Assembly (NCBI GenBank): GCA_013375375.1
Contig: JABXJX010000002.1
Location: forward strand, 1,584-65,583
Length of the DNA stretch: 64,000 bases
Reading direction: 5' to 3'
Origin: Desulfobacterales bacterium
GTDB taxonomy: Bacteria; Desulfobacterota; Desulfobacteria; Desulfobacterales; C00003060
Part shown: positions 1 to 64,000 of the stretch, piece by piece
Layout of the letters: each line of letters begins with the position of its first letter
Position numbering within the stretch: position 1 is the first letter of the stretch
The notes under the pieces: generated by a model
Told to the model about the DNA's origin: nothing
Databases searched by the model: none
Seen by the model: the letters and a program-made list of their open reading frames with translations, nothing else
Translations under genes and position numbers: made by a program

Positions 1-141
1 TTTGCATGTCGCTGTGGACCTGGAAGGTTATGTGTCCGGGAGCATGAACCGGGCGTTGGATTGGAATTGAATGGATAGAGTTAGTATATGAAGAGAACGG
101 GCGAATGAACAAGTTAACCCAAGCCCGGGAACACAACCATA

Positions 142-921
142 ATGAAAGTTGATTTGCAATTGTGCAATCCTAAAATTCCTGGCGGGTGTGGCGTTGGCGG
201 AGTGGCCGACCTGAACGGTAAGCCTTCACGTGATATCATTGCTATGTCTTTGGAGGCGTGTGTTCGTCTGGAGCATCGCGGCGGACATATAGCAGATACC
301 GGTGATGGGTGCGGCGTATTGCTTCAGGTTTGTCGCCCCTTTTTTGAACAGTTTCTCCCCCGGCGGCTCATACCGGACCCTGATTCCCCGCTGGTTGTCG
401 GAACCTTTTTTTTCCCTCCCGGAGAGCAGACAAACGCGCGTGGATTGCAGCCTGAAATCGACCGTTTTTTCCGTAGGTGCGGCCTCAAGCCTCTAATGTG
501 GCGCAAAGTCCCGATACAATACAAGGTGCTAGGAGCAAGCGCTAATCAAAGTCGGCCTGAGATCTGGCACGCACTCCTCTCTCAAGGGATTGTGCCAAAG
601 GAACGCCTTCCCCTAGTTCTTTTTCAAGTCAAAAACAGTATTGAAAGAGAATTTCGCAAGATCTATACGGCCTCGCTTTCAGCGGATACAATAGTTTACA
701 AAGCCCTGGCTACATCTATACAGTTTGCGGAACTCTATCCTGACCTCCTCGATCCTTCCATGGAGAGCGCCCTGTGTCTATTCCATCGCCGATATTCGAC
801 CAATACATTTTCCAGTTGGGAGCTTGCCCAGGTTTTTCGGTATCTGGCCCAAAACGGTGAGATCAATTCGATCAAGGCAAACCGGCTTCCTCTTTTAACC
901 TTCAAAGTCAACTCGGCCTGA
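142..921 (+). CDS. gltB: glutamate synthase large subunit, N-terminal piece (Ntn/class-II glutamine amidotransferase domain); frame interrupted before the domain ends
   Basis: The translation has GGCGVGGVADL...RLEHRGG and QNGEINSIKAN, which are the nucleophile-Cys context and NGEIN motif of GltB amidotransferase domains. The ORF stops at 921, while the homologous continuation is in another frame. Confidence 0.75.
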   Translation: MKVDLQLCNPKIPGGCGVGGVADLNGKPSRDIIAMSLEACVRLEHRGGHIADTGDGCGVLLQVCRPFFEQFLPRRLIPDPDSPLVVGTFFFPPGEQTNARGLQPEIDRFFRRCGLKPLMWRKVPIQYKVLGASANQSRPEIWHALLSQGIVPKERLPLVLFQVKNSIEREFRKIYTASLSADTIVYKALATSIQFAELYPDLLDPSMESALCLFHRRYSTNTFSSWELAQVFRYLAQNGEINSIKANRLPLLTFKVNSA

Positions 922-932
922 ATCGAATCCTG

Positions 933-4511
<3,579 letters not shown>

Positions 4512-4600
4512 GAAGCATTGAACAAGGAAATTATGTTTGACAAGAGCCCCATAAGTGAGAAAATATTAACCATATGATCAGATATGGTGGGAGGATATAG

Positions 4601-6328
4601 ATGACGGGTAAGGTAATCTTGAAAGACGCCTTCAAGCGTTTCACCTTGGACCAGGACAAGGTCCTGTCACCTGAAGAGACAGTGCAGAGGTTTAAGGAAA
4701 GACTAAAAGAGGTGAATCTTGATCTTTTGGAAGAGACAATGAGAATCGATAACGGGAGGTTGGATATTCCCGTGTATTTCAGTATATGCGGACTGGATGC
4801 CCGCGAGACCATCGGCACAAAAAAACAGATGGGGAAGGGCGGCACCCCGCAACAGTCAGAGGCGAGTGCGGTTATGGAATTGGCTGAAAGATTCAGCTTC
4901 TTTAGTTTTTACAAAAATCCTGAAAACTTTTTTGTTGAGGAATACCGAAACCTGAACAATCGTGTCCTCCCCTTTGAAGCAATTGCCGCATCCGTGCATG
5001 ACGATTCGGACGACCCGGACAAGGCCCGGGAGGTTTTCTCAAGGCTCCCTTTGAAATGGACCCGGGCTTACAATCTGACCAGAGATGAAGAGGTTGTTGT
5101 TCCCTTTAACTGGTTTTTTGCCATTAATGAATACAACGGCCCTTCGGCCGGCAACTGTACGGAAGAAGCATTGAGCCAGGGAATATGTGAGGTTGTAGAA
5201 AGGCATGTCTCATCAATCATTAGCCGCAATAAGCTTAAAGTCCCCGCCGCCAACATAGACTCAGCAAGCGACACATTGGTTCTTGAGATGATCGGCAAGT
5301 ACCAAAAAGTGGGCATCAGGTTGTTCATCTCTGATTTTTCACTTGATACCGGGATTCCCAGTGTGGGGGTGCTTGCATACGACCCGTCCACCTTCCCGGA
5401 AAAGAGCGAGATCGTCTGGACTGCCGGAACGACACCCAGCCCCCAAAAGTCCTTAAGCCGTGCCTTGACGGAAGTGGCCCAGCTTGCCGGTGACTTTAAT
5501 ACGTCCTCTAACTACGTGGCGAGCGGTCTCCCCAAGTTCAGGACGCTTGAGGAGGCCGATTTCGTCATCCATGCCGACAGTGAGGTAGATATTACAAAAC
5601 TGCCGGACCTTTCCCATGACAACATAAGGGTCGAGGTGGAGAACTGTATTTCCGCCTTGTCCGGAATCGGCATGGAGGTCATTGTCGTCGATGTGACGCA
5701 TCCGAGGCTTGCAATACCGGCCTTTTATACCATCATACCGGGTGCCCATTTTCGGGAACGGGCCGCAGGAACCAGCACAGGTATGTTTTCGGCCAAGTTG
5801 ATAGCAGAGAGTGGTAACCCTGAATGGGCAATCGCCGAGCTACAAAAGGTTGACAGCCTGATGCCCGGAAAGTACTACGTCAAGTTTTTCCTGGGGTCAT
5901 GCCATCTTTCCATGAATGACCCCCCTGGGGCCTTAAGGTATTTTGAGGAGGCCTTGGCACTTAATCCGAAAGAGGAAGACATTGCCAGTAGTTACTCCTA
6001 TATGGGGGTCTGTTTGAAAGATCTGGGTCAATACCGACAGGCCATTGCGGCTCTTGAGAAGGCAGAGTGCTATGATAATGAGAGGACTGACATCTACAAC
6101 CTGATGGGATTCTGTTACTTTAAGTTAAAAAAACATGAAAAGGCCATCGAATGTTTCCGGAAAGTGCTACACCTGGATCCCTCTTCCGCCATCGACTATG
6201 CAAATATCGCTTCGAATTATCGGGATATGGGCAAAAAAGAAAAGGCTATTCGTTATTATGAGGTTGCCCTGGAGCTCGATCCTACCATAGAGTTTGCCAA
6301 GGATAATCTATCCATGCTTCAACAATGA
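4601..6328 (+). CDS. YcaO-domain protein with C-terminal TPR repeats
   Basis: Contains GKGGTPQQSEASAVMELAERFSFF, the YcaO ATP-binding/KGxT..SA..E..ER signature. The last ~150 aa show TPR-like repeats (ALRYFEEALALNP, AIAALEKAECYD, AIECFRKVLHLDP, AIRYYEVALELDP). RBS GGGAGG lies upstream. Confidence 0.8.
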   Translation: MTGKVILKDAFKRFTLDQDKVLSPEETVQRFKERLKEVNLDLLEETMRIDNGRLDIPVYFSICGLDARETIGTKKQMGKGGTPQQSEASAVMELAERFSFFSFYKNPENFFVEEYRNLNNRVLPFEAIAASVHDDSDDPDKAREVFSRLPLKWTRAYNLTRDEEVVVPFNWFFAINEYNGPSAGNCTEEALSQGICEVVERHVSSIISRNKLKVPAANIDSASDTLVLEMIGKYQKVGIRLFISDFSLDTGIPSVGVLAYDPSTFPEKSEIVWTAGTTPSPQKSLSRALTEVAQLAGDFNTSSNYVASGLPKFRTLEEADFVIHADSEVDITKLPDLSHDNIRVEVENCISALSGIGMEVIVVDVTHPRLAIPAFYTIIPGAHFRERAAGTSTGMFSAKLIAESGNPEWAIAELQKVDSLMPGKYYVKFFLGSCHLSMNDPPGALRYFEEALALNPKEEDIASSYSYMGVCLKDLGQYRQAIAALEKAECYDNERTDIYNLMGFCYFKLKKHEKAIECFRKVLHLDPSSAIDYANIASNYRDMGKKEKAIRYYEVALELDPTIEFAKDNLSMLQQ

Positions 6329-6614
6329 CGGCATCAAATGGATGAGTTAGGCAAAGGGTGCACCTTCCATGGCATACCAACCGATAAGGCCCGCCAATCA
6401 AGAGACTTGGGCCGGTCAAAAACGGACTATTCCAAAATGGTATGATAACCCCCAACTAATTGAATTAACATGTTTTTACTCCTAATGTGTGCCAAATTGG
6501 GATGCTGAAGACTACAAGCCAAACCTTCGCAATATGTTCCCCCATCAGAGCCCCCCTTGTTTAACATCTTGAATTTACAATTCTTTTGCTTCATGCCACC
6601 CAAATATTCCTTTC

Positions 6615-6630
6615 TGGCACGATAGGTGCT
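6615..6630 (+). promoter_or_regulatory. candidate sigma54 (-24/-12) promoter
   Basis: TGGCACGATAGGTGCT matches TGGCAC-N5-TTGCW with GG and GC correctly spaced. It lies 49 nt upstream of the 6679 start. Confidence 0.4.
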
Positions 6631-6678
6631 CTAAAGAACAGGTAAAGCACATAAGGCGAGGGGAGACGAAGGGAAAGG

Positions 6679-7755
6679 ATGATTATGAACATATTAGTTG
6701 TGGACGATGAAAAGGTACAGCTCGAAACCCTGAAGCGGGGGCTGAGAAGTAAAGGGCACGAGGTTGCGGGGGCATTGAGTGCTAAAGATGCAATAAGACA
6801 CCTTGAGGATAGCACCCTGAGACACCTCAAGAATGGTGCTAAGATTGATTTGGTCTTAACAGATTATTCCATGCCGGAAATGAATGGGCTGGAACTATTA
6901 AAAAGGATACGCAAAGACCACGGCTCCTTGCCGGTCATAATGATGACGGCCTACGGCGAAAAAGATCTGATCATTGATGCACTCCGTAACAGGTGCGACA
7001 GCTTTATCGAAAAGCCCTTTACCCTTGACCAGTTGATGCAAGAAATTGAAAGGGCCAAGATAAGCATCCTTGAAAACGCCAACACCGATCAACTCTCTGA
7101 TCTCATCCCCGAGTTTCTCCATCAAATCAATAATCCCCTGACGTCCATCATCGGGAGTGCAGAGCTGGCCATGCTTAAATCGAATAATGCGGAGGCAATC
7201 AAGAAACTCCTGACCGGTATTATGACGGCCACCGAAGAAATCCAGGCGATCAGCAAAGAGCTACTGACGCTTGGTCAGACAACCAAGGATGAAATTGAGA
7301 AGGTGGACATAATGGTCCTCTTGGATGATTGCATCGACATGTTTAAAGACCTGCTGCTCTTAAAGGGTATCACTGTGGAAAAAGATTTTAGCGGCCGCGA
7401 TGTATGCCTTTCTGGGAATAAATTCGGCCTTGAACAAGCATTCAAAAATTTGATCCTAAACGCGATCGATTCGATGGAAGACACGCCTGAAAAGATTTTA
7501 AAGATAAAGGTCACAGCAGATGAGAAGACATCTTCGGTGTCGATACATGTCGAAGATACGGGTTGCGGCATTCCAAAAGAATTAGTGGACAAGATCTTCA
7601 CGCCGTATTTCACGAAAAAGAAAGACGGCACGGGTCTTGGCCTGCCGGTTGTGAAGCGTGTCGTAGCAGAACACAAGGGGGTGATACGGGTTCACAGCCA
7701 GGTGGGAAAGGGAACAATCTTCAGGGTCAGGTTCCCGGAAAATTGCGGATCTTAG
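6679..7755 (+). CDS. response-regulator receiver fused to histidine kinase (REC-HisKA-HATPase_c)
   Basis: N-terminal ILVVDDE...DLVLTDYSMPEMNG...KPF is a receiver domain. H-box LHQINNPLTSIIGSAEL is present, and the C-terminal DTGCGIP...GTGLGLPVV carries the ATPase G-boxes. Confidence 0.85.
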   Translation: MIMNILVVDDEKVQLETLKRGLRSKGHEVAGALSAKDAIRHLEDSTLRHLKNGAKIDLVLTDYSMPEMNGLELLKRIRKDHGSLPVIMMTAYGEKDLIIDALRNRCDSFIEKPFTLDQLMQEIERAKISILENANTDQLSDLIPEFLHQINNPLTSIIGSAELAMLKSNNAEAIKKLLTGIMTATEEIQAISKELLTLGQTTKDEIEKVDIMVLLDDCIDMFKDLLLLKGITVEKDFSGRDVCLSGNKFGLEQAFKNLILNAIDSMEDTPEKILKIKVTADEKTSSVSIHVEDTGCGIPKELVDKIFTPYFTKKKDGTGLGLPVVKRVVAEHKGVIRVHSQVGKGTIFRVRFPENCGS

Positions 7756-7770
7756 ATTGCGTGGCGGAGG

Positions 7771-8031
7771 TTACAAACGAGAACCTTTTCTACTCGACAT
7801 TGGTTTGGGGTCATAATGTCTTTTCTTTCGTTCCGAGTCTCCCGGGCTGGTGTTTTTGGTGATTTATCTGCAGGGGATTTTTGCCCCCTCCGCATTCTCC
7901 CGCAAGCGGGAGCTGCGGTTTCCCCCACAGATAAGTCACAAAAACACGGCGCCCTCCCGCCAGTCACTCCAGAAAAGATATCATGACCCCCCTATCTATA
8001 TAATGTCGGGTAGTTAATGTATTTTTTAGTA
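7771..8031 (+). repeat. nested-hairpin MITE-like repeat, full-length copy A
   Basis: This 261-bp copy is near-identical to 22666-22925 and 41266-41499. Its left and right halves are imperfect reverse complements. It fills the gap between the convergent stops at 7755 and 8034. Confidence 0.85.
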
Positions 8032-8033
8032 GG

Positions 8034-9125
8034 TCAATTTTGCCTAAGGATTGAAGCTACAATTGTATCATGAAGAAGTGGCCTGAACGTCTTGATTCGT
8101 TCATTATCCCGGCTGGGATGAATACGGTTGGTCAGGAGGATCACGATCAGATTTTTTTGGAGGTCCATCCAGAAGGATGTCCCTGTAAAACCGAGGTGGC
8201 CGACACTTTGATCAGAAAAATGCCGTCCGCTGCTCGAATCGGGCTGTGAAGGGGTATCAAACCCGAGCGCCCAGCTCCCAGGACCGGACTGTTGCCTGAG
8301 AAATGTTTGCACCACATTTTCGTGTAAGAGGCCGCTGTTTTGTTTTCCCTCGTGGGTATTTAGGAGTTCTTTGAGGAGACCATAAACATCCTGGGCTGTA
8401 CCAAACAGCCCGGCGTGTCCTGCCACCCCTCCCAACACATAAGCGTTGTCGTCGTGGACCTCGCCATCCAGAATTTTCCCGCGCCAAGGACAGTCTTCAG
8501 TCGCGGCATACAACTGATCGTTTCGTACTTGTGACAGCTCAACACTCAAGGGGATGAAAAAAAGATGCTTGAGTCCGAGTGGCCCATACACGGAATCTTC
8601 CACAAACCGGTCAAGAGACTCTTGTGCAATGACTTCAACCAGCCATTCCAGGATCATGAAACCGATATCGCTGTACAGGCAAGCTTGCCCTGGTTTATGG
8701 ATAAGTTCTTCGGCAAGAAGCAGCTTCCTGAGTGAAGCTTTTCGCTCAGATGGCGGGATCTCCATGAGCTTCTTGTAATAGGGCCGGTAGTCCGGAAGAC
8801 CGGATGTGTGTGAAAGAAGCCGGCGGATAGTGATTTCTGCTTTGTCCGTACCTGAGCAGTCCTGGATTACGCTGCCCAGCGTCTGATCAGGATCAAGCTT
8901 TCCGTCCTGGACAAGGAGCATAATAGCAACAGTGGTGGACAGGGGCTTGGTCAATGATGCCAGGTCAAAGACTGTTCCGGTTGTCATGGGCCACTCAGGC
9001 GCGAGTCTCGCAAGGCCGAATGCCTCAAAGAATACCACGCGACCTTCCTTTGCTACAAGGAGCACACCACCCGGAAAGACACCGTCTATGACGCCGCTTT
9101 TCATCAAATCCCGTACGGACTTCAT
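8034..9125 (-). CDS. serine hydrolase, beta-lactamase/PBP4-like family
   Basis: SxxK motif in DLASLTKPLSTTV, plus HTSGLPDY and a HLGFTGTS-type C-terminal motif. Overlaps ldcA by 4 nt. Confidence 0.75.
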   Translation of the reverse strand: MKSVRDLMKSGVIDGVFPGGVLLVAKEGRVVFFEAFGLARLAPEWPMTTGTVFDLASLTKPLSTTVAIMLLVQDGKLDPDQTLGSVIQDCSGTDKAEITIRRLLSHTSGLPDYRPYYKKLMEIPPSERKASLRKLLLAEELIHKPGQACLYSDIGFMILEWLVEVIAQESLDRFVEDSVYGPLGLKHLFFIPLSVELSQVRNDQLYAATEDCPWRGKILDGEVHDDNAYVLGGVAGHAGLFGTAQDVYGLLKELLNTHEGKQNSGLLHENVVQTFLRQQSGPGSWALGFDTPSQPDSSSGRHFSDQSVGHLGFTGTSFWMDLQKNLIVILLTNRIHPSRDNERIKTFRPLLHDTIVASILRQN

Positions 9126-10042
9126 GATGTGTCCTTGTAGGTGGCTGGTTCCTGAAATCGAAGGCTACCGTTTTCAGTATCCAAGTGTGCTTCGAGTCCG
9201 ATCGGTACGGTTAGGTTTTCGGTTCCGTGGCCAATGTCGAATCCCGCGAGAATGGGGATGTCCATGTAGCGAAATGCTTCCTTGACAATCGCATACACAT
9301 CCTCAAGGGAGCCGCATTCCTGAAAGGACCCTAAAATAATTCCGGCAATTCCATCCAGGTGTCCCCCGAGATAGAGTTGAGAAAGCATCCTGTCAATACG
9401 GTAGGGGGCTTCCCCGCGGTCTTCGAAAAAAAGGAGATGCCCGTCAAACCGTGGCTCATAAGGTGTCCCCAGGAGATGGCAGATACTGGTAAGGTTGCCT
9501 CCCACCACATGGCCTGAGGCACGCCCGGGATTTAGGACCACAGGCTGGGACGGCTTGAATTCCAGGGGCAGGGTTGAGCCTATGGCGTCAATCAATGCTG
9601 TGCAGGTTTTTTCAGGGCCGGTTCCCAGGCTGGTTACGAGCGGCCCGTGAAACGTTACAAGTTGGCATCTGGCATAAATAGTCACCAGCAGGGCGGTTAT
9701 GTCGCTGAATCCCACCAGGATTTTCGGGTTGGCACGGATGGCCTCAAAGTCAAGCGAAGGGAGAACCTTCATGGAGCCGAATCCCCCACGGGCACAGAGT
9801 ATTGCTTTTATTGATTCATCTTCAAACAGCTTGATCAACTGTGAGGCGCGCTCGATATCGGAACCGGCAAGATATCCCTTGCGGCTGAAGAGATTGTCGG
9901 GAATCTTTACACGGTAGCCCGCAGACTCGAGTACTCCAACCCCGCGCTCAAAGGCCTCTCGATCAAACGGGGAGGCCGGCGCTGCAATACCGATGGTGTC
10001 GCCGGGGCAGATGGCCTGAGGTTTGACGAGAGGTTGTTCCAT
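9122..10042 (-). CDS. ldcA: LD-carboxypeptidase (muramoyltetrapeptide carboxypeptidase, peptidase S66)
   Basis: ILCARGGFGS, VGFSDITALL (catalytic Ser context) and a GHG..N C-terminal motif. Confidence 0.8.
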   Translation of the reverse strand: MEQPLVKPQAICPGDTIGIAAPASPFDREAFERGVGVLESAGYRVKIPDNLFSRKGYLAGSDIERASQLIKLFEDESIKAILCARGGFGSMKVLPSLDFEAIRANPKILVGFSDITALLVTIYARCQLVTFHGPLVTSLGTGPEKTCTALIDAIGSTLPLEFKPSQPVVLNPGRASGHVVGGNLTSICHLLGTPYEPRFDGHLLFFEDRGEAPYRIDRMLSQLYLGGHLDGIAGIILGSFQECGSLEDVYAIVKEAFRYMDIPILAGFDIGHGTENLTVPIGLEAHLDTENGSLRFQEPATYKDTS

Positions 10043-10149
10043 AAATTAAAAATAGCATGGAACCCGTTGGATTGTAAAGGTTTGTAATTGAAACCAAGAG
10101 GTGTGTTGACAGACCAGGTACAAAGTGTTAGTGAAATTTACATTCTCGG

Positions 10150-10226
<77 letters not shown>

Positions 10227-10347
10227 GAAAAACTTGAAAATTAAGCGGGCGAGAGGATAGCTGATCCGCTCTTTTTTATGACTTTTTAGGCTGTGTATAT
10301 CCTATGTATACCTTATTCTACTCCCATGGCACTGTTTCATATAGTGT

Positions 10348-11325
10348 TTAGTGAGCAAGTTCTGACGTTAAAGTTACGTCTCCTGCCAAGACTCTCCGAA
10401 TCTTATCCTTCTGGTCCTTAACGATAAGGGCTCCGTCTTTGTCTATGTCCAATGCATATCCTACAAAAGAACCGCTCGCATCTGCTATCTTCACCCGAGA
10501 ATGGATGGTTTGATCCCATCGCCGCCAACGCTCTCTGAACGCCTCAAAGTTGGCTGTTTTGAATTCATCATAAAGGGCCTCTATGTTTGGCAAGATCCTC
10601 TGAACGAGCGTCCGCCGGCACACGGGATGGCCGGCCACCTCGGCAATGGATGTGGCAGTAGATCGAAGATCATCTGGAAACATGGATGCGGGTGTATTGA
10701 CGTTAATACCAATTCCCAAGATGATGTAATGGACCCTCTCTGGTTCCGCGCTCATCTCTACCAGAATGCCGGACACCTTCTTCCCTTCAAGAAGGACATC
10801 GTTCGGCCATTTTATCCGAGGTTGAAGGCCGGTGACCCGAGAAATACTCTCACAAATGCCGATCCCCATTACAATGGGTATCTGGGCAATGTTGAACGGT
10901 TCAAGGTCTGGTCGGAGAATGAGGGATAGATAGATCCCCATCCCTGGAGGGGAGACCCAGTGTCGATCCCTTCGACCCCTGCCTTCTGACTGTGCTTCGG
11001 CCACAACCAGGGTGCCTTCTTCTGCATTGCTTTCTGCAAGCCGCTTGGCTTCATATTGCGTGGAGGCCGCTTCCTCATGATATTGTATGGATCGGCCGAA
11101 AACATGAGTGGTAAGACCTGATTGGATCTCCTCAGGATTCAGAAGATCCGGAGCCTGTTCAAGGCGGTAGCCCAATCTGGGGGAGGAGTTAATTTGATAC
11201 CCCGCTTTGCGAAGATTCCGGATATACTTCCAAACCGCTGTCCGGGTGATGCCAAGGTTCTTAGCTATATTCTCCCCGGAGATGTAGGCACCCTCTCTCA
11301 GGCGTTTGAGGATTTCTCTCCGCAT
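10348..11325 (-). CDS. birA: bifunctional biotin-[acetyl-CoA-carboxylase] ligase / biotin operon repressor
   Basis: N-terminal wHTH (ISGENIAKNLGITRTAVWKYIRNLR), the GRGRRDRHW biotin-binding loop, and KWPNDV. Confidence 0.9.
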   Translation of the reverse strand: MRREILKRLREGAYISGENIAKNLGITRTAVWKYIRNLRKAGYQINSSPRLGYRLEQAPDLLNPEEIQSGLTTHVFGRSIQYHEEAASTQYEAKRLAESNAEEGTLVVAEAQSEGRGRRDRHWVSPPGMGIYLSLILRPDLEPFNIAQIPIVMGIGICESISRVTGLQPRIKWPNDVLLEGKKVSGILVEMSAEPERVHYIILGIGINVNTPASMFPDDLRSTATSIAEVAGHPVCRRTLVQRILPNIEALYDEFKTANFEAFRERWRRWDQTIHSRVKIADASGSFVGYALDIDKDGALIVKDQKDKIRRVLAGDVTLTSELAH

Positions 11326-11411
11326 AAGATTTAAGTTAACGTAAACAGGATGTTTTTTCCACTTAAATTTCTTTGGTGCAAGATTTGCCGGAGAAAGAGA
11401 ACCTCTGCCTT

Positions 11412-11450
11412 GCTATTGTTAACCTAAAAATATTTTTGGTTGACAATAGC
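11412..11450. promoter_or_regulatory. BirA-operator-like palindrome overlapping a TTGACA -35 box
   Basis: GCTATTGTTAACC-N13-GGTTGACAATAGC has 13-bp arms with 1 mismatch. The half-sites resemble the TTGTAAACC/GGTTTACAA bioO type. TTGACA (11440-11445) sits inside the right arm, and CATAAT/ATAATC follows 15-16 nt downstream. Confidence 0.55.
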
Positions 11451-11500
11451 AGGCTTTTGTCATAATCCCCTTCAAGCTTATCCTGGAGGTAGGATTATAC

Positions 11501-13342
11501 ATGTGCTCAATGCGCTTAAATTGTGCAATTTTTTTATGTCTGCTTTTTGCTTACAATGGCCCTGTAATGGCACAAGAAGATCGTCCCTGTTACACATTAG
11601 ATCCGGTCGTGGTTACAGGGAGCCGTATCCTGCAGCACCTCTCAAGAATCGGCCGATCCGTTTCAATCATTGGTCGAGAAGAAATCGAGGCCGCGCCCGC
11701 AGACAGTATTGCAGATCTCTTGGAATACGTCAGCGGTGTGGACGTACGTCAGCGCGGCGTACACGGGGTTCAGGCCGATGTGGCAATCCGGGGTAGTTCG
11801 TTTGAACAAACTTTGATTTTGGTCGACGGCATCAATGTGAGTGATTCCCAAACCGGTCATCACAATCTGGATTTGCCTGTAAACCTGGAGGATATTGAGC
11901 GCATTGAGATTTTGAAAGGACCTGGGGCGAGAATTTACGGCCACAATGCCATGGCCGGTGTCATCAACATTATCACACGCGATGTTGAACGCAGTACTGT
12001 CGGCGGGTATGTGACATACGGTGACTACGATTATTATGATCTCGGTGCTCACGGGACTTTTAAAACCGGTGACATGTCAAGCCGAGTCTCAATATCTCGA
12101 CGTTATTCCGCAGGACATATCGAACAAGAAGAGACTGATTTTGATATCAAGACATGGGCTTATAAAGGTGCGATAAATAGGGGAGACCATAAATTTCAAC
12201 TGGGACTGGGATATACGGACAAGGATTTTGGGGCCTATCGCTTCTACAGCGACACATTTCCGAATCAACGCGAGCGGACAGATACCCTGTTAGCTCACAG
12301 CAGCGCCCATTTAAAGATGTCGGATTTTGAAGTAATGCCCAGAGTATTCTGGCGGCGCCATAATGATGATTTCAAGATAGAGATCAAAGGCGATTGGGAC
12401 CGAAACGAGCACCGAACCGATTCTTACGGGGTGCAAATAGGTTCCCGGTTTGAATCTGAATTGGGAACAACGGCCCTTGGAGGTGAAATCGCATTTGAAG
12501 TCTTGCAAAGCACCAACCTGGGTGATCACGACCGTGAGCGCAGCGGGGTATTTCTTGAGCACAAGTTTTATCCGGTTGAGTGCGTGACCCTTGGTCTTGG
12601 TGCTTCGGCAATGAAATATAGCGATTGGGGCTGGGAATACTGGCCGGGCGCAGAACTAAATGTTGAATTAATGGATGGATTCAATTGGTTTGTTTCTTCG
12701 GGAGAATCTTTTCGTATTCCCACATATACCGAGCTTTATTATTACACACAGGCAAACCAAGGCAATTCCGACCTTAAACCCGAACGGGCCTGGACTCACG
12801 AGACCGGTATTCGCTGGCGCGAAACAGGCCTTGGCGCTAATATCAGTCTATTTTCCCGCAATGCAGAAGATGTCATTGATTGGTCCCGCATTTCCGACCA
12901 GGAGCCCTGGAAATCGCGAAACATCGCTGAATGTAGGACTCAGGGGTTTGAAGTAGGTCTGGATTTTTATCCAGAGGCTTTTTTCAAGAAGACATTTGTT
13001 TCGGCTGTAAATCTTGCTTATACCTATCTGGACTCAGACTGGGATACAGGTGGACTTGAATCGAAATATGTTTTAGATCATCTGCGCCACCAGCTCCACG
13101 GTTCTATGATTTTAGATTGGTTTGACGGTTTGACGCATGACATCAAAGTTCGGCACGAGAAGCGAATGGTAGGGGATTCGAACGTTGTTGTCGATACGCG
13201 TCTCGCCTACAAATGGGCGGACTATGAGGTCTTTCTTGAAGCAACCAACCTGTTTGATGAGGATTATGTGGAATCCGGTTTTGCGCCTATGCCGGGCCGC
13301 TGGATTATGGGTGGCGTAAGGTTTAATATGGACTTTAAATAA
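11501..13342 (+). CDS. TonB-dependent outer-membrane receptor (BtuB-sized, 613 aa)
   Basis: A signal peptide is followed by the TonB-box-like DPVVVTGSR. Plug motifs are present (IEILKGPGARIYGHNAMAGVINI), along with barrel repeats and a C-terminal aromatic-rich strand GGVRFNMDF. Confidence 0.85.
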   Translation: MCSMRLNCAIFLCLLFAYNGPVMAQEDRPCYTLDPVVVTGSRILQHLSRIGRSVSIIGREEIEAAPADSIADLLEYVSGVDVRQRGVHGVQADVAIRGSSFEQTLILVDGINVSDSQTGHHNLDLPVNLEDIERIEILKGPGARIYGHNAMAGVINIITRDVERSTVGGYVTYGDYDYYDLGAHGTFKTGDMSSRVSISRRYSAGHIEQEETDFDIKTWAYKGAINRGDHKFQLGLGYTDKDFGAYRFYSDTFPNQRERTDTLLAHSSAHLKMSDFEVMPRVFWRRHNDDFKIEIKGDWDRNEHRTDSYGVQIGSRFESELGTTALGGEIAFEVLQSTNLGDHDRERSGVFLEHKFYPVECVTLGLGASAMKYSDWGWEYWPGAELNVELMDGFNWFVSSGESFRIPTYTELYYYTQANQGNSDLKPERAWTHETGIRWRETGLGANISLFSRNAEDVIDWSRISDQEPWKSRNIAECRTQGFEVGLDFYPEAFFKKTFVSAVNLAYTYLDSDWDTGGLESKYVLDHLRHQLHGSMILDWFDGLTHDIKVRHEKRMVGDSNVVVDTRLAYKWADYEVFLEATNLFDEDYVESGFAPMPGRWIMGGVRFNMDFK

Positions 13343-13472
13343 ACCAAAAAGAAGTTAACAATAGGGCGGGATGTTCTTTACAAGAAATGTCGGCTTTGCT
13401 ATAAGTAGACTGGATTTTATGTGGAGAAGCAGAAAGGTTGGTTAAACGAGCCCCCTGCAGGAGGAGGAATCG

Positions 13473-13745
13473 ATGGAATTCTTTCAAACAACACAACTAT
13501 CTGTGCCACTTTCCCAAATAACATTGCTTCTGATGCTTAGTACACTGGTACTTTTTTTTGGAAGAATAAAACTGGCACTGCTTATTAATTACCTTTTTAC
13601 ACTGTACTGGGGCTACATATTTAATCGAGAGCATTTAGTTGGTTCCAGCCTTGAAAAAATAAACTACTTTAATGCAATCTATTTTGGATTTGGTCTTGTA
13701 ATTGTTATTTTGGCTTTGATTGGATTTCTTGTCCACCGCGATTAG
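13473..13745 (+). CDS. small hydrophobic membrane protein, unknown function
   Basis: The 90-aa ORF has a strong RBS (GGAGGAGG) and about 3 predicted hydrophobic helices. No family was recognised. Confidence 0.5.
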   Translation: MEFFQTTQLSVPLSQITLLLMLSTLVLFFGRIKLALLINYLFTLYWGYIFNREHLVGSSLEKINYFNAIYFGFGLVIVILALIGFLVHRD

Positions 13746-13858
13746 TGCTTGTCTGGCCATTCGACTGCTTCCGGCACCAACCGCAAAGCATTTCAGGTCA
13801 GAGCCCTTCTCAGCAGCGACCTGCCGACACTTGTCAACCATTTGATCTGCGTCAATGA

Positions 13859-14872
13859 TTAAGTTATTTCATGACAACTACCTGAGGCGTAAGCAGCAGC
13901 ACCCAACAGTGCTGCCAGGTCGTTCAAGATGACCCGGACCGGTACCTGAGAAAGCAAACCGCTGAATCTTCCCTTATCTACAAAGGCCTTCATGAACTGG
14001 CCATCGCGGAGTTTGGGCAATATCTTTGGGGCAATGCCGCCTCCAAGGTAGATGCCGCCCCTGGTCAATCCGGTTAAGGCCAGGTTTCCTGAGGTCGCCC
14101 CGAATATTGATACAAACAGGTCCAGTGCTTTTACGCACAGAGGCTGTCTGTCTACGAGAGCGGCTTCACAGATGACCTTTGACGGATCGTCCTCTTCCAT
14201 CTTTTGGGCCATCCGTGTCGGCTCTTTCCCTTGGCCCGTATATTTTAACCAGCAGTATATAATGAACAGGCCAGGTCCTGATAAGACCCTTTCCGTACTC
14301 ACATGCCCCAAACGCTGGTAAAGATATTCCCATAAGTGGATCTCTGCTTCATTCCTTGGGGCAAAATCAACATGGCCTGCCTCGGAAGGCACGGGAATAT
14401 ACCGGCCGTCTTTCCAGATCAGCAGGGCGGTACCAAGCCCCGTACCTGGTGCGAGTACACCCAGGTTTCCCTTTCTGGTTGTCTTTGCCTTGTTCAGTGG
14501 AAATAGCTCGCGTTTGGTTAGAAAGGGAATGGCGTAAGCTGTAGCCGTCAAGTCGTTGACAAGCAGCACACGCTCCCAACCAAAGCGATTCTCAAGTCTT
14601 CTTTCAGAAACATCCCACGGGAGATTTGTCGTTTTGCATCTGCCGTTGTTGACCGGCCCGGCAATGCCAAAGCAGGCACTGGTAATTGGAACGTTATGCC
14701 TTTCCAGAAAACGCTCGAGGATATTCTCCAGGCCCCGAGCCTCTTGGCTGACGTAAGTCTCCAGCGACTTCAGAATGGGTTTTCTTTTTCCTCGGACGAA
14801 CAGACCCAAATTGGTCTTAGTTCCCCCAATATCTCCTGCCAAGATGAATGTTACATTATCCGTGGAAACCAT
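13859..14872 (-). CDS. glk: glucokinase
   Basis: AGDIGGTKTNLGLF is an N-terminal ATP-binding motif, and the protein looks Glk-like throughout. ATG 14872 is preferred (RBS GAGGGAA upstream) over the TTG at 14890. Confidence 0.8.
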   Translation of the reverse strand: MVSTDNVTFILAGDIGGTKTNLGLFVRGKRKPILKSLETYVSQEARGLENILERFLERHNVPITSACFGIAGPVNNGRCKTTNLPWDVSERRLENRFGWERVLLVNDLTATAYAIPFLTKRELFPLNKAKTTRKGNLGVLAPGTGLGTALLIWKDGRYIPVPSEAGHVDFAPRNEAEIHLWEYLYQRLGHVSTERVLSGPGLFIIYCWLKYTGQGKEPTRMAQKMEEDDPSKVICEAALVDRQPLCVKALDLFVSIFGATSGNLALTGLTRGGIYLGGGIAPKILPKLRDGQFMKAFVDKGRFSGLLSQVPVRVILNDLAALLGAAAYASGSCHEIT

Positions 14873-14948
14873 AGTTTTCCATTCCCTCAATCCGTTTTCA
14901 TAACTAAAAATCTCAAAATTTATGTTAAGTTTTCGCCTTATGAAACGA

Positions 14949-16352
14949 CTACAGCCTCTTCACCCGAACCATGTTTGTGCTTCCTGCAGCCCCTACAGGA
15001 TGGCCCGCCGTGATCACCACTAAATCCCCTCTTGATACATATCCGGTTTTCAACGCTGATTGTGCAGATCTCTCGATCATGTCGTCCGTATCTTTGGGAT
15101 CAGCCACAAGACGCGGCAGGCAGCCCCAAAAAAGGGTTAGTCTTCGGACTGTGTCCTGTCTTGGCGACGGCGCGATGATGGGCTGGATGGGCCTGAAACT
15201 GGAGATATGCCTGGCCGTCTGACCCGACTTGGTCGGCGCAATGATAGCACGGGCGTCAAGTTGATTAGCCAGGATGCAGGCCGCATAGGCGACGGACTCT
15301 GAAATGTCCTTTTTGGAGGTAAGTTGCAGGTGTCTCTCATGTGGAAAGTGGGTTTCGGCACTTTCGACAATGCGGGCCATGAACTGAGCCGCTTTGACCG
15401 GGTAACCTCCGCTGGCCGTCTCCTCGGAAAGCATCACCGCATCGGTGCCGTCCAGGACCGCGTTGGCCACGTCCGTGGCCTCGGCCCTTGTGGGGCGAGG
15501 GGACTCGACCATGGAGCGGAGCATCTGTGTGGCTGTTATGACTGGTTTCCCTAAGGCATTGGCACGGCGAATAAGCATCTTCTGAACAACAGGTACCTCT
15601 TCCAGCGGAATTTCTACGCCCAGGTCACCACGGGCCACCATGATACCGTCGGCTGCTTCCATAATCTCGTCGATGTGCTCGACGGCCTCATGTTTCTCAA
15701 TCTTTGCTATGACCGGAGTATCTTTTTTTCTGCTTCGGATAGTCTCTTTGACTTTTACTATCTCTTCTGCCGTCCTGACAAAAGACAGGGCCACATAATC
15801 CACGTCGTTTTCCAGGCCGAAAAGCAGGTCTTCCCGGTCCTTATCTGTCAAGGAGGGGGTTTGTATGGTTCGGGTGGGTAAGTTCAGTCCTTTGTGTGAG
15901 GTCAGCAGGCCACCGGTCACGACCTCGCAGTAAATCTCAGACCGATTTATTCTCTTGACAACCAGCTCTATGAAGCCATCGGCCAGCAGGATCGGGTCGC
16001 CTTCCTTCACCACTCCGGGCAGGTTCGGGTAAGATACCGAGACCTTTTCACTGGTACCTTCAACAGGCTGATTAGTCAAAACAAAAGACCGCCCCGCTTC
16101 CAGCCTTACCCCAGGGTCGGGCACCAGTCCAACCCGGATTTTTGGCCCAGCCAGGTCTTGTAGGATGGCGACAGGCTGATCCAGTTCATCGGAGACCTTT
16201 CGAATGACGCGGATTTTTCTCTCATGCTCACTACGATTTCCGTGGGAAAAGTTCAGCCTGGCCACGTTCATCCCGTTTTGGATCAACGCACTTATGATTT
16301 CCGGCGATTGGCTGGCCGGACCGATCGTACAGACAATCTTGGTCAGGGGCAT
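14949..16352 (-). CDS. pyk: pyruvate kinase
   Basis: MPLTKIVCTIGPAS..., NVARLNFSHG and MVARGDLGVEIP are present. The start is set at the internal ATG 16352 (RBS AAGGAAAG), because the upstream 49 aa of the ORF have no PK homology. Confidence 0.9.
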   Translation of the reverse strand: MPLTKIVCTIGPASQSPEIISALIQNGMNVARLNFSHGNRSEHERKIRVIRKVSDELDQPVAILQDLAGPKIRVGLVPDPGVRLEAGRSFVLTNQPVEGTSEKVSVSYPNLPGVVKEGDPILLADGFIELVVKRINRSEIYCEVVTGGLLTSHKGLNLPTRTIQTPSLTDKDREDLLFGLENDVDYVALSFVRTAEEIVKVKETIRSRKKDTPVIAKIEKHEAVEHIDEIMEAADGIMVARGDLGVEIPLEEVPVVQKMLIRRANALGKPVITATQMLRSMVESPRPTRAEATDVANAVLDGTDAVMLSEETASGGYPVKAAQFMARIVESAETHFPHERHLQLTSKKDISESVAYAACILANQLDARAIIAPTKSGQTARHISSFRPIQPIIAPSPRQDTVRRLTLFWGCLPRLVADPKDTDDMIERSAQSALKTGYVSRGDLVVITAGHPVGAAGSTNMVRVKRL

Positions 16353-16623
16353 GGACCTGCTTTCCTTGACTTTTCGGATTATTCTTTTCCCACGACCCTT
16401 TTGGCTCGCTCCGAACAACTTTCGGGTGATAGCTGTGCCATTAAAGAGGTTGGGCAGTCTACTTATTGTCAGCATATGAAAATGACACAAAGAGGTCAAT
16501 CATAAAGAATCACCATCAGGTGCCTGGGGCCGGACAAAGTCCCGAGGGTATATCGCCACACTCAGGTCGTGAGAGGGCTGCCCCTTCATTCTGACTTCAA
16601 CAGCCCGTTACCCTTCTGAATTC

Positions 16624-16652
16624 TTGACAAAAATCTGCATTCTTTGTAGTCT
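16624..16652 (+). promoter_or_regulatory. candidate sigma70 promoter for the sigma-factor gene
   Basis: TTGACA (16624-16629), a 17-nt spacer, then TAGTCT (16647-16652). Confidence 0.35.
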
Positions 16653-16753
16653 TCCTTTGAGATTTGGCGCCAATAGTTTTCAAGTCCAACCCTTGGGTAA
16701 ACTAACCTAAAAAGCTGATGGCTTTTTGACGGTACAAGGAGAATCAAGAGGTT

Positions 16754-17350
16754 TTGGATAAGAACCGGATGGCATTGGGTCTTCCTGATGAAAGAAAGCT
16801 CTTGGATAGATGCCTGGCACAAGACAAAGAGGCATGGGATACATTTGTTGAGACATACAATCGCCTCATCTCACATGCCATTGCTCAAACCTTAAAGAAG
16901 TATTCAGTCTCTCCGGAAACCCATGTGGTTGATGATCTCTTCCATACCGTATTTCTTTCACTTGTTGAAAATAACTGTAAAAAGCTCAGGCAATTCCAAT
17001 GGAAATGCAAACTTTCCAGTTGGCTCCACATAATCGCTGTCCGGGTGACAATTGATTATTTAAGGAAGCAATCTGAACATCTTTCATTGAACGGGGAAAC
17101 AGATGAGAAGATACCTCTAAAAGAGAGGATAGCCAACGGAAATCCTCTACCTGATGAACTCCTTGAATCGAAAGAGAAAGAAAGGATTTTCGAGCAGATC
17201 AAAAGCACCCTTACTTCCAGGGAGCGGCTTTTTGTAGAGCTTTACTACTGCCGTGAGCTTTCACCAAACGAGATCGCAAGGATATTGAACACAACTACAA
17301 ACAACGTCTATCAGTTAAAAAACTTTTCCAGATCTATTAGGTGGTCATGA
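16754..17350 (+). CDS. RNA polymerase sigma-70 family (ECF-type) sigma factor, atypical C-terminus
   Basis: Region 2 (DLFHTVFLSLVEN...SWLHIIAVRVTIDYLRK) and region 4 (RERLFVELYYCRELSPNEIARILNTTTNNVYQLKN) are recognisable. The start codon is uncertain (TTG 16754 or ATG 16769). Confidence 0.75.
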   Translation: MDKNRMALGLPDERKLLDRCLAQDKEAWDTFVETYNRLISHAIAQTLKKYSVSPETHVVDDLFHTVFLSLVENNCKKLRQFQWKCKLSSWLHIIAVRVTIDYLRKQSEHLSLNGETDEKIPLKERIANGNPLPDELLESKEKERIFEQIKSTLTSRERLFVELYYCRELSPNEIARILNTTTNNVYQLKNFSRSIRWS

Positions 17351-17403
17351 AATTTTTATCGCTGTAATATCGAGGAGTTAAGACGCCCAAGAAACTTTTT
17401 TGC

Positions 17404-17459
17404 TTGACAATGAGATTACTTTTAGTTATTTTTAGATACTAAATATAATCAGATGCAAG
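17404..17459 (+). promoter_or_regulatory. candidate sigma70 promoter(s) of the islet operon
   Basis: TTGACA(17404)-17 nt-TATTTT, and TTTAGA(17431)-17 nt-TATAAT(17454-17459). This is an AT-rich region 30-80 nt upstream of 17488. Confidence 0.4.
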
Positions 17460-17487
17460 GAAAGAATCTTGCCTGGGCGAGGTAACT

Positions 17488-18048
17488 ATGAAAAATGCGA
17501 ATACGACAGACATTGAAAAAGTTCTTCAAAGGAAAGAGGACCCAAGGAGAACGACCTTCAATCTCACCTCCAATGCCCATGAATTCATTAGTTACCTCGC
17601 CAAGTCACTGAGAATCAGAAAGAAGGAAGTTTTTGATCGTTTTGTTCAGATGATAGATGTCTTGGACCTGGATAAGGATGCAATTGCGAATTTGATGGGG
17701 AAGGGGACTGTTGAGGATACTGTGCGGAAAACATATGTCATTGATACCAAAGTCTTGCGAAGAATTGAACAAATTTCAAAAAAGGCGGGATGCAGGAGAG
17801 ATATCCTCATAGAAATGTTGGCGATTGGTTTGAGGGAGTGGATTGACAGTGAAAAAAGGCAGCGCACTCCAGTAATTGAAGAAACCATAAAGCGTATAAA
17901 TGACCTGTGGAGTGAAGTTTCCGGTTTAGAGGAGGACTTACGCAAGATCTTCGATGGGGACAACAAAATTTTCGAATGCTTCTCGACTATTGATTACAGC
18001 TTCGACAAGGGGCTACAACTCTTAAACGAGGAGCTTAAGACAAATTAA
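17488..18048 (+). CDS. hypothetical protein with two ribbon-helix-helix-like segments
   Basis: RTTFNLTSNAHEFISYLAKSL.. and RKTYVIDTKVLRRIEQISKKAG..DILIEMLAIGL both fit the strand-helix-helix pattern of CopG/Arc folds. This is by-eye inference only. Confidence 0.45.
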   Translation: MKNANTTDIEKVLQRKEDPRRTTFNLTSNAHEFISYLAKSLRIRKKEVFDRFVQMIDVLDLDKDAIANLMGKGTVEDTVRKTYVIDTKVLRRIEQISKKAGCRRDILIEMLAIGLREWIDSEKRQRTPVIEETIKRINDLWSEVSGLEEDLRKIFDGDNKIFECFSTIDYSFDKGLQLLNEELKTN

Positions 18049-18067
18049 CCCAAGGGCTATCAAAAAA

Positions 18068-18763
18068 ATGTCAACTATAGATGATGAAAAACTATTGGTT
18101 CGGCAACTCAGGAATGAAGAGGGTAAGACCCTTCAGGAGATAGCCAGCAAATTTGATAAGAGCATCTATTGGGTAAAATCGAGATTGGACAAAAGATATG
18201 AACCAAAGCGAAAAAGAAAAACCAGCTCAGAGGAAAACCTGTCAGCTCGTGATACGGAGATCCATGATCCAAAACTATCCAACGAAATTGATCAAGTAAC
18301 AAGACTAAGACAAAAAGGGCTAACATTTGAACAGATTGCGGCAAAACTCAACAGAAGCATATACTGGGTGCATACTCGACTAAGGTCCAAGTACACACCT
18401 CGCATAAGTCTAAAGGAAAAAGAATTCCAAGAACTGAGGGTAATCCCCTGGTTATTGGAACAAGGTCATACAATTACCGGACAATATGTCAGATCCGGGG
18501 AAGGACTTTTTATACAGGAGGCTGATATCCAGAGTTCTTGTGAGGGATTGCTTTATATCACGGAGGTTAAGGTTTCTATCAGTCATCATCAGTTTCAAAC
18601 CGCTATCGGCCAGCTCTTGCTACACAAATTTGCACTTAAGGACATTTCAACGTTACGACTGCAAATTGCGTTACCCGTTGAGGTTCGTGCCGAAAACATT
18701 TCCAATGAGCTTTTGCATTTTATGCATCATGAAATAGGCATAGACGTAGTTTTTGTTCCATAG
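18068..18763 (+). CDS. tandem HTH (sigma70 region-4-like) protein with C-terminal PD-(D/E)xK nuclease-like domain
   Basis: An internal repeat is present: GKTLQEIASKFDKSIYWVKSRLDKRYEPK and GLTFEQIAAKLNRSIYWVHTRLRSKYTP. The C-terminal WLLEQGHTI...QEADI...LYITEVKV fits the E..G / D / ExK restriction-endonuclease fold. Confidence 0.55.
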   Translation: MSTIDDEKLLVRQLRNEEGKTLQEIASKFDKSIYWVKSRLDKRYEPKRKRKTSSEENLSARDTEIHDPKLSNEIDQVTRLRQKGLTFEQIAAKLNRSIYWVHTRLRSKYTPRISLKEKEFQELRVIPWLLEQGHTITGQYVRSGEGLFIQEADIQSSCEGLLYITEVKVSISHHQFQTAIGQLLLHKFALKDISTLRLQIALPVEVRAENISNELLHFMHHEIGIDVVFVP

Positions 18764-18788
18764 ATAATCCGTAAGGGGGAGGTGTTAA

Positions 18789-19097
18789 ATGTCAATGTTT
18801 AATCTAAAACTTTTATTCCTGCCAGGCATTTACGGAAAAGATGCCCTACCTTGTGGTCCAACAGCATATGTTGCTATTCAAAGATACCTTCATCCAAATT
18901 TGACAGATAGTTCTATGAAGAATGAGCAAGTTATTTCAGCCGACTGCCTCACGTTTGATGAATTTAAGCATGAGATAAATCGACTTACTAATGAATTGGA
19001 AACACTAAAGAAACGGGCCGAACGACTTTTTGCGGAAATAGCACAAGAGAAACAAAGGGCTTACGGAGTCATTAGGAGCTTATTGGAATGCAATTAA
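18789..19097 (+). CDS. hypothetical protein (C-terminal coiled-coil-like)
   Basis: 102-aa ORF with a strong RBS (GGGGGAGG), lying in an operon with its neighbours. No family was recognised. Confidence 0.45.
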   Translation: MSMFNLKLLFLPGIYGKDALPCGPTAYVAIQRYLHPNLTDSSMKNEQVISADCLTFDEFKHEINRLTNELETLKKRAERLFAEIAQEKQRAYGVIRSLLECN

Positions 19098-19163
19098 GAA
19101 AATCACCGATGTCTCGATTGAGCGTGTCCGGCAACAGCGATTTAAGTATTGGAGGTAAAGGAT

Positions 19164-19376
19164 ATGGAATCAAGGTGCCTTAAATGCGGTCGTGCCCTTT
19201 TCAGGCAGGCCTTGCTTGATGATAACGGACATAAGGCAATGGTTGACGATACTCCAATCAATTCCGATGGGGTTGACAAATTTTACAGTTGTCCACATTG
19301 CGGAGCCAGAAATGTAACTGTAGAAGGCAGAAGCCCACACGTGCTTTGGCAACGGAGAATCTCTCATGTTAAGTAA
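19164..19376 (+). CDS. small zinc-ribbon protein
   Basis: CLKCGRA...CPHCGARN are two CxxC pairs. ATG 19164 is preceded by GGAGG. Confidence 0.5.
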   Translation: MESRCLKCGRALFRQALLDDNGHKAMVDDTPINSDGVDKFYSCPHCGARNVTVEGRSPHVLWQRRISHVK

Positions 19377-19419
19377 ACGGCGATAGGGTTCAGTGAATCA
19401 TAAATTGACTATTTTTTGA

Positions 19420-20394
19420 GTGCCTCAACGAGGGGAGTATCAAATCAGAACATTTAATAACGTGAAAAAAACATTTTCAGATTGCCCCTGCCAGCGGGCG
19501 ATTGACACTGAACACAAAGACCTGTTGAGGGAGTTTCGCAGAATTCGGAAACAGTGCCCAGCGTTGAGAGAAGTATTGGTGCCTGGACCCATCTTGTCGG
19601 AATTCGAGGAGGCTTGTAACGCAGCCCCGGACAATGCCCGGCATCGATCTATTCTCTTGCTGGCTCTCGAACGTGGATACCTGAACCGAATCACATCCCC
19701 AATACACAGCTACGTTCTCAAAAATGACAAACCGAAAAACGAGTTAACAAAGCAATACAGGCAAGACCTCCAAGAACGCTGGCTCCGTAATGATAGTGAG
19801 ATAGAGCGTCACCGAAGATCAAGGATTTTTCAAGGAAGACTATGTGAGCTTCAGTGCGCTGAATGGATCGAGAAACAAGGCTGGAAGATTACCGATTTGG
19901 AGGCATTGGGTGGTTCGCAAGATATCGAAGCTCGCTCTCCAGACGGCACCGAGTACTCAATTGAAGTAAAATACATAGGACAGGAAGATACTGATTTTCT
20001 ATCCCTTGTTAATAGCCTTAAAGGTAGAAGTGAAGCCCGCTCAGTATCTCCATACGTAGCATGCAATTTCATGCTCTTCAGAGTGTACGAGGCTACCAAG
20101 CAATTTGAGGAATCCACTCAGGCTCGTATCGCAATGTTAGTAATATCGGACATGACTTGGGAACGTTTTGATTTGCAACTGAAAGACAACTGGATTGATT
20201 GGAAGTCACCTCGTTTTTACAACAGAGATCAGATTTGGCAGAATTTCCTTCAAGAGCAGAAGAAAAGGTATCCTGACATCGAAAATAATTTGCAGACGGC
20301 TTTAAATAGTGTGACGGAGTTGTGGATAATAAGGTCTAAAAACGGCTTTGAATACTCGAAGGAGCATGTTGTGCCTCTCAGTGGATGCACATAA
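19420..20394 (+). CDS. hypothetical protein with Mrr-cat-like PD-(D/E)xK endonuclease domain
   Basis: GRLCELQCAEWIEKQGWKI...GGSQDIEARSPDGTEYSIEVKYIG fits the FE..L...G / D.GiDi / (E/Q)xK pattern of Mrr-type nucleases. There is no ATG near the 5' end, so the start (GTG 19420) is uncertain. Confidence 0.5.
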   Translation: MPQRGEYQIRTFNNVKKTFSDCPCQRAIDTEHKDLLREFRRIRKQCPALREVLVPGPILSEFEEACNAAPDNARHRSILLLALERGYLNRITSPIHSYVLKNDKPKNELTKQYRQDLQERWLRNDSEIERHRRSRIFQGRLCELQCAEWIEKQGWKITDLEALGGSQDIEARSPDGTEYSIEVKYIGQEDTDFLSLVNSLKGRSEARSVSPYVACNFMLFRVYEATKQFEESTQARIAMLVISDMTWERFDLQLKDNWIDWKSPRFYNRDQIWQNFLQEQKKRYPDIENNLQTALNSVTELWIIRSKNGFEYSKEHVVPLSGCT

Positions 20395-20575
20395 CTGGCA
20401 GTTGCGGCTGCCGGGGTTACGCTCCTTCGTCTATATCACCCTTCGGGGCACATCCTATGTAGCTGGTCGTTATAAAATGAAAGGGGGTCGGGCATGACCG
20501 GGAAACTTGAAGAACCAGGCAAAAATAATGAATTATTCTTGAAAAAGCTGTTTTTGTCTGGTAAAAGATTATATT

Positions 20576-20794
20576 ATGCTAAACAGAATCTCAGTAAATC
20601 CGGAAATTTGTGAAGGCAAGCCCACCATTAGAAATCTCCGAATAACAGTGGACTTTATCCTGAAGCTTATTGGAGACGGCTACTCAGCGGATGAGATCAT
20701 TAAGAATTACCCTGAATTAGAGAAAGAGGATATCTACCAAGCTGCCAAATACGGTGCTTGGCTGGCCAGCGAAAAAACTATAGCCGTCGCATGA
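20576..20794 (+). CDS. DUF433-family small protein (antitoxin-like partner of DUF5615)
   Basis: PEICEGKPTIRNLRITVDFILKLIGDGYSADEIIKNYPELEKEDIYQA matches the typical DUF433 signature. Confidence 0.75.
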   Translation: MLNRISVNPEICEGKPTIRNLRITVDFILKLIGDGYSADEIIKNYPELEKEDIYQAAKYGAWLASEKTIAVA

Positions 20795-21153
20795 AAATTC
20801 TGGCTGATATGCATGTGTCGCCGCACACCGTAACCTTCCTCCAGGCGCTCGGTCATGATGCTATTCGAATCAGCGAGATCTTGCCCTCAAATTCTTCTGA
20901 TACAATGATTGTGGAGGCGGCCAGAAAAGAGCACCGCGCTGTCCTTACACAAGATCTCGATTTTTCAGAAATCATCTCACTGTCTGGAGAAAGTGCCCCC
21001 TCCCTGATATCACTTCGCCTGTCATCTTCAAGAATAGAGTTTGTAAACAGCAGATTACAAAAAGTGTTGCCCCAGATAAGTGGCTATGTTGAAAAAGGGG
21101 CCATCATAGTAATTGAAGATGACCGTATTCGGGTTCGTAACCTTCCTGTCTAA
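20791..21153 (+). CDS. DUF5615 / Mut7-C-like PIN-fold protein (toxin-like partner of DUF433)
   Basis: MKILADMHVSPHTVTFLQALGHDA... is a typical family N-terminus. ATG 20791 overlaps the DUF433 stop (ATGA), so it is preferred over the longer ORF starting at 20758. Confidence 0.7.
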   Translation: MKILADMHVSPHTVTFLQALGHDAIRISEILPSNSSDTMIVEAARKEHRAVLTQDLDFSEIISLSGESAPSLISLRLSSSRIEFVNSRLQKVLPQISGYVEKGAIIVIEDDRIRVRNLPV

Positions 21154-21320
21154 AATAGTCAATTTCATGTGACTTCCTATAACGTGCCCGGCGTGATGTG
21201 AGGTGCGAAAATCTTGATGCCGGATCGCCCTGGGGATTTGTCAGAGAAAGAATACGAAAAGGGGCATGAAAAGGGCTCTCATTATTCGTCCAGAGGCGTA
21301 GTTCGATTCTCCTTTTTTCC

Positions 21321-21349
21321 TTGACAACTCAGCCATCGTCTTTTACGGT
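21321..21349 (+). promoter_or_regulatory. candidate sigma70 promoter of the riboswitch-dapA transcript
   Basis: A perfect TTGACA (21321-21326), a 17-nt spacer, then TACGGT. The predicted start falls just before riboswitch P1. Confidence 0.4.
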
Positions 21350-21358
21350 AGCTATCAA

Positions 21359-21530
21359 CGAGAGTTGAGGTGCGGTTCTCATGAGTAACCGTAAGACAGG
21401 GGACAGGCCCCGTATCTTGCGGTGAAAGGGTGGACCGCCGAAGTCTGCTTTTGGCCTGTTGCAAAAGAAGACTGGGCCTGAGGATAAGATCCCCAGGACT
21501 GTCACAACTTTTTTGTGGAGCGCTCTCTCG
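21359..21530 (+). promoter_or_regulatory. lysine riboswitch (L box) aptamer
   Basis: P1 is CGAGAG...CTCTCG. The conserved L-box blocks are GAGGTGCG, GAGTA, GTGAAAGGG, CGCCGAAG, CTGGGCC and GGACTGTCAC, in the same order as in the B. subtilis lysC leader. It sits upstream of dapA. Confidence 0.85.
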
Positions 21531-21538
21531 GCTAAGGT

Positions 21539-21570
21539 ACAGCTGGAGTGTTCTCCAGCTGTTTTTTTTT
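21539..21570 (+). terminator. intrinsic terminator (riboswitch expression platform)
   Basis: ACAGCTGGAG-TGTT-CTCCAGCTGT stem-loop followed by T9, located 22 nt before the dapA start. Confidence 0.8.
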
Positions 21571-21592
21571 GCAAACAAAAGGAGGTGCTATT

Positions 21593-22630
21593 ATGTTTAA
21601 CGGATGTTACACGGCGCTGGTGACGCCATTCAAGGACGACTATGAAGTTGATTATGAAGGCCTGGGTAAACTTGCCGAGTTTCAGATTGCAGGCGGTGTA
21701 AGCGGAATCCTGGCCGTCGGCACCACGGGTGAGAGCCCCACGTTGAACTGGGGAGAACACAATGAAGTAATCCGGGTAGTCGCGGAGAAGTGCAAGGAAA
21801 AGTGCCAGTGCATCGCAGGTACGGGCAGCAATAATACCCATGAAACCATGGAAAGCACCGAGCACGCGGTTCATGTAGGAGCTGATGCAGCATTGCTGGT
21901 AGATCCTTATTACAATGGCCCCAGTTCCCTTGAGATCCGAAGAGAATATATCGCCCCGGTTGCCGACAAGTTTCCCGAGATGCAGATCATCCCGTATGTT
22001 ATACCGGGGCGAACCGGGGCCCAGCTTTTGCCCGAAGATCTCGCTATACTCAGTAACCAATTTGCCAATGTGGGCACGGTCAAGGAAGCTACGGGAAACA
22101 TCGAAAACATGAAGCGCACGCGTGAGTGCTGCGGGGATGACTTCACGATCCTGTCCGGCGATGACGACAAGACCTTCACCATGATGACCGACCCCGCCAT
22201 CAAGGCAAGCGGCGTCATTTCAGTTGCTTCCAATATAGCGCCCAAGGCGGTTCATGAGATGACCGCGCTCATCGGCCAAGGCGACCATGCTGAGGCGGAA
22301 AAACTCATGCTTGCACTAAAGCCGCTTTTTGGGATTGTAACAGTAAAGACCCAGGAGGAGACACCTTACGGTAGTGTGGGTTGCCGGGCAAGAAATCCGC
22401 TGGGTACAAAGACCCTTATGGCGATTCTCGGCATGCCGGTTGGGCCGTGTCGCCGGCCACTTGGCAAGATGACCAAAAAAGGGGTCGAGGTCGTGTTGGA
22501 GGCGGGCCGTGCGGTCTGGAAGAATAATCCGGAGATCCTGAAACCTGTGGCCGATTTCTTTGGCGTAGATATTGAAGCCAGGCTCTACGAGGAATCGAGC
22601 AGGGCAGGGTTGACATACGACGAATACTAG
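21593..22630 (+). CDS. dapA: 4-hydroxy-tetrahydrodipicolinate synthase family protein (long form, 345 aa)
   Basis: TALVTPF..., GTTGESPTL and VKEATG (Schiff-base Lys context) are present. ATG 21593 follows AAAGGAGG. The lysine riboswitch upstream supports a lysine-pathway role. Confidence 0.8.
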   Translation: MFNGCYTALVTPFKDDYEVDYEGLGKLAEFQIAGGVSGILAVGTTGESPTLNWGEHNEVIRVVAEKCKEKCQCIAGTGSNNTHETMESTEHAVHVGADAALLVDPYYNGPSSLEIRREYIAPVADKFPEMQIIPYVIPGRTGAQLLPEDLAILSNQFANVGTVKEATGNIENMKRTRECCGDDFTILSGDDDKTFTMMTDPAIKASGVISVASNIAPKAVHEMTALIGQGDHAEAEKLMLALKPLFGIVTVKTQEETPYGSVGCRARNPLGTKTLMAILGMPVGPCRRPLGKMTKKGVEVVLEAGRAVWKNNPEILKPVADFFGVDIEARLYEESSRAGLTYDEY

Positions 22631-22665
22631 ACAGGGGTTGCGCATAGTGCGAGGGGCGAAACGCT

Positions 22666-22925
22666 TTACTAATGAGAACGTTTTGTACCCAACATTGGTT
22701 TGGGGTCATAATGTTTTTTCTTTCGTTCCGAGTCTCCAGGACTGGTGTTTTTAGTAACTTATCTGCGGGGGCATTCCTTGCCCCCTCCGCATTCTCCCGC
22801 AAGCGGGAGCTGCGGTTTCCCCCACAGATAAGTCACAAAAACACAGCGCCCTACCGCCAGTCACTCCAGAAAAGACATCATGACCCCCGTGTATAATGTC
22901 GTGTAGTTAATGTACTTCTTAGTAA
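22666..22925 (+). repeat. nested-hairpin MITE-like repeat, full-length copy B
   Basis: 260 bp, aligns end to end with copy A. Confidence 0.85.
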
Positions 22926-23057
22926 CTATGCCCTATGCGCCATGCGCTATGCCGTCACATTCTCTTTCTTAGCCGCAGTGCATAGCCGCCCATATTGAGA
23001 CCCGCCGATATTTTTCGCCTTGCAACTTGATAGCATCTGCATTAGATAAGCAAGATA

Positions 23058-23975
23058 ATGAAATGGGGAGATATACGGCGAACTATTCTATTTTGTTCTG
23101 CTTTTTTGGCTGTTTTATTTCTTTGCAGCATGCCTCTATGCGCGGAATCGCCTATTGACGGCAGGGACAAAGTCAAGGTTTTTGTCAGCATCCTTCCCCA
23201 GGCATACTTTGTAGAACGGGTTGGGGGCAAACGAGTTGATGTCTCGGTCATGGTCGGCCCCGGACACAGCCCGGCCACCTATGAGCCCATACCCAAACAT
23301 ATGACCGAACTCGACAAAGCCAGGCTCTATTTTCGCATTGGCGTGCCGTTTGAAGATGTCTGGATGGTGCGAATAAGCAGGGCAAATCCACGCATGAGGG
23401 TAATCGACACACGTCGCGGCGTTAAGCTTCGACCCATGAAAGCCCATTATCACAATGAGGGTGGACAACACCACCATGATTCAACAGGTATGAAAGATCC
23501 CCATATATGGTTAAGCTTAAGGTTGGTCAAGGTGCAGGCTCGAAACATCTGCGATGCCCTGATCTTCGAAGACCCTGCTCACAGGCCATATTATAAAAGT
23601 AATTTGAGGGCCTTCGAACATGATCTCGATAGACTGGATGCGGAAATAAGGGGTGTTTTTAAAAATCTCAAGACGCGCAAGTTTATGGTATTTCACCCTG
23701 CATGGGGCTACTTCGCCCGCGACTACGGGCTGGAGCAAATACCGGTTGAGGTCGAGGGAAAAGAGCCGAGTGCCAGGACGCTTGCAGACCTGATCAAAGT
23801 CGCAAAGCAAGAAGGAATCACAGTGGTCTTTGTCCAGGCTCAATTCAGTACAAAAAACGCCCGGACTGTTGCCCGAGCCATTGGAGGGCGGATTGTCAGG
23901 ATCGATCCCTTGGCCAGGGATTATATGAAAAACATGAAAAAAATCGCTGAAACCTTCAGACAGGTCATCCAATGA
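23058..23975 (+). CDS. znuA: zinc ABC transporter substrate-binding protein (cluster A-I SBP)
   Basis: A signal peptide, a ZnuA/TroA-like fold sequence and a His-rich loop HYHNEGGQHHHD. Followed by the ATPase and permease genes. Confidence 0.8.
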   Translation: MKWGDIRRTILFCSAFLAVLFLCSMPLCAESPIDGRDKVKVFVSILPQAYFVERVGGKRVDVSVMVGPGHSPATYEPIPKHMTELDKARLYFRIGVPFEDVWMVRISRANPRMRVIDTRRGVKLRPMKAHYHNEGGQHHHDSTGMKDPHIWLSLRLVKVQARNICDALIFEDPAHRPYYKSNLRAFEHDLDRLDAEIRGVFKNLKTRKFMVFHPAWGYFARDYGLEQIPVEVEGKEPSARTLADLIKVAKQEGITVVFVQAQFSTKNARTVARAIGGRIVRIDPLARDYMKNMKKIAETFRQVIQ

Positions 23976-24712
23976 AAACAAATGATGTTGTTATCAAAAT
24001 AGACGGGGTCGATTTTTCCTATGATGGCGACCTGATTCTCAAAGATATCACACTGGCCGTTAAAGAAGGGGATTTCCTGGGTGTGGTGGGTCCTAACGGC
24101 AGCGGGAAAAGCACACTTCTGAAAATCATACTCGGCCTGATTCATCCCTTGAGGGGCATGGTTAGGGTCTTTGGTCAACCGCCGGAACACGCACGCCATC
24201 TTATCGGTTATGTCCCGCAACATGCAGACCTTGACTATAGTTTTCCCATAAGTGTCAGGGACGTGGTTTTGATAGGGCGATTGGGCAAAGCGCCTTGCTT
24301 AGGGGGATATAGGAAAGACGATAGACAGGCCGCAGAAGAGGCTATGCAGGAAGTAGAAATATACAATTTGCGCAATCAACGTTTTGGCACGCTATCCGGC
24401 GGACAAAAACAGCGGGTTCTCATGGCCAGGGCCTTGGTTGGAAAGCCGGATCTGCTTCTTCTTGATGAGCCCACCACTAGTGTGGATGGCCGGGTTGAGC
24501 AAGATATCTACGAACTTTTGAAAAAGTTGAATGAAAAGGTGACAATCGTTCTTGTTTCTCACGACGTAGGTTTTATCTCTACCTATGTGAATCGTGTTGC
24601 TTGCGTTAACCGGAGTCTTTCATGTGATCGGACGGAGCACATCACAGGTGATGTGATTGAGGCGTGTTATAGTGGACCGGTCCATATGTTAAAACATAAA
24701 TGTGAGTTGTGA
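23972..24712 (+). CDS. znuC: zinc ABC transporter ATP-binding protein
   Basis: Walker A GPNGSGKST, signature LSGGQKQR and Walker B LLLLDEP. 4-nt overlap with znuA. Confidence 0.85.
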   Translation: MKTNDVVIKIDGVDFSYDGDLILKDITLAVKEGDFLGVVGPNGSGKSTLLKIILGLIHPLRGMVRVFGQPPEHARHLIGYVPQHADLDYSFPISVRDVVLIGRLGKAPCLGGYRKDDRQAAEEAMQEVEIYNLRNQRFGTLSGGQKQRVLMARALVGKPDLLLLDEPTTSVDGRVEQDIYELLKKLNEKVTIVLVSHDVGFISTYVNRVACVNRSLSCDRTEHITGDVIEACYSGPVHMLKHKCEL

Positions 24713-25554
24713 TGTTTGAATTCATAGAGGTGCTTAGAAATCATAGCTTCATGCAAAATGCCGTCATCATCGGCTTGCTTGCGAGTGTGGCCTGCGGCGT
24801 TATGGGAACCTATGTGGTTGTCAGACGAATTGTTTTTATCAGTGGAGGGATTGCCCATGCCGTCCTTGGTGGCATGGGAATCGCTTACTACTATGGCTAC
24901 AATCCCATGCACGGCGCTGTGGTGTCGGCCCTTATTGCAGCCCTCGTGATTGGGTTTGTAAGCTTGCGTTATCACCAGTACGAAGATACCCTGATCGGCG
25001 CTCTTTGGGCCTTAGGGATGGCCGTAGGTATCCTTTTTATCTACAAGACACCCGGTTACAATGTTGATCTGATGAGCTATCTTTTTGGTAATATTTTGAT
25101 GGTAGAAGGAGAAGATGTGCGTCTCCTGGCCTATCTTGATGCCCTTATCATCCTTTCGGTCCTTCTTTTTTACAAGCGTTTTTTGGCCGTATGCTTTGAC
25201 GAGGAGTACAGTCGACTTCAGGGAATCGGTGTTGTAAGCACCTATCTGTTACTCCTTTGCCTCATCGCCTTGACCGTGGTTATCCTGATTCAGGTGGTCG
25301 GCATTATCCTGGTGATCGCCTTGCTCACCCTGCCGGCGGCTACCGCCCGCTACTATGCCCGCAGCCTGATTCAAATGATGATACTGGCCTCACTTTTCGG
25401 CGCAGTCTTTACTACATCAGGACTCATGTTATCCTATCAGCCAGACCTTCCTGCAGGTGCCACTATTATTCTCATTGCCGGGCTGGCATACCTTCTGGCG
25501 ACCGTTTCTAAGGGGTTGGTTTCAAGATTTCATGGTTACAGGAAGAGATACTAA
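24709..25554 (+). CDS. znuB: zinc ABC transporter permease
   Basis: Polytopic membrane protein of the ABC-3 type (LTLPAATARYY motif). 4-nt overlap with znuC. Confidence 0.8.
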   Translation: MMFEFIEVLRNHSFMQNAVIIGLLASVACGVMGTYVVVRRIVFISGGIAHAVLGGMGIAYYYGYNPMHGAVVSALIAALVIGFVSLRYHQYEDTLIGALWALGMAVGILFIYKTPGYNVDLMSYLFGNILMVEGEDVRLLAYLDALIILSVLLFYKRFLAVCFDEEYSRLQGIGVVSTYLLLLCLIALTVVILIQVVGIILVIALLTLPAATARYYARSLIQMMILASLFGAVFTTSGLMLSYQPDLPAGATIILIAGLAYLLATVSKGLVSRFHGYRKRY

Positions 25555-25616
25555 TAAAAAGTACATTAAGTTCCCGACCCCAAACCAATGTCGGGTACAA
25601 AAGTTTCTTATTAGTA
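25549..25616 (-). repeat. nested-hairpin MITE-like repeat, minimal copy F (outer arms only)
   Basis: The reverse complement reads CTACTAATAAGAAACTTTTGTACCCGACATTGGTTTGGGGTC|GGGAACTTAATGTACTTTTT, which joins the two termini of the full copies directly. It overlaps the znuB stop codon. Confidence 0.7.
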
Positions 25617-25631
25617 GGTTTGAGGGGAACT

Positions 25632-26066
25632 ATGAAAGACGAGATAGAGATATTCAGGGAATTTATTCGAAAGAAGGGACTCCGCAATACGCCTGAGCGC
25701 GAGACCATCATCAAGGAGATCTTTGCCACCCACGATCACTTTGATGTGGATGAGCTCTATTTGCGCCTGAAGAACAAGAAAAAGAAGATTTCAAAGCCTT
25801 CCATTTACCGCCTGGTGCCTTACCTTTTGGAATCCGGCCTGATTCAGGAGGCCTATTTTGAAGACGGCCATTTCCACTACGAGCATATCTATGGACACGA
25901 ACACCACTGCCACCTTCGGTGTTTAAAGTGTGGAAAAATTATTGAGTTTGAAGAGAAATCTTTAAAAAAGATGGAAAAAAAACTGGCTGGGAAATACGAT
26001 TTTGCCATCAAGGGCCATAAACTCGAGGTCTTTGGTTATTGCCCCAAGTGCAAGCCCCACATCTGA
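25632..26066 (+). CDS. zur: Fur-family metalloregulator, probably Zur
   Basis: RNTPERETII..., HEHHCHLRCLKCGKIIEF...CPKCK (two CxxC pairs). It is adjacent to znuACB, and the Zur assignment rests on that context. Confidence 0.7.
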   Translation: MKDEIEIFREFIRKKGLRNTPERETIIKEIFATHDHFDVDELYLRLKNKKKKISKPSIYRLVPYLLESGLIQEAYFEDGHFHYEHIYGHEHHCHLRCLKCGKIIEFEEKSLKKMEKKLAGKYDFAIKGHKLEVFGYCPKCKPHI

Positions 26067-26131
26067 GCAAAAACAGCCTTTCACCTGTTGATTAAACCTA
26101 TGAGGGAGCTTTGGCAGGTGCTTTGCGAGGT

Positions 26132-27034
26132 TTAAAGTGACAGGATAAGCAAAAAGATTCCGAAAGATAGGATCAATAAAGACCCGCAGGTTGCCAAACC
26201 TTTTTGCACGAGCAGGCGGGCCTTATTTTTTTGGCTTAAAGCTTTTAATATTCCCTCCTTAGCAACAATGCTCAGCACACCTGCCAGTGAAATCGTAAAT
26301 GCCATCCCCAGGGCCATGAAAAACGATGAAACAAGGCCAATCCCCAGCATATTTAAGGAGAGGGAAAATAACATGATAATCACGACCCCCGGACAGGGGA
26401 CCATTCCAACCGCAAGGGCGACTGGAAGAATGCTCTTATGATCTAAAGGATGAGCGGATAAATCCTTTTCTTCCCCCTGTGGATTGTCTTTCCGCAAATC
26501 AAGAATGCTTTTAATCAACAAGACCGCACCGGTTAAGGTAATAAGGCTGTAACTGATCAGTTTTATTTTTCTTGAAAGGTTTTCAAAGGATGCTAAACAG
26601 GATTGTTTGAGAATGAAATAGATGGTCAGAACAATGACCACGGCCGAAAGGGCGTGAAAAAAGGAGATTAGATTGCCCAAAAGAATGCCTTTTTTGATAT
26701 GTTCCCTTCGGGATAGAAAGTAAGAAAAGGTCACTGCTTTGCCGTGCCCCGGCCCGGCTGCGTGTAAGATACCATAAAGGAAGGAGATCAGGATCAAAGC
26801 GATGAGAGGCTTCTTGGAGTTTGAGGTTTTTATTTCCCGGGATAATCTTGCAAACTTTTTATTAAGTTGATGCTGCCAAAGGGAGATTTTGCCGTAGAAC
26901 TTCGACAAGCAGCTCGGGGATTTTATGGCCTTCTTTGATGGTTCTTTCGAAACGAAAGGACTATCCGTGGCCAGACTGGTTACCGGAAACAACAATAGAG
27001 ATATCGCAAAAACGAGAAGGAATATCTTACCCAT
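26132..27034 (-). CDS. NicO/RcnA-like (COG2215) metal-transporter permease
   Basis: HAAGPGHGKAV motif and multiple TM helices. Translationally coupled to the DUF1007 gene. Confidence 0.65.
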   Translation of the reverse strand: MGKIFLLVFAISLLLFPVTSLATDSPFVSKEPSKKAIKSPSCLSKFYGKISLWQHQLNKKFARLSREIKTSNSKKPLIALILISFLYGILHAAGPGHGKAVTFSYFLSRREHIKKGILLGNLISFFHALSAVVIVLTIYFILKQSCLASFENLSRKIKLISYSLITLTGAVLLIKSILDLRKDNPQGEEKDLSAHPLDHKSILPVALAVGMVPCPGVVIIMLFSLSLNMLGIGLVSSFFMALGMAFTISLAGVLSIVAKEGILKALSQKNKARLLVQKGLATCGSLLILSFGIFLLILSL

Positions 27035-27629
27035 TTTTTCCTCGGAACTTCAAAATGATTTCTTCAGGAAATAGCATGCCAAAGTAATACGGTTCTTCGG
27101 TATTTTTTGCTATTTGATGATGAAAATCAATCGAAGATATATTTTCAAATTGAACAGAGTTGTTCTGGGCTAAAGAAATGTTGCAGTAGTTCTCTTTATC
27201 ATAAATGGATATTCTGACCTCCTTAAAGGTGGAAATGGCCGTCACATGGCATGGGACAAAAAAATTATAGATAACTTTGTTCTTGCAGATACTGGCCGAG
27301 AAGCCTTGGACGTATCTCACCTTGAATTGTTGACCGTTTATCTTTATGTAGGTGAAATAGTCAAAATTCTTTAAGTGCTCAAAGGCCCCTTTCTTGATTT
27401 TTTCTATTTCCGGAGCTTCAAATTTTCTATTTTTGTTTTTATCGAACTCATAGATAATCATGCCACTGAACATTTCATCAAAGATCCATTTCAGGTTAAT
27501 GCCTGTCAATCCCTTTTCATTGAAAACAATCTTCAGGGAATTATCTATAAAAACATGGGGATGAGAGAATGAATCTGCGTGAAGAAAGGACACAATGACA
27601 AAAGCCAAAACGGAAAGACCGAACTTCAT
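27027..27629 (-). CDS. DUF1007-family periplasmic protein (partner of COG2215 permease)
   Basis: A signal peptide followed by SHPHVFID..., as is typical of DUF1007. The start is uncertain (ATG 27629 or TTG 27647), and no clear RBS is visible. Confidence 0.6.
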   Translation of the reverse strand: MKFGLSVLAFVIVSFLHADSFSHPHVFIDNSLKIVFNEKGLTGINLKWIFDEMFSGMIIYEFDKNKNRKFEAPEIEKIKKGAFEHLKNFDYFTYIKINGQQFKVRYVQGFSASICKNKVIYNFFVPCHVTAISTFKEVRISIYDKENYCNISLAQNNSVQFENISSIDFHHQIAKNTEEPYYFGMLFPEEIILKFRGKNG

Positions 27630-27757
27630 TTTTTTAGATAGATACAATTAGAGCACTTTAAACTATTTTTATGACTGAATCCAGCCACTTCGCTAAAAAT
27701 AATACTCGTAAGAAATGAACAAGTCAATGGAAAAACAAGGGTTATACCCGGCGAGGA

Positions 27758-29923
27758 TTATGCCAGCCCCATGACCTTGCCGCCCTGATAGATCAAGAAG
27801 GCAACGAGCCAGGCCAAGATAGTGCTGTAAGTGATACTGAAGAGGGTCCACTTCCAGGAATTGGTCTCCCGCCTGATGACCCCCACGGTGGCAAGGCAGG
27901 GCACATAAATCAGCACAAAGGCCATCATGGCATATGCGGAAAGTGGCGTCATACCGGATTCTTTCAAGGCCGTTTTCAGGGCCTCGCTCTTTTCGTCCTC
28001 ATCAGCCCCTGCGGCATACAGTACGCCCATGGTGCTTACCACAATCTCCTTGGCCACAAAACCGGTGAGCACTGCCACACTGCCGCGCCAGTCCATGCCG
28101 ATTGGGGCAAACACAGGGGCCAATACTTTGCCTATCCGGCCTATATACGATCTTTCAATCTTTTCTTTTGCCTGAAGGGTTTCCAGGGCCGAAATAGCTT
28201 CATCAACATCCCCCTGTGCTGTATTTATGCCGGCCCCATAGTGTGCACTGATCCGGGCGATCTCGGCTTGATAATCCCTTGAAAATTGAACCTCTCGGGG
28301 GAAGGCGCTCAAGAACCAGACAATGACCGAGCCGACCAGAATCACGCCCCCTATTTTTTTAAGAAAGATCTTGCTGCGATCCCACATGTGGATCAACAGA
28401 CCCTTGAGCATAGGGGCACGGTACGGTGGGAGTTCCATCACAAAGGGGGCAACCTTGCCCCTGAGCAGAGTCGATCGAAATAGGCGGCCCACGGAAATGG
28501 CCAGTACAATACCCAGGGCATAGATGGAGAAGATAGCATTACCGGCCGTGGCTCCAAAGAACGCGCCGGCCAGCAGGATGTACACCGGCAGCCTGGCTGC
28601 ACACGACATCAGGGGATTGATCAAAATCGTCAAGATGCGGTCCTTTTCACTCTCAAGGGTCCGAGTAGCCATGATGGCCGGGGCATTGCAGCCAAAACCC
28701 ATGAGCATGGGAATAAACGATTTGCCGTGAAGCCCTATAAGGTGCATAACTTTATCCATTAAAAAGGCAGCGCGGGCCATATATCCGGTATCCTCAAACA
28801 GGGCAATGCAGAAAAAGAGAATGAGAATATTTGGCAGGAATATTGCGACACTTCCCACGCCGGCTATCACGCCGTCCACAATCAATTCCCTGAATAAACC
28901 CTCCGGCAAGATTTGGCCTGCGGCCTGGCCCAGCCACCCCACACCCGTGTCGATCCAGTCCATGGGATAGGCCCCAAATGAAAAGGTGAGTTGAAACATG
29001 GCCCATATAAAAAAGATAAAGATGGGAAGCCCGAGGAGGCGGTTGGTCAATACCTGGTCTATTTGCCGGGAAACATCTACCCGTTGTTTTGAGACCGTCT
29101 TCAGAACTTCTTTGACAATTCCCGCAATAAAACCGTAGCGGTGATCGGTCATGACAATTTCCGGCTCCTCATCAAAAAATTCACGGAGCCCCTGACGTTT
29201 TATTTCTGTTTCCTGAAGTATGGCCCCTCCATTTGGACTTGCGGACCGGATTACTCGTTCCTTGACGATTTTATCGTTTTCAAGGAGTTTTATTGCAACC
29301 CACCGGATGTGATAGGGAAGCTCTGCATCGGTCTTCTCTCTTATAAATTTTGATAGTTCACTGATGGCCTTTTCAATATCTTTGCCGTAATAGACCCGGC
29401 GGGTGCGAGGCAGATCTATCTCGGCCTCTGCCACAGAGAGGATCGTCTTAAGAAGCTCTGGGGTCCCTTTATTCCTGTTTCCGACCGTAAAGACCACGGG
29501 CACATCAAGAAGTTCGGACAGCTTATCTGCATCGACCTTGATACCCCGGTCTGCGGCAAGATCGGCCATATTGAGGACAAAAATCACCTTTGTGTCGAGT
29601 TCGCGAAGCTGCGTGGCCAAGTAAAGATTGCGTTCCAGATTGGAGGCGTCAATAATATCGACCACTACGTCCGGTTTTTCATCCAGGATGAAATTGCGTG
29701 CCACAATTTCTTCGATGGAGTAAGCAGTGAGGCTGTATGTGCCGGGCAGGTCAACCACGGTAATATCGTAACCATTGGCCTCTATGTGCCCCTCTTTTTT
29801 CTCAACAGTAACACCGGGCCAGTTTCCAACCTTTTGGCGGGTACCTGTTAAATTGTTGAAAATGGTGCTCTTGCCCGCATTAGGGTTGCCGGCAAGGGCA
29901 ATGGTTATTGGTTTCAAAGGCAT
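27758..29923 (-). CDS. feoB: ferrous iron transporter FeoB
   Basis: N-terminal G domain (GNPNAGKST, DLPGTYS, NMAD) followed by a large polytopic domain; 721 aa. Confidence 0.95.
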   Translation of the reverse strand: MPLKPITIALAGNPNAGKSTIFNNLTGTRQKVGNWPGVTVEKKEGHIEANGYDITVVDLPGTYSLTAYSIEEIVARNFILDEKPDVVVDIIDASNLERNLYLATQLRELDTKVIFVLNMADLAADRGIKVDADKLSELLDVPVVFTVGNRNKGTPELLKTILSVAEAEIDLPRTRRVYYGKDIEKAISELSKFIREKTDAELPYHIRWVAIKLLENDKIVKERVIRSASPNGGAILQETEIKRQGLREFFDEEPEIVMTDHRYGFIAGIVKEVLKTVSKQRVDVSRQIDQVLTNRLLGLPIFIFFIWAMFQLTFSFGAYPMDWIDTGVGWLGQAAGQILPEGLFRELIVDGVIAGVGSVAIFLPNILILFFCIALFEDTGYMARAAFLMDKVMHLIGLHGKSFIPMLMGFGCNAPAIMATRTLESEKDRILTILINPLMSCAARLPVYILLAGAFFGATAGNAIFSIYALGIVLAISVGRLFRSTLLRGKVAPFVMELPPYRAPMLKGLLIHMWDRSKIFLKKIGGVILVGSVIVWFLSAFPREVQFSRDYQAEIARISAHYGAGINTAQGDVDEAISALETLQAKEKIERSYIGRIGKVLAPVFAPIGMDWRGSVAVLTGFVAKEIVVSTMGVLYAAGADEDEKSEALKTALKESGMTPLSAYAMMAFVLIYVPCLATVGVIRRETNSWKWTLFSITYSTILAWLVAFLIYQGGKVMGLA

Positions 29924-29932
29924 ATGCTATTT

Positions 29933-30163
29933 TCAACTCCTGACGTTTTCGACTTGAATGTGGGCAGCTTCGTCGACGCGGAGGGAGACATGGTACCCCT
30001 TTAGAATAAGTTCGATAGGGTCTTTCAGAGGGGCATATTTTTCAACGTAGACCTCAGTACCACGCAAAAAGCCCATTTCAAGGAGCCTTCTGCGAAAAGA
30101 TCCGTTACCGCCTACATGCGCTATGGTAGCTGTCTGGCCTTGCTTCAACTCACTCAGGTTCAT
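29933..30163 (-). CDS. feoA: FeoA family protein
   Basis: 76 aa, LSELKQGQTATIAHV...RRRLLEMGFLRGTEVYV... Confidence 0.9.
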   Translation of the reverse strand: MNLSELKQGQTATIAHVGGNGSFRRRLLEMGFLRGTEVYVEKYAPLKDPIELILKGYHVSLRVDEAAHIQVENVRS

Positions 30164-30165
30164 TG

Positions 30166-30855
30166 CTATCCCTTTCTTTTCCCATTGGGTTTCACCATGA
30201 TTTTCTTGGCAATACCCCGGCCAAGGGCCAGTCGCATACCGTTGACAGCGACAACAAGCTGGCCCGCGCCGCTGTTGGTTATGACCTCGACCTCATCACC
30301 CTTCCTCAGCCCTATAGTGGCCAATCGGAGTTGCGCGCCGGACCCTCCCATGAATTCCGCCACAATGCCTAATTCGCCTTCTTGGGCAAATGAAAGGGGG
30401 ATCAAACGGATGCGCTCCTTTAGGCAGTCTGAGCACAGGCCGTATATCTCCATCTTGTGCTGGAGTACGTGGAAGCCGTGCAGGGCGGCTATTTTAACCT
30501 GGAGATCTTCCATCTGACGGTTTTCAAACTCGGCTATCTTCCCACACTTAGTGCAAATGAGATGGTCGTGGTGAGAGCCGAGATGTCGGTGTTCATACAG
30601 AGTAGGTCGGCCTTCAAATCCCTTTTTTGCGGCAAAGCCGTATCGGCATAGGAGGTTTAGCGTCTTTTTTACGAAGTCCGGCTCAAAGTCATAGCCGTTA
30701 TTTTGTAAAGCAGCGATAAATTCTTGAAAGCTTATGTGTTTCTCAGTGCCGAGAAAGACCTCCAGGATGGCTAACCTATCCTCAATCCGGTCGATACCCT
30801 CATCTTCAAAAAGGCGCTTAAACTGTTCTTTTTCCTTATGGTGGATCGGTTCCAT
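30166..30855 (-). CDS. Fur-family regulator fused to a C-terminal FeoA (SH3-like) domain
   Basis: Residues 1-150 look like Fur (HHDHLICTKCGKIAEF...GLCSDC). Residues 155-229 look like FeoA (LSFAQEGELGIVAEF..RLATIGLRKGDEVEV...LALGRGIAKKIMV). It is the first gene of the feoA-feoB operon. Confidence 0.75.
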   Translation of the reverse strand: MEPIHHKEKEQFKRLFEDEGIDRIEDRLAILEVFLGTEKHISFQEFIAALQNNGYDFEPDFVKKTLNLLCRYGFAAKKGFEGRPTLYEHRHLGSHHDHLICTKCGKIAEFENRQMEDLQVKIAALHGFHVLQHKMEIYGLCSDCLKERIRLIPLSFAQEGELGIVAEFMGGSGAQLRLATIGLRKGDEVEVITNSGAGQLVVAVNGMRLALGRGIAKKIMVKPNGKRKG

Positions 30856-30871
30856 TTGTTCCCCTTCTTAT

Positions 30872-30912
30872 TGTTATTGAGTTACAATAACACAAAGCGG
30901 CAAGCTTGTCAA
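30872..30912 (-). promoter_or_regulatory. candidate promoter with overlapping Fur-box-like palindrome
   Basis: On the minus strand, TTGACA (30907-30912) is followed by a 17-nt spacer and TATTGT (30884-30889). The palindrome TGTTATTG-N5-CAATAACA (30872-30892) covers the -10 box and lies just upstream of RBS GAAGGGGA. Confidence 0.5.
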
Positions 30913-30954
30913 ATTTTTTTTTGAGATTTCCCTAAGGAGTAAGGATATGGTTCC

Positions 30955-31147
30955 CTAGCAGGCTGTTGAAAAACTCTTCTTTTCGCTCCGATTGCCCATT
31001 TTTGAAGTTTCTAAGTTCGCTCCGCTAAAATTGCAAAACTCGGCATACGCCTCAGACAGTTGCAATTTTTGACGCTCCGCTTCACTAAGAAACTTTCGCA
31101 AAAATGATCAAAGTCGCTCATTCAAGAGTTTTTCAACAGCTTGCTAG
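30955..31147. repeat. 193-bp palindromic element (family 2)
   Basis: The termini CTAGCAGGCTGTTGAAAAACTCTTC and CAAGAGTTTTTCAACAGCTTGCTAG are reverse complements (2-3 mismatches). The interior is also partly self-complementary and contains repeated CGCTCCG units. Confidence 0.7.
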
Positions 31148-31392
31148 TTCTTGGAGTGGCCGGGAAGGTCTATAGTGGAACAGGTTCCAGAGGCGCATTC
31201 CCTCGATTGTACCTTTGGGCTTCGCGATTCTCCCTTGCCAGGACCCATGGTATGGCTGGTTGTACTCAGTATGCGCTCAAAGTCTTCGGACTTACAGTGG
31301 GGGCATTTCATCTCAACCTCTTTCTCAGTACTTACCGTGAGGATCTCAAAGACCTCATTGCACTTTAAACAGCGAAACTCATATATAGGCAT
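31144..31392 (-). CDS. FmdB-family zinc-ribbon protein
   Basis: MPIYEFRCLKCNEVFE...CPHCKS is the typical CxxC..CxxC FmdB/TIGR02605 N-terminus. Confidence 0.8.
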   Translation of the reverse strand: MPIYEFRCLKCNEVFEILTVSTEKEVEMKCPHCKSEDFERILSTTSHTMGPGKGESRSPKVQSRECASGTCSTIDLPGHSKN

Positions 31393-31445
31393 AGTAATTA
31401 TCCTTTCGTTGGTGTTTACCGGATGTACGGCTGCTTGAAAAAATA

Positions 31446-31474
31446 TATATAGCAGAAATGCAGTATAGTTGCAA
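31446..31474 (-). promoter_or_regulatory. candidate sigma70 promoter of the FmdB-like gene
   Basis: On the minus strand, TTGCAA (31469-31474), a 17-nt spacer, then TATATA (31446-31451). Confidence 0.45.
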
Positions 31475-31479
31475 ACACC

Positions 31480-33630
31480 TTAGTTTTTGTTCAGCACCTT
31501 CCGGATGGTCTCGGATAGGTCGCGCATCAATAGAGGCTTCATGACAAGCTCCTGAATACCCATTGACTTGGCCTTGTTTTCGTCTATCAGTTCACTATAT
31601 CCTGTACAAAGAATAATGGGGATATCCGGCCGGATCCGTATGAGCTCTTCGGATAGTTCTCCACCTGTCATAGTAGGCATGGTTTGATCTGTGATGACCA
31701 GGTCGAATTTGTCCGGCTGTGCCTTAAAGACCTCCAGGGCATCGGTGCTGCTTGTTGTGGCAACAACCTCGTAACCAAGGCTCTCCAATATCCGTTTTAC
31801 CATGGTTACAATCGCTTTTTCGTCATCGAGAAAAAGAATCCGTTCGTTGCCTGTGCGAAGAGGTGAAGTGACTTCATTTTTTTGTGTAACCTCGATCTCA
31901 GCCCTTGGAATGAATACGTGGAAAGTAGTCCCTTTTCCAGGCTCACTTTGGACGCTGATCGTCCCCCTGTGGCTCTTGACGATTTTCCGGACTACCGCGA
32001 GGCCCATTCCGGTTCCTTCAGCTAAGCCCTTGGTGGTGAAATAAGGATCGAAAATTCGGTCTATAATCTCAGGATCTATACCATGGCCCGTATCGCTCAC
32101 GCTCAATGTAACATACGGTCCGGGTGTCAGATCCGGATATTCAGCCGCAGTATCTGCGTCGAGATCCGCATCTATAAGACTCACTTCCAGTATGCCCCCT
32201 TCTTCTCGCATGGCATGGGCCGCATTTGTGCAAAGATCGATCAGCACCTGATGGATTTGCGTGGAATCGGCTATTACCATGCATGAAGAACACTGGATTT
32301 TTTGGCGGATTTCAATGGTTGCGGGCAACGATGCTCGGAGCAGTTTGAGGGCTTCTTCAACAACGAGACCGAGCTGCAGCGGCCTTTTTTCCACTTTGCT
32401 TTGACGGCAATATGTTAGGATTTGCTCCACCACGTTTTCCGCTCGCATGCAAGCCTTGAGCACCTCCTCCAAAGTCTGCCGCGGTTCACGCAAGTCGCGT
32501 ACCTGATACAGCGCCAGTTCAGTATTACCGATAATGATCCAAAGGATGTTGTTAAATTCATGAGCTATAGTACCCGCGAGGGCGCCTATGGCTTCCATCT
32601 TATGGGCTTGTTGGAGTTGTGCTTCCAGTTTCTTCTTTTCTTCCTCTGCCCGCTTTTGTTCTGTAATGTCCAGTGCGACCTCTACCACACCCGCAAGGTT
32701 GTCATTTCCGTCTCGAACCGGGTAGCTTCGTACGAACCATACTCGACCATCCGGGCAACTCACTTCTGATTCCTCTGGTCGACCTGTTTTACGAACCTGT
32801 GTAACAGGGCAGCCCGGACACGGTTTGCTACGTCCGTGTCTTACCTCATAGCAATAGCGTCCCGCCATTTCCTCAGTATTCATCCCAAGCGATTCGCCCG
32901 TTGCCCTGTTTGCCCATATTATCCTATGTTCAGTGTCCTGATACGTCACAACCCCGGTTATGCTGTTTAGAACAGCCTTTTTTTCTTCTTCGCTCTTTCT
33001 CAACGCCTCTTCGACTCGCCTTCGTTCAAGTATCTCATTGTTTAAAACCGCAATGGCATTTGAAAGCTCGGCGGTTCGCTTCTGAACCCGCTCTTCCAGT
33101 TCATCGCGGGCTTTTCTCAGCGCCTCCTCTGCTTGCTTACGCTCGGCGACTTTTTGTCTGAGTTCCTGTGCGTAAACGATCGATTGCTCGTAGGCAAGTT
33201 GCAGGCGGCGATTACTTTCCCGTAGCGCTTCTTCAGTTTTCTTGCGTTCGTTTTTCAGCCTTCTTTGATCAAGGGCGTTTCGCACCCTCTTTAACAGTTC
33301 ATCATGTTCAAACGGTTTTGTGAGATAATCGCAGGCTCCATTCGTCAGTGCTAATATCGATGATTCTACAGAAGCATGTCCGGTGATAATGACGACCAGG
33401 GTCTCCGGACTTTGCCTTTTTATCTGATCCATAATCTCGTTACCATCAGAATCAGGCATGACCAAGTCCAGCAACACAAGGTCAAAATCATTTTTGCCAA
33501 GACATTGTATAGCTTCCTGACCACCACAGCCTGCTTGAACCTCGAATCCTTCATTGCCCAACAAAGTCTTCAGGCTATCGCGCATGCGGGGCTCGTCATC
33601 TACTATCAGGATTTTGGGTACATTAGACAT
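31480..33630 (-). CDS. hybrid sensor histidine kinase (REC - coiled coil - PAS - HisKA - HATPase_c - REC)
   Basis: N-terminal receiver (ILIVDDEP..DLVLLDLVMPD..KPF), a PAS region, H-box GTIAHEFNNIL, ATPase DTGHGI..GMGLAVV, and a C-terminal receiver (ILFLDDE..DLVITDQTMP). Confidence 0.85.
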   Translation of the reverse strand: MSNVPKILIVDDEPRMRDSLKTLLGNEGFEVQAGCGGQEAIQCLGKNDFDLVLLDLVMPDSDGNEIMDQIKRQSPETLVVIITGHASVESSILALTNGACDYLTKPFEHDELLKRVRNALDQRRLKNERKKTEEALRESNRRLQLAYEQSIVYAQELRQKVAERKQAEEALRKARDELEERVQKRTAELSNAIAVLNNEILERRRVEEALRKSEEEKKAVLNSITGVVTYQDTEHRIIWANRATGESLGMNTEEMAGRYCYEVRHGRSKPCPGCPVTQVRKTGRPEESEVSCPDGRVWFVRSYPVRDGNDNLAGVVEVALDITEQKRAEEEKKKLEAQLQQAHKMEAIGALAGTIAHEFNNILWIIIGNTELALYQVRDLREPRQTLEEVLKACMRAENVVEQILTYCRQSKVEKRPLQLGLVVEEALKLLRASLPATIEIRQKIQCSSCMVIADSTQIHQVLIDLCTNAAHAMREEGGILEVSLIDADLDADTAAEYPDLTPGPYVTLSVSDTGHGIDPEIIDRIFDPYFTTKGLAEGTGMGLAVVRKIVKSHRGTISVQSEPGKGTTFHVFIPRAEIEVTQKNEVTSPLRTGNERILFLDDEKAIVTMVKRILESLGYEVVATTSSTDALEVFKAQPDKFDLVITDQTMPTMTGGELSEELIRIRPDIPIILCTGYSELIDENKAKSMGIQELVMKPLLMRDLSETIRKVLNKN

Positions 33631-33885
33631 GAATACCTCTTTCAGAAGGCTGGGTTATCATAAGTACACAAAAACCTCAACCTCCTTGTTTCCCCTTTTT
33701 AGAGCCTGACTGAATCATTAAACTTGTCAAGCTGTTACCCAGTCATCCCCAATACAGATGTCGGCGGATGGGTATCAGCCTACTGATGTTGCCCGCTTCA
33801 CATGATCCCATCAGGCTTTTTCTTGACCGATTGTGCCGGCTGGTCTATCTAAGGCTAATTATTGACCAGATTGCGAATTTAGCGC

Positions 33886-34045
33886 AAAGTACATTAACTA
33901 CCCAACATCACAGACAGGGCACAATGATGTCTTTTCCGGAATGACTGGCGGGAGGGCGCCTAAACACCAGCCAGGGAGACTCGGAATAGAGGAAAAGACA
34001 TCATGATCCCAAACCAATGTTGGTACAAAACGTTCTCATTAGTAA
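33886..34045 (-). repeat. nested-hairpin MITE-like repeat, intermediate copy E (hairpin tip absent)
   Basis: The reverse complement aligns with both arms of copies A/B. However, CCGAGTCTCCCTGGCTGGTGTTT joins directly to AGGCGCCCTCCCGCCAGTCA. Confidence 0.75.
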
Positions 34046-34092
34046 TTCTGCGATCCACAATCTCAAATCGAAAACCAAAAGGGGGTGTCTTT

Positions 34093-34620
34093 ATGGAGAA
34101 AAAAGTGGGCCTGGCAGTGCTCCAGGTAAGCCAGTGTGATATTACCGAGATGGAAACGGATGCAATAGTTAATGCGGCCAACGCACAGCTCATCCTGGGT
34201 GCCGGCGTAGCCGGAGCCATCAGGACGAAGGGAGGGCCTAAGATCCAGGAGGAGTGCAATGCCATCGGCGGCACCTTTGTAGGAGGGGCCGTGATCACAA
34301 CCGGTGGCAACCTGGAGGTAAGGCATGTGATCCATGCAGTGGGCCCGCGCATGGGGGAGGGAAACGAGGACGAGAAGTTGAAGAACGCCACCCTAAATAG
34401 CCTGAAGGTGGCTGACGAGAACAAGCTTACCAGCATCACGTTCCCGGCCATCAGTACGGGTGTCTTTGGATTTCCAAAGGAGCGCTGCGCCGAGATAATG
34501 CTTCGCACGGTGATCGATTACTTAAAAGGAGATACAAGGCTTAAAAGGGTGGTCTTTTGCCTGCACGGGGAGTCGAGTTGCGAGATTTTCTCAGAGACTC
34601 TGGCCCGCCTTTCCACATAA
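34093..34620 (+). CDS. macro-domain protein (ADP-ribose/O-acetyl-ADP-ribose binding or hydrolase, YmdB-like)
   Basis: DITEMETDAIVNAANAQLILGAGVAGAI...GGAVITTGGNL..HVIHAVGP..SITFPAISTGVFGFP. ATG 34093 follows AAGGGGG, and the upstream part of the ORF lies within repeat E. Confidence 0.85.
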   Translation: MEKKVGLAVLQVSQCDITEMETDAIVNAANAQLILGAGVAGAIRTKGGPKIQEECNAIGGTFVGGAVITTGGNLEVRHVIHAVGPRMGEGNEDEKLKNATLNSLKVADENKLTSITFPAISTGVFGFPKERCAEIMLRTVIDYLKGDTRLKRVVFCLHGESSCEIFSETLARLST

Positions 34621-34630
34621 AAAAGCCTGG

Positions 34631-35044
34631 CTATTGGCTTTTCCAGCTCACTCGACGCCCCCAAGCCTCTTGATACTTCATGAGAATCAGTTTGCGGGCA
34701 AAATCGGGGCTCGATAAGTAGCCAAGGTTCACGCTCAGGAACCGGTCCTTGAGTTCCTTAAAGACATCGTCTTTTTTTGTTTCAGAAACAAAGTTTCTTT
34801 GCTTCTCATGCTGGTACGTGGCCGTGTCGCCTATGGTCTTTTTTATCTCATCAAAAGGGAAATCTTCGAATTCTTTGTCTTCAAAGTATTCCGGCGTCAC
34901 ATCAACCTCTATGCGGGCGACAAGAGAGATCAGCCACCGGTCTCCTGCCACACGTCTTGAGCAATCATAAAGTTCGAGGGTCAGTCCGTTTTCAAGCTCT
35001 ATTTTGTCAATCAGTTTTTCTTCCATGGTCTGGTCAATAGTCAT
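34631..35044 (-). CDS. hypothetical protein
   Basis: 137-aa ORF lying 28 nt downstream of the EndoQ-UvrD gene on the same strand. No family was recognised. ATG 35044 follows AAGAAGG. Confidence 0.45.
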   Translation of the reverse strand: MTIDQTMEEKLIDKIELENGLTLELYDCSRRVAGDRWLISLVARIEVDVTPEYFEDKEFEDFPFDEIKKTIGDTATYQHEKQRNFVSETKKDDVFKELKDRFLSVNLGYLSSPDFARKLILMKYQEAWGRRVSWKSQ

Positions 35045-35072
35045 TCCCAAAACCTTCTTTTGAAAGTATATA

Positions 35073-38000
35073 TCAAACCTCAAAAAGACTCAATTGTGCA
35101 TCCTGTTTCTTGGGAGCCGGCCGTGATAAAAAGGGCTTTTTGTATTCTTTTAGATCTTCTTCAACGGCCGCAAGAAAAGGGGAGGGATGCTGAAAGGTCC
35201 TCCGTCCGAACAATAGCCTCTTCTTGGCGTGGGTCAGATAGATTTTTTCCTGCGCCCGGGTCAAGGCCACATAAAATAACCTTCTTTCTTCAGTGAGATC
35301 CCCCTGTTCACCTTTTTCCCTTTGGTAAGGAATCACCCCATCTTCACAACCTGCGATGAAGACCACAGGAAACTCCAGACCCTTGGCTGCATGCATGGTA
35401 AGCAGCGAAACCTTTTCTGCACCGGGGTCATAGCGGTCCTGCCAATCTTCGAGCGCGAGGTGAGCCAGAAAGTCCATGCCACGGTCCTCAAAGGATCCGG
35501 CAATATCCAAAAAGAGTGTCAGGTCTTCTTCAAACGCCTTATTACCATCCATGGCATCCATGATGCTGAATCGATTCAGGACATGGTGGATTTGCTCATG
35601 CAGGCTCATTTTGTTTAGTGTCTCTTTGAGTTGATTCAAATCCTTTAAAAATATACTGAGCTTGCTTCTCGGACCCGGTTTGAGTTCGGGGATCTCGTCT
35701 GAGCGGTTGGCAGCGGTCATAAGAGAACACCCGCTCATTTTGGACCATTGCTTTAATGTGCGAAGAGTACTGCGTCCGATCCCACGTGAAGGGAAGTTTA
35801 GGGTCCTTTCCACATCAAGATCGCTTGCAATCGACCATCCCGCCTTCAGGTAGGAAATAAGCTCCGTTATTCCAGTGCGATCTTGGAGCTTTTCATATCC
35901 GACCATCTGAAACGGGATACCGGACCGTGCAAATGCCTCCTCCATGGCCTTCCCCTGTTCCTTGATGCGGTAAAGCACGGCAAAATCCGAAAACCCCCGT
36001 TCCCTTTTGGCTTGAAGCCGGTCAATCCGCCCGCTGTCCATGGAAAAGTGGCTGATTCCTCCAACCTCCTGCTCGATGGTCTTGACTATGTACTCCGCCT
36101 CTGCCCTTTCAGTGGGAAGCTCGGTGACGGTCAGGGCCTTGGCGCCGTGGATCCCCGACCAGATACTCTTCTTATCATCCGTACCGATAAGCTGTCCTGA
36201 GGCCCTTAAAATTGTTTCTGTGGAGCGATAGTTCTGTTTAAGCAGAATCGTTTTTGCACTTGGATAATCCTCGCAAAACCTGTGAAAATATCGGACGTCT
36301 GCCCCCCTGAATCCGTATATGGCCTGATCCGGGTCGCCGATGACACAGATGTCGTGGCCTTCCGGGGCAAGGAGGCGGATGAGATGGTACTGGGCATAAT
36401 TGATGTCCTGATATTCGTCCACGGATATGAAAGAAAACCTTTTTTGGTACTTTCTCTGGATATCATGATGAGTTTCAAGAAGTCTGACTGTGTTAAAAAC
36501 AAGGTCATCAAAGTCAAGGAGATGGTTCTCATTAAGGATCTCCTGATATGCCTTATATATGGAAGGAAACTTATCCTGGAGTGGTTCCGGGACATTCCCG
36601 GCCAAATCGTCCTTCGGGGAGATCAAGAGCTGTTTCACCTTAGAGATAAGGTCTGCGATTTCACCTGTGTCAAGCCTTGAAACAAAAAGCTCGCCGTGCG
36701 CCCTCTCCATGGCCGCCTTTACCAGCCGGGTACGGTCGGTTTCATTCAATACGGATACAGCCTGTCTTAGTTCCAACACCTTTGCTTCAAAACGGATGAT
36801 ATCAAGACACAGGGCGTGAAAAGTCTTGATGGTGACCCTATTCATGATCTCAGGGTCTTCAAGAATCCTGCTCAAACGCTCCGCCATCTCACGGGCGGCC
36901 TTGTTTGTAAAGGTAACAGCAAGTATCTGTTCAGGCCCGGCAATCCCTCTTTGAAGCAAACGGGCAATGCGATGTGTAAGGGTGAAGGTTTTGCCGGTTC
37001 CGGGACCGGCAACAATCAAGAGAGGCCCTCCGGTGTGTTCGATTGCCTCCTGCTGGGTCTTGTTCAGGCGCTCCAACAGACCTTTTTTGTCCTCCCCTAC
37101 AAGATGCGCTTGCTCCGGTGGGACAAAGGTTGCCCTTATCTCTTGAACTGTTTGGGCCGACCCTCTCCCACTCTTTGTACTTTTTTTTGGCAAAGCCCTG
37201 AAGAGCGTCTTTTGGCCGAGGAGCCGGGTGCGTTCCTCATCATCAAAGAGCGAGATAGTGCCGAACTCGCCGTCATATCCAGGAGCGATACGGACCCGGT
37301 TGTTTCGCATCCTGTTGATTGCCTCGGCGAGCAGGGGCGGCCCGTGCCGTTCAAGGGCCTCTATGGGGGTCTTTCTAAGGATATCAAATTCCGGGCCGAT
37401 GTTTTCGAGAAGTGTCCGGTAGGCCCCGGCCACCTTCTTGCTCTTGGGCCCCACCTGAAGAACCTGTGACAAGACATCGGTCAGGGGAAGGAGGCTTGTA
37501 TAGGGATGAGCCTTTTTTCGTTTTGCATTGGTTTTGCGGTCGGCCAGTTCTTCTACCCGGCACATGACCCCTATGGTGACCGGCCTGCCGCAGACCGGGC
37601 AGAGTCCGTTGTAACGCCTTGTCTCCTCGGGTGAAAGCCTGACACCGCATTTCCGGTGGCCGTCAAAATGGTACTTTCCCTCCTCGGCAAAGTATTCAAG
37701 TGTGCCCAGAAAATGTTTTGGATCACCGGTTTTCAGTGAATCTCTGATAGTAGAATAGGAAAGCTCTGTATCAAAAAGGTTTGCCTCCCTTCCCAGATTG
37801 GCCGGGGAATGGGCATCGGAATTGGAGACCAGGGTGAGGCCGTCTAATGACGAAACCCTCCAGTTCATGGCAGGATCGGAGGAAAGACCGGTCTCCACGG
37901 CAAAGATGTGTGTTGTCAGGTCATCAAAGCATTCCTCAATGGAGTCAAAACCGGACCTGGAACCGAGTACCGAGAACCACGGGGTCCAGATATGGGCGGG

Positions 38001-38483
38001 GATCAGGAATGCATCTTCTGAAGCTTCAAGCGCGATTTCAAGGAGTGACCTGCAGTCCAGCCCGAGGATCGGCCTCCCGTCAGACTTGATATTGCCGATC
38101 CGGGCCAGTCGTTGGTTGAATTTTTTTGCCGGCTCAAGTCCGGGCATAAAGACGACATTGTGGACCTTGCGGGTCTTCCCATCCTTTTTATATATGCTGC
38201 TGATTTCTACACCGAGGATGAAGCGTACAGGCCTTTTGCAGCCGGGTGGAACCAGATGGTCTGTTTGGACTGCAATCTCCGGCTTTAACTTATAGAGTCC
38301 GTCTTCTGCCGGCTCCAGCTTTTCGCGTAACTCTGAAAACCACTGAGGGTGGGTAAAATCCCCTGTTCCGACAACGGTAATCCCTTTTAGCTGGGCCCAG
38401 AGGTTCAGGTGTTCCAGATTAAGATTTTTGGCTGTTGCCCGTGAAAGATAGGAATGGATGTGAAGGTCGGCAATGAATTTCAT
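35073..38483 (-). CDS. EndoQ-like PHP/Zn-ribbon endonuclease fused to UvrD/PcrA-type superfamily-1 helicase
   Basis: N-terminal ~420 aa carry DLHIHSYLSRA, GTGDFTHPQW, IPAHIWTPW, SNSDAHSPANLGREAN, GKYHFDGHRKC...CPVCG and APGYDGEFG, which are EndoQ hallmarks. The C-terminal part carries AGPGTGKT, VDEYQD, QNYRS, TMHAAKGLEFPVVF and EERRLFYVALTRA, which are UvrD motifs. The start is ATG 38483 or TTG 38492. Confidence 0.8.
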   Translation of the reverse strand: MKFIADLHIHSYLSRATAKNLNLEHLNLWAQLKGITVVGTGDFTHPQWFSELREKLEPAEDGLYKLKPEIAVQTDHLVPPGCKRPVRFILGVEISSIYKKDGKTRKVHNVVFMPGLEPAKKFNQRLARIGNIKSDGRPILGLDCRSLLEIALEASEDAFLIPAHIWTPWFSVLGSRSGFDSIEECFDDLTTHIFAVETGLSSDPAMNWRVSSLDGLTLVSNSDAHSPANLGREANLFDTELSYSTIRDSLKTGDPKHFLGTLEYFAEEGKYHFDGHRKCGVRLSPEETRRYNGLCPVCGRPVTIGVMCRVEELADRKTNAKRKKAHPYTSLLPLTDVLSQVLQVGPKSKKVAGAYRTLLENIGPEFDILRKTPIEALERHGPPLLAEAINRMRNNRVRIAPGYDGEFGTISLFDDEERTRLLGQKTLFRALPKKSTKSGRGSAQTVQEIRATFVPPEQAHLVGEDKKGLLERLNKTQQEAIEHTGGPLLIVAGPGTGKTFTLTHRIARLLQRGIAGPEQILAVTFTNKAAREMAERLSRILEDPEIMNRVTIKTFHALCLDIIRFEAKVLELRQAVSVLNETDRTRLVKAAMERAHGELFVSRLDTGEIADLISKVKQLLISPKDDLAGNVPEPLQDKFPSIYKAYQEILNENHLLDFDDLVFNTVRLLETHHDIQRKYQKRFSFISVDEYQDINYAQYHLIRLLAPEGHDICVIGDPDQAIYGFRGADVRYFHRFCEDYPSAKTILLKQNYRSTETILRASGQLIGTDDKKSIWSGIHGAKALTVTELPTERAEAEYIVKTIEQEVGGISHFSMDSGRIDRLQAKRERGFSDFAVLYRIKEQGKAMEEAFARSGIPFQMVGYEKLQDRTGITELISYLKAGWSIASDLDVERTLNFPSRGIGRSTLRTLKQWSKMSGCSLMTAANRSDEIPELKPGPRSKLSIFLKDLNQLKETLNKMSLHEQIHHVLNRFSIMDAMDGNKAFEEDLTLFLDIAGSFEDRGMDFLAHLALEDWQDRYDPGAEKVSLLTMHAAKGLEFPVVFIAGCEDGVIPYQREKGEQGDLTEERRLFYVALTRAQEKIYLTHAKKRLLFGRRTFQHPSPFLAAVEEDLKEYKKPFLSRPAPKKQDAQLSLFEV

Positions 38484-38576
38484 ATAGCCCAAAGGGTAAA
38501 AGAAGTTGATAGTCTATTGAGAAAAAGCGTGTGACAAAATGTTCGGGATGATGATTTCGCAGAAAGTCATCAAATG

Positions 38577-38701
38577 GACGGCACAGCAAGAAGCTCCAGA
38601 TGCAAGGCGCGCGAGTCTTGAGGAATGAGGCGTACTTATCGTACGTCGCAATGACGAAAGATGAAGCGCAACGCCGCAGATGGACTTCTTGCGAAGCCGT
38701 C
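38577..38701. repeat. 125-bp imperfect palindromic element (family 3)
   Basis: GACGGCACAGCAAGAAGCTCCAGATGCAAGGCG... and ...CGCCGCAGATGGACTTCTTGCGAAGCCGTC are imperfect reverse complements. The centre is GAGGCGTAC-TTATC-GTACGTCGC. The right end overlaps the hypE stop. Confidence 0.6.
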
Positions 38702-39713
38702 AGCAGATTCGAGGTAACTGCTCCCCCGCCAGCATATCAATGATCCTGGTGCCTCCGATACTGGTCTTCATAAAGACTCGCCCCTGGTTCTCTGAGATCA
38801 CCTTTCCGATGATAGCCGCTTCACGCCCATAAGGGTGGGACTTCATACAGTTCAAGACCTTGTCTGCATCTTCAGGTGATACAAAGGCTATCAGCTTTCC
38901 CTCGTTGGCCACATAGAGTGGGTCGATTCCGAGGAGTTCACAGGCCCCGACTACGCTTTCACGCACAGGGATCTTTTCTTCAAAGAGTTCAATTCCTACA
39001 TTCGACTGAAGGGCGATCTCGTTCAGGGTGGTGGCAAGTCCGCCGCGTGTAGGATCACGCATGGTATGGATACTGTCGCTGACCGACATCATTTCTGCCA
39101 CCAATTTATTCAAAGGAGCGGAATCGCTCTGGATGGAGGTCTCAAAGGAAAGGCCTCCCCGCTTGGAGAGGACGGTTATTCCGTGGTCCCCAATAGTTCC
39201 GCTGATCAGTACGAGATCTTCAACCTGAGCATTTTTCCCTGAGATATTGGTATTATTCTTTATGATACCGACCCCTGAGGTGTTAATAAAGATCTTGTCG
39301 GCCCCGCCGCGATTCACCACCTTGGTGTCGCCGGCAATAATCTGTACTCCCGCTGTTTCGGCCGCACCCTTCATCGACTCCACAATCCGCTTTAGATCGG
39401 CTATAGGGAATCCTTCCTCGATAATGAAACCCGCGCTGAGATAGAGCGGCACCGCGCCCCGCATGGACAGGTCGTTCACCGTGCCGTTGACCGCCAGGCA
39501 ACCGATATCGCCGCCCGGGAAAAAGATGGGATCTACCGTGTAAGAGTCTGTAGAAAAGGCGAGTTTTCGATCTCCTATCTCAAATACCGTGCTGTCATCC
39601 AGCCCATCAAGGAGCGAGTTCTTGAACTGAGGTAGAAACACGCGCCTGACCAGTTCGTGTGAGGCCCGGCCTCCGCTGCCGTGATCCAACAAAATACTAT
39701 CTTCTCTTGTCAT
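38700..39713 (-). CDS. hypE: [NiFe]-hydrogenase maturation protein HypE
   Basis: LLDHGSGG..., a PurM-like fold sequence and the C-terminal PRIC motif. The start is set at ATG 39713 (RBS GGGAGA). Confidence 0.9.
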   Translation of the reverse strand: MTREDSILLDHGSGGRASHELVRRVFLPQFKNSLLDGLDDSTVFEIGDRKLAFSTDSYTVDPIFFPGGDIGCLAVNGTVNDLSMRGAVPLYLSAGFIIEEGFPIADLKRIVESMKGAAETAGVQIIAGDTKVVNRGGADKIFINTSGVGIIKNNTNISGKNAQVEDLVLISGTIGDHGITVLSKRGGLSFETSIQSDSAPLNKLVAEMMSVSDSIHTMRDPTRGGLATTLNEIALQSNVGIELFEEKIPVRESVVGACELLGIDPLYVANEGKLIAFVSPEDADKVLNCMKSHPYGREAAIIGKVISENQGRVFMKTSIGGTRIIDMLAGEQLPRIC

Positions 39714-39808
39714 GCCTATCTCCCTAAAGCGTGTCTGTGTCGGTCTGCGCCTGCCCCGTAGGTAGACACTATCGTACCGGGGTGTGTCTGCGGCTAATTT
39801 ATCCAAAA

Positions 39809-40384
39809 TCAAAATTTTATCTTCGGCACCTCTTGTTTCTCCTTTGGCACTTCAAAGAAGGTGGCTTTTTCAAATCCGAACATACCCGCTATCAAGTTGG
39901 TCGGAAAGCTCCTAATATTCATATTGTATACCTTTACCGCTTCGTTGAACCGGCGCCGTTCCACTGCGATCCTGTTTTCAGTCCCTGCCAGTTCGTCTTG
40001 AAGCCGGATAAAATTAGTGTTCGCCTTCAGATCGGGATACCGTTCCACCACCACTAAGAGTCGGGCTAGGGCAGAGGATAATTGGTTATTGGCCGCAATC
40101 TTCTCACTGATATTGCCGGCTCCGGCTACCATTGAGCGTGCCTTGGTCACTTTCAGGAAGACCTCCTTTTCGTGCCTGGCATATCCCTTTACGGTTTCCA
40201 CGTAATTTGGGATCAGGTCGTAGCGGCGCTGGAGCTGATTTTCAACCTGTGCCCAGGCCCCCTTTATCCCTTCGTCCATACGGACAAGGCTATTGTACGT
40301 CCCTTTCAGATATAGCAAAGGAATCAAGACAGCCAACAGGATAATTCCTACTATGATGAGCGTGGTTTTTTGTCCTTGTGTCAT
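39809..40384 (-). CDS. lemA: LemA family protein
   Basis: N-terminal TM helix followed by YNSLVRMDEGIKGAWAQVENQLQRRYDLIPN..., a typical LemA sequence. Confidence 0.85.
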   Translation of the reverse strand: MTQGQKTTLIIVGIILLAVLIPLLYLKGTYNSLVRMDEGIKGAWAQVENQLQRRYDLIPNYVETVKGYARHEKEVFLKVTKARSMVAGAGNISEKIAANNQLSSALARLLVVVERYPDLKANTNFIRLQDELAGTENRIAVERRRFNEAVKVYNMNIRSFPTNLIAGMFGFEKATFFEVPKEKQEVPKIKF

Positions 40385-40520
40385 TTAACCTCCTAAAAAC
40401 GAGTTGCACGTTACGGGTTGCGCGTTAAGCAGCACATAGCGCATGGTGCATAGCGTGTGGCGTTTTTTCTTTTACGCTCTGCGCTTTGCCCTCTGCTCCT
40501 GGCGCTTTCGTTCCAAAATT

Positions 40521-41246
40521 CTACAGCGTGTCCACGATCTTCCACAGTTGGTGTACCTGCCTTAGGTATGATTTGAAAAGGTCGGCCATTTCAGAGTCAG
40601 ATAGCTTAAGCCTTTTTTCTTTGATGTCAAGGAGCTTTTCAAAGAGGGTGGCATCCATGTCAAAGGCCAGGCAAACCTCTCTGATGACCTCGCGTTTGTG
40701 GCGTGGAAGCTCGTTTCCTCTCAGATGAAGGAGCGCGTTGAATATGGCGACAAATGTACCAAGAGACTGGGTTGCGAGCTGTTGCAGATATTTCCCCTTG
40801 CCCCGTGTTTCCAAGAAGGCTTCCCTCAAGACGAGTAACTTTCCCTTTACCTCCCTTTCGCATTGGAGTCTCAAGAACTCTTGGTCAAAGGAGAGATCCT
40901 TCAGGATATCCTTGCCGTAAACGAGTTCGTGATTGTTCCGGAAATTCAGATATTCAATCGGAAAGACATCCAATGATGTCTTGACATACGTCTCGGTTAG
41001 AAACAAGGGGGTCGCCACATTGCGCTTTTTCCACTTTCCTATGACTTCAAAGGCCCGGTCAAGGGAATCGATGCCATCTTCAGAAAGCACAATCATGAAG
41101 TTGATGTCTGATTTGCCAGGAATGTAGTCATTGCTTGCCGCGCTACCGTAGAGTATTACGGAAACCAAATCCTCGCCAAACAGACCCTTGTAGTCATCAA
41201 CGATCCCGGGAAATATCTCCTTCGGATCTTTCGGGACTTTCGACAT
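40521..41246 (-). CDS. nucleotidyltransferase-domain protein with helical (HEPN-like) C-terminal half
   Basis: The ILYGSAASNDYIPGKSDINFMIVL motif is of the GS..SD(I/V)D type. The C-terminal half contains LRGNELPRH, which fits Rx4-6H. The architecture is KNTase-like, which is inference. Confidence 0.6.
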   Translation of the reverse strand: MSKVPKDPKEIFPGIVDDYKGLFGEDLVSVILYGSAASNDYIPGKSDINFMIVLSEDGIDSLDRAFEVIGKWKKRNVATPLFLTETYVKTSLDVFPIEYLNFRNNHELVYGKDILKDLSFDQEFLRLQCEREVKGKLLVLREAFLETRGKGKYLQQLATQSLGTFVAIFNALLHLRGNELPRHKREVIREVCLAFDMDATLFEKLLDIKEKRLKLSDSEMADLFKSYLRQVHQLWKIVDTL

Positions 41247-41265
41247 AAACTGTCCTCCGCTGTTC

Positions 41266-41499
41266 GTTATTGGTTTGGGATCATGACGTCTTTTCTTTCG
41301 TTCCGAGTCTCCCGGGCTGGTGTTTTTTGCAACTTATCTGCGGGGGAGCTTTACCCCCTCCGCATTCTCCCGCAAGCGGGAGCTGCGGTTTCCCCCACAG
41401 ATAAGTAACAAAAACACGGCGCCCTCCCGCCAGTCACTCCAGAAAAGACATCATGATCCCATATCTATGATGTCGAGTGGTTAATGTCCTTTTTAATAA
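41266..41499 (+). repeat. nested-hairpin MITE-like repeat, copy C (left terminus truncated)
   Basis: Aligns with copies A/B from ATTGGTTTGGG onward to TTAATGTCCTTTTTAATAA. It begins 20 nt from the 41246 start codon. Confidence 0.8.
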
Positions 41500-41536
41500 C
41501 TCTACGAACCCAATAAACCCAACAGGCTCAGCCGGT

Positions 41537-42313
41537 CTAAAAGCCTCCACCGGCCCCTCCGCCACCGCTAAAGCCGCCGCCAAAGCCGCCAAAACCCCCG
41601 CCAAAGCTACCGAAGCTGCCGCCGAATCCGCCCCGGCCGTAGCCTCCTCCATATCCGATTCCTCTTCCCATGAACATAAGGAGCAGGAGGGGGAAGAGAC
41701 CGCCTCTCCTCCTGCCCATGGAAAAGAGGAGCAACAGAAAGAAAAGCATGAACAGCAGGGACGATAAGCCGGCGCCCTTTTTGACGGGCCGTCTAACAGG
41801 AACCTCTCCGCTCAGACTGACTCCCGCGTCTTTGGCAATGAGGCCGGCTATGGCGAGGGTGCCGTTCAAGAGTCCTTCTCCAAATTGATTTTGCTTCAAA
41901 TAGGGGACAATATACTGGTCGCGTATCTCGCCGGCCAGGCCGTCAGGGATGATGCCTTCTATTCCATAGCCGGTCTCGATCCGCATCTTGCGCTCTTTGA
42001 TGGTGACAAAGATCAGGACTCCTCTATCTTCGCCTTTTTTCCCGATCCCCCATGCCGCGTACAAGCGGTTGGCGTACTCGTTGTAATCCTCACCACCGAT
42101 CTCCGGCATAGTGACCACCACCACAGGCACACCTGTTTTTCTCAAAAGTTCACCGGTTACTCGCAACAACTTCTCTTGATAATGAGGTGGAATGACATTG
42201 GCAAAATCGTTGACGAGTCCACGCGGCTTTGGAAACACATCGGCGGTATGACTTACGACCGGGCATGCGAGCGCCAAAAAAAGGAGAGTTGCCAGGGCAA
42301 GCCCGATCTTCAT
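41537..42313 (-). CDS. TPM-domain (YgcG-like) protein with Gly-rich C-terminal tail
   Basis: Signal peptide, LVNDFANVI... and VVVTMPEIGGEDYNEYANRLYAAWGIGKK (TPM/DUF477), a TM segment, and a GGGYGRGGFGGSFG tail. The start is ATG 42313, because the upstream part of the ORF lies in repeat D. Confidence 0.8.
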   Translation of the reverse strand: MKIGLALATLLFLALACPVVSHTADVFPKPRGLVNDFANVIPPHYQEKLLRVTGELLRKTGVPVVVVTMPEIGGEDYNEYANRLYAAWGIGKKGEDRGVLIFVTIKERKMRIETGYGIEGIIPDGLAGEIRDQYIVPYLKQNQFGEGLLNGTLAIAGLIAKDAGVSLSGEVPVRRPVKKGAGLSSLLFMLFFLLLLFSMGRRRGGLFPLLLLMFMGRGIGYGGGYGRGGFGGSFGSFGGGFGGFGGGFSGGGGAGGGF

Positions 42314-42347
42314 ATTCGAATATTGTCTATTAGTGATCATATAATAT

Positions 42348-42476
42348 TTACTAACAAGAAACTTTTGTGCTCGACATTGGTTTGGGGTCATGACGTCTTT
42401 TCTTTTGTTCCGAGTCTCCCGGACTACAGCGCCCCCCTATCTATTGATGTCGGGTAGTTAATGTACTTTTTAGTTA
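42348..42476 (+). repeat. nested-hairpin MITE-like repeat, short copy D
   Basis: The left arm, up to CCGAGTCTCCCGGACT, is joined to ACAGCGCCC and the right terminus. The termini are as in copies A/B. Confidence 0.75.
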
Positions 42477-42769
42477 GGATAAAGCCACCGGCACCAAATT
42501 GTCCGGAGACATCCATATAACACATTAAATCTTTCAAAGAAACCTTTCTTGCCTGCCCCATACGTCAAGATTTTGACCATTTTTGCCTTAAGATATCAAA
42601 AGGTAACGCTTTTACAAAGTGCCTGCACCCAAGAACCCACTCCGTTCTTCTCCGTCTCACCGGCAAATTCTTCAACTTTAATTATTACAAAGCGGCATTT
42701 TTTGCCTGGCTTCCATTCCTTCTCGCCCCATCTCTCTAAAATCATTGAATAAAATTCCCCTCTGCCTAC

Positions 42770-42785
42770 TGGCATGATAGTTGCT
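42770..42785 (+). promoter_or_regulatory. candidate sigma54 (-24/-12) promoter
   Basis: TGGCATGATAGTTGCT matches TGGCAC-N5-TTGCW at all but one position. The nearest downstream ORF starts at 43044. Confidence 0.5.
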
Positions 42786-43043
42786 TAGATTCAAGTGAAA
42801 GTTAAAGTTCAACAGGCCCCATCCGATAGAAGTAGAAACACAGGCACATCTATGATCTCTGTGTCTCTGTGGTGAAACCATCATAAAACTCAATAGGTTA
42901 GCATGTTCCCAGCCATGTAACCCAGGGGGGCGAAGCACGTCTTCATGTTGGAGGATCGCTCAAATCCAGCCCGCCCCGTAGGGAGGAACGACCGTACTGG
43001 GGTAGCGCGAAGCATCCCGCAGGGATAATCCTGTCTAAAAGTC

Positions 43044-43370
43044 ATGCAAGACCAGCTCTTAACCATTCAAGAAGTCAGTGACCGGCTCAAGGTCCCAAAA
43101 CACACCTTGCGGTTCTGGGAAAAGGAACTGGACGGCATTATAGTTCCTCACAGAACCAACGGCGGACAGAGGCGGTACGGCCTTAAGGCCATCGCCATAA
43201 TCGAAGAGATAAAAAGACTAAGAAAAAGAGGGATGAGTCTGGCCGAGATCAAGAGGAAACTCGGTGATAGCAATAATTCAAATTCAGACCGAATTGATCT
43301 TTTGGCAGACAAAATTACAGAGGTCGTCAAGGCAGAGGTTTATAGGTTTCTTGAAGGGGAAGCGGAATGA
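43044..43370 (+). CDS. small MerR-family HTH protein
   Basis: LLTIQEVSDRLKVPKHTLRFWEKEL...GGQRRY is the MerR N-terminal HTH signature; 108 aa. Confidence 0.75.
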   Translation: MQDQLLTIQEVSDRLKVPKHTLRFWEKELDGIIVPHRTNGGQRRYGLKAIAIIEEIKRLRKRGMSLAEIKRKLGDSNNSNSDRIDLLADKITEVVKAEVYRFLEGEAE

Positions 43371-43615
43371 ATCCCGGCTTCTATGCTTGCCTAAAATGAA
43401 ACAAAACTTAGCACAATTCAGCACCTGCTGCCCAAGCCGGTCGACTAAAGCAACTCAGGGCTTTTCCGCCGCAAGGCGGATTGTATTTCATCACTTTCAT
43501 CAGGAAAGTGATGAGAAAAAAATCCATCAAATCCTGTAAATCCTGTCTAACTTAGGAAAGAAAAAGATCAACTATTGAACTGTTATGGAATAACAAGTTG
43601 CGGGGTGTATGTGCT

Positions 43616-45214
43616 ATGAATAATATTGCAGTGATTGGATCGGGGTACTGGGGGAAAAATCTTGTGCGCAATTTTGACGAATTAGGCGCGCTTCATACGA
43701 TCTGTGATAAGAACATCGCAACCCTTCGATCCTTTCAGGAAAAATATCCTGAGAAAAAATTTCAAACGTCCTATGAATTAGTGTTGAAAAACCCCGCAAT
43801 TGACGCCGTGGTGATCGCCACGCCGGCAGAGACCCACTTTGAGCTGGCTAAAAAGGGATTATTGGCGGGCAAGCATGTGTTTGTGGAAAAGCCGCTGGCC
43901 TTGGTAGTCAGTGAAGCAGAGACCCTTTGCGAAATTGCGTTCCGCAGAAATCTCAAACTGATGGTCGGGCATATCCTGCTTTATCATCCGGCCATTGTAA
44001 AGCTCAAAGAGATCATAAGCTCCGGTGAATTAGGAAAGATCAACTACATCTATTCAAACCGCCTGAATCTTGGCAAGTTCCGTACTGAAGAGAATATCCT
44101 GTGGAGTTTTGCCCCGCATGATATCTCCGCCATCCTTTATCTATTGGAAGAGATGCCCACGCAGGTCGTGGCCCAGGGGGGCAATTATTTAAACAATGAC
44201 ATTGCCGACGTAACCATGAGCGTGCTTTCCTTTAAGAGTGGCGTCAAGGGGCATATCTTTGTCAGTTGGCTGCATCCTAACAAAGAACAAAAACTTGTGG
44301 TCGTTGGCGACAAAAAAATGGTGGTCTTTGACGACACATTGGCCGAAGGAAAATTGCAGATCCATGATAAGGGGGTTGAATGGGTGAACCGCCAGCCGGT
44401 GCCGCGAAAAAACGACGCGAAAATCGTCCCCATAGAATCCAATGAACCACTTAAGGCGGAATGCGCCCACTTCTTAGAGTGCATTGAATCCGACAGGGCA
44501 CCGAAAACAGACGGAAACAATGGAATACAGGTTCTAAAGATTTTGAACGCTTGCCAGGATTCTCTGGAGCACCACGGCACTGTTATTGACATGAATGGCG
44601 CTTGCCGTTCGGAATCGTTCTTTGCACATGAAACAGCAGTAATTGACACAGCCTGCAAGATAGGAAAAGGGAGCAAGGTCTGGCATTTCAGCCACATCAT
44701 GTCGGGCGCTGAAATAGGGGAGCGGTGCAACATCGGGCAAAACGTGGTCATCTCTCATGGTGTCAAGATCGGCAGCAACGTCAAGATCCAGAATAATGTA
44801 TCAATCTATGAAGGCGTAGTCCTTGAAGATGATGTTTTCTGCGGTCCCTCAATGGTCTTCACCAATGTCATCAATCCACGCAGTCATATCTCCAGAAAAC
44901 ATAAATTCAAACAAACCCTGGTCAAAAAGGGCGCAACCATCGGTGCCAATGCCACGATTGTATGCGGGCATACCATCGGCAGATACGCCTTTGTCGGCGC
45001 AGGTGCCGTGGTAACCAAAGATGTGCCGGATCACGCCCTTGTGCTGGGCAACCCGGCGACGATTGAGGGCTGGATGTGCGAGTGCGGGCACCAGCTTAAT
45101 TTCCAAGGCGATATGACTGCTTGTTCAGAATGCGGGAAAGAATACATAAAGACAGAAGAGGGTGTAAGGCTTTTTGAAGATCAAGGGACGTTGCATGCAG
45201 AAACTAGTGCATAA
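43616..45214 (+). CDS. Gfo/Idh/MocA-type sugar-nucleotide oxidoreductase fused to left-handed-beta-helix N-acetyltransferase and a terminal Zn ribbon (WbpB-like + WbpD-like)
   Basis: The N-terminus has [12 protein letters not shown] (Rossmann fold) plus a Gfo/Idh/MocA body. Residues ~340-480 show hexapeptide repeats ([35 protein letters not shown]...). The C-terminus has CECG...CSECG. Start at ATG 43616. Confidence 0.75.
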
Positions 45215-45287
45215 TCCAGACGTTCATTGTCTCTCTGTAATGCTTTCCAAACATGGATAAACTAAAAAGACTAAAGAGGATTTTTTG

Positions 45288-46946
45288 ATGGAAGACAAGT
45301 TAAAACAAGGCGAAACTCTTTTTGCTGAAGGTAAAGTTGAAGAGGCTGAGAAGTGCTTTTTGGGTCTTTTGGAAGAGAACCCTGAAAATGAGGAGGCATA
45401 TAACAATCTTGGCGTCATTGCCCTTCAACGGCAGAATATTGAACAAGCTTTTGCATATTTTACAAAGGCATTGGAAATAGCTCCTTTTTACAAATACGCA
45501 GTTTTAAACTATTCCGAGGTGCTTAGGGCGTTAGGCCGACTTCATGCAGCTATTCCCATTTTAGAAAAAGGCATTGAGAAATATTCTGACGATAAAGAGG
45601 TTAATCAGCTTTTACAGGATGCTTATGAAGCTCAGTATAATTCTACACCTTTAACTGATAGCCTAAACCACAAAACACATCTTAAATCAAAGGAATTAAT
45701 TAACTCCTCTCCCGAAAAGAAATTCAGCGGAACGAACGAAGATCCACTGTCAGGCAAGAAAATACTACATGCCCCGTTTGAAATTGCAGGCAATATGGCT
45801 AGAATCAGTCGATTTCTAAGAGCCCAAAACGTGGATGCGATTAGTGCGAATTATTATGATTCATGGCTGAAATACAAATGTGATATTAATCTAAATATCA
45901 ACAACCTTCCTGAAAGCGAGCGTCATAAAACGATTGACGATTTTGCCAAAGAGGCCATAGACAAATACGATATTTTTCATTTTCACTTCACCCATTCACT
46001 ATATCCAGACTTCAGGGATTTGGAAGAACTAAAACAAAAAGGCAAGAAAATTCTCTTTTCATTTTGGGGCAGTGATCAGAGAAGCCCGGAGTGGATACTT
46101 TATCACCAAGCTAAATTTCTCGGTTACAATCCTCCAAAGCCGTTCTTCAATACGTTACAGCAATATCATACCCATAAGTTAATTAACCGCTATGCAGATG
46201 TGATGTTTGGAACAACATGTATCCCGAGAGGAATATTTATTCCAGGTTATGCAGACACTTCTGAATGGAATCTTGTGGAAAAAGAGAGAATGCTCAGAAG
46301 GAGAATAATCGAAAAGGATTCTGGAAAGACTTATTTTGTTCATGCACCAACATCACATTGGAAGAAAGGGTCTCAAATTATTCTTAAGTTACTTGAGGAA
46401 TGTAAAAAAGATGGAATGCCAATTGAAATCTTGTTTGTCAGCCAGGTTCCACCAGAAAGGGCGAAGCAGATATATGCTTATGCAGATTATGGTATTGACC
46501 ATGTTGGGGTTGGCACATTCGGATTATTTGGAGTTGAAATGCTATGCTGGCAAACTCCTGTACTCGTTTATCATATAGATCTATTTGACAGAATCCGAAA
46601 CTCCCCTCCTATCATAAGAATAACAAAAGACAATTTTAAAAGCCAAATTGCCAAGTGTATTGAGATGAAAGAAAGTGGTGAGATAGTTGAGTTGGGAAAA
46701 AAGGGACAGAAATGGGCAATTGAGAATGTAGATATATCCCTTGGTTTACCGGAATATTTGAGAATATATAGAAACTTGGTTGAAGGAAAGCAGATCAAGC
46801 AATACGTGAACAGGTCTTGGTACGAACAGGAATACCGACTTCAGAGTGGGGTAAAGTCAAAGTTTTATAGATATATGATTGAAGAGAATGTGTTTGATGA
46901 GTTGCAGATGCAAGCACCAGACTACGATAGAAGGTTGTACACTTGA
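45288..46946 (+). CDS. TPR-repeat protein with C-terminal GT-B-like (glycosyltransferase-like) domain
   Basis: N-terminal TPR repeats (AEKCFLGLLEENPENEEAYNNLG, AFAYFTKALEIAP). The C-terminal ~400 aa have a GT-B-like layout (YFVHAPTSHWKKGSQ..., GTFGLFGVEMLCWQTPVLV). The second call is weak. Confidence 0.45.
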   Translation: MEDKLKQGETLFAEGKVEEAEKCFLGLLEENPENEEAYNNLGVIALQRQNIEQAFAYFTKALEIAPFYKYAVLNYSEVLRALGRLHAAIPILEKGIEKYSDDKEVNQLLQDAYEAQYNSTPLTDSLNHKTHLKSKELINSSPEKKFSGTNEDPLSGKKILHAPFEIAGNMARISRFLRAQNVDAISANYYDSWLKYKCDINLNINNLPESERHKTIDDFAKEAIDKYDIFHFHFTHSLYPDFRDLEELKQKGKKILFSFWGSDQRSPEWILYHQAKFLGYNPPKPFFNTLQQYHTHKLINRYADVMFGTTCIPRGIFIPGYADTSEWNLVEKERMLRRRIIEKDSGKTYFVHAPTSHWKKGSQIILKLLEECKKDGMPIEILFVSQVPPERAKQIYAYADYGIDHVGVGTFGLFGVEMLCWQTPVLVYHIDLFDRIRNSPPIIRITKDNFKSQIAKCIEMKESGEIVELGKKGQKWAIENVDISLGLPEYLRIYRNLVEGKQIKQYVNRSWYEQEYRLQSGVKSKFYRYMIEENVFDELQMQAPDYDRRLYT

Positions 46947-47013
46947 TTGGGTACTGGTTTGACTGAACGAGGGTTAGTTCGCAGTAATCATCACACTTTT
47001 TGGGCAAAGATTC

Positions 47014-48207
47014 ATGCGACTTAATCAGAAATTACAAGCGGTTTGGGAGTCTGCTACAGTCGCTCTGGCGGACCGTGTTCGCGAACTAAAGGCAGAGGGT
47101 AAGCATGTCATTGCGTTGCAGACAGGAGACCCTGACTTTCCAACACCAGAGCCAATTGTTGAAGCTGCCTATCAGGCTTTAAAGGATGGGCTGACGCATT
47201 ATTCGAACAGCCGTGGTTTGCCGGAATTGAGAGAGGCTATTTCACAGAAGCTTTTTCAGGAGCATGGCGTGCATTACGACCCAGGTGCCGAAATCCTGGT
47301 CACCAGCGGTGGTGTACACGCTTACTTCTGCGCGTTGAATGCCATTCTTAGCTTGGGTGAAGAGGTGCTTGTTCCAGACCCCGCCTGGATGACACACTCC
47401 AACGTTATTACTCTTCTAGGAGGAAAAGCGAAACATGTTCCTTCGGAACCGGAGAACGATTTTTGGCCAAAAGTGGACGCCTGGGAGGAGTCAGTTTCCC
47501 CCAAGACCGTGGCTCTGGTGATCAACTCTCCCAATAATCCGACTGGGTCGGTTGCTACTGAGGATTACCTGCGCAAAGTTGTGGACTTTGCCAATCGCCA
47601 CGATCTGCACATCATCTCTGATGAGGTTTACAACGCCATCCTTTTTGATAGCCAGCGGCATGTGTGTATGGCATCTTTTCCTGAAGCTCGTGATCGTATT
47701 TTATTGGTCAACAGCTTTTCCAAAACTTACGCTATGACAGGGTGGCGCATTGGGTACTTGGCGGCTCCGGCCGCGATCGTTTCACAGGCACTCAAAGCCA
47801 GTCAACACACCATCACAAACGTTTCGCCTTTCGTGCAGAAGGCGGCTTTGTGTGCTTTAAACGATGCCGACGTTGCTGCTGCAGTGAGCAAAATGGTTGC
47901 CCGTTATCAGCAACGGCGTGACATGGCACTGAAAATCCTTAAAGAACGTTCCCGTGTGGGGATTGATGTTGTGAAATCAAAAGGAGCCTTCTATCTTTTT
48001 CTCGATATCCGCAAACTGGGAATGCCGTCCAATACCTTTGCGAAGCGACTGCTTGACGAAGCACTGATCTCTACCGTGCCTGGCTCAGTATACGGTGTGT
48101 GTGGAGAGGGATTCCTGAGAGTGACGACTGCGACATCTGAAGAAGTTATAGAAGCTGGAATTCAGGGACTATTAGATTGGGCAGATTCTCAGGAATGGGG
48201 CAATTGA
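47014..48207 (+). CDS. PLP-dependent aminotransferase, class I/II (aspartate-aminotransferase fold)
   Basis: GDPDFPTP, INSPNNPTG, and SFSKTYAMTGWRIGY (PLP-Lys motif). Confidence 0.85.
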   Translation: MRLNQKLQAVWESATVALADRVRELKAEGKHVIALQTGDPDFPTPEPIVEAAYQALKDGLTHYSNSRGLPELREAISQKLFQEHGVHYDPGAEILVTSGGVHAYFCALNAILSLGEEVLVPDPAWMTHSNVITLLGGKAKHVPSEPENDFWPKVDAWEESVSPKTVALVINSPNNPTGSVATEDYLRKVVDFANRHDLHIISDEVYNAILFDSQRHVCMASFPEARDRILLVNSFSKTYAMTGWRIGYLAAPAAIVSQALKASQHTITNVSPFVQKAALCALNDADVAAAVSKMVARYQQRRDMALKILKERSRVGIDVVKSKGAFYLFLDIRKLGMPSNTFAKRLLDEALISTVPGSVYGVCGEGFLRVTTATSEEVIEAGIQGLLDWADSQEWGN

Positions 48208-48208
48208 C

Positions 48209-49003
48209 ATGATAGTGGATGCCCACACTCACGTTACTACTGACGGACAGTGGTTTTCAACCAGCTTTGACGCCAGCGAAACATGCTTACTGCGCCAGAT
48301 GGATGAAGAGGGTGTAGAAAAAGCTGTTGTGATCGGCTTACCGGGCTATATTTCCAACGAATCCATAAATGACCTGTGCGAACGTCATAGTGGCCGATTG
48401 CTACCTGTTGCATCTTTTAACCCGGCAGATTATGCAAATTCACAAGAAGTTTCCAGGGAAATTAGAAAACAGCTCAAAGATGAGGGGTTTATTGGAGTAA
48501 AACTACATCCGCGGTTAAACCATTATGATCCATTGGATGCTCGCGTGTTTGCCTTGCTGGATGAAATAGCAAGTTGGCCCAAACCCTTACCCGTCTGGAT
48601 AGACACCCTTTTTTATTATCCAGGCGGGGTTCTCAAAAAACCACCGGTTGAAACGATCCACGAAATGGTCGGCTCTTATCCAGGGATCACATTCTTTCTG
48701 TCGCACGCCGGGGGGCCGGACATACTGAGACTCTCCCAAGCTGTTCGTAGTTGCCCAAACACTTATTTGGAGCTTTCTCTTACTTTGACGCGGTATTTGG
48801 GCAGTTCTGTTGAGATGGATATTCGCTATCTACTGAGAACGTTCGAACAACGTTTGGTCTTTGGTTCCGATTTCCCGGAGGTCAGCCTCTCTCAAGCAAG
48901 GAATGCTTTCGACATACTTGTCAAAGATGCCAAACCCGAAGCAAGACAATCAGTTTTGGGGAATAATTTCTGCAAGATAGTCTTGCAGGAGCCCAATCAA
49001 TGA
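48209..49003 (+). CDS. amidohydrolase-2 family TIM-barrel metal-dependent hydrolase/decarboxylase-like protein
   Basis: MIVDAHTHV N-terminal metal motif, ...KLHP..., SHAGGP and FGSDFP. 1-nt gap from the aminotransferase gene. Confidence 0.7.
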   Translation: MIVDAHTHVTTDGQWFSTSFDASETCLLRQMDEEGVEKAVVIGLPGYISNESINDLCERHSGRLLPVASFNPADYANSQEVSREIRKQLKDEGFIGVKLHPRLNHYDPLDARVFALLDEIASWPKPLPVWIDTLFYYPGGVLKKPPVETIHEMVGSYPGITFFLSHAGGPDILRLSQAVRSCPNTYLELSLTLTRYLGSSVEMDIRYLLRTFEQRLVFGSDFPEVSLSQARNAFDILVKDAKPEARQSVLGNNFCKIVLQEPNQ

Positions 49004-51111
49004 ATCGTCATAACCTTGAAATCCTTGAATGCACCTTACGCGACGGCAGCTATACTATTGACTTCCAATTTACCCCTCGCGACACATACGTCATCGCCGC
49101 CGCCCTTGAGAATGCCGGCTTTAATCTTATCGAAGTGGGACATGGATTAGGCTTAAACGCATCAAGTTCAGGCAAAGGACAGGCAGCAGCAACGGACGAA
49201 GAATACATGAAGGCCGCTGCAAGCACACTCAAACGGGCTCAGTGGGGAATGTTCTTCATCCCAGGCATAGGTCAACATGAAGATCTGAAATTAGCCGCTG
49301 ATTACGGGATGGATTTCGTCCGAATTGGCACTAATGTTACAGAGGTCGAACAATCCAAAGAATATATTGAGCATGCCAAGAAGTTGGGCATGTTCGTTTC
49401 GGCCAACTTAATGAAATCTTACGCCTTGCCGCCCAAAGAACTCTCTATACGGGCAAAGCTTTCGGAAAGGTTCGGTGTTGATCTGGTGTGTCTGGTAGAT
49501 TCTGCGGGGACTATGTTGCCCGAGGATATTCAAAACTATGTGCGAACGATGCAAGATGTTCTTAATATACCAATAGGACTTCATTGCCATGACAATCTTG
49601 CACTGGGTATAGCAAATGTCTTGGCAGCGATCGATTGTGGAGTTCAGCGAATTGATAGCACTCTACAGGGAATGGGACGAGGGGGTGGCAATCCAGCCAC
49701 TGAAGTCTTAGTCAGTGTTTTGAAGAAACAAGGAATTGACCTAAACATTGATCTCAACCGTTTAATGGACGTCAGCGAGCGACTCATAAAACCAATGTTA
49801 CAGGAAAAAGGTTTTGATTCAATCAACATCACTTCGGGCTATGCCGGATTCCATTCCGGTTATCTCAAGACGATTCTCAAATATGCCGACCGCTATAAAG
49901 TTGATCCACGTGACCTGATTGTTGAGGTATGCCGGGCAGATCAAGTTTATGCTCATGAGGAACTTGTCGAAGACATCGCTTCACGGCTGCAACAGCAAGA
50001 AGCTGGTAGAGCGGGTCTGCATATCATTTCATTACCGCATTTTGCTTTTGCTGACGGGAAAGAGATGGAGGCATCGGATGATTCTCTTGCCGGAGCGGTT
50101 GAAAGGGTTGTGACAAAGGCCAGGACTACAGCCAAGAGACGAGGCAAACAGAGCGTTCTTAATATTGTTGCAGCTCCGCAGGCCGCAGAACAAACTATCG
50201 TTTCACGATTCGTGCAGGAAGAGTTTGACTATGTCATTGGCAGTGTAGAGGTTGGCAGCCCCTTGCCACTGGAAGAAATCATCGCAGTTGCTGATGGCGT
50301 GGTGGACATCTTGCTTGTGGATGCCGAACTTAAACCGTACCTCAATGAGCCTTTGTTTACAAAGGGACGTTCTCTTGCAAAGCAAAGCCGGGTGGTGGGC
50401 TACAAAGACTACGATGTCTGGGTACGTAGCGTTGACCAAGATATCCGCATGATGTTGAAGGATATTCGAGGTCGGCAGATCACGGTATGCGGTACGGACA
50501 ATCTGTCATTGAAACTTGTCTTATCCATGCTCGAACAGGGAGCAAGGGTCACACTTACAGGAGCCACCTCCGATAAGCTTGAAGTCTTCGGTGACTCCCT
50601 GAAACGAATGGCTCTCTGTACAGGGTTTCTGGGGATTGAAGCGGATCCTGTTGAGGCGGCCCGGGCGGCCGAGGTGATGGTGTCTTTTTCACGGAGGGAA
50701 CTTCTGGTCAGCCGAGCGATGGTAGAAGTGATGGCTGCCCACGGCATTATATTTGACGGGGGAATCGGTTCTGTGCCGCCTGAGGTAATCGCATACTGCA
50801 ACGAATGCGGTATGCGGATTATCCGACCGGATATGCGTGCTGTATTGGCATGTGAGCTGGCATCATTACTTGGGACAGATCGTACGGTTAATGAATTGAT
50901 GGGGCGAGGAGAAATAGCGGGCGTCCAGGTGGTAGCAGGCGGTTTGGTGGGCAAGTACGGAGATATTGTTGTAGATTCCGTATCGAATCCCTCCCGAGTA
51001 GTAGGTGTAGCTGATGGATGTGGACGGGTTCTATACGTTCCTACAGAATTCACCGATCAGATAGAGGCGGTTGAGCGAGAGATTGTACGGCGGCAAGCTC
51101 TGATCATTTAG
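49000..51111 (+). CDS. HMGL-like (DmpG/pyruvate-carboxyltransferase type) aldolase domain fused to a ~350-aa uncharacterised C-terminal domain
   Basis: ILECTLRDGSYTIDFQF, VRIGT and GLHCHDNLALGIAN..D.TL.GMGRGGGN are HMGL-like TIM-barrel motifs. No family was recognised for the C-terminal half. Confidence 0.7.
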   Translation: MNRHNLEILECTLRDGSYTIDFQFTPRDTYVIAAALENAGFNLIEVGHGLGLNASSSGKGQAAATDEEYMKAAASTLKRAQWGMFFIPGIGQHEDLKLAADYGMDFVRIGTNVTEVEQSKEYIEHAKKLGMFVSANLMKSYALPPKELSIRAKLSERFGVDLVCLVDSAGTMLPEDIQNYVRTMQDVLNIPIGLHCHDNLALGIANVLAAIDCGVQRIDSTLQGMGRGGGNPATEVLVSVLKKQGIDLNIDLNRLMDVSERLIKPMLQEKGFDSINITSGYAGFHSGYLKTILKYADRYKVDPRDLIVEVCRADQVYAHEELVEDIASRLQQQEAGRAGLHIISLPHFAFADGKEMEASDDSLAGAVERVVTKARTTAKRRGKQSVLNIVAAPQAAEQTIVSRFVQEEFDYVIGSVEVGSPLPLEEIIAVADGVVDILLVDAELKPYLNEPLFTKGRSLAKQSRVVGYKDYDVWVRSVDQDIRMMLKDIRGRQITVCGTDNLSLKLVLSMLEQGARVTLTGATSDKLEVFGDSLKRMALCTGFLGIEADPVEAARAAEVMVSFSRRELLVSRAMVEVMAAHGIIFDGGIGSVPPEVIAYCNECGMRIIRPDMRAVLACELASLLGTDRTVNELMGRGEIAGVQVVAGGLVGKYGDIVVDSVSNPSRVVGVADGCGRVLYVPTEFTDQIEAVEREIVRRQALII

Positions 51112-51138
51112 CGGTCCGAACACAGACGGAGGTTTGAG

Positions 51139-51816
51139 ATGCCAAACGGTGTAGTTAATACAAAAATAGAGAGACCTTCCGCCGAGGTGGTGGAACGGTT
51201 TAAAGAATTACCTACTAGTATAATCTCCGATGCGATGAACAGATCGAATGCCATGCATGCAGAGATCAAATGCCTTAATTCGAATATCAAAATGGTTGGA
51301 ACAGCCGTGACAGTCAAAGGAATGGTTGGTTGCAACATAATGAGCCACAAAGCTATATATGTGGCCGAACCTGGAGATGTGATAGTGTTTGATGCGAGAG
51401 GGCATACGGATACATCGGTGTGGGGATTTCTTCAGACGAAGGCTTGTGTGCTTAGAGGAATTACAGGGATTGTGATTGACGGCAGCGTCAGAGATAGTTT
51501 GGAAATCAGGCAATCAGGGCTTCCGGTATTTTGTCGGGGAATCACGCCTGCGGGGCCACACAAAGGGTGGGGAGATAGCGTTAACGTTCCGATCCAATGT
51601 GGCGGTGTGCCTGTCAGCCCAGGCGATATCATTGTCGGTGATGATGATGGCGTAATAGTTGTCCCTGGAGGTCAAGCAACAGAGATATTAAAGAAAGCGG
51701 AGGCAGAGATGACTAAGGAGGAGGATTGGTTTAAAAAGCTAGACGAAGGACAGACCACTTTAGAAATTTTATCCCTGGATGAGAAGATCGCAGAAATGGG
51801 GGTAAAAGTAATATGA
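51139..51816 (+). CDS. RraA-like protein (class II HMG/CHA-aldolase / oxaloacetate-decarboxylase fold)
   Basis: GDVIVFDARG...WG..., IVIDGSVRD and GGVPVSPGDIIVGDDDGVIVVP are RraA-family motifs. Confidence 0.8.
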   Translation: MPNGVVNTKIERPSAEVVERFKELPTSIISDAMNRSNAMHAEIKCLNSNIKMVGTAVTVKGMVGCNIMSHKAIYVAEPGDVIVFDARGHTDTSVWGFLQTKACVLRGITGIVIDGSVRDSLEIRQSGLPVFCRGITPAGPHKGWGDSVNVPIQCGGVPVSPGDIIVGDDDGVIVVPGGQATEILKKAEAEMTKEEDWFKKLDEGQTTLEILSLDEKIAEMGVKVI

Positions 51817-53036
51817 ACAAAATCCTGATGCTTTTGGGCGCAAGCCATTTTTATGCCCCCATTATTAGAGAAATACAAAAACTGGGAACAAAGGTCGTTG
51901 TTACCGACAGGGATCCTGAGGCAGAAGGCTTTCGTTATGCGGATTGTTGTGAAGTTGTCGATATTACGGACTTTGAGAAGTCGCTGGAAGTAGCTCGTAA
52001 ATACCGTATTGACGGCATTATGGCTATAAACGATTTTGGTGTCAGGACAGCCTCTTATATAGCAAATGAACTGGAATTGGTTGGAATTGACATGGAGAGT
52101 GCTATTGCGTCATGTGACAAAGGGAAACAACGGGAGAGGTGGCGCGAGGTGGAAGTGCCACAGCCTGTTTTTGAAATTATAACAGACCTTGAATCAGCAA
52201 CTGTTGCAGCGGAGCAAGTTGGATATCCGCTGGTTATAAAACCAACTGATTCTGGGGGAGCAAGTAGAGGAATCTCAGTAGTCAAACGTATATCAGAACT
52301 TGAATGGGCAATAGATTTTGCAGGGCGTTACGCGCGGACTGGTGAGATCATTTTGGAAAACTATATTGAAGGAATTGAGGCTACCGCTGAATGTTTAATT
52401 TGGAATGGCCATGTGGAAATTCTCGCAGTCTCGGACAAAGTCAAGCCTATAGATACTAAGTACCGTGTAGCGACTAGCCTGAACTATACCTCGTTCTTCC
52501 CAGACGAGGTAATGGCCCAGATACATGATGTGGTGCCAAAGGCGATACGTGCTCTTGGAATTGAACAAGGTGCTGCCCATATCGAACTCGTGATGCGGCC
52601 GGACGGTCGAGTTTGGATGGTTGAGATGGCAGCTCGACCGGGGGGAGGTCACATTTTTCACACCATTGTACCATATGTATCTGGAGTTAACATGCCGCAG
52701 GAATTTGCGAAAATCCTTACAGGGATAGAACCGGAGATAAAACCTAAGTACCAAAAAGGAGCAGTTTACAGGTTTTTTGATCCGCCCAAGGGTAGGTTGA
52801 AAACGGTTCTAGGCCTGGAAAAGGCAGGCGAATTGTCAGGGGTGCTAGCGTTGGGTATTCAGGTGCAGCCAGGCGCCATAATTGGAGACACTATAGGACA
52901 ACACCATCGGCCGGGCTACATCGTTACAGGGGCTGAAACCAGGGATGAGGCTGTAGAAATAGCTAACGCGGTTGAGCAGACTGTAATTTTTGAAATTGAG
53001 TCAAAAGCGAATCCTGCGAGCTTTACTAACACATGA
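51813..53036 (+). CDS. ATP-grasp ligase
   Basis: DK...R, GYPLVIKPTDSGGASRGISVV, ILENYIEG and AHIELVMRPDGRVWMVEMAARPGG. 4-nt overlap with the previous gene. Confidence 0.8.
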   Translation: MNKILMLLGASHFYAPIIREIQKLGTKVVVTDRDPEAEGFRYADCCEVVDITDFEKSLEVARKYRIDGIMAINDFGVRTASYIANELELVGIDMESAIASCDKGKQRERWREVEVPQPVFEIITDLESATVAAEQVGYPLVIKPTDSGGASRGISVVKRISELEWAIDFAGRYARTGEIILENYIEGIEATAECLIWNGHVEILAVSDKVKPIDTKYRVATSLNYTSFFPDEVMAQIHDVVPKAIRALGIEQGAAHIELVMRPDGRVWMVEMAARPGGGHIFHTIVPYVSGVNMPQEFAKILTGIEPEIKPKYQKGAVYRFFDPPKGRLKTVLGLEKAGELSGVLALGIQVQPGAIIGDTIGQHHRPGYIVTGAETRDEAVEIANAVEQTVIFEIESKANPASFTNT

Positions 53037-53230
53037 GACACATGCAGAGGAATTCCATCGTCCCTACAACTAAGGATTGTGACCGAAAGCAGTTTGCAAC
53101 ACGTTGGAAAGTGGCACATAGAATCATATCTACATATCGTTGTAAAAGGAAGGAACCGAATAAGATTTAGGGTTGCCGTGGTTAGATCGTTAATGTTCAG
53201 TTCTATGGAGATTTTTTTGGAGAATCCAAA

Positions 53231-54535
53231 ATGAATTACTTAGCTGAATTAGACAAATGCAATAGGTCTGTCATAACTCAATGGGCGAACAATCATACTA
53301 AACTCGAGAAATGTCCCTGGCTTTGTTACATTAGCGTAACTAATATCTGCAATAGCAGATGTACTGTATGTGCACATGGAAAGGCAATGAGGCGTGATAA
53401 GGGCGCCCTAACATTTAGTATTTTGAAACGGATAATTGGAGAGTTGCCAAACGACGTAAGAAAGATTTACCTCATGAAACAAGGTGAGCCCTTTTTAAGT
53501 AGAAATTTGGAACGTTTTGTAAGTTATATCAGAAAGCAAAAACCACATGTCCATATTGCATTACACACGAACGGAATTTTGGCTAAAAAAGAGCGCGTGG
53601 AAAAGATTCTTCCAGAGATCAATTCGATGGGAATTTCAATTAGCGCGATATCAACGGAAACGTACAAGAAGGTTCACGGAGTTAATAAATTTGAATTGGT
53701 GAAAAGAAATTTGAAAGATATCTCTGAAATACTGTTACGAATGGAGAGCAAAAAGAAGCCACACGTTTTTATCGACTATGTTTCCCAAAAGAATAATGCA
53801 CATGAAGAAAAGCGAGACATTGTTAACTTTTTTGAATCACAATTTCCAGGACTGTCATCGGTTGACTTACACTGGGTTTATAATTTCCAAGGAGAAATAG
53901 AGGAGGGGAACATGGAAGTTTACCACAAGGTACCGTACGATAAATTTCCTTGCTGTGTTTTTCCCTGGTCTTCAATAACGTTCCTCCATGACGGGAAGGT
54001 GAGCTATTGTTTCGTCGAACCGCGAGAAAACCGATTTCTAGGAGATATTACCATCCAAACTTTTGAGGAAATCTGGAACGGAAATGAATATAGGATGTTT
54101 AGGAAAAGGATGGCCAAAGGCCGTTTTGGCGAAATGGCCGATGATGGGATTTATTGTCATAGATGTTCTTGGCTTTGGAGCATGCAGTCTCAGTCGCCCC
54201 GTAATCTGAACTATGGGTATTCTGGAGATTTGAGAAGCAGCTTCCAGTACCCGTCATTCGGTGAGCTGTTGGATTTGCCGATTGAACAAATCTTTGAGAT
54301 CGGCATAGAGTTATACTTGAAAGGAGAGATTCACCGGGCAATGGGTTATTTTGGTTTGGTTCTATCAAGCGGCTGCGACGAAGGGCTTTTCAATGCGTCT
54401 AAAGAAATGAACCAAAAATGCAAGAACGTGTTAAGGAAATATAGATATCTTGCCTTGTGGCGGGAGATGATGGAAGAAGAGGGGTTCGACTCGCATAAAA
54501 AATCCTGCAAGTATTATTCTCTTGGAGAAAATTAA
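53231..54535 (+). CDS. radical SAM enzyme with SPASM/twitch-like C-terminal Cys cluster
   Basis: The CxxxCxxC motif is NICNSRCTVCAHG. Downstream are CCVFPWSSITFLHDGKVSYC, GDITIQTFEEIWNG and YCHRCSW. Confidence 0.8.
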   Translation: MNYLAELDKCNRSVITQWANNHTKLEKCPWLCYISVTNICNSRCTVCAHGKAMRRDKGALTFSILKRIIGELPNDVRKIYLMKQGEPFLSRNLERFVSYIRKQKPHVHIALHTNGILAKKERVEKILPEINSMGISISAISTETYKKVHGVNKFELVKRNLKDISEILLRMESKKKPHVFIDYVSQKNNAHEEKRDIVNFFESQFPGLSSVDLHWVYNFQGEIEEGNMEVYHKVPYDKFPCCVFPWSSITFLHDGKVSYCFVEPRENRFLGDITIQTFEEIWNGNEYRMFRKRMAKGRFGEMADDGIYCHRCSWLWSMQSQSPRNLNYGYSGDLRSSFQYPSFGELLDLPIEQIFEIGIELYLKGEIHRAMGYFGLVLSSGCDEGLFNASKEMNQKCKNVLRKYRYLALWREMMEEEGFDSHKKSCKYYSLGEN

Positions 54536-54539
54536 TGCG

Positions 54540-55817
54540 ATGAAACATCGTGAAATACGTCCGCGGGAGTGGCTGACTGACAGCAAGTTAACAGAAGCTG
54601 GAAATGTCGCGCGGGAAGAATACAAGAGCTATTGCAAGTATCTGGCCGCGTTGGGAATGCCATCTTTTAAGGTGGCAAGAACGAAATATTTCCTTCAGCG
54701 CGCTAACTATTGGACATTACCTGGTGGTTACGCCCTCCCACCGCACACGGTAAATGTTTGTGTGAACAATATATGTAATCTGCGGTGCAGGTATTGTGAC
54801 TTCGGCCAAAAGCATGATGAAACGTTTTACCATCAATACAACGTTGTTGACCGGACAAGGAAGATTGAACTACCTTTGGAGACATGCAAGTCTGTAGTAG
54901 ATCAGGTGAAGTGGTTCAATCCTATAATCAGAGCTTCATTTCGGGAACCACTGCTTTACAAGAATATCCTGCCATTTATCGAATACACAAAAAAGAACAA
55001 CCTACCTTTCTGGCTGTTAACGAATGGATTCAATCTGGCTAGGTTTGCTGAAGATCTGGTCGGGCTTGAGGTAGATTCTGTCAGATTATCTCTGGATGGT
55101 CCAAAAGATATACATGATACGATTAGGGGCGTAAAGAATGCTTACAGCCGGATGATGGAAGGGGTAAAAATTCTTATTGATAAAAGGAGAAACACAGACT
55201 CATGTATGCAAATCGGTTTTTATTTCACTCTTAACGATCAGAATTATGACAGAATTTTAGAAACTGTGGAGGTTTTGGACAATGAGGGAGTCTTAAAAGA
55301 TGTGTTCTTCAATTTTCAATGGCTGTTGTATACGACGAAGAAAATGGCCAAAGAACATAATGAAACCCACGGAAAAGTTTGTGAAGGATATATACAGGAG
55401 TCAACGGTCCACGCAGTAGACATTTATAAGATGGATCTAAAAGTTATGAGTGAACAAGCTAAGATTGTCCAGAGAAAATATCCTGCAGAAAAAGGATACC
55501 GTATTCATTTTAGACCGTCTTTTGAGTATGAAGATCTCGTCAGGTACAGAGAGACCGAAGAATTCTCTGTGGAAGATCCACGATGCAGGGTCCTATGGTA
55601 TAACATGAACATCAATCCTGCAGGTGAGGTGAAGTCTTTCCATCATTGCCTTCTTCCGGTTGTGGGAGATATCAATGAGCAGTCGATTATGGATATATGG
55701 AACGGAGACAATTTTAGAAGACAGAGAAGGCTACTGTTAGAGCATGGAGCATATCAGGGGTGTGCCCGATGCTGGGGTGTGTACTGTCTTTTAGAGGACC
55801 AAAAGAGAAGAGATTAA
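54540..55817 (+). CDS. radical SAM enzyme with SPASM-like domain
   Basis: NNICNLRCRYCDFG; C-terminal CRVLWYNMNINPAGEVKSFHHC, GDINEQSIMDIWNG and GCARCWG. ATG 54540 follows GGAGAAA. Confidence 0.8.
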   Translation: MKHREIRPREWLTDSKLTEAGNVAREEYKSYCKYLAALGMPSFKVARTKYFLQRANYWTLPGGYALPPHTVNVCVNNICNLRCRYCDFGQKHDETFYHQYNVVDRTRKIELPLETCKSVVDQVKWFNPIIRASFREPLLYKNILPFIEYTKKNNLPFWLLTNGFNLARFAEDLVGLEVDSVRLSLDGPKDIHDTIRGVKNAYSRMMEGVKILIDKRRNTDSCMQIGFYFTLNDQNYDRILETVEVLDNEGVLKDVFFNFQWLLYTTKKMAKEHNETHGKVCEGYIQESTVHAVDIYKMDLKVMSEQAKIVQRKYPAEKGYRIHFRPSFEYEDLVRYRETEEFSVEDPRCRVLWYNMNINPAGEVKSFHHCLLPVVGDINEQSIMDIWNGDNFRRQRRLLLEHGAYQGCARCWGVYCLLEDQKRRD

Positions 55818-56133
55818 TTTCTTTGATAACAAGAAAATGTTCATCTAGAGGGCACGTATGCCACAGGATACGCCCCAATTGGTGAGAACGATAGTCATAT
55901 TGTTCACACAGGCAAAGAAATTAGTGTACTGACGGTTTAGGCGGTTTGTGTTGGAATGGTATGAGTTTGACAGCAAAAAGGTTTGTCAATCCAAAAAATA
56001 TTTTAAAAGTTATGGATAGCTTTTGGCAATAAGTGAGTTCAAGCTGCCACGTGAATTAGAAAGGAAGGGTTGAGGTCGTCGAAAATGAGTTGCAATAGTT
56101 ATAGAGCTTATCTCCAAAAGTATTGGATCAAGA

Positions 56134-57018
56134 ATGAAAGATCGCAAGTTTCCCGTCAGCGATTACAAAAGTAAGGATTCCCGTTGGAATGCCTATTACA
56201 GCAGCTTTGACATTGAGTCGTATCTGCGGATATTGGAGTATGATGAAGCCACCCTCTTCATCGACGAACACCTTGGCCCATTACCCAAAGAAAGCTTCAT
56301 CTTGGATATCGGCTGTGGTTCTGGTCGCCATCTGGTTCACCTCAGCAATATGGGCTTTACCAATCTTTTTGGTGTGGATCTAAGTCCTCATGGCATCAGG
56401 AATTTGACTATCCGCCGCCCTGAGATCAAAGCTCAGGTTGCCGATGCCACCAAATTGCCGTTTGATGACAATACATTTGAAGCAATCCTTATGGTAGGGG
56501 TCGTGTATGAGATTGCGAATGTTTCCTTACATGATCAGGTCATAACCGAGATTCGGAGAGTATTGCGTCCTGGTGGACGAGTTGTTTTCATTAATAATTC
56601 ACCATACAACTTTGGTGAGCGGATATTTACCATTACTCAGACAATTTCTGCCTTTGTCAAGAGCTCTCAACTAAAGTTCTTTGTTTGGCGTTATGAGCGC
56701 AAAGATGTTCACACATTGTTTTTGCGTCACGGGCTACGCTTAGTTGAAGAATGGCCTTGCAGTATACGACGTGGGGTGTTTCGATTTTTCTATGGGATCT
56801 TTGTGCCAAAAAACGTGAAAGAAAACCGCAAAAGACGGATAAACAACACCAATGGCCAACCGTATTCCTTGCATGAATACTACCTGGTCAACAAGGATCG
56901 AAGCCTACTTACTCCTTTGGGTAACTATGTGGCCCGGATTTCGGCGCGGGTCGACCCTTTCCTCTTCGCCAATACAATTTGCTACCTATTCAAAAAGAAA
57001 GCCCCTACGTTCAAATAA
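56134..57018 (+). CDS. class I SAM-dependent methyltransferase
   Basis: ILDIGCGSGRH (motif I), DATKLPFDDNTFEAI, and LRPGGRVVF. Confidence 0.8.
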   Translation: MKDRKFPVSDYKSKDSRWNAYYSSFDIESYLRILEYDEATLFIDEHLGPLPKESFILDIGCGSGRHLVHLSNMGFTNLFGVDLSPHGIRNLTIRRPEIKAQVADATKLPFDDNTFEAILMVGVVYEIANVSLHDQVITEIRRVLRPGGRVVFINNSPYNFGERIFTITQTISAFVKSSQLKFFVWRYERKDVHTLFLRHGLRLVEEWPCSIRRGVFRFFYGIFVPKNVKENRKRRINNTNGQPYSLHEYYLVNKDRSLLTPLGNYVARISARVDPFLFANTICYLFKKKAPTFK

Positions 57019-57058
57019 TAAAAGCACAAAATGGTCATGATCAAAAAGGGGGTACTTA

Positions 57059-58009
57059 ATGGATATAATTAAGGATATAGTTTTTGAGTTGACTCTTAGA
57101 TGTAACCTCAGTTGTGCCATGTGTTCGCGACAGTTCCTGAAAAACAAGCCTTCAGACCTAGATTTCGCCTCACTGGAGCGTGTGCTGAGCGATTTGAAGA
57201 CTTTTTACAGCTCGAACCAGATCAATTTTAGTTTCGGGGGCTATGGGGAGCCACTTTTGTACCCGCACTTGTTTGAGGCAATTGAGACAGTTAAAACCAC
57301 ATTCCCACATAGTAATCTAACTATAACGACTAATGGTCATCTGCTGACAAGTTCTTTGATCGATAAATTGATGGTTTCACCGCTGGATTACGTACGCGTG
57401 AGCCTTAACGCTACGTGTGCTGAAGAATACCTGAGACTTATGAATAGCGACAGGTTCGACATGGTTGTATCAAATATCGAGCGTTTTCTTCGCAAGAAGC
57501 AGTCAATAAGGAGCCGGATTAAGGTAGGCATCCAGATCCTGGATACAACGATAAATAGGCAAAAATACCCTGAATACAAAAAGAGGTGGGAAGACCTTCT
57601 TACTGGCGATGATTTTATAACCTATCGCCTGATGGAAAATCGAGGCGGGACTATTGACTCCGTACGTCTTTCAAAGGGTAGCTCTCCAGGCCGCATAAAG
57701 ATGCGGTGGCCCTGCTATGCCCTTTGGTGCCACATTGCAATTGATACCCTGGGCCGCGTTTTTTCTTGCTGCGAAGCCTACACATTCAGGGATGACAGCA
57801 GTCTTTTACAGCTTGGCTTGCTTGAAGAATCGTCCATTGTTGATTTGATCAACTCGGAAAACTTAAAAAGGATGCAGGAGATGCACTTAAGAAATGATTA
57901 TTCTCTCCTGCCGGAGTGCCTAAAATGCACCAAGCCGATCAATTATCCGAACTATTGGGTTCTAAACAACGGTGTTTGGGTCGAAAAAGATGAGAATATT
58001 GCTAATTGA
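57059..58009 (+). CDS. radical SAM enzyme with SPASM-like domain
   Basis: LTLRCNLSCAMCSR; C-terminal WPCYALWCHIAIDTLGRVFSCC...ECLKC. Confidence 0.8.
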   Translation: MDIIKDIVFELTLRCNLSCAMCSRQFLKNKPSDLDFASLERVLSDLKTFYSSNQINFSFGGYGEPLLYPHLFEAIETVKTTFPHSNLTITTNGHLLTSSLIDKLMVSPLDYVRVSLNATCAEEYLRLMNSDRFDMVVSNIERFLRKKQSIRSRIKVGIQILDTTINRQKYPEYKKRWEDLLTGDDFITYRLMENRGGTIDSVRLSKGSSPGRIKMRWPCYALWCHIAIDTLGRVFSCCEAYTFRDDSSLLQLGLLEESSIVDLINSENLKRMQEMHLRNDYSLLPECLKCTKPINYPNYWVLNNGVWVEKDENIAN

Positions 58010-59456
58010 ACCTGAATCGAACTACAAGGCCCCCAATTTGGGGCTTTTGTTCCTCAGTAACGCTATTTCACAGAGTCGTCATGAGGCTTTGTTGCTGGAT
58101 TTTAATGGCAAGCCCATCGATGATCCGGCGACGAGGGTCATGCAACTCATCGATTCCCATGAAATAGCCATTATTGGGATATCGGTTTGTGATGTCAATT
58201 ACCAATGGTCCGTAGATCTTATAAGGCAATTGAAAAAGAAAAGAGCAATCACTGTCGTTGTCGGTGGACCGCAAGTCAACAGTCTAAAAGAATCTGTTCT
58301 AACGGACAACGCGGAAATTGACTACGCATTTGCTGGCGAATGTGAGGAGTCCATTGTCAACTTCCTTGACTTCATTGAGGCTGGCGGTGACGGAAGCGGG
58401 GTCCCCGGTTTACTTTACCGGAACGGAAAAACAATCAAACAGGTTAATCAAAACTTCATTTCATCGCTTGATGAACTGCCTTTCCCAGATTACAGCCATT
58501 TGGGTATTGAACATGTTTCTGGCTACATGCTGCTGACCTCACGGGGGTGTCCGTACCGCTGTACGTTTTGCTGTCGCAATACGGGGAACGTTTGGCGACC
58601 TCGATCGTTGGCCGAGTGTATAGAAGAAATACGCATAGCCAAAGAAAAGCTTGCCATCAAAAGTTTTAGAATTATCGACGCGTCTTTTAATATAAACGAA
58701 CATCGTGTTATCCAGTTTTGTCAACAGGCAAAAGAGTCAAAAAACGAACTGCCGTGGATGGTAAGCGGAATAAGGGCTGATCGTCTCACGGAGAAGTCTG
58801 TTGCTGCGCTTAAAGATGCTGGTTGTGAAATGTTGGCCGTGGGTGTGGAGAGTCTCGACCCCGTGGTATTTCGTCGGATTAACAAAGGAGAAACCATTGC
58901 TGACATTATGCGTGCAATAAACCTGGGTCACAAATATGACATTGAAGTGGCATGTTATATGATTCACGGCTTACCCGGGGATAGCTACGAAAGATCGATA
59001 AGCTACGCCCGCAAATTACAGGCATTGAGACCATCTTACGTCATGTACAATCATGCGATACCTTTTCCCGGCACCGAACTGCATAACTGGGTAACCCGGC
59101 ACGGTCATTTCAACGCTGATTTTTCATGGCTTCAGACTCGTGACGTAGAAAAAGTTGCATTCTGGACAGATGATTTTACGGAAGAAGAGCGGTTGAAATC
59201 CTTCCGCATCATCCAAACCATCACCCACGTAATAAATTTTTCTAGCGAGGACCCTAACGAGCTATCTGCTCTCGAAGCGGAGATTAAAGAGCATGACCCC
59301 GAATATCTTGTTTATCACCTTGATTTTGTCAAAGAGAACTTGAATCGAAAAGGTAATGAGAAAAACTACATTAAACGGTTTCACCAGGAAACCGATATCG
59401 GACGTCGGTCTGATTATACGGGCTGTGTTAATGTAAAGACTCACGAAATGGTCTGA
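57990..59456 (+). CDS. B12-binding-domain radical SAM enzyme
   Basis: The N-terminus (MRILLIEP...PNLGLLFLSNAI...IIGISV...VVVGGP) is a cobalamin-binding Rossmann-like domain. It is followed by SRGCPYRCTFCC. 20-nt overlap with the previous gene. Confidence 0.8.
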   Translation: MRILLIEPESNYKAPNLGLLFLSNAISQSRHEALLLDFNGKPIDDPATRVMQLIDSHEIAIIGISVCDVNYQWSVDLIRQLKKKRAITVVVGGPQVNSLKESVLTDNAEIDYAFAGECEESIVNFLDFIEAGGDGSGVPGLLYRNGKTIKQVNQNFISSLDELPFPDYSHLGIEHVSGYMLLTSRGCPYRCTFCCRNTGNVWRPRSLAECIEEIRIAKEKLAIKSFRIIDASFNINEHRVIQFCQQAKESKNELPWMVSGIRADRLTEKSVAALKDAGCEMLAVGVESLDPVVFRRINKGETIADIMRAINLGHKYDIEVACYMIHGLPGDSYERSISYARKLQALRPSYVMYNHAIPFPGTELHNWVTRHGHFNADFSWLQTRDVEKVAFWTDDFTEEERLKSFRIIQTITHVINFSSEDPNELSALEAEIKEHDPEYLVYHLDFVKENLNRKGNEKNYIKRFHQETDIGRRSDYTGCVNVKTHEMV

Positions 59457-59547
59457 AGTTAACGCGTCTTTCGAAAACATCAAAAATCTTGACCAAGCTG
59501 CATGTGCCGATTCCGATTCAAAACAAAGGAGTGCTTTAGTCGTAAAG

Positions 59548-61494
59548 ATGTGTGGGATTGCCGGCATATATCATCTTGAACGAAAGCCTATTCCGGCACA
59601 CTGCCTGCAGGGTATGTGTGACGTGATGAAACACCGCGGTCCCGACGATGAGGGCTATGTGTTTTTTCATGTCAGAAACGAGCCGTTTAGGGATGAGGGA
59701 TATTGGGTCGAAAAAGGCGCTGATATGCCAGCAGTCCAAGGAGTTGAGGAATGGAGAAATCTATTTGGTGGGAATGACGACTTCAACCTGGCGTTGGGGC
59801 ACAGGCGCTTAGCTGTTATTGATCTGACTTCTGCCGCACATCAACCCATGTCGAATCGGGCCAATGGTATCTGGATAAGCTACAACGGCGAGATATATAA
59901 TTTTAGAGAGCTGCGGCGTGAGCTTGAAAGCAAGGGTCACCACTTCTTTTCTCGCTCGGATACTGAGGTGATAATACACCTGTACGAAGAGTATGGTGAC
60001 GATGGCATAACCAGGTTAAACGGGATATTCGCATTTGCCCTTTGGGATGGGAGGAAGAATCGTTTACTACTGGCTCGTGATCGATATGGGGCCAAACCTT
60101 TATACTATACTATTCAAAATAATATATTGAGCTTTGCTTCAGAAGTAAAAGCCCTCCTCCAGGTAGATGGCATAAATGCCAAACTTAACTACCAGGCATT
60201 GTCAGAATATTTTACCTTTCAAAATACCTTTGGCGACGCCACCCTGTTTGACGGAATAAAACTGCTGGAACCCGGCCATCTTCTGGTGATAGAGGGGAAA
60301 AATATAACTAAGAAGAAATACTGGGATTTTGACTTTGATGATGGTGATGATCAAGGGGAAGCATTCTACATCAAACGGCTTAGAGAGATTTTTGAGCAGG
60401 TGATCGAACGTCAATTGATTTCGGATGTTCCTGTGGGAAGTTACCTGAGCGGGGGGCTTGATTCCGGTAGTATTACTGCATTTGCCTCGAAGTTTATTCC
60501 TCGGTTGATGACTTTTACCGGCGGTTTTGATGTTGCCACTGCTGTGAGTATCGAAAACTTCTTTGATGAGCGTGATAAGGCTGAATTGATATCGCGCGAA
60601 TTCGGCACAGAACATTACCAAATGGTCATTCATGCGGGTGATCTGGAATGGGCCCTGCCAAGAGTAATCCGGCATAGCGAGGATCTGCGTGTAGGCATGT
60701 CTTATCCCCATTATTATCTGTCGCAATTAGCGAGTAAGTTCGTCAAGGTCGTACTTGCCGGACCAGGTGGTGATGAAACCTTGGCCGGTTATCCCTGGAG
60801 ATACGATTTGGTAAAAAATTGTAAATCCTGTCGGGAATTCGAAGAGGTTACCTACCAATACTGGTCGAGGCTTGTTAAAGATCAGGACAAGAAAGAATTC
60901 TTCAGCCCAAATACATTGGAAAGAATAGGAAATCACTTGCCATTTGAATCTTTACAAGGCGTTCTAAGCAACGATTCGAACAGTAACTTTGCCAAAAAAG
61001 CGCTATATTTCGATGCCAAAACGTTCTTGCATGGGATTCTGCTTGTCGAGGATAAATTAAGTATGGCTCATTCTTTAGAGTCAAGAGTACCTTTTTTAGA
61101 TAATGAACTTGTGGACTTTACAACTAAAATGCCATGTAAATATCTCCTCAACGATTCATGGATCCCGACGGCCAAGACCGATATTAATCTCTCTGGAAAG
61201 TACGTTTTACGACGTGCAATGGAAGGTATGTTGCCGAAAGATATTATCGAAAATCGTAAACAGGGTTTTAGTCCGCCGGAGCAATCATGGTATATGCAGC
61301 AGCTTGTCCAGTATATTAAGAGCATCATTCTCTCAGAGCGTAGCCTGGAACGAGGTTTTTTTCAAAAGGTATATCTGGAGAGAATCCTTAATGAACATGT
61401 AAAGGGTAAGGCTAATCATCGTCTTCTGATCTGGTCGCTTCTTAGTTTTGAGTGGTGGAACAGAATTTTTATTGATGGAGAGGGAGTTGAATAG
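59548..61494 (+). CDS. asparagine synthase (glutamine-hydrolysing)-family amidotransferase
   Basis: N-terminal MCGIAG (Cys2 nucleophile), HRRLAVIDL, and the SGGLDS PP-loop; 648 aa. Confidence 0.9.
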   Translation: MCGIAGIYHLERKPIPAHCLQGMCDVMKHRGPDDEGYVFFHVRNEPFRDEGYWVEKGADMPAVQGVEEWRNLFGGNDDFNLALGHRRLAVIDLTSAAHQPMSNRANGIWISYNGEIYNFRELRRELESKGHHFFSRSDTEVIIHLYEEYGDDGITRLNGIFAFALWDGRKNRLLLARDRYGAKPLYYTIQNNILSFASEVKALLQVDGINAKLNYQALSEYFTFQNTFGDATLFDGIKLLEPGHLLVIEGKNITKKKYWDFDFDDGDDQGEAFYIKRLREIFEQVIERQLISDVPVGSYLSGGLDSGSITAFASKFIPRLMTFTGGFDVATAVSIENFFDERDKAELISREFGTEHYQMVIHAGDLEWALPRVIRHSEDLRVGMSYPHYYLSQLASKFVKVVLAGPGGDETLAGYPWRYDLVKNCKSCREFEEVTYQYWSRLVKDQDKKEFFSPNTLERIGNHLPFESLQGVLSNDSNSNFAKKALYFDAKTFLHGILLVEDKLSMAHSLESRVPFLDNELVDFTTKMPCKYLLNDSWIPTAKTDINLSGKYVLRRAMEGMLPKDIIENRKQGFSPPEQSWYMQQLVQYIKSIILSERSLERGFFQKVYLERILNEHVKGKANHRLLIWSLLSFEWWNRIFIDGEGVE

Positions 61495-61532
61495 TGTGAG
61501 GTAAGCGCCTAAAGTGATCTAAGGTGACTAAA

Positions 61533-62489
61533 ATGCCTAAAGTTAATCAAAATAGCTTCAATAACCCCAAACTCCTCGAATTTCCGGGTCGTGTCACCTT
61601 AGAATTAACAAATTACTGCAATTTGAATTGTGTAATGTGTCCGAGGAAGTACATGACAGGCCCCAAGGGGTATTTATCATTTTCTCTTTTTACTGAAATA
61701 ATAGACGAAATCGCAGAACGCGAAAACATCGCTCTTGTTCCTTTCTTCAGAGGGGAATCGTTACTTCATCCCAGATGTATCGACATGCTGGCATATGCTA
61801 AAGAGAATGGAGTTGGCCCTATTCAGTTCGCTACGAACGGCACTCTTATGACTGAAAATATTGCTCGGGATTTAATTGATATAGAGGTGGACTTTGTTTC
61901 TTTTAGTGTTGATTCCATTGATCCAAAGGATTATCGACAAATCAGAAAAGGGGCTGACCTTAAAACCGTACTAAAAAACATCGAATTCTTATGTAATCTA
62001 AAGAAGACAAGAGGAATATCAAAACCTGACATCCAGGTTTCCGTTGTGAAAACAAAAAATACCTACAATGGGATAGAAGATTTTGTTAACTTTTGGCAAC
62101 AAAGGGTTGATCGAGTTCGAGTATATGAAGAGCATTCTAAGGATGGTAATTTTGGCTCTTTGGACAAAGCCGGAGATGATGATGCGGTTTGTGAAAAACG
62201 GCGGCCTTGTTTGAAGCCTTTTACTGACATGGTTATTTATTGGAATGGCTGTGTTGTTCTGTGTAACCATGATTGGGATAAAAAATATGTCATAGGCGAC
62301 GTTAACCAAAGTGCCATTTCAGAAATTTGGCATAATGAGACTTATCGCAAAATCAGAGAAGCGCACCTGGGTAACGGCGAACTCGATGAGGTTTGCAAGG
62401 AATGCGACCACTGGAGGACTTATTATCGTAAAGAAAGTCTTATAGGGGAGGTATATGTCGGTAATTCAGAGGTGTATACAAATGCCTGA
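61533..62489 (+). CDS. radical SAM enzyme with SPASM-like domain
   Basis: LTNYCNLNCVMCPR; C-terminal CLKPFTDMVIYWNGCVVLC, GDVNQSAISEIWHN and CKECDHW. ATG 61533 follows AAGGTGA; GTG 61524 is an alternative start. Confidence 0.8.
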   Translation: MPKVNQNSFNNPKLLEFPGRVTLELTNYCNLNCVMCPRKYMTGPKGYLSFSLFTEIIDEIAERENIALVPFFRGESLLHPRCIDMLAYAKENGVGPIQFATNGTLMTENIARDLIDIEVDFVSFSVDSIDPKDYRQIRKGADLKTVLKNIEFLCNLKKTRGISKPDIQVSVVKTKNTYNGIEDFVNFWQQRVDRVRVYEEHSKDGNFGSLDKAGDDDAVCEKRRPCLKPFTDMVIYWNGCVVLCNHDWDKKYVIGDVNQSAISEIWHNETYRKIREAHLGNGELDEVCKECDHWRTYYRKESLIGEVYVGNSEVYTNA

Positions 62490-63708
62490 TGAGATAATTC
62501 CCATAACACGACCTGTTTTTGATGAGGAGGAAGAACGTGCTATCCCGGAAGTGATAAGATCCGGATGGTTGGTTCAGGGCCCCCGGGTTGCGGATTTTGA
62601 AGATAAGTTTAAGACATTTCTCGGTGTCAAGCATGCCATTGCAACAACCTCTTGTACCACAGCGCTTCATCTTGCTCTACTGGCTGCAGGGATCGGCCCG
62701 AGCGATGAGGTGTTACTGCCTTCCTTTACTTTCATTGCGACCGCCAATGCTGTTGAGTACACAGGGGCCAAGCCTGTATTTATAGATATTGATCTTGCCA
62801 CCTACAACATTGATTCTGAAAAGATATTGGAGTACCTGGACAATCAAAAAGCGATTTACAAACGCCATGCTAAGTGCATCCTCCCTGTCTCTCTTTTTGG
62901 CCTTTGCGCGAATATGGAATCAATTAACAGGATTGCATCTGAAAACGGACTCATAGTGATTGAAGACGCGGCCTGCGGGTTTGGCGCCAAACGAAATGGG
63001 CGCTTCGCTGGAACAGAGGCTTTGGCAGGATGTTTCAGTCTTCATCCCCGCAAGGCGATTACTACTGGGGAAGGGGGAATGGTCGTGACTAACGATGACC
63101 ATTTGGCTGACAAAGTCCGAAAGATGAGGGATCATGGCGGGTCAAAGACAGACCTGGAAAGACATTTACAGAATGGCGGTTCTATGCTTCCCGAATATAA
63201 TATGCTGGGTTTTAACTACCGGATGACGGACTTACAAGGGGCATTGGGCGTAGCCCAAATGGACAAGGCTGACATGATAATAGAGGGGCGACGGAAGGCC
63301 GCTGCAAGATACGATGAGCTTTTGCAAGGGGTAGCTGAGATAACAACACCGTTTGTACCGGAAAGCTATACACATGCTTACCAGTCTTATGTTTGTTTGT
63401 ATAAGGCGGATAGTTCCAAGCTGAAAGATAAAGCGGATATTCACTGGTCCGATGTTGATGTCTGGAACCGTGAGCGCAACCGCCTCATGGCCCGCCTGGA
63501 AAAGAAGGGCATCTCTGTGAGGCAGGGAACACACGCTGTCCATACTTTGGGCTATTACAAGAAAAAATACGGACTTAATGACTATGATTACCCCATGTCC
63601 TATATTGCAGACCGACTATCCATAACCCTTCCACTATATTATGGGATAACCAAAGAAGAACAACTGAGAGTTGTGAATAGTTTGCAGGAGCTTATTAAGA
63701 CTCGGTAA
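62482..63708 (+). CDS. DegT/DnrJ/EryC1/StrS-family sugar aminotransferase (WbpE-like)
   Basis: IPITRPVFDEEE, GPRVADFE, ATTSCTTALHLAL, and SLHPRKAITTGEGGMV (PLP-Lys motif). ATG 62482 overlaps the previous gene by 8 nt. Confidence 0.85.
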   Translation: MPDEIIPITRPVFDEEEERAIPEVIRSGWLVQGPRVADFEDKFKTFLGVKHAIATTSCTTALHLALLAAGIGPSDEVLLPSFTFIATANAVEYTGAKPVFIDIDLATYNIDSEKILEYLDNQKAIYKRHAKCILPVSLFGLCANMESINRIASENGLIVIEDAACGFGAKRNGRFAGTEALAGCFSLHPRKAITTGEGGMVVTNDDHLADKVRKMRDHGGSKTDLERHLQNGGSMLPEYNMLGFNYRMTDLQGALGVAQMDKADMIIEGRRKAAARYDELLQGVAEITTPFVPESYTHAYQSYVCLYKADSSKLKDKADIHWSDVDVWNRERNRLMARLEKKGISVRQGTHAVHTLGYYKKKYGLNDYDYPMSYIADRLSITLPLYYGITKEEQLRVVNSLQELIKTR

Positions 63709-63760
63709 GGGGGAGAAAACGACAAGGTCGGAAAATTTGATCGCATTTTTTCTCTGAGTA

Positions 63761-64000
63761 TTATCCTTTGTAAGAAAGCCATGCCCTGAAAAAAGGATTT
63801 ATAAACCTGTATTCACCGCCGCTTTCAAACAGAATATTGAGTTTGGTCAGTCGTGTTATTGCCCTTTGAACAGATGATGGATTATTAAACCCTGCGGATT
63901 TCATGAAGGACACGGAAAAGACACTTTTTCCGCCTTCCTTTGCTATTGCCATGAGGCACCTGAGCTGAATGTTAGTCAAAAGGCTGACATAGTTTTCGTA
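63761..64000 (-). CDS. C-terminal end (wHTH, DUF234-like) of an AAA-type ATP-binding protein; 5' part lies outside the window
   Basis: The frame is open to the window edge (...YENYVSLLTNIQLRCLMAIAKEGG...SVQRAITRLTKLNILF..YRFINPFFRAWL). This C-terminus is typical of archaeal-ATPase/DUF234 proteins. Confidence 0.55.
   Translation of the reverse strand, partial: YENYVSLLTNIQLRCLMAIAKEGGKSVFSVSFMKSAGFNNPSSVQRAITRLTKLNILFESGGEYRFINPFFRAWLSYKG

Follow-up and report, generated by a model that had tools for sequence, protein, structure and literature searches.

The palindrome that separates the divergent birA and receptor genes in this DNA is predicted to be a BirA operator common to both. It lies in a stretch of 64,000 nucleotides, here called the window, from an uncultured Desulfobacterales bacterium that is represented by a MAG of 2.18 Mb, 87% complete (genome G000 in what follows). 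The receptor is most likely a BirA-repressed TonB-dependent transporter for biotin, with a substrate and a mode of control that we infer from the DNA and its genomic context. We consider it moderately probable that a BirA operator acts on both the receptor and birA, and that the receptor serves the TonB-driven, biotin-repressed uptake of biotin or a close vitamer. For this organism, which seemingly does not synthesize biotin, the receptor probably offers an active means of scavenging the vitamin that has not been described before. The features of the region are collected in Table 1.

Table 1. Features of the birA-receptor region; positions are counted from the first nucleotide of the window.
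Feature	Position	Strand	Details
birA, bifunctional biotin-protein ligase and repressor, 325 aa, N-terminal winged HTH	10348-11325	-	Pfam, NCBIfam
Predicted BirA operator	11412-11450	.	GCTATTGTTAACC-N13-GGTTGACAATAGC; unique in genome, motif kept in congeners, like published delta-proteobacterial sites
Putative receptor promoter	11440-11466	+	-35 TTGACA 11440-11445, 15-nt spacer, TG, -10 CATAAT 11461-11466
Ribosome-binding site GGAGG	11485-11489	+	11 nt 5' of receptor ATG, read from sequence
BtuB-sized TonB-dependent outer-membrane transporter, 613 aa, candidate biotin receptor	11501-13342	+	Pfam Plug and TonB_dep_Rec_b-barrel

Domain searches confirmed the layout proposed in the initial annotation, a birA gene on the minus strand diverging from a gene for a BtuB-sized receptor on the plus strand. 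In BirA, Pfam placed HTH_11 at residues 2-54 (E 1.2e-14), BPL_LplA_LipB at 89-208 and BPL_C at 276-317, and the biotin loop GRGRRDRHW is seen in the translation. The NCBIfam model birA_ligase scored 210.7 bits against a cut-off of 83.1, and birA_repr_reg scored 61 bits against a cut-off of 70. The organism's own genome encodes a BirA of the repressor type, with its HTH.

The receptor contains a Plug domain (residues 49-154) and a TonB_dep_Rec_b-barrel domain (residues 169-584), preceded by a hydrophobic N-terminal leader and an LDPVVVTGSR motif (residues 33-42), both of which are conserved. Plug, 22-strand barrel, signal peptide and TonB box, the features that define a TonB-dependent transporter, are all present, and the genome encodes two TonB_C proteins over the cut-off as well as a biotinyl-domain protein. 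The AF2 model (pLDDT 90.7) shows a barrel with a plug. Its top PDB match is BtuB, with a TM score of 0.81-0.86 at 19% identity, which indicates a generic small TonB-dependent transporter fold; PqqU (PDB 9C4O) is also among the structural matches. The best-scoring protein models are those of B12, heme and siderophore receptors, all far under their cut-offs: the best NCBIfam model, TonB-B12 (TIGR01779), reached 158.6 bits against a cut-off of 599.7, and NF007926 reached 119 bits against 836. We rejected the assignment as a B12 receptor, because the BtuB equivalog cut-off was not reached and the genome's only cobalamin riboswitch (C164:14741-15053) precedes a different receptor of 711 aa. Contig C164 also carries a tonB gene. 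Riboswitch control of the receptor was likewise rejected, since an Rfam search (E <= 0.1) upstream of the receptor and of nine orthologous loci gave no match in any of the ten.

The palindrome had been described as having 13-bp arms with one mismatch, half-sites one base away from those of bioO and a spacer slightly shorter than usual, and each of these points can be read from the DNA. The left arm, GCTATTGTTAACC, spans 11412-11424, the spacer, TAAAAATATTTTT, spans 11425-11437, and the right arm, GGTTGACAATAGC, spans 11438-11450. The core consists of TTGTTAACC (11416-11424) and GGTTGACAA (11438-11446), each of which differs by one base from TTGTAAACC and GGTTTACAA, respectively, so that the site has the inverted repeat of TTGTAAACC-like 9-mers that characterizes bioO. 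Both half-sites occur in the same form among the published sites of Geobacter, whose bioB site is TTGTtAACC-N14-aGTTgACAA; the published Desulfuromonas bioB site is acGTcAACC-N14-GGTTgACAA (PMC545781 Table 1). The 9-mers are separated by 13 nt instead of the 14-15 nt of bioO, and the published and congener sites have N14 or N15. This difference of one base alters the helical phasing of the half-sites, which counts against the reading as a BirA operator. Some receptor sites of Desulfuromonas are also best aligned with N13. In a repeat search, the inverted repeat extended to 19-nt arms with 89% complementarity and a 3-nt loop.

The TTGACA hexamer of the putative receptor promoter sits within the right operator arm, and the TG lies one base 5' of the -10 element. 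This hexamer had been assigned to the best sigma70 promoter of the receptor gene. This assignment holds only in part: the hexamer does lie in the right arm, but the promoter scan did not list the promoter, because the scan requires spacers of 16-18 nt and the spacer here is 15 nt. The short spacer and the missing scan call both count against the predicted promoter. The homologous receptor promoters of two congeners read TTGACA-16-TATAAT (G011) and TTGACA-17-TATACC (G023). On the minus strand, the same scan found no convincing promoter for birA, so that autoregulation of birA is suggested by the layout.

We scanned the genome (all 2.18 Mb, 197 contigs) with the pattern TTGTNAACC-N9..18-GGTTNACAA. 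The window operator was the sole match with 0 or 1 mismatch at spacers of 9-18, and about 0.005 perfect matches would be expected by chance. Three matches with two mismatches were found, against roughly 6 expected by chance; the pattern thus revealed no further BirA sites above chance in the 2.18 Mb. Searches of the same genome found neither bioB, bioD or bioA over their cut-offs nor BioY; at 87% completeness, these missing genes may be assembly gaps rather than true absences. With no bio genes in the genome, the receptor, perhaps together with birA, would make up the whole predicted BirA regulon.

To place the site in its phylogenetic context, we used a genus sample of 37 genomes. MAGs deposited as Desulfobacterales bacterium C00003060 are among these genus-mates. 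Five of the other genomes carry this palindrome, with 14 nt between its half-sites. In G012, G019 and G022 it stands in front of a true biotin gene, bioB, which diverges from birA and scores 389-399 bits (cut-off 225); the intergenic motif reads aTTGTnAACC-N14-GGTTGACAA. G011 has the arrangement of the window, with the site flanked by birA and the receptor ortholog, and in G023 the site precedes the receptor ortholog, with birA on another contig. The six aligned sites have in common TTGT..AC...GTTGACAA, and in all six loci the GTTGACAA arm, with its TTGACA -35 hexamer, faces bioB or the receptor. As predicted from these sequences, the operator provides the -35 hexamer of the regulated gene, whether bioB or the receptor.

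Within the genus, the sites are restricted to genomes with an HTH-bearing BirA. Such a protein, with an alignment that starts from residue 1-10, was found in 7 of the 37 genomes (G000, G011, G023, G012, G019, G022 and G051); in the remaining genomes the ligase alignment begins at residue 51 or later, mostly at 51-62. N-termini were read for eight group-I ligase ORFs, seven of them from receptor-bearing genomes, and even taken at maximal length all eight are 271-301 aa, into which an HTH would not fit. The site lies on the receptor promoter in all three genomes that have both HTH-BirA and the receptor (G000, G011 and G023), and on bioB in all three that have HTH-BirA and bioB. Upstream of receptor orthologs from HTH-less genomes, it was found in none of the nine loci with scannable upstream DNA. 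One further genome, G051, encodes an HTH-BirA but lacks both bioB and the receptor, and no site lies near its birA. Most genus orthologs of the receptor (70-80% identity) lack the site, including the nearest ones (76-80% identity), because their genomes lack the BirA HTH. BirA control thus does not accompany the receptor everywhere, which is a point against the main reading. By this sequence comparison, the genus shows a clean contrast: either bioB or the receptor stands behind the same operator, and the site vanishes together with the HTH.

In the genus and order samples, the receptor and bioB were never found in the same genome. Of the 37 genus genomes, 19 have the receptor, 10 have bioB, none has both and 8 have neither (Fisher's p = 1.3e-4, without correction for kinship). 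Several of the genomes with neither gene are incomplete sisters of bioB-bearing genomes. Because the genomes are kin, the anticorrelation is not independent of phylogeny. In a tree of the ligase catalytic domain, used as a stand-in for the species tree, the genomes with bioB are scattered over at least five positions among those with the receptor; independent contrasts on this tree gave only 5 pairs, for which significance is out of reach (sign test p >= 0.25). A wider sample of the order, 201 genomes each at least 85% complete, contained bioB in 70 genomes, the receptor in 9 and both in 0 (uncorrected p 0.029); the other 131 of the 201 lack bioB. The organism's own genome and all 29 receptor-bearing genomes tested are without bioB. 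Desthiobiotin and earlier precursors would be useless to such genomes, so that the substrate is more likely biotin, free or as a conjugate. BioY was found in 0 of the 37 genus genomes; a DUF3311-SSS symporter pair elsewhere in the organism's genome is a possible lead to the inner-membrane partner.

A search for relatives of the receptor, with one genome per species, returned 326 relatives, from which 80 loci were retained. Upstream DNA of at least 250 nt was available for 68 of these, which were examined for the site at a threshold of 13/16 within 430 nt before the gene. The site was present in 25 of the 68, compared with 0/68 in each of two equal-sized intragenic windows and 1/340 in shuffled upstream windows. 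The site-bearing loci belong to Desulfobacteraceae (including Eth-SRB2), Desulfosalsimonadaceae, Desulfuromonadaceae, Planctomycetia and Omnitrophota. Related receptors thus keep the site in Desulfobacteraceae, Desulfuromonadales, Planctomycetia and Omnitrophota loci, in addition to every genus genome that has both the receptor and a repressor-type BirA. The 'cGTcAACC' variant before the Desulfuromonas receptors is that of the published Desulfuromonas bioB site. With the pattern used, no site was found before distant family members in Bacteroidota, Acidobacteriota and Zixibacteria. In five sampled genomes with site-bearing loci outside the genus, full-length HTH-BirA was present in 5/5 and bioB in 0/5. 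Other sites in five outside genomes included one inside a coding region, which is probably due to chance, one that is ambiguous because a control pattern also matched that genome, and one before a lipoprotein gene (G054). In the receptor tree, the Desulfobacterota form a clade of 45 rows with a support of 99, and sites occur in its Desulfuromonadales and Desulfobacteraceae branches. The loss of the site in the genus of the window therefore looks secondary and goes with the loss of the HTH.

The gene neighbourhoods of these loci bear on the substrate and tie the receptor to biotin more directly than the other evidence does. In Planctomycetia, bioY comes next after the site-bearing receptor at two loci, at a distance of 72 nt in L158 and 33 nt in L160 (Pfam BioY 145 and 147 bits, cut-off 25). 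Together with the congeners, these loci place the motif upstream of genes for biotin synthesis or transport, as in bioO; the organism's own genome has no bio genes. Downstream of the L163 receptor come bioB and bioA, and in Bacteroidales relatives an SDR and an acyl-CoA ligase come after the receptor. In Desulfobacteraceae relatives, a cluster resembling exbB-exbD-tonB, assigned by eye from the sequence, adjoins the receptor; apart from this cluster, the neighbours conserved in these relatives and in Desulfuromonas seem, again from sequence only, to have no link with transport. No conserved neighbour common to the 18 genus loci was found that could be a candidate inner-membrane transporter. 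In the Desulfosalsimonadaceae locus the order is site, birA, receptor. Overall, birA adjoins the receptor in only 2 of the 80 loci.

The predicted regulon can be compared with known systems. As in E. coli bioO, through which BirA represses bioA-bioBFCD, and in the delta-proteobacterial BirA regulons, a TTGTnAACC inverted repeat overlies a promoter and the ligase/repressor carries an N-terminal HTH, and the divergent layout with birA is that of Desulfovibrio. Unlike in E. coli and the published BirA regulons, the gene under predicted control here specifies neither a biotin synthesis enzyme nor BioY but a TonB-dependent receptor, the half-sites are separated by N13 rather than N14/15, and the genome has no bio genes. 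Two comparative-genomics studies of BirA regulons list only bio, bioY and fatty-acid genes and no TonB-dependent receptor (Rodionov et al. 2004, PMC545781; Leyn et al. 2016, PMC5343134). In full-text literature searches, we found neither a report of a TonB-dependent receptor as a member of a BirA regulon nor a description of a comparable biotin receptor, and no established outer-membrane route for biotin. BtuB (PDB 1NQE/1NQH), the best structural match, resembles the receptor in its size of about 600 aa and in its plug and 22-strand barrel, and is likewise a vitamin-specific transporter under vitamin-responsive control, a likeness that for the receptor is predicted. In contrast to BtuB, with which it shares 19% identity, the receptor has no cobalamin riboswitch, and its predicted control is by a protein repressor instead of RNA. 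The function of thiamine receptors was also predicted from a regulatory element, the TPP riboswitch. These receptors and the PQQ transporter PqqU, although of other subfamilies and with other ligands, are a precedent for TonB-dependent import of small cofactors of about 250-330 Da that are in principle porin-permeable. Uptake of the BioY/ECF type is part of the BirA regulons of many bacteria and, in L158 and L160, its gene lies 3' of the receptor behind the same site; BioY, however, is an inner-membrane component, and the receptor is an outer-membrane protein.

The repression logic that we infer is modelled on the established E. coli BirA system. When biotin is sufficient, BirA loaded with biotinyl-5'-AMP would dimerise on the operator. 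With the -35 hexamer of the putative receptor promoter inside the right half-site, we propose that RNA polymerase would be blocked there, and transcription of birA from a possible weak divergent promoter may be damped too. When biotin is scarce, biotinyl-AMP would be spent on apo-carboxylases, BirA would leave the DNA and the receptor would be made. The 22-strand receptor would then draw on the TonB system to carry trace biotin, or a close vitamer, across the outer membrane. Biotin, at 244 Da, could pass through porins, and the need for a TonB-dependent route is thus argued by analogy.

The suggestion that a BirA-controlled TonB-dependent receptor would be a biotin receptor gains support from the conservation of the site together with HTH-BirA and from its identity with the operator of bioB. 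It is possible, though we consider it unlikely, that BirA does regulate the receptor and that the substrate is something other than free biotin, either a conjugate or derivative such as biocytin, biotinyl-peptides or biotin sulfoxide, or a fatty-acid or pimelate-type compound tied to biotin-dependent metabolism. TonB-dependent transporters usually take ligands larger than 244 Da. BirA regulons reach fatty-acid genes in Desulfovibrionales, an SDR and an acyl-CoA ligase accompany the receptor in Bacteroidales, and the position of the L163 receptor beside bioB and bioA would allow precursor import there. However, precursors would be of no use in the 29 of 29 receptor-bearing genomes without bioB, and the site-receptor-bioY operons of Planctomycetia pair the receptor with an inner-membrane component that is specific for biotin.

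A still less probable explanation, which had been offered as the alternative to a biotin receptor, is that the operator only autoregulates birA and that the receptor is a bystander neighbour that carries, for example, a metal chelate or a corrinoid. A divergent birA with a common, autoregulated site is known in Desulfovibrio, the nearest receptor orthologs have no site, and the top models, however far under their cut-offs, are receptors for B12, heme and siderophores. Against this, G023 and about two dozen loci from other families and phyla have the site before the receptor although birA is not close by. As most site-bearing loci lack an adjacent birA, autoregulation of that gene cannot account for the site and fails as the whole story. 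Furthermore, the arm that bears the -35 hexamer faces the receptor or bioB, the minus strand offers birA no convincing promoter, the B12 riboswitch belongs to another receptor, and the receptor and bioB stay apart throughout the 37 genus and 201 order genomes. That the palindrome is no BirA site, and instead binds another regulator or forms a structural or terminator-like hairpin, with a coincidental likeness to bioO, is very improbable: the N13 spacer departs from the canonical N14/15 and the 19-nt arms with their 3-nt loop could fold as a hairpin, but the presence of the motif tracks the BirA HTH across the 37 congeners, it precedes bioB in the prototrophic ones, it is the sole such site in the genome, no T-run follows it on its 3' side, and on neither strand does an upstream gene read into it.

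We therefore return to the reading of the receptor as a BirA-repressed transporter for biotin, whose wider form we regard as evenly balanced. In this form, the receptor family would be a dedicated high-affinity biotin importer, a B7 counterpart of BtuB under BirA control in at least four phyla, and would provide the outer-membrane step in auxotrophic Gram-negative bacteria of sediments and seeps; in the genus, where BioY is missing, its partner would be a likewise undescribed inner-membrane biotin transporter. Biotin auxotrophy is common, and a BirA-controlled receptor, if true, would add biotin to B12, thiamine and PQQ as cofactors that are actively imported across the outer membrane. It would also allow biotin scavenging by uncultured bacteria of sediments and seeps to be recognized from their genomes, and it would explain why the BirA repressor domain is kept in genomes without any bio gene.

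The region upstream of the gene for the candidate biotin receptor contains a further short inverted repeat (TGACAATAGC / GCTTTTGTCA), 10 nt long with 90% complementarity, that shares positions with both the -35 hexamer and the spacer of the promoter. On the other side of birA, about 125 nt past its end, is a tRNA gene.

In the congeners that are prototrophic for biotin, the gene after bioB encodes a FabZ-like hot-dog dehydratase (...DHFPGYPVVPGS). This order is reminiscent of the bio operon of Desulfovibrio, which is regulated by BirA and includes fatty-acid-type genes (PMC545781). The single-contig genome G001 carries its receptor ortholog in two distant pieces, the second of which adjoins a run of N, and the split appears to reflect an artefact of scaffolding and not a disruption of the gene. 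The genus-mate G051 encodes a BirA with the HTH repressor domain (locus L045), which lies within a 601-aa ORF (622-aa open frame), but we found neither bioB nor a receptor ortholog in this genome, and no BirA-like site near its birA.

Outside the genus, the Desulfosalsimonadaceae genome G054 has the gene order site-birA-receptor. A second BirA-like site in this genome stops 5 nt short of the ATG of a gene for a 206-aa lipoprotein, which is followed by a gene for a beta-propeller protein. One possibility is that the lipoprotein serves the receptor as a surface partner; another is that the second site is a chance occurrence. In Desulfobacteraceae relatives (L104, L106-L108, L112-L114), a convergent gene cluster is located about 0-2 kb downstream of the site-bearing receptor, and its sequences, judged by eye, resemble exbB, exbD and a tonB rich in Pro and Lys. 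No BirA site was detectable at the distant receptor-family members of loci L163, L153 and L165, the neighbours of which are listed in the table.

Elsewhere in the genome that contains the window (G000), a cobalamin riboswitch (69.5 bits) lies directly 5' of another TonB-dependent receptor gene, and this is probably the real B12 uptake locus of the organism.

Locations of features in the window, in its genome and in related loci
Feature	Location	Remark
tRNA gene	window 10150-10223	Rfam tRNA, 61.4 bits
Second inverted repeat	window 11441-11462	
Cobalamin riboswitch	G000 C164:14741-15053	outside the window
711-aa TonB-dependent receptor	G000 C164:15311 onward	just after the riboswitch
tonB	G000 C164:23439-23675	same contig as riboswitch and 711-aa receptor
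FabZ-like dehydratase gene after bioB	L028 (G012:C71) 2545-2868	likewise L025, L027
Receptor ortholog, two pieces	G001 C1:937243-938370 and 1390259-1391101	
BirA with repressor domain	G051 C221:522-1451	
Second BirA-like site	L181 (G054:C163) 1501-1528	CGTTAACC-N14-GGTTTACC
Receptor-family member beside bioB and bioA	L163 4956-7280	
Receptor-family members beside an SDR and a FadD11-like acyl-CoA ligase	L153 4881-7586; L165	two Bacteroidales loci

Across the order, bioB was present in only 70 of the 201 Desulfobacterales genomes surveyed (at least 85% complete), so most members of the order seem to be auxotrophic for biotin.

Follow-up and report, generated by a model that had tools for sequence, protein, structure and literature searches.

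A probable chimeric operon assembled from three accessory cassettes, encoding two distinct predicted PD-(D/E)xK nucleases, in a low-GC islet of a Desulfobacterales genome

The locus lies in the window, the whole 64,000-nt stretch of Desulfobacterales DNA that was analysed, within an islet between pyruvate kinase and a lysine-riboswitch/dapA locus; coordinates are window positions throughout, and L-numbered loci are the homologue contigs or loci compared with it. Five co-directional open reading frames, g1 to g5, occupy 17488-20394 of the + strand with gaps of 19, 25, 66 and 43 nt, reproducing the layout of five genes with 19-66 nt gaps reported in a first-pass annotation. The low GC content suggested at that stage was also borne out, as the block is at 0.421 against 0.474 for the whole window, a value equally low in just 4.5% of 3-kb windows, although low GC is not confined to the block but extends from about 16600 to 21400. 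Upstream, inside this islet but outside the conserved unit, is an ORF for a 198-aa ECF-type sigma factor (16754-17350, + strand; TIGR02937, 6.1e-25). Homology of L014 and L023 to the window starts only at about 17323-17331, ahead of which both have a repeat protein instead. Downstream, the DUF433/DUF5615 pair said to follow the block is indeed adjacent to it (20576-21153, + strand), with both members above the Pfam gathering thresholds (DUF433, 1e-22, 80.1 bits; the PIN-like DUF5615, 5.5e-21, 74.9 bits; PIN_10, 1.4e-6, 28.7 bits), and the genes overlapping by 37 nt as a separate TA-like cassette. Next to this is an Unstab_antitox/ParE remnant from which the toxin body has been deleted (21208-21308, + strand), 90% identical to L014 positions 4244-4344; the following L014 positions, 4345-4668, have no counterpart in the window. 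Where the window has the DUF433/DUF5615 pair and this remnant, L014 has CsgG, HEPN_AbiV and Unstab_antitox/ParE. At its right end L014 matches window positions 21313-21368, and the variable islet is bordered on the right by a lysine riboswitch (21357-21532, + strand; RF00168, 99.9 bits) ahead of a dapA-like ORF.

The promoter-like sequence previously noted ahead of the genes corresponds to a sigma-70-like site, TTGACA-17-TATTTT, 5' of g1 (17404-17432, + strand; 10/12 consensus matches), with the -35 hexamer and surrounding sequence kept in the relatives L014 and L023. It is overlapped by an imperfect inverted repeat (17414-17450, unstranded; 13-nt arms, 85% complementary) that is largely conserved in relatives and is a candidate operator for g1. 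No terminator-like sites were found on the + strand between 16500 and 21500, and g1-g5 may be co-transcribed. All five ORFs are intact, and dN/dS values of 0.21-0.59 indicate purifying selection on every one of them. The first-pass annotation was correct that the nucleases lack a methyltransferase, ATPase or helicase partner within the block, and no ORF from 16754 to 21153 contains a methyltransferase domain. A restriction-modification system was therefore rejected, as the cognate methyltransferase is missing from beside the nuclease across these ORFs.

The head gene, g1 (17488-18048, + strand), encodes 186 aa, in which a helical C-terminal region accompanies two RHH-like units (RTTFNLT... and KTYVID...). 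The motifs RTTFN, KE.F, TYVI and RD.L are invariant in an alignment of 10 sequences, and dN/dS is 0.38-0.59. The proposal that g1 is a single-chain double RHH protein did not reach significance: no RHH profile from Pfam or NCBIfam matches g1. The family profile matches CopG (2cpg) weakly, at E = 0.66 and through the second unit only, while the two units align with each other in register at only E = 0.04. A tandem RHH architecture for g1 is plausible. Distant relatives of g1 each head an operon with an overlapping downstream DUF4258-like gene of 86-88 aa (2.6e-5 and 5e-3), and DUF4258 toxins form a family of the RelE/ParE superfamily, in whose operons the antitoxin gene precedes the toxin gene (PMC11980606). 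Judged by this arrangement, g1 belongs to a family of head genes in the antitoxin position, which widens the antitoxin repertoire tied to DUF4258 toxins. The inverted repeat over the promoter is a further likeness to type II TA operons with RHH antitoxins. However, those antitoxins are short, with a single RHH, whereas g1 proteins are about 190 aa with two putative RHH-like units, and no DUF4258 gene is downstream of g1 in the window or close relatives, where g2 or g4 comes next. A role as type II antitoxin at this locus is not supported, since no cognate toxin gene is adjacent in either. One distant g1 operon, L024, has a small PD..EVK protein as its last gene.

The second gene, g2 (18068-18763, + strand), encodes 231 aa, with two HTH units (aa 1-45 and 65-110) preceding a PD-(D/E)xK domain (aa 112-231). 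The first-pass description of an internally duplicated sigma70-region-4-like HTH held up, with Pfam matches to Sigma70_r4 (aa 12-41, 1.2e-6) and to HTH_23 (aa 79-109), and each unit having three helices in an AF2 model (pLDDT 82). The D...EVK nuclease core was likewise substantiated. In the model, the nuclease domain, mostly at a pLDDT of about 84-95, follows the order alpha, three beta, alpha, beta (H112-131, E135-143, E150-158, E161-167, H173-189, E196-203), and none of E117, D153, E166, V167 and K168 varies among 32 sequences of 42-91% identity. Foldseek matched it to XisH (2okf; 2.8e-4, probability 1.00, TM 0.67 on target, rmsd 3.0 A over 118 columns) and to AF1548 (1.4e-3, probability 1.00), with UPF0102 and the endonuclease of the R2 retrotransposon as other neighbours, and PD-(D/E)xK proteins were returned from a viral library too. 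The modelled core fold and catalytic residues thus place the C-terminal domain in the PD-(D/E)xK superfamily. The catalytic site appears intact, and the predicted activity is DNA binding by the two HTH units combined with cutting. There are 66 homologues, with a dN/dS of 0.21.

Adjacent to g2 is g3 (18789-19097, + strand), encoding 102 aa; the C-terminal part is a coiled coil, known domains are absent, and a Pfam search returned nothing but coiled-coil noise. The dN/dS of g3 is 0.27-0.51. By tblastn, g3 keeps company with g2 in close relatives only: it is present at L018, L019 and L023, with a weak match at L033 (30% identity, 2.6e-7), and the other g2 loci, which are the majority, lack it. 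Together the two genes form a presence/absence segment about 1.07 kb long (18074-19140, + strand), positioned exactly in the spacer between g1 and g4 and with hardly any flanking non-coding DNA. Aligned with blastn, window positions 17323-18073 correspond to L014 161-904, and 19141-20484 to L014 906-2271. Hence L014 has g1, g4 and g5 with a 48-nt g1-g4 spacer free of g2-g3, the sequence of this empty site being GAAAAGTCACTTTGAGTG. In L019, by contrast, g2-g3 (window 18066-19083) is found in an unrelated context with gene-precise borders, and without g1, g4 or g5.

The short g4 (19164-19376, + strand; 70 aa from ATG) encodes a protein with four Cys in a CxxC...CxxC arrangement. These cysteines agree with its annotation as a zinc ribbon, but the Pfam zinc-ribbon matches are weak, near 1e-3 and below significance, with Lar-like matches at 0.013-0.014. 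It is syntenic in L014, at 77% identity over the 75-aa ORF and 80% over 70 aligned codons. The last gene, g5 (19420-20394, + strand), encodes 324 aa, or 310 aa from the NCBI start, and has 116 homologues and a dN/dS of 0.30. An N-terminal helical domain of 125 aa, with conserved C22, C24, C46 and H75 (CxC..C..H), precedes a putative PD-(D/E)xK core and a C-terminal beta extension. The N-domain probably binds zinc and selects the substrate. Across 38 sequences of 34-71% identity, the core residues E143, D168 and K184 never vary, and conservation of E182 is at least 90%. The AF2 model has a pLDDT of 91.6, and its nine best PDB matches in Foldseek are all PD-(D/E)xK nucleases, yet weak (best E 9.7e-3, all above 1e-3); SfsA and XisH come first, and Can2, BsmI, LmuA, EndoMS and NotI are also represented. 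The catalytic residues align in register with those of g2 in hhalign, at low probability. The earlier label of an Mrr-cat-like core behind an N-domain is accurate for the conserved catalytic residues and not for the family named. Mrr_cat (PF04471) has no match in g5 at E up to 1, nor in 38 relatives at E up to 0.1, and membership of that family was rejected. Sub-threshold profile matches among the relatives are to NOV_C (4/38, best 0.004) and UPF0102 (3/38).

These proteins share features with two types of known nuclease. XisH is the fdxN-element excision-controlling factor (PDB 2okf, 2inb), and, like AF1548 (1y88) and UPF0102/YraN (3fov), it resembles g2 and g5 in having a compact core with an alpha-helical E, then D, then ExK. 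The g2 C-terminal domain superposes on XisH, which, with SfsA, also leads the list for the g5 core. However, neither protein has an above-threshold Pfam match to XisH, UPF0102 or Mrr_cat. Relative to minimal nucleases of the XisH type, g2 has two extra N-terminal HTH units, g5 has an extra helical domain of 125 aa with Cys/His residues plus an extension at the C-terminus, and the block contains neither an XisI-like partner nor an XisF recombinase. Type IV and solitary restriction endonucleases, such as Mrr, combine a DNA-binding domain with a PD-(D/E)xK domain and have no cognate methyltransferase. The proteins described here are similar in this fusion, in the lack of a methyltransferase alongside, in their patchy distribution across phyla and, for the g2 family, in residing in defence islands by R-M and Abi genes. 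They differ in matching no Mrr_cat profile, in the HTH of g2 being of a duplicated sigma-70 region 4 type where Mrr-N is a winged helix, and in the g5 family having no defence-island association.

Searches of the PADLOC defence catalogue agreed with the first-pass view that the layout is not one that can be named. PADLOC-DB 2.0.0 returned no meaningful match for g1-g5 or for 38 g5 relatives, and no model matched g2 or 32 of its relatives. The neighbours of the two nuclease families are distinct. Around g2 relatives, 141 PADLOC families were matched among 99 neighbouring ORFs (raw counts), and Abi, TIR, R-M and TA genes recur. PDC-S32/AbiJ_NTD4 genes are 0-16 nt downstream of g2 relatives at three loci, TIR/SpbK genes adjoin them at two loci, dCTP deaminase, mad2, PD-T4-6, R-M and TA genes are further neighbours, and L063 has IS elements and Phd/ParE nearby. 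Closeness to known defence genes, which the first-pass annotation proposed to check, applies to the g2 family, which, as a resident of defence and TA islands, most likely takes part in conflict with phages or mobile elements. It does not extend to the g5 family, which is solitary and mostly among housekeeping genes, with 9 weak PADLOC families among 106 neighbouring ORFs.

Co-occurrence was assessed by searching 66 related loci with every component in tblastn, and inspection covered about 15 loci for g5 and about 22 for g2; most homologue contigs are short, and the negatives cover partners within the detection range of tblastn/BLASTP. Among the loci inspected, all five genes were never together in another locus, and each cassette occurs without the others. 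Neither g1 nor any of g2-g4 was near distant g5 relatives (0/15 loci, comprising 13 genome loci, L016 and L017), which have no conserved neighbour in common, and neither g4 nor any zinc ribbon is upstream of them. Synonymous divergence is heterogeneous among adjacent genes compared with the same relative, with dS values of 0.055 and 0.18 in one contrast, and of 0.17, 0.27 and 0.54 besides. Therefore the block is probably a chimeric operon, formed when recombination in a variable low-GC islet brought together three accessory cassettes that are inherited independently, as argued by the g2-g3 indel relative to L014, the different context in L019, the heterogeneous dS and the lack of co-occurrence. 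The first cassette would be g1, which has a conserved promoter to itself and encodes a DNA-binding protein of antitoxin type, probably a tandem RHH; this protein most likely autoregulates its transcription through the inverted repeat. The second would be g2-g3, a tight two-gene unit dropped into the g1-g4 spacer, with the two HTH units of g2 predicted to bind DNA and its XisH-like domain to cut it. The third would be g4-g5, pairing the putative zinc ribbon with what is predicted to be a self-sufficient metal-dependent DNA nuclease.

One tentative extension concerns the second cassette. The g2 family, with one or two sigma-70-region-4-like HTH units and an XisH-like nuclease in about 230 aa, might be an undescribed modular component of defence islands with interchangeable partners, among them g3, AbiJ-NTD4/PDC-S32 and TIR/SpbK proteins. 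It could then serve as a sequence-directed nuclease or a DNA-sensing switch for partner effectors, and the window cassette would be one such unit caught as a recent insertion. Relatives of g2 do adjoin PADLOC genes for PDC-S32/AbiJ-NTD4 and SpbK-type TIR proteins, which count among the accessory regulators and candidate systems of defence islands, although the g2 family itself has no PADLOC model, and the partner in the window is g3, an unrelated small coiled-coil protein.

It is unlikely, though worth weighing, that g1, g4 and g5 are a true three-gene addiction or abortive-infection module, acting as RHH regulator or antitoxin, zinc-ribbon adaptor or inhibitor, and nuclease toxin respectively, into which an independent g2-g3 was inserted. 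In L014 the three lie side by side, spaced as in the window and with the same promoter (identities of 87% for g1, 77% for g4 and 71% for g5), and as this is the only relative whose contig spans the region, they could still act together. The antitoxin position of the g1 family in DUF4258 operons, the PD..EVK gene ending the L024 operon and the TA cassettes surrounding the locus are consistent with such a role. However, synteny in so close a relative as L014 (79-89% nucleotide identity) counts for little, and the dS of g1 and g5 measured against L014 differs three-fold. The absence of g1-like, g4-like or zinc-ribbon neighbours from all 15 distant g5 loci further indicates that g5 does not need them.

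It is more doubtful still that g2-g3 is a selfish mobile nuclease cassette, similar to a free-standing homing endonuclease, which inserted itself by cutting the empty site. The precise presence/absence polymorphism within an intergenic spacer, the near absence of non-coding flank, the unrelated contexts, the predicted union of an intact nuclease with a pair of HTH units that read sequence, and the structural similarity to the R2 endonuclease and XisH would all suit such an element. Yet the flanks in the window, L019 and L033 contain no common target-like sequence, the window has no paralogous g2-g3 copies, and most g2 relatives lack g3 and are in fixed operon-like arrays with defence genes. 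Moreover, no full-length relatives are in the viral, phage or plasmid collections: among 2.9 million viral contigs, the sole g2 match is partial, covering the nuclease domain.

There is little to recommend the block as a functionless, decayed remnant of a prophage, plasmid or transposon. Its low GC, the TA remnant at 21208-21308 and the transposase genes near relatives L016, L017 and L063 might be read this way, but the viral contigs contain no match for g1, g3, g4 or g5, the phage and plasmid collections contain none for g2 or g5, the borders have neither integrase nor tRNA, and none of the five ORFs is broken, their dN/dS values all being below 0.6. Hence the check for mobile elements raised by the first-pass annotation found no phage, plasmid or prophage match for the block. 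The least credible reading is that annotation's own, one integrated and previously undescribed five-gene defence or addiction system, as the tight co-directional spacing, single strong promoter-like site, lack of an internal terminator, presence of two predicted nucleases with DNA-binding proteins, and invisibility of all five genes to PADLOC are outweighed by the cassettes being found apart.

The probable chimeric operon illustrates how a tidy arrangement of nucleases and small DNA-binding proteins can arise from cassette shuffling rather than as a system. This matters wherever "defence-like" clusters are mined from single genomes. The analysis also delimits two uncharacterised nuclease families. 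That of g2, beside Abi, TIR, R-M and TA genes yet outside PADLOC, is a reasonable lead to follow and a candidate for testing. That of g5 is a widespread solitary Cys/His and putative PD-(D/E)xK protein, found as 468 clusters at 50% identity in at least six phyla.

The five open reading frames of the block (17404-20394, including its promoter) all lie on the + strand: g1 (17488-18048, 186 aa), g2 (18068-18763, 231 aa), g3 (18789-19097, 102 aa), g4 (19164-19376, 70 aa) and g5 (19420-20394; 324 aa, or 310 aa with the start in the NCBI record), separated by gaps of 19, 25, 66 and 43 nt respectively. Upstream of g1 is a promoter-like site, TTGACA-17-TATTTT (17404-17432; score 10/12), overlapped by an imperfect inverted repeat (17414-17450), and the entire leader ahead of g1 is kept in two relatives. 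The + strand showed no terminator-like site between 16500 and 21500, and the block is probably read as a single transcript from the g1 promoter. Its GC content is 0.421, compared with 0.474 across the window, a value equally low in only 4.5% of 3-kb windows. Hence the first-pass annotation gave a good physical description of co-directional genes with 19-66 nt gaps, AT-rich promoter-like sequence ahead of them, and GC below that of the flanks, but the dip exceeds the block. It spans ~16600-21400, and therefore also takes in an ECF sigma factor gene and the DUF433/DUF5615 pair that the same annotation had correctly recognised. A second, deeper GC trough (0.35) is found elsewhere in the window, at about 27000-27750.

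The decisive result comes from co-occurrence, which went against the proposal that these genes constitute one conserved, uncharacterised defence or addiction system. The nearest relative of g5 (71% identity) is on a 4.7-kb contig, L014, where g1 (87%), g4 (77%) and g5 keep the relative order that they have in the window. By blastn, window positions 17323-18073 correspond to L014 161-904, and 19141-20484 to L014 906-2271; therefore the 1.07 kb containing g2 and g3 is missing from exactly the 48-nt g1-g4 spacer of L014. Two further related loci, L023 and L018, contain g1-g2-g3, with the L018 g1 lacking its first 72 codons. In a fourth, L019, g2-g3 lie between unrelated genes, with 87% nucleotide identity over window 18066-19083, and g1, g4 and g5 are absent. 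This g2-g3 cassette begins 2-3 nt ahead of the start codon of g2 and ends within the final codons of g3. Against L023, dS is 0.055 for g1 and 0.18 for g2; against L014, it is 0.17 for g1, 0.27 for g4 and 0.54 for g5. Such jumps between adjacent genes, relative to a single comparator, are a signature of recombination. The dN/dS ratios of all five genes are 0.21-0.59, so all are maintained, and there are no paralogues within the window. The reading favoured here, with moderate confidence, is of a chimeric operon composed of three independently inherited cassettes (g1, g2-g3 and g4-g5), which the g1 promoter would drive.

The gene order of L014 also bears on a different history, in which g1, g4 and g5 form a genuine three-gene module into which g2-g3 was inserted. 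This is unlikely: relatives of g1, g2, g3 or g4 were found neither at the 13 g5 genome loci, from Nitrospira, Nitrospinales, several Acidobacteriota, Firmicutes, Ignavibacteriota and Deltaproteobacteria, nor in the related loci L016 and L017. An all-against-all BLASTP search of 130 neighbouring ORFs identified no recurrent partner family near g5, and its distant relatives lack an upstream zinc ribbon; with both searches empty, a conserved g5 partner was rejected. The surroundings of g5 are mainly housekeeping genes (pyruvate:ferredoxin oxidoreductase, aminotransferases, GDP-mannose dehydratase, DNA polymerase III alpha and TatD), and PADLOC matched only nine weak families among 106 ORFs. The g5 family is scattered singly through genomes, without a consistent defence context.

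The separability of g2-g3 could instead reflect a selfish, homing-type cassette. This is placed low, as a rather improbable explanation, because the flanks in its three contexts are unrelated, with no shared insertion target and no common flanking sequence. It is very improbable that the whole block is a mobile-element remnant: a search of 2.9 million viral contigs retrieved nothing for g1, g3, g4 or g5 and, for g2, a single match that covers the nuclease domain only, and neither g2 nor g5 matches phage or plasmid collections. These essentially empty searches led to the rejection of an origin from a prophage or plasmid. Least probable of all is the single five-gene system, a reading not supported by cassettes that are found apart in L014, L019 and the g5 loci.

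Searches of known families agree with the earlier view that the block belongs to no named system. With Pfam, NCBIfam, PHROGs and PADLOC, only g2 gave matches above noise, to helix-turn-helix (HTH) domains, and g1-g5 belong neither to any PADLOC system nor to a restriction-modification system. Sequence and profile searches of the PDB returned only weak hints (AF1548 0.095, XisH 0.13, UPF0102 1.8 and CopG 0.66).

The first gene had been described as a single-chain double ribbon-helix-helix (RHH) protein. Its two conserved units, RTTFNLT...KEVFD and KTYVID...RDIL, are invariant in ten sequences and make this plausible, but the match of the family profile to CopG (E = 0.66) and the in-register alignment of the two units (E = 0.04) are too weak to serve as proof. 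Nine homologues were found, six of them distant (~30% identity), and these six keep both RHH-like units. All the distant-homologue loci inspected share one arrangement: the g1-like gene overlaps a downstream gene for an 86-88-aa DUF4258-like protein (E-values of 2.6e-5 and 5e-3), beyond which the genes vary. This small operon, headed by a g1-like protein of ~195 aa, recurs in metagenomes (L024 6001-7927, L028 1824-3069 and L029 3304-5260), and the fourth gene of the L024 operon, encoding 176 aa, has a PD...EVK motif (VRR_NUC 0.048). DUF4258 is a toxin family of the RelE/ParE superfamily, encoded in the order antitoxin then toxin (PMC11980606). The nearest functional analogy for g1 is the RHH antitoxins of such modules; g1 is likely an antitoxin-type DNA binder, which would autoregulate the operon. 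The reading of g4 as a zinc ribbon holds for its CxxC...CxxC motif, although the zinc-ribbon and Lar-like profile matches are weak. For g3, only a C-terminal coiled coil was recognised.

The description of g2 as a duplicated HTH in front of a D...EVK nuclease core was confirmed. Pfam matches Sigma70_r4 at residues 12-41 (1.2e-6) and HTH_23 at residues 79-109. Among 66 homologues of 209-295 aa, 32 were aligned; both HTH units are strongly conserved, and E117, F120, Q121, D153, E166, V167, K168 and TAIGQL (178-183) are invariant. The AF2 model (pLDDT 82) comprises two three-helix units, a disordered linker and an alpha/three beta/alpha/beta domain. Its best Foldseek match in the PDB is XisH (2okf; 2.8e-4, probability 1.00, rmsd 3.0 A), followed by AF1548, UPF0102, the R2 retrotransposon endonuclease, Bax1, LmuA, McrC and Can2, which are PD-(D/E)xK enzymes throughout; structural searches of a viral library agree. 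The nuclease assignment is thus well supported by motif conservation, modelled fold and structural matches, and g2 is predicted to be a DNA-binding nuclease, with an intact catalytic site, that would bind and cut DNA. Relatives of ~165 aa have a single HTH ahead of the same nuclease domain (L050-L054 and L056-L058), and therefore the duplication is not universal in the family.

The g2 family appears to be associated with defence islands. Across ~22 non-redundant loci, from most of which g3 is missing, the neighbours are typically co-directional and closely packed, and PADLOC, at the same threshold as for g5, matched 141 families among 99 neighbouring ORFs. A ~300-aa PDC-S32/AbiJ_NTD4 protein lies 0-16 nt downstream of g2 relatives three times (L022 8001-9641, L038 982-2645 and L042 4971-6596), which makes the two a recurrent pair; SpbK/TIR_2, dCTP deaminase and mad2 each occur twice. 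PADLOC also matched a type II methyltransferase, a type I restriction enzyme, PDC-S02, PDC-M35A/B and PD-T4-6, and Pfam added RE_TdeIII, Type ISP and YhcG among the same 99 ORFs. Another locus, L063, contains IS91, T5orf172, a methyltransferase, Phd/ParE and a DDE transposase. Literature searches on PDC-S32, and on XisH in connection with defence, yielded nothing relevant. Of the whole block, it is the g2 family that merits further attention, since it may represent a modular nuclease of defence islands.

For g5, a word-indexed search found 116 homologues and a full profile search 468 clusters at 50% identity, of which 266 score below 1e-30; nearly all are full-length (295-320 aa). C46, H75, T92, Y113, R130, G139, E143, D168, K184 and G187 are invariant, and C22, C24 and E182 nearly so. 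AF2 models g5 with confidence (pLDDT 91.6, pTM 0.89), and the model's nine best PDB matches, all with E >1e-3, are SfsA, XisH (two entries), Can2, BsmI, LmuA, EndoMS and NotI (two chains). Sub-threshold Pfam matches of its relatives are to NOV_C, UPF0102, NERD and DUF4143, which we take to be PD-(D/E)xK families; Mrr_cat is not among them, even below threshold. Hence, of the proposed Mrr-cat-like core, the PD-(D/E)xK core is accepted as probable on motif and modelled fold, and the Mrr_cat membership is not accepted. The CxC..C..H set of the N-domain looks like a metal site, and g5 is best described as a predicted self-sufficient nuclease that would act alone, with a probable metal-binding N-domain. 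XisH-like minimal PD-(D/E)xK proteins are the nearest structural relatives, and solitary or type IV restriction enzymes the nearest functional analogy for g2 and g5. Common ancestry of these two beyond the superfamily is not claimed, because hhalign aligned the catalytic residues with a probability of only 5%. In a single g5-family protein, P0196 (639 aa), the g5-like part follows 337 unrelated N-terminal residues, for which no relative was found in the PDB; this could be a true fusion or a gene-calling artefact. Pfam accession PF28505.1 is recorded on two others, P0098 and P0113.

The block lies in a variable islet, the right border of which is marked by a lysine riboswitch (21357-21532, + strand; RF00168, 99.9 bits) directly upstream of a dapA-like ORF (21548-22630). 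On its right, L014 ends in sequence that aligns to window 21313-21368, at the riboswitch start, and therefore the islet has one chromosomal position in the window and in L014 but differs in cargo. In the window it carries the ECF sigma factor ORF (16754-17350, + strand; TIGR02937, 6e-25), g1-g5, the DUF433/DUF5615 pair and an Unstab_antitox/ParE remnant. In L014 it carries a repeat protein, g1, g4, g5, then genes for a CsgG-like lipoprotein and HEPN_AbiV (2283-3788), neither of which is in the window, and an intact Unstab_antitox/ParE pair. The remnant (21208-21308, within 21208-21368) shares 90% identity with L014 sequence comprising the antitoxin gene's 3' end and the first ParE codons; the ParE gene body (L014 4345-4668) is deleted. 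At the left, homology with relatives begins at ~17323-17331, inside the last codons of the sigma factor ORF, and L014 and L018 instead encode a secreted protein with 'DRNNQYDGS' repeats at this position; a recombination breakpoint thus coincides with the 3' terminus of the sigma gene. The islet appears, from these comparisons, to act as a hotspot at which small accessory cassettes recombine.

Elsewhere in the window, the ARAGORN entry for 8387-8474 (-) and 10150-10226 (+) comprises an anomalous 'tRNA-???', its anticodon of two bases, that Rfam does not support, and a normal tRNA-Pro(GGG).

Follow-up and report, generated by a model that had tools for sequence, protein, structure and literature searches.

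OGT, SPINDLY and FlmG combine TPR and GT-B domains in one protein, and in FlmG the TPR domain binds flagellin (PMC7591256). In Pseudomonas, the WbpB/WbpE/WbpD route follows a logic of oxidase, transaminase and acetyltransferase. We compared these systems with a locus in a 64-kb window (the whole stretch of DNA analysed, 64,000 nucleotides) from a Desulfobacterales metagenome-assembled genome, an uncultured sulfate-reducer relative. The locus is a real block of 16 genes, hereafter the island; one of its proteins (TPR-GT) has the TPR and GT-B architecture, FlmG being likened to it by domain layout, and the island shares the logic of the Pseudomonas route.

Layout of the island

An earlier sequence-only reading had placed 16 co-directional genes in this region, and all are present on the + strand between 43044 and 63708, with every coordinate confirmed; the co-directional run then stops at a reverse-strand ATPase gene. 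Pfam and NCBIfam reproduced its domain list almost exactly (MerR; GFO_IDH_MocA with hexapeptide; TPR; Aminotran_1_2; Amidohydro_2; HMGL-like with DmpG_comm; RraA-like; ATP-grasp with LAL_C2; four Radical_SAM with SPASM; class I methyltransferase; B12-binding with Radical_SAM; Asn_synthase/GATase; DegT), and its five radical-SAM functions correspond to five radical SAM (rSAM) enzymes among the 16 proteins, each with a CX3CX2C motif. The genes are as follows.

43044..43370, + strand: MerR-family regulator, 108 aa (MerR_1 at 2.3e-19)
43598..45214, + strand: fusion of a GFO/IDH/MocA sugar 3-dehydrogenase (about residues 1-330) and a WlbB/WbpD-type N-acetyltransferase (about 340-525) (Pfam)
45285..46946, + strand: TPR-GT, putative protein glycosyltransferase; TPR (about 1-120), disordered linker (121-150), GT-B (about 155-553) (TPR Pfam matches)
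47014..48207, + strand: class I (aspartate-aminotransferase-like) PLP aminotransferase (Aminotran_1_2 at 8.8e-75)
48209..49003, + strand: metal hydrolase, hydratase or decarboxylase of the amidohydrolase-2 family, overlapping the next gene by 4 nt at its end (PF04909 at 6.5e-22)
49000..51111, + strand: HMGLf, DmpG-like class II pyruvate aldolase (1-335) with an unannotated two-lobed Rossmann domain (about 340-703) (HMGL-like and DmpG_comm)
51139..51816, + strand: RraA-like (HMG/CHA-aldolase family) class II pyruvate aldolase / oxaloacetate decarboxylase (PF03737 at 5.9e-43)
51813..53036, + strand: ATP-grasp ligase, L-amino-acid-ligase type, proposed amide-bond former (ATP-grasp families and LAL_C2)
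53231..54535, + strand: rSAM1, radical SAM with SPASM/twitch C-terminal domain, 434 aa (Pfam; CX3CX2C at residue 40)
54540..55817, + strand: rSAM2, radical SAM with SPASM/twitch C-terminal domain, called at 425 aa within an ORF that opens at 54522 (Pfam)
56134..57018, + strand: class I SAM-dependent methyltransferase (Methyltransf_11/25)
57059..58009, + strand: rSAM3, small radical SAM with twitch-like domain, 316 aa (Pfam)
57990..59456, + strand: B12-binding radical SAM enzyme, putative C-methyltransferase (B12-binding and Radical_SAM)
59548..61494, + strand: AsnB-type glutamine-dependent amidotransferase (Asn_synthase and GATase_7; TIGR01536 444 bits, over cut-off)
61533..62489, + strand: rSAM4, BtrN-like small twitch radical SAM enzyme that overlaps the DegT start at its end (Pfam)
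62482..63708, + strand: DegT/DnrJ/EryC1-family sugar aminotransferase, called at 408 aa within an ORF that opens at 62455 (PF01041 at 2.2e-103)

From the first gene to the last, the intergenic gaps are 227, 70, 67, 1, -4, 27, -4, 194, 4, 316, 40, -20, 91, 38 and -8 nt. The genes had been described as often overlapping or less than 30 nt apart; this is true of about half of the junctions, but three of the gaps are longer than 190 nt, which leaves room for more than one transcript. A promoter/terminator scan of the island gave signal at background level. The MerR protein, with homologues (47-52% identity) upstream of TPR-GT in loci L096 and L112, is the proposed local regulator.

Sugar module and putative protein glycosyltransferase

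The acetyltransferase domain of the fusion is a left-handed beta-helix, residues 343-524 matching WlbB (PDB 3mqg, E 3e-68). For the N-terminal oxidoreductase domain, the best NCBIfam model is UDP-GlcNAc 3-dehydrogenase (180 bits, under that model's cut-off) and the best PDB matches, 3c1a and 7bvj, are other GFO/IDH/MocA oxidoreductases; no PDB chain named WbpB or WlbA was found at E <= 1e-10. DegT scores 310 bits against the PseC model (under cut-off), matches 9bgp, perosamine synthase, ArnB and WbpE in the PDB, and is 59-68% identical to its homologues in TPR-GT loci. By family, the fusion and DegT would follow the logic that leads from UDP-GlcNAc to a UDP-2,3-diacetamido sugar, and the WlbB/WbpD match and the 3-dehydrogenase model bear out the oxidase, transaminase and acetyltransferase logic recognised earlier. 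The "sugar acid" proposed with it is not supported: UDP-GlcNAc 6-dehydrogenase (WbpA) and 2-epimerase (WbpI) are absent from the cluster and the 64-kb window, and without a 6-dehydrogenase a uronic acid is not shown.

The guess that the TPR protein is "GT-like" proved sound, since distant TPR-GT homologues carry PF00534 (Glycos_transf_1) and in the AlphaFold model (pLDDT 89) the C-terminal domain takes a GT-B fold. Foldseek returned SPINDLY, OGT and bacterial OGT as top matches to the full-length model, and MshA (GT4, TM 0.61) for the GT domain. Phosphoglycosyl transferase, flippase and polymerase genes are absent from the 64 kb and the 2.8 kb beyond, and the window also lacks Wzx/Wzy/Wzz, NRPS/PKS and any plausible precursor peptide, as the sequence-only reading had noted. 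Its statement that there is no canonical initiating transferase is right for phosphoglycosyl transferases, but the island does encode a GT-B transferase, TPR-GT, which has the architecture of a protein glycosyltransferase. The absence of lipid-carrier machinery fits soluble, direct glycosylation, and the acceptor is likely a protein rather than a lipid-linked polymer.

Flagellin is the best acceptor candidate, as suggested by the neighbours of TPR-GT in related loci. Among TPR-GT loci spanning 11 kb or more, 9 of 29 have a flagellin ORF within 10 kb (Flagellin_N/C Pfam-confirmed in five of the nine), compared with none of 80 control loci containing the aldolase fusion. Neighbours were checked in L104 and L119, and both loci proved to have FliD and a GT2-TPR protein; L119 joins flagellin, TPR-GT, DegT and a full-length, 53%-identical dehydrogenase-acetyltransferase fusion. 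Against flagellin, the linked loci mostly belong to a TPR-GT subfamily of 26-30% identity; the long loci of closer relatives (at least 46% identity) number about 14, and just two of these, L090 and L104, have flagellin nearby; there are no flagellar genes in the 64-kb window or the 2.8 kb beyond.

Separately conserved modules

Gene neighbourhoods show that the block is not conserved as a unit: the island is a mosaic, in which four or more modules are each co-conserved on their own and recur elsewhere. For example, AsnB (70-75% identity), rSAM4 (54-62%) and DegT (66-68%) directly follow TPR-GT in the close relatives L101, L103, L104 and L106, rSAM4 lying between the other two; AsnB homologues, again of 70-75% identity, directly follow TPR-GT in L092 and L098 as well. 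In the PDB, rSAM4 has a single significant match, to the auxiliary-cluster domain of BtrN (E 6e-11), and its longer ORF is correct, because the public 278-aa call drops the CX3CX2C motif at residue 32.

The aldolase module is centred on HMGLf, whose aldolase part matches PDB 1nvm (E 2.6e-63). Its metal ligands are kept, but His21 and Tyr291 of DmpG are swapped to Tyr18 and His285, invariant in a 17-sequence alignment; lacking the DmpG arrangement, HMGLf may not carry out a simple 4-hydroxy-2-oxovalerate aldol reaction. The extension of about 370 aa has no Pfam match; its model (pLDDT 85) is closest in fold to dipicolinate synthase subunit A, at low TM, and its family, in which the domain is either fused or free-standing, has 623 cluster representatives. 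Across 60 loci with the aldolase fusion, the ATP-grasp gene adjoins it in 43, and DegT (35), a GFO oxidoreductase (24), amidohydrolase-2 (21), AsnB (17) and the class I aminotransferase (9) co-occur; the RraA-like gene accompanies the module in L009, L029, L043, L070, L081 and L091. The ATP-grasp protein matches BL00235 (3vot, 1.7e-19) and RizA (4wd3), the RraA-like protein matches PRK06201, LigK and PcmE and the class I aminotransferase several NCBIfam models (the former each under cut-off, the latter all under equivalog cut-offs), and the amidohydrolase-2 protein has no NCBIfam match and only weak PDB matches.

The tailoring genes recur in part with this module: rSAM1 comes after the ATP-grasp gene in L004, L007, L013 and L035, and in L004, L013 and L035 rSAM1 and rSAM2 are followed by a methyltransferase. 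In L091 and L102, TPR-GT relatives lie beside rSAM1, rSAM2, RraA, ATP-grasp and amidohydrolase-2 genes. rSAM2, whose long ORF has CX3CX2C at residue 85, has homologues in L004 (68% identity) and L091 (58%), and homologues of rSAM3 (CX3CX2C at residue 15, five C-terminal Cys) occur in L004, L129 and L140. The B12-rSAM protein falls far under the cut-offs of the NCBIfam HpnJ, RiPP C-methyltransferase and P-methyltransferase models.

The fusion and ATP-grasp pair occurs in loci for O-antigen, nonulosonic acid and archaeal N-glycan, in contexts with STT3/AglB and a flippase, NeuB and a CMP-transferase, Wzm/Wzt, or Wzx/WbqC; in L004, the closest relative, the module accompanies glycosyltransferases and a WbmS deacetylase. 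Together with the flagellar loci, this agrees with the glycan or sugar-tailoring pathway suggested earlier. The modules are widespread in microbial surface-sugar loci, yet without prior characterisation.

Proposed route and known counterparts

We found no characterised syntenic match to the island and no literature on it, and no named pathway matches, just as the sequence-only reading could name none. We lean slightly towards a self-contained, cytoplasmic island for flagellin-type protein O-glycosylation, in which one heavily tailored, nucleotide-activated diamino sugar, acylated and methylated, would be made and then put directly onto protein; substrates and products throughout are predicted from enzyme families. 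The dehydrogenase domain would oxidise C3 of UDP-GlcNAc, DegT would aminate the ketone, and the WlbB-type domain would N-acetylate the new amine. The RraA-like and fusion aldolases, amidohydrolase-2 and class I aminotransferase (2-oxo acid to amino acid) may convert pyruvate-derived 4-hydroxy-2-oxo acids to a non-proteinogenic hydroxy or amino acid, which the ATP-grasp ligase would amide-link to the sugar, as family chemistry and strong gene adjacency suggest. Counting against this link, if both sugar amines are acetylated the ligase has no obvious free amine, nor, with no 6-dehydrogenase, a carboxylate. More speculatively, the methyltransferase, B12-rSAM and remaining twitch/SPASM rSAMs could perform O2-independent methylation, epimerisation or oxidation.

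Two steps have counterparts in known systems. In BtrN/BtrS, an alcohol is converted to a ketone and then to an amine; rSAM4 and the overlapping DegT may run likewise, rSAM4 oxidising another sugar hydroxyl without O2 and DegT aminating it, with AsnB perhaps supplying an amide or amidine nitrogen. Finally, the TPR domain of TPR-GT would bind the target protein and the GT-B domain glycosylate it, as in OGT, SPINDLY and FlmG.

Layout and genomic setting of the island

The ORF listing of the window has forward-strand reading frames running unbroken from 43044 to 63708, and Pfam and NCBIfam scans of all 16 proteins matched the gene list that the sequence-only reading had proposed. In order, the island comprises:

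43044-63708, + strand: the whole island, beginning with a MerR regulator
43598-45214, + strand: GFO/IDH/MocA dehydrogenase fused to a hexapeptide-repeat acetyltransferase
45285-46946, + strand: TPR protein with a GT-B domain (TPR-GT), followed by a class I aminotransferase and an amidohydrolase-2
49000-51111, + strand: HMGL-like/DmpG aldolase with a long Pfam-less extension (the aldolase fusion), followed by an RraA-like aldolase and an ATP-grasp protein with an L-amino-acid-ligase C-terminal domain
53231-54535, + strand: Radical_SAM + SPASM protein (rSAM1)
54540-55817, + strand: Radical_SAM + SPASM protein (rSAM2), followed by a class I methyltransferase
57059-58009, + strand: Radical_SAM + SPASM protein (rSAM3)
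57990-59456, + strand: B12-binding radical SAM protein (B12-rSAM)
59548-61494, + strand: AsnB-type amidotransferase (AsnB)
61533-62489, + strand: Radical_SAM + SPASM protein (rSAM4)
62482-63708, + strand: DegT-family aminotransferase (DegT)

The junctions measure, in gene order, 227, 70, 67, 1, -4, 27, -4, 194, 4, 316, 40, -20, 91, 38 and -8 nt (negative values are overlaps); a promoter and terminator scan returned counts equal to the shuffled background and was uninformative for operon structure. The sequence comes from a Desulfobacterales metagenome-assembled genome, and the remaining 42 kb of the window are made up of housekeeping, metal-transport and regulatory genes, with no glycan or flagellar genes among them. 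The GC content of the island is 44.6%, compared with 48.8% upstream (1-42999); gene by gene it ranges from 0.38 to 0.50 (TPR-GT 38%, rSAM4 40%, rSAM1 40%), against 47-54% in the upstream genes. This low and uneven composition suggests a mosaic, horizontally acquired island. The contig extends 2.8 kb beyond the window: a reverse-strand ATPase_2/nSTAND-like gene occupies 63761-64000 and continues onward, followed by a forward-strand Glyco_trans_1_2 (CgeB-like) gene, a gene fragment and the contig end (11280-14081 in L003; L-numbers designate the loci compared).

The island is not conserved as a whole unit: the 16-gene order was seen in this contig only, and it is sub-blocks alone that recur. MerR homologues, for example, lie upstream of TPR-GT relatives in L096 and L112. 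The earlier view that the product and pathway cannot be named was upheld, since no characterised syntenic locus was found and no literature on such islands turned up; a search for papers linking DmpG-/HMGL-like aldolases, ATP-grasp and radical SAM enzymes with nonulosonic acids, O-antigen or flagellin glycosylation likewise gave no relevant characterised system. In the one paper found that combines HMGL-like and ATP-grasp enzymes the subject is phosphonates, and a PEP mutase is missing from the island. The island is very probably devoted to sugar or glycan tailoring; any specific product structure that might be drawn for it is unlikely to be correct.

Several features elsewhere in the window deserve mention. 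The glutamate synthase large subunit is split on the forward strand between 142-921 and 933-4511, the 259-aa ORF covering positions 1-242 of the GATase_2 profile and the next ORF (1192 aa) beginning at profile positions 271-417; possible causes are a frameshift, misassembly or a gene that really is split. Directly after it, a YcaO-domain protein with a fused C-terminal TPR array is encoded at 4601-6328 (forward strand), and neither a partner nor a substrate gene is evident close by. A metal homeostasis region at 23058-30855 contains a ZnuA/ABC/ABC-3 transporter, a Fur-family regulator, NicO and DUF1007 genes, FeoB and a Fur-FeoA fusion, and a UvrD-type helicase of 1139 aa, whose first ~475 residues are Pfam-less, is located at 35073-38492 (reverse strand).

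Sugar core, acid module and radical SAM enzymes

Residues 343-524 of the dehydrogenase-acetyltransferase protein match WlbB (PDB 3mqg/3mqh; E 3.1e-68, 234 bits), so that, judged by sequence, its C-terminal half is a close relative of WlbB/WbpD, of the left-handed beta-helix 3-N-acetyltransferase type. WlbB and WbpD are UDP-2-acetamido-3-amino-uronate N-acetyltransferases, and act on UDP-sugars. The N-terminal half carries the GFO_IDH_MocA N- and C-terminal domains of Pfam; its top NCBIfam model is the archaeal UDP-GlcNAc 3-dehydrogenase (180 bits, below the 450-bit equivalog cut-off), and its nearest structures, 3c1a and 7bvj, are both GFO/IDH/MocA oxidoreductases (we take 7bvj, which the PDB names "oxidoreductase", to be GnnA). 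No PDB chain named WbpB or WlbA was matched by this domain at E 1e-10 or better. The terminal DegT, the sole sugar aminotransferase of the island, matches WbpE at 176 bits, but its scores are better with 9bgp, perosamine synthases and ArnB.

These three activities had been read as the Wbp route to 2,3-diacetamido uronic acids. The logic of oxidation, amination and acetylation is borne out by the domain matches, but a uronic acid is not supported: a UDP-sugar 6-dehydrogenase (WbpA) and an Epimerase_2-type 2-epimerase (WbpI) are absent from the 16 genes and from the rest of the window, though other parts of the genome could encode them. The substrate is therefore probably UDP-GlcNAc, not a uronic acid, and the simplest reading would be a conversion of UDP-GlcNAc to UDP-GlcNAc3NAc. 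NeuB, a PseB-type dehydratase and a CMP-transferase are lacking as well (the island has no NeuB, Polysacc_synt_2 dehydratase or CTP_transf_3); the donor is more likely a UDP-hexosamine derivative.

The aldolase fusion, 703 aa long, has more than 1000 homologues, mostly of about 700 aa and nearly all from uncultured organisms (Acidobacteriota, Desulfobacterota, Planctomycetota, Nitrospirota, Chloroflexota, CPR bacteria and several archaeal lineages). It matches PF00682 (HMGL-like TIM barrel, 1.6e-42) and PF07836 (DmpG communication domain, 1.6e-12), and DmpG (1nvm; E 2.6e-63) can be aligned over its residues 1-335. The metal ligands D15, H195 and H197 are invariant and align with D18, H200 and H202 of DmpG. 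At the positions of DmpG His21 and Tyr291, which we take from the DmpG/BphI literature to be catalytic residues, the fusion has Tyr18 and His285, both invariant across 17 family members. The C-terminal ~365 aa are Pfam-less and were modelled as a two-lobed Rossmann protein (pLDDT 85), whose best fold match, to dipicolinate synthase subunit A, is weak (TM 0.35-0.43); an exhaustive search gave 623 cluster representatives of this family, both fused and free-standing (~340 aa). A gene for the DmpF/BphJ partner, an acylating aldehyde dehydrogenase, is absent, and the fused Rossmann domain stands in its place. Because the catalytic dyad is swapped and DmpF is lacking, the fusion is not a canonical DmpFG aldolase. 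Of the other proteins in this part of the island, amidohydrolase-2 had just two weak matches in the PDB, both to uncharacterised or merely predicted amidohydrolases; the ATP-grasp protein matched PF18603 (LAL_C2) at 3e-15 together with several ATP-grasp models, its nearest structures being distant L-amino-acid ligases (3vot, 1.7e-19; 4wd3, 2.9e-15).

We counted the neighbours of the aldolase fusion in 60 full-length loci: ATP-grasp in 43, DegT in 35, GFO dehydrogenase in 24, amidohydrolase-2 in 21, AsnB in 17, class I aminotransferase in 9, RraA-like aldolase in 5 and rSAM1/rSAM2 in 5-6. The tie of the ATP-grasp gene to amino-sugar pathways (43/60 loci) suggests a sugar-linked substrate, not two free amino acids. 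All the contexts examined are glycan loci, with an amino sugar as the common factor: STT3/AglB with a flippase; NeuB with CMP-transferase and DegT; a PseB-like dehydratase with DegT, AsnB and Wzm/Wzt; Wzx/WbqC; CMP-transferase with a PseB-like dehydratase in Desulfovibrio; and, in acidobacterial loci, acetyltransferase, dehydrogenase, DegT, membrane GT2, LPG_synthase_TM and GT87. The closest relative (L004) contains GT2, GT4, AsnB, an rSAM4-like gene, DegT, amidohydrolase-2, the aldolase fusion, ATP-grasp, rSAM1, rSAM2, a methyltransferase, an rSAM3-like gene and WbmS. Relatives of TPR-GT are found beside rSAM1, rSAM2, RraA, ATP-grasp and amidohydrolase-2, without the aldolase fusion, in L091 and L102, an arrangement that makes the acid module (the aldolases, amidohydrolase-2, class I aminotransferase and ATP-grasp) a recurrent partner of TPR-GT.

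A recurrent cassette was observed in nine Acidobacteriota loci (L015, L018, L019, L024, L027, L050, L051, L070 and L080). It consists of acetyltransferase, GFO dehydrogenase, DegT, aldolase fusion, ATP-grasp, amidohydrolase-2 (in some loci), a conserved Pfam-less protein of ~315 aa, a second DegT, membrane GT2, LPG_synthase_TM, epimerase and GT87; by analogy, the pairing of membrane GT2 and GT87 resembles an ArnC/ArnT-style polyprenyl-phosphate sugar relay.

The acid module may produce a hydroxy or amino acid from pyruvate-aldol products, which would then be amide-linked to the sugar. One candidate product, suggested by O-antigen chemistry, is a methylated hydroxy-5-oxoproline-type acyl group derived from 4-hydroxy-4-methyl-2-oxoglutarate; such an acyl group would suit an RraA-type aldolase, an amidotransferase and C-methylases, and we mention it only as a lead. 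A role of the aldolase fusion as a NeuB-independent nonulosonic-acid synthase was considered and set aside: NeuB is present alongside the fusion in L087, and a CMP-transferase is missing from the island.

In four related loci (L101, L103, L104 and L106), TPR-GT is followed by AsnB (70-75% identity), rSAM4 (54-62%) and DegT (66-68%) in the same order as in the window, and in L092 and L098 it is followed by AsnB and DegT. The window thus looks like such an island with the acid and radical SAM modules inserted between TPR-GT and AsnB. The rSAM4 and DegT genes overlap by 8 nt, and the pair is kept in all four of the former loci. rSAM4 has its CX3CX2C motif at C32/C36/C39 and six C-terminal cysteines, and by far the strongest of its three PDB matches is to residues 163-238 of BtrN, the auxiliary-cluster domain (E 6e-11 over ~75 residues). 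BtrN is a twitch radical SAM enzyme that oxidises an aminocyclitol alcohol ahead of a DegT-family transaminase in butirosin biosynthesis; by analogy, rSAM4 and DegT may together turn an alcohol, by way of the ketone, into an amine without O2. As annotated publicly (278 aa, start at 61653), rSAM4 lacks the CX3CX2C motif, which lies at residues 32-39 of the long ORF, so the true start must be 61524 or 61533.

All five radical SAM proteins contain CX3CX2C. rSAM1 to rSAM4 are mutually 22-25% identical, with 4-6 cysteines in each C-terminal domain; by their cysteine content these domains are twitch-like, as in BtrN, and not full 7-Cys SPASM domains of the RiPP type. B12-rSAM matched only sub-threshold methylase and HpnJ models of NCBIfam. 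For the reactions of rSAM1, rSAM2, rSAM3 and B12-rSAM, we can offer C-methylation, epimerisation or oxidation as guesses.

The TPR-GT protein and its acceptor

Pfam finds TPR matches at residues 6-116 of TPR-GT and nothing further. A homologue search gave ~55 close relatives, some of them without the TPR part, and Glycos_transf_1 is present in more distant ones, which have 28-31% identity across 90% of the length. An AlphaFold model built from 18 sequences (pLDDT 89) has seven TPR-type helices, a disordered linker and a two-lobed GT-B domain with Rossmann-like lobes. For the full-length model, Foldseek ranks SPINDLY, the OGTs of human and Drosophila, and bacterial OGT homologues highest (SPINDLY/OGT at E 3e-11); MshA, a GT4 enzyme, can be superposed on the catalytic domain (TM 0.61). 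As modelled, TPR-GT is an enzyme of the protein-glycosyltransferase type with an FlmG-like layout. FlmG is the flagellin pseudaminyl-transferase of Caulobacter, and binds flagellin through its TPR domain (PMC7591256).

Flagellin genes are found near several relatives of TPR-GT. In L090, a homologue with 54% identity lies 6 kb upstream of two flagellin genes, with DegT, ATP-grasp, rSAM/SPASM, WbmS-deacetylase, formyltransferase and AsnB as neighbours. A metagenome scan added 53 further TPR-GT loci; among the 29 loci with a length of 11 kb or more, 9 had a flagellin ORF within 10 kb, and Flagellin_N/C was confirmed by Pfam in five of the flagellin-linked loci. FliD and a GT2-TPR protein adjoin flagellin in L104 and L119. 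Among the closer relatives, just 2 of ~14 long loci have flagellin nearby, and the 64-kb window contains none. As a control, the aldolase-fusion loci had neither flagellin (0/80) nor TPR-GT (0/80). L119 joins flagellin, FliD, TPR-GT, DegT and a full-length dehydrogenase-acetyltransferase fusion (53% identity), along with HisH/HisF-like amidotransferases, a methyltransferase and ATP-grasp; in L093, TPR-GT is accompanied by DegT, a GFO dehydrogenase and a hexapeptide acetyltransferase, and the acyl module there is another one (FkbH/ACP, B12-rSAM). The islands of TPR-GT relatives are compact and without lipid-carrier machinery, which fits direct cytoplasmic protein glycosylation. On balance, we lean slightly towards a protein as the acceptor, reached through TPR-GT, and flagellin is a plausible though tentative choice for that protein.

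Two details of these flagellin-linked loci are recorded here. The flagellins of L090 (17971-21611) are unusually long (~807-809 aa) and have faint hexapeptide-repeat (LbH) matches in mid-protein, beside the TPR-GT island. In L119, HisF-like and HisH-like genes and an unannotated 383-aa gene are located at 11899-14421 (reverse strand); this trio resembles the acetamidino-forming trios of the WbuXYZ/AglXYZ type, and it would be a functional analogue of the AsnB-type amidotransferase in the window.

A different reading would have the island supply only the modified nucleotide sugar for a lipid-linked surface polysaccharide (O-antigen, capsule or S-layer glycan), with the genes for assembly, flipping and polymerisation located elsewhere and TPR-GT acting on a lipid-linked glycan. 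The aldolase-fusion/ATP-grasp module does occur in loci of the Wzm/Wzt, Wzx, NeuB/CMP-transferase, STT3 and acidobacterial GT2/GT87 types; in addition, L004 has GT2 and GT4 genes on its flanks, the island is followed after 1 kb by a Glyco_trans_1_2 gene, and the GT domain of TPR-GT is GT4-like by fold. However, a phosphoglycosyl transferase, flippase, polymerase and ABC exporter are all absent within 64 kb, TPR plus GT-B is the architecture of soluble protein glycosyltransferases, and the TPR-GT relatives form compact islands, often beside flagellin and FliD, and occur in none of the 80 polysaccharide-type loci with the aldolase fusion; we regard this reading as unlikely, if worth keeping in mind. 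A diffusible small molecule (aminoglycoside-like, a sugar conjugated to an amino acid, or a dipeptide-type antimetabolite from the L-amino-acid ligase) is improbable. Although the BtrN-like radical SAM enzyme with DegT mirrors butirosin BtrN/BtrS, B12-rSAM methylases and GFO/IDH/MocA dehydrogenases are known from aminoglycoside pathways, dipeptide antibiotics are products of L-amino-acid-ligase-type ATP-grasp enzymes, and the island has a MerR regulator and a GC content of 44.6% within surroundings of 48.8%, genes for a cyclitol or 2-deoxy-scyllo-inosose synthase, for an exporter and for self-resistance are lacking, the modules each recur in glycan or flagellar loci and not in natural-product clusters, and the acetyltransferase domain is close to enzymes of UDP-sugars.

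The abundance of radical SAM genes could also recall a RiPP cluster, in which the four rSAM/SPASM enzymes, with the B12-rSAM, ATP-grasp, AsnB-like and methyltransferase proteins, would mature a ribosomal peptide and the sugar genes would belong to a neighbouring operon. The NCBIfam likenesses to WgkB, YhhB, CcpM, a RiPP C-methyltransferase and a lasso cyclase are weak, all far below cut-off, and the 194- and 316-nt gaps could hold a small gene; but these gaps contain no credible precursor ORF, the island has no protease or leader peptidase and no transporter or exporter, the C-terminal domains with their 4-6 cysteines fall short of the 7-Cys SPASM, and in many genomes rSAM1/rSAM2 accompany the aldolase/ATP-grasp sugar module while rSAM4 lies between AsnB and DegT. 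The island is not a RiPP cluster, and we give this reading next to no weight. It is also highly improbable that unrelated operons came to lie on one strand by chance. The confinement of the 16-gene order to this contig with its modules separate elsewhere, three gaps of more than 190 nt and the spread of gene GC (0.38-0.50) would agree with it, but all the junction types recur elsewhere: TPR-GT with dehydrogenase/acetyltransferase and DegT (L093, L119), with AsnB-rSAM4-DegT (L101-L106), and with rSAM1, rSAM2, RraA, ATP-grasp and amidohydrolase-2 (L091, L102); the aldolase fusion with ATP-grasp, rSAM1, rSAM2 and methyltransferase (L004, L013, L035), and with DegT and AsnB (L005, L006, L008, L030, L052). 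A single theme, amino-sugar tailoring, covers all the functions.

For cytoplasmic protein glycosylation with a tailored diamino sugar, the modules may be joined as follows. The aldolase fusion and ATP-grasp protein would provide a new and widespread amino-sugar decoration, which, together with the five radical SAM enzymes, would give an unprecedented protein-linked (flagellin) glycan, transferred by an undescribed TPR-GT4-like family; we put this forward as a possibility rather than an expectation. By pyruvate-aldol chemistry, either a hydroxy or amino acid would be formed or the carbon chain of the sugar would be lengthened, the product would be amide-linked to the nucleotide sugar, and the five radical SAM enzymes would work on the sugar or its side chain in this anaerobe.

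Significance and comparison with known systems

To our knowledge, the genes for many exotic N-acyl and C-methyl decorations of bacterial and archaeal surface and flagellar glycans have not been identified. The aldolase-fusion/ATP-grasp pair is found in many phyla, in O-antigen, nonulosonic-acid, archaeal N-glycan and (here) putative protein-glycosylation loci; half of the aldolase fusion has no Pfam model, and no literature on the pair was found. With its reaction assigned, hundreds of loci would gain an annotation in one step. The list of carbohydrate-acting radical SAM enzymes known to us is very short; as many as five more would come from the island, which would also offer an anaerobic alternative to sugar tailoring that depends on oxygen or NAD. 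TPR-GT and its relatives would form another class of enzymes that may glycosylate flagellin, distinct from FlmG and Maf and of use in glyco-engineering. If the island were a mere precursor cassette for a conventional polysaccharide, the enzymology would still be new and the biology ordinary.

TPR-GT has an N-terminal TPR region and a C-terminal GT-B domain in one polypeptide, as do FlmG, OGT and SPINDLY. Its TPR part is ~120 aa, whereas that of FlmG is 313 aa, and its catalytic domain is GT4-like and not GT41; the likeness to FlmG and OGT is one of architecture. FlmG uses pseudaminic acid from a CMP donor; lacking NeuB, PseB and the CMP-transferase, the island is not a nonulosonic-acid FlmG/Maf system.

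The aldolase fusion shares the aldolase domain, communication domain and metal ligands with DmpG of the DmpFG/BphIJ systems, and the RraA-like protein matches LigK/PcmE models of the LigK/HMG-CHA aldolases. However, DmpFG and LigK serve aromatic catabolism, whereas the island context is anabolic and glycan-associated. The ATP-grasp protein has its fold and LAL_C2 domain in common with L-amino-acid ligases (BL00235, RizA, BacD) and with glycan-tailoring ATP-grasp amidoligases.

The predicted chemistry of the sugar core (3-oxidation, transamination, N-acetylation) follows the logic of WbpB/WbpE/WbpD of P. aeruginosa and WlbA/WlbC/WlbB of Bordetella. The Wbp route ends at UDP-2,3-diacetamido-2,3-dideoxy-glucuronic acid; the island has its dehydrogenase and acetyltransferase fused, lies in a context other than an O-antigen locus and, because the WbpA 6-dehydrogenase and WbpI epimerase are missing, does not belong to the Wbp uronic-acid pathway. 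Acidithiobacillus GnnA/GnnB and the archaeal UDP-GlcNAc 3-dehydrogenase, of the route from UDP-GlcNAc to UDP-GlcNAc3N, work without prior C6 oxidation, and the archaeal enzyme provides the best NCBIfam model for the dehydrogenase domain, below the cut-off; GnnA/GnnB serve lipid A synthesis and, unlike the island dehydrogenase, are not fused to an acetyltransferase. Similar to BtrN/BtrS, the island pairs a twitch radical SAM enzyme with a DegT-family aminotransferase, but its substrate is presumably a nucleotide sugar, compared with an aminocyclitol in butirosin. By these analogies, the island appears to act like a flagellin or protein glycosylation island with a Wbp/Gnn-type diamino-sugar core, to which BtrN/BtrS-like chemistry and a LAL-type ligase have been joined.

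Follow-up and report, generated by a model that had tools for sequence, protein, structure and literature searches.

A fusion of a DmpG-type pyruvate aldolase with a Rossmann-like domain, and its gene module in the surface-glycan clusters of bacteria and one archaeon

In the capsule system of Campylobacter jejuni, the PLP aminotransferase Cj1437 makes a small amine or acid as a building block that the ATP-grasp enzyme Cj1438 links to a sugar as an amide. Some O-antigens are known to carry amino sugars whose N-acyl groups are unusual amino or hydroxy acids, such as 2,4-dihydroxy-3,3,4-trimethylpyroglutamoyl on Qui4N and 3-hydroxy-2,3-dimethyl-5-oxoprolyl on Qui3N (PMC10609480), and shewanellose is 2-acetamido-2,6-dideoxy-4-C-(3'-carboxamide-2',2'-dihydroxypropyl)-D-galactose (PMC4052302). 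Our literature search returned no description of the biosynthesis of hydroxylated methyl-5-oxoprolyl groups or of shewanellose. The nearest described aldolases are DmpFG/BphIJ and the HMG/CHA aldolase LigK/ProA. Here we describe five genes of a Desulfobacterales MAG, two of which encode relatives of these aldolases, within a 64-kb stretch of DNA (the window).

Gene layout and surroundings

The five genes lie centrally in a one-strand glycan-tailoring cluster of about 20 kb, from about 43.6 kb to beyond 63.7 kb, with the following features:

43044-43370, +: MerR-family regulator, 5' edge of the one-strand cluster (Pfam MerR_1, E 2.3e-19)
43598-45214, +: fusion of GFO/IDH/MocA sugar dehydrogenase and hexapeptide acyltransferase (Pfam GFO_IDH_MocA, 3.8e-24; Hexapep, 1.6e-20)
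45285-46946, +: N-terminal TPR (Pfam matches, aa 6-120) with glycosyltransferase-like C-terminal part
47014-48207, +: class I (AspAT-like) PLP aminotransferase, module accessory, 397 aa (Aminotran_1_2, E 8.8e-75)
48209-49003, +: amidohydrolase-2 (Amidohydro_2) metal hydrolase, translationally coupled to the fusion gene, 264 aa (PF04909, E 6.5e-22)
49000-51111, +: aldolase fusion (DmpG-X), 703 aa
49000-50004, +: fusion aa 1-335, DmpG-type class II pyruvate aldolase barrel and communication domain (HMGL-like, 1.6e-42; DmpG_comm, 1.6e-12)
50005-50079, +: fusion aa 336-360, disordered linker (pLDDT <50 in the AlphaFold2 model)
50080-51111, +: fusion aa 361-703, X domain, Rossmann-like and two-lobed, function unassigned (model pLDDT 89.3)
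51139-51816, +: RraA-fold class II aldolase/oxaloacetate decarboxylase, HMG/CHA type, 225 aa (PF03737, E 5.9e-43)
51813-53036, +: ATP-grasp ligase, 407 aa
53231-54535 and 54522-55817, +: two radical SAM/SPASM enzymes (Radical_SAM and SPASM)
56134-57018, +: class I methyltransferase (Pfam and NCBIfam)
57059-58009, +: radical SAM/SPASM enzyme (Pfam and NCBIfam)
57972-59456, +: B12-binding radical SAM enzyme (Pfam and NCBIfam)
59548-61494, +: glutamine-dependent AsnB-type amidotransferase (TIGR01536, 444 bits vs cut-off 267)
61524-62489, +: radical SAM/SPASM enzyme (Pfam; L010 orthologue 46% identical)
62455-63708, +: PseC-like DegT sugar 4-aminotransferase (DegT_DnrJ_EryC1, E 2.2e-103)

The five ORFs and the spacings between them had been predicted exactly, as shown by the ORF calls and the sequence itself. 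The aminotransferase and amidohydrolase genes meet at TGA-C-ATG (48205-48211, a 1-nt gap), ATGA overlaps join the amidohydrolase to the fusion gene (49000-49003) and the RraA-type to the ATP-grasp gene (51813-51816), and a 27-nt gap (51112-51138) separates the fusion from the RraA-type gene, with GGAGG 5' of the ATG at 51139. Pfam assignments matched the family claimed for each of the five products. The arrangement is not a single-assembly artefact, because the order recurs, with 99.7-100% protein identity, in L008 and L009, two further and independent public assemblies of this organism. Such close packing is normal for an operon and not peculiar to the five genes: downstream genes overlap likewise (54522/54535, 57972/58009 and 62455/62489). 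The block is bounded by gaps of merely 67 nt upstream and 194 nt downstream, and examination of the region for hairpins found no terminator-like site between the five genes and their neighbours, the sole one of the region being at 43465-43480, 3' of the MerR-family regulator gene.

The sugar-modification context proposed for these genes was borne out by the GFO-hexapeptide fusion, the TPR-glycosyltransferase, the PseC-like DegT protein and AsnB. The top NCBIfam match of the GFO-hexapeptide fusion was UDP-GlcNAc 3-dehydrogenase (180 bits, under cut-off); as a WbpB plus WbpD-like protein, it would give a keto- and then an N-acyl-amino sugar. The C-terminal part of the TPR-glycosyltransferase matched the Glyco_trans_1_2 proteins of L021 and the TPR protein of L020 at 26% identity (E 1e-31), and the top NCBIfam match of the DegT protein was PseC (310 bits, under the cut-off of 423.5). 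Orthologues of the radical SAM/SPASM pair at 53231-55817 lay 3' of the ligase in two loci, at 56% and 68% identity in L010 and at 34% and 45% in L015.

The fused aldolase and its partner enzymes

Two aldolase-fold proteins had been predicted; the HMGL-like/DmpG and RraA folds are both present, but the 703-aa protein is an aldolase only in residues 1-335. This domain scored 316.5 against the cut-off of 286 of TIGR03217 (4-hydroxy-2-oxovalerate aldolase equivalog) and was 37% identical to DmpG (1NVM_A). Public records label the whole fusion '4-hydroxy-2-oxovalerate aldolase'. In the alignment with DmpG the metal ligands D15, H195 and H197 were retained together with R14, the Arg that stabilises the enolate, and DmpG's catalytic His and Tyr have changed places (His21 is Tyr18 and Tyr291 is His285 in the fusion), both replacements being invariant in 44 homologues. 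The aldehyde-pocket residues Leu-87 and Leu-89 (BphI numbering), whose roles in the BphI pocket have been described (PMC3962088), are Phe and Ile here. Because of the His/Tyr swap and the changed pocket residues, the electrophile of this aldolase may be other than a small aldehyde.

The fused C-terminal X domain, which the original prediction overlooked, is the real signature of the system. This domain of about 345 aa matched no Pfam or NCBIfam model and no PDB sequence, and Foldseek returned only generic two-domain folds (DpaA, OTC and shikimate dehydrogenase, TM <=0.42); of 1.84 billion representative clusters, 623 belong to its family. The dinucleotide glycine motif is degenerate, reading GTDNLS here vs GAGNIG in stand-alone homologues, which makes a redox role uncertain. 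In Paenibacillus and Nitrososphaera glycan clusters these stand-alone proteins, whose GxGxxG is intact, adjoin sugar-nucleotide SDR genes (Polysacc_synt_2/Epimerase) and have neither an aldolase nor a ligase close by; elsewhere X is fused to B12-radical-SAM, radical-SAM and Epimerase_2-like enzymes. The varied fusions suggest that X acts as the substrate-handling partner of different carbon-modifying catalysts, and the stand-alone copies beside SDR genes, together with the B12-radical-SAM fusions, suggest that its substrate is sugar-linked. No protein of the DmpG-X family and no ligase partner of it has been characterised, the literature search found no relevant paper, and the named homologues were all from MAGs.

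The RraA-type protein was 30% identical (E 2.4e-31) to the P. putida HMG/CHA aldolase 3NOJ and retained the equivalents of Arg-123, Asp-124 and Glu-199, whose roles in that enzyme have been described (PMC5065237). The class I aminotransferase has an SFSKTY motif with the PLP lysine, and every NCBIfam equivalog match to it was under cut-off. The amidohydrolase carries HxH at aa 6-8 and the motifs KLHP, SHAGG and GSDFP, and its top solved relative was the uncharacterised BB4693 (E 6e-5). It matched no NCBIfam model, a specific likeness to LigI, LigJ or ACMSD could not be detected, and the resemblance to a LigI/J/K toolkit that had been proposed is one of superfamilies only. The ATP-grasp protein contains ATP-grasp domains and LAL_C2 (Pfam, E 3e-15, 56.7 bits); its nearest solved relatives were the L-amino-acid ligases 3VOT (1.7e-19) and RizA (4WD3, 2.9e-15), with PurT distant (3e-6), in agreement with its prediction as a ligase and not a PurK/PurT-type enzyme.

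Distribution across 15 loci

Co-occurrence was evaluated in 15 independent loci, the present one and 14 others, from bacteria and one archaeon. The ATP-grasp gene was found in 13, its orthologues (34-42% identity) adjoining or lying near the fusion in 12 other loci; of the remaining two, one ends right after the fusion and the archaeal one has an unassigned 393-aa gene in that place. Fourteen loci were evaluable for the hydrolase, and six had Amidohydro_2 and eight a CE4-like enzyme, never both; the hydrolase gene lay directly upstream of the fusion in most loci and at another place within the cluster in the others. The CE4-like protein (TFDVD and GHEIGWHPH motifs, weak match to polysaccharide deacetylases) is non-homologous to Amidohydro_2, and the presence of two unrelated metal hydrolases in one slot argues for a hydrolytic step. 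DegT was present in 13 of the 15 loci (36-56% identity in the 12 other fusion-bearing loci) and AsnB in nine (43-47% identity in the eight others, mostly adjoining the DegT gene), and an SDR dehydratase or epimerase was found in 10.

The conserved core is a metal hydrolase, the DmpG-X fusion of about 700 aa and an ATP-grasp ligase, and a PseC-like sugar aminotransferase and AsnB are its usual companions. As a unit the five genes are not conserved: among the 14 other loci Amidohydro_2 occurred in five, the class I aminotransferase in two (L014, 66% identity, and L005, a fragment) and the RraA-type aldolase, a lineage-specific insertion, in none. The five genes represent the form that a widespread and uncharacterised module takes in one lineage. 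In every locus examined the aldolase and ligase orthologues lay in polysaccharide, nonulosonic-acid or archaeal AglB clusters, their neighbours being genes for glycosyltransferases, flippases, ABC/Wzt exporters, NeuB/CMP-transferases and archaeal AglB.

Proposed function and comparison with known systems

The product of the module is probably a cell-surface sugar that bears an unusual side group made from pyruvate. Anabolic tailoring of a glycan, with a pyruvate aldol product and an amide ligation at its centre, is, in our judgement, the likely function, and among the specific routes one by way of a free acid that then N-acylates an amino sugar is proposed tentatively, as the most likely. From gene content, domain families, retained and swapped residues and co-occurrence, we infer the following course. 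The aldolase domain, with its retained metal site, would bind pyruvate, whose enolate would react with a carbonyl partner to give a 4-hydroxy-2-oxo acid; in this lineage only, the RraA-type enzyme would contribute a second pyruvate-aldol or an oxaloacetate-decarboxylase step. The class I aminotransferase, the X domain or both could turn the 2-oxo function into an amine or a hydroxyl. The ATP-grasp enzyme would turn the resulting carboxylate into an acyl phosphate and form an amide with the amine of a nucleotide-linked amino sugar from the GFO/DegT enzymes; its nucleophile is probably this sugar and not another amino acid. The hydrolase would free the sugar amine by de-N-acylation or open a lactone, and AsnB, the methyltransferase and the radical SAM enzymes could then amidate and alkylate the product. 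The original prediction had an acid made, aminated and ligated, and its anabolic logic is still the best reading, but the free-amino-acid route is not general because most loci have no class I aminotransferase and RraA is absent from every locus but this one.

As the main alternative, the fused aldolase could add pyruvate to an X-bound nucleotide keto-sugar, for example UDP-2-acetamido-2,6-dideoxy-4-hexulose from a PseB/CapD-type dehydratase or a 3-keto sugar made by the GFO enzyme. The three-carbon 2-oxo-acid branch so formed would be amidated by AsnB, aminated by the aminotransferases and ligated or cyclised by the ATP-grasp enzyme. Shewanellose is formally such a pyruvate adduct with its carboxyl amidated, which would map onto the aldolase and AsnB; a search for the DmpG-X fusion in Shewanella putrefaciens A6 or Morganella, which covered plasmids, gave no match. 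The co-occurring SDR and AsnB genes and the sugar-linked substrate suggested for X favour this C-branching, and the swapped His/Tyr and changed pocket suit a non-aldehyde electrophile. However, a 4,6-dehydratase was not seen in the window, which counts against the free-acid route as well. ATP-grasp enzymes of the L-amino-acid-ligase type, class I aminotransferases and RraA-type aldolases normally use free small acids, and no class II pyruvate aldolase is known to accept a nucleotide-sugar ketone; we regard branch formation on the sugar itself as rather unlikely.

The four radical SAM/SPASM enzymes, the B12-radical-SAM enzyme, AsnB and the ATP-grasp ligase might instead modify a RiPP-like peptide or a free metabolite, with the sugar-type genes as incidental neighbours. 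Such enzymes and AsnB-like cyclases are frequent in RiPP clusters, and the weak NCBIfam matches include RiPP maturases, but the intergenic gaps hold no plausible precursor-peptide ORF and AsnB scores as asparagine-synthase-type and not as a lasso cyclase (233 vs 525). Most orthologous loci have no radical SAM gene at all, and the orthologous fusion-ligase pairs sit among glycan genes and exporters, all of which makes a peptide or free-metabolite product improbable. A catabolic lower pathway of the protocatechuate 4,5-cleavage or meta-cleavage kind, in which the aldolases would work in the cleavage direction and the other enzymes would feed central metabolism, would fit the equivalog score of the aldolase domain, the name of the fusion in public records and the nearness of the RraA-type protein to the NCBIfam CHA-aldolase cut-off (170.5 vs 179). 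Yet neither a dioxygenase nor DmpF is in the Pfam/NCBIfam domain content of the window, ring-cleavage dioxygenases, meta-pathway hydrolases/hydratases and DmpF-type dehydrogenases were absent from the window and from the 14 other loci, His and Tyr are off their canonical positions, and the fusion gene is always embedded in glycan clusters. A glycan-tailoring cluster with no dioxygenase or DmpF gene makes a catabolic role very unlikely; this reading is close to refuted.

The module can be compared with several known systems. With DmpFG/BphIJ (1NVM) the fusion shares the HMGL-like barrel and DmpG communication domain, the Asp/His/His metal site and Arg, and physical coupling to a Rossmann-type partner. 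That partner is covalently joined, whereas in DmpFG/BphIJ it is a separate subunit, and it has no detectable relationship to DmpF and no invariant cysteine; the swapped His/Tyr, the Phe/Ile pocket and the setting in glycan biosynthesis instead of meta-cleavage also differ. The RraA-type protein shares the fold of LigK/ProA over its full length and keeps the equivalents of Gly-101, Arg-40, Asn-71, His-75 and Lys-147. It differs in Thr-145 (Pro), Arg-195 (Glu) and Asp-102 (Phe), lies under both NCBIfam equivalog cut-offs, has no LigAB/C/I/J genes beside it and is limited to this lineage. The ligase has the ATP-grasp core and LAL_C2 C-terminal domain of the L-amino-acid ligases (BL00235 3VOT, RizA 4WD3, BacD), but the similarity is distant (E 1e-19) and its gene is always beside DmpG-X in glycan clusters. 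The Cj1437/Cj1438 system follows a similar logic and pairs an aminotransferase-made building block with an ATP-grasp amide to sugar in a polysaccharide cluster; it has no aldolase, X domain or hydrolase partner, and its building blocks are serinol or ethanolamine phosphate. Finally, the hydroxylated methyl-5-oxoprolyl N-acyl groups (PMC10609480) and shewanellose (PMC4052302) have carbon skeletons that are formally pyruvate aldol products, later amidated or aminated, a chemistry that, by structural likeness, would match the set of aldolase, AsnB, aminotransferase and ligase described here.

Arrangement of the five genes and the surrounding cluster

The five genes lie in a Desulfobacterales MAG, and the ORF listing gave them as follows.

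47014-48207, + strand, class-I aminotransferase
48209-49003, + strand, Amidohydro_2 protein
49000-51111, + strand, 703-aa fusion of a DmpG-type aldolase and a C-terminal domain, X (DmpG-X)
51139-51816, + strand, RraA-type protein
51813-53036, + strand, ATP-grasp ligase

The junctions read from the sequence were those of the original prediction, namely 1 nt between the first two genes (TGA-C-ATG), ATGA overlaps at two further junctions and a spacer of 27 nt, which contains a GGAGG ahead of the fourth gene, and the families that it had assigned to all five genes were borne out by Pfam. The arrangement recurred unchanged in two more public assemblies from this organism (L008 and L009). Overlaps were also present among the genes downstream of the five, and their coupling is normal operon packing. 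Because of these overlaps, and because the terminator scan revealed no terminator-like site setting the five genes apart, the boundaries of the predicted "cassette" are soft. The promoter and terminator scans did not perform above shuffled sequence and thus do not define a five-gene unit. The neighbouring genes, in order, were:

5' of the five genes: MerR; a GFO/IDH/MocA-hexapeptide acyltransferase fusion; a TPR protein
3' of the five genes, first half: two radical SAM/SPASM enzymes; a methyltransferase; a third radical SAM/SPASM enzyme
3' of the five genes, second half: B12-radical-SAM enzyme; AsnB; a fourth radical SAM/SPASM enzyme; a PseC-like DegT protein

The C-terminal part of the TPR protein was homologous to Glyco_trans_1_2 glycosyltransferases, and the two radical SAM/SPASM enzymes after the ligase had orthologues in the same place in two homologous loci (L010 and L015). 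GC skew was 0.17-0.23 at window 50001-56000, compared with 0.05-0.11 in the flanks of the same-strand cluster; GC content there was unremarkable.

Elsewhere in the window, the glutamate synthase large subunit was apparently split (142-921 and 933-4511), with ~260 aa from the start of the GATase_2 domain in an ORF of their own, ending 11 nt ahead of the ORF with the rest; the split could be natural, or due to a frameshift or to an error in sequencing. A YcaO cyclodehydratase domain and a C-terminal TPR array were found in one protein (4601-6328), FUR and FeoA domains in another, adjoining FeoB (30166-30855 and 27758-29923, - strand), and a UvrD/REP-type helicase (35073-38492, - strand) had a ~475-aa N-terminal extension with no Pfam match.

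The aldolase-X fusion and its four partners

Only the first ~335 residues of the 703-aa protein are aldolase, consisting of an HMGL-like barrel (PF00682, 146 bits) and the DmpG communication domain (PF07836, 47 bits), and they are followed by a disordered linker (aa 336-360) and the ~345-aa X domain, the half that the original prediction overlooked. The aldolase half was 37% identical to DmpG and DmpG-X scored 316.5 against TIGR03217, above the curated equivalog cut-off of 286. When the active sites were compared, as had been suggested with the prediction, some positions were found kept and others replaced. D15, H195, H197 and R14 of DmpG-X aligned to DmpG D18, H200, H202 and R17 and were invariant in 44 homologues; we take the Asp/His/His set to be divalent-metal ligands and the Arg to be enolate-stabilising, from 1NVM and BphI. 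DmpG His21, the catalytic His in the DmpG and BphI literature, corresponded to Tyr18, and DmpG Tyr291 to His285, both invariant across the fusion family (44 homologues), and the catalytic His and Tyr of DmpG have traded places. Roles have been described for BphI Tyr-290 (DmpG Tyr291), Leu-87 and Leu-89 (PMC3962088), and the equivalents of the pocket pair Leu-87/Leu-89 in DmpG-X were an invariant Phe85 and Ile87. Judging from these alignments, the aldolase active site has been re-tooled.

For the X domain we found no model in Pfam or NCBIfam, no PDB sequence match and no close solved relative. The AlphaFold2 models were confident (pLDDT 87.5 for the full-length protein, 89.3 for isolated X), and the PDB matches that Foldseek found for X were all generic enzymes built of a substrate lobe and a Rossmann lobe, such as dipicolinate synthase A, shikimate dehydrogenase and the carbamoyltransferases (TM <=0.42, identity 10-15%). 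A profile search gave weak matches to Rossmann cores only, and a Rossmann-like core is supported. As a candidate NAD(P)-dependent dehydrogenase X would be expected to have a GxGxxG/A dinucleotide-binding loop; the loop was GTDNLS in the window, versus the canonical GAGNIG in stand-alone homologues. Two genes of this last kind, with an intact GxGxxG, were:

L021:10001-11002, stand-alone X, Paenibacillus allorhizosphaerae
L022:10001-11005, stand-alone X, Nitrososphaera

Both lie in glycan clusters, beside genes for SDR dehydratases/epimerases, and the organisms are cultured or well assembled; the second locus has WbqC and a ~250-aa unknown protein in common with L001 and L002, two further homologous loci. 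Searching 1.84 billion representatives exhaustively gave just 623 clusters related to X, in which the domain was fused to the aldolase (~700 aa), stood alone (~320-360 aa), was attached C-terminally to B12-binding radical SAM enzymes (~800 aa), was fused to a radical SAM enzyme, or was N-terminal in an Epimerase_2/GT28-like protein, where its partner is an Epimerase_2-like domain (fusion proteins P0236, P0240, P0255 (~800 aa), P0229 and P0231 are examples). X pairs with several different carbon-modifying enzymes, suggesting a shared substrate-handling role. Orthology of the B12-radical-SAM enzyme of the window to the B12-radical-SAM-X fusions was not demonstrable, the identity of 25-26% being family-level only.

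The ATP-grasp enzyme has a LAL_C2 domain (56.7 bits, cut-off 29.4) and is best assigned to the L-amino-acid-ligase type, since its nearest solved relatives were L-amino-acid ligases (3VOT, 1.7e-19; 4WD3, 2.9e-15); the predicted ligase thus survived the comparison with PurT (3e-6) and PurK (4.8e-7), which came well behind. The RraA-type protein was 30% identical to the P. putida HMG/CHA aldolase (3NOJ), with the equivalents of Arg-123, Asp-124 and Glu-199 kept and three other pocket positions changed; in HMG/CHA aldolase Arg-123 is essential and Asp-124 and Glu-199 bind the metal (PMC5065237). Its scores were below the equivalog cut-offs (PRK09262, 170.5 vs 179; TIGR02798, 149 vs 304.5), and neither lig genes nor a protocatechuate 4,5-cleavage setting was found near its gene. 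Pyruvate and metal chemistry is retained in both aldolases. As to the proposed likeness to LigI, LigJ, LigK and ACMSD, family membership held for the Amidohydro_2 protein (PF04909, 79 bits, cut-off 26.4; metal-binding HxH...H...H...D motif in the translation), and specific similarity did not, as no PDB match to LigI, LigJ or ACMSD at E <=0.01 and no NCBIfam match were found; the best PDB match was the uncharacterised BB4693 (6e-5). The aminotransferase was a generic AspAT-like class I enzyme.

A hydrolase, the fusion and the ligase are conserved together

The fusion retrieved >1000 public proteins (E <=1e-10), the best 120 of which were full-length fusions of ~700 aa, of bacterial and archaeal origin; the named ones among these 120 were labelled "4-hydroxy-2-oxovalerate aldolase". 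Every named homologue came from a MAG, as did all 8 loci of a genome scan for X, and plasmids gave no match. A Leptospira pan-genome paper mentions a "4-hydroxy-2-oxovalerate aldolase" beside sugar genes, which is a candidate fusion only; with the most Leptospira-like homologue as query, only MAG and metagenome proteins were retrieved. Together with the window, 14 further independent fusion-bearing loci, from Desulfobacteraceae, other Deltaproteobacteria, Pyrinomonadaceae, Sulfotelmatobacter, Acidimicrobiia, Chloroflexota and unassigned metagenome contigs, one of the 14 being archaeal with AglB/STT3, were scored by tblastn.

Genes accompanying the fusion in the 15 loci
ATP-grasp ligase: 13/15, 34-42% identity
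PseC-like DegT: 13/15, AsnB mostly adjacent
SDR dehydratase/epimerase: 10/15, not in the window
AsnB: 9/15
~210-aa methyltransferase: 9/15, not in the window
CE4-like: 8/15, never alongside Amidohydro_2
Amidohydro_2: 6/15, directly upstream of the fusion gene in most of the 6
class-I aminotransferase: 3/15, the window, L014 (66% identity) and a fragment in L005
RraA-type gene: 1/15, window only

The five genes, read originally as one cassette, do not travel together, given the counts for the RraA-type gene, the class-I aminotransferase and Amidohydro_2. What is conserved is the hydrolase, the aldolase-X fusion and the ligase, as a trio. One of the two loci lacking the ligase was truncated directly after the fusion and the other, the archaeal one, had in that place a 393-aa gene (L018:4941-6122), whose product showed no Pfam match and no tblastn similarity to the ligase and may be a non-homologous replacement. 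The hydrolase slot was occupied in 14/14 evaluable loci. Where Amidohydro_2 was missing, the slot directly upstream of the fusion gene held a ~300-aa family with no Pfam assignment, the motifs TFDVD, GHEIGWHPH and R.GWG and a weak match to polysaccharide deacetylases; this family resembles a CE4 deacetylase that has diverged strongly. A diverged Amidohydro_2 was ruled out by the lack of BLASTP similarity. Members of the ~300-aa family were:

CE4-like genes: L001:9103-10008, L005:9103-10008, L020:9102-10004, L002:9193-10008, L004:7927-8901, L014:8073-8996, L007:9103-10008

At L005:6142-6711, between AsnB and a methyltransferase, a 189-aa fragment was 70% identical to the class-I aminotransferase of the window; this is probably a copy in decay, which would agree with the aminotransferase being an accessory that can be lost.

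Function of the module and comparison with known systems

All 15 loci were glycan clusters, with glycosyltransferases, Wzx-type flippases, ABC/Wzt exporters, NeuB and a CMP-transferase, WbqC, or AglB, and the context of the module is anabolic; a general role in glycan tailoring is probable. Catabolism is very improbable: the neighbourhoods of the window and the 14 other loci contained no aromatic-cleavage genes, no meta-cleavage operon and no paired acylating aldehyde dehydrogenase (DmpF/BphJ), no dioxygenase or DmpF was found in the window, and the orthologues within ring-cleavage operons that would have spoken for a degradative origin were not seen in the 14 loci.

In the mechanism that we prefer, pyruvate and a carbonyl partner would give a 4-hydroxy-2-oxo acid, to which the RraA-type enzyme of this lineage might add a second aldol or an oxaloacetate-decarboxylase step, and the 2-oxo group would be converted by the aminotransferase and/or X. 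The ligase would then form an amide with a nucleotide-linked amino sugar, its amine possibly unmasked by the hydrolase, and the group would be finished by AsnB, the methyltransferase and the radical SAM enzymes. We advance this N-acyl route, a free acid and then its amide to an amino sugar, tentatively; for this window it is favoured by the ligase, class-I aminotransferase and RraA-type protein, all three of free-acid character. The aldol product of two pyruvates is 4-hydroxy-4-methyl-2-oxoglutarate. Among the acyl groups of O-antigens is 2,4-dihydroxy-3,3,4-trimethylpyroglutamoyl on Qui4N (PMC10609480), and its skeleton could formally be that oxoglutarate after C-methylation, amidation and ring closure.

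In the main rival, X would present a nucleotide keto-sugar, onto which the aldolase would add pyruvate to make a C-branched sugar. We consider this less likely, even though the neighbourhoods of stand-alone X, its fusion to other carbon-modifying enzymes and the altered aldolase pocket all point that way, and shewanellose (PMC4052302), formally a pyruvate adduct with the carboxyl amidated, would fit the co-occurrence of aldolase, AsnB and dehydratase. Of about the same likelihood is that DmpG-X is a new kind of bifunctional C-C bond-forming enzyme of glycan biosynthesis, X presenting the nucleotide-linked keto-sugar and the swapped-dyad aldolase adding the pyruvate, and that with AsnB, the aminotransferases and the ligase it would make C-branched sugars of the shewanellose type or, alternatively, the hydroxylated methyl-5-oxoprolyl acyl groups known from O-antigens. 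A non-glycan natural product is improbable, and no precursor-like ORF was found that would support a RiPP.

The label "4-hydroxy-2-oxovalerate aldolase" implies aromatic catabolism, whereas the conserved neighbourhood is one of surface-glycan tailoring, and correcting the annotation alters the interpretation of such loci in metagenomes. Hydrolase, aldolase-X, ATP-grasp, AsnB and DegT make a compact, directly testable module that offers a way to decorate bacterial sugars with pyruvate-derived groups. In the literature we found neither a characterised aldolase/ATP-grasp system in glycan clusters nor a description of the biosynthesis of C-branched sugars or hydroxylated oxoprolyl acyl groups, and the fusion family, X domain, swapped dyad and conserved trio appear to be undescribed.

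DmpG-X shares with DmpG and BphI the barrel, communication domain, metal ligands and Arg, but their canonical His/Tyr positions, DmpF/BphJ partner and meta-cleavage setting are all missing. With the HMG/CHA aldolases (LigK/ProA) the RraA-type protein has the fold and key residues in common, but not the equivalog score or gene setting. Systems in which ATP-grasp enzymes tailor sugars with amide-linked acids are already known as a kind, and the enzyme of the window, with its ATP-grasp core and LAL_C2, is closer to the L-amino-acid ligases than to PurK/PurT or Ddl.
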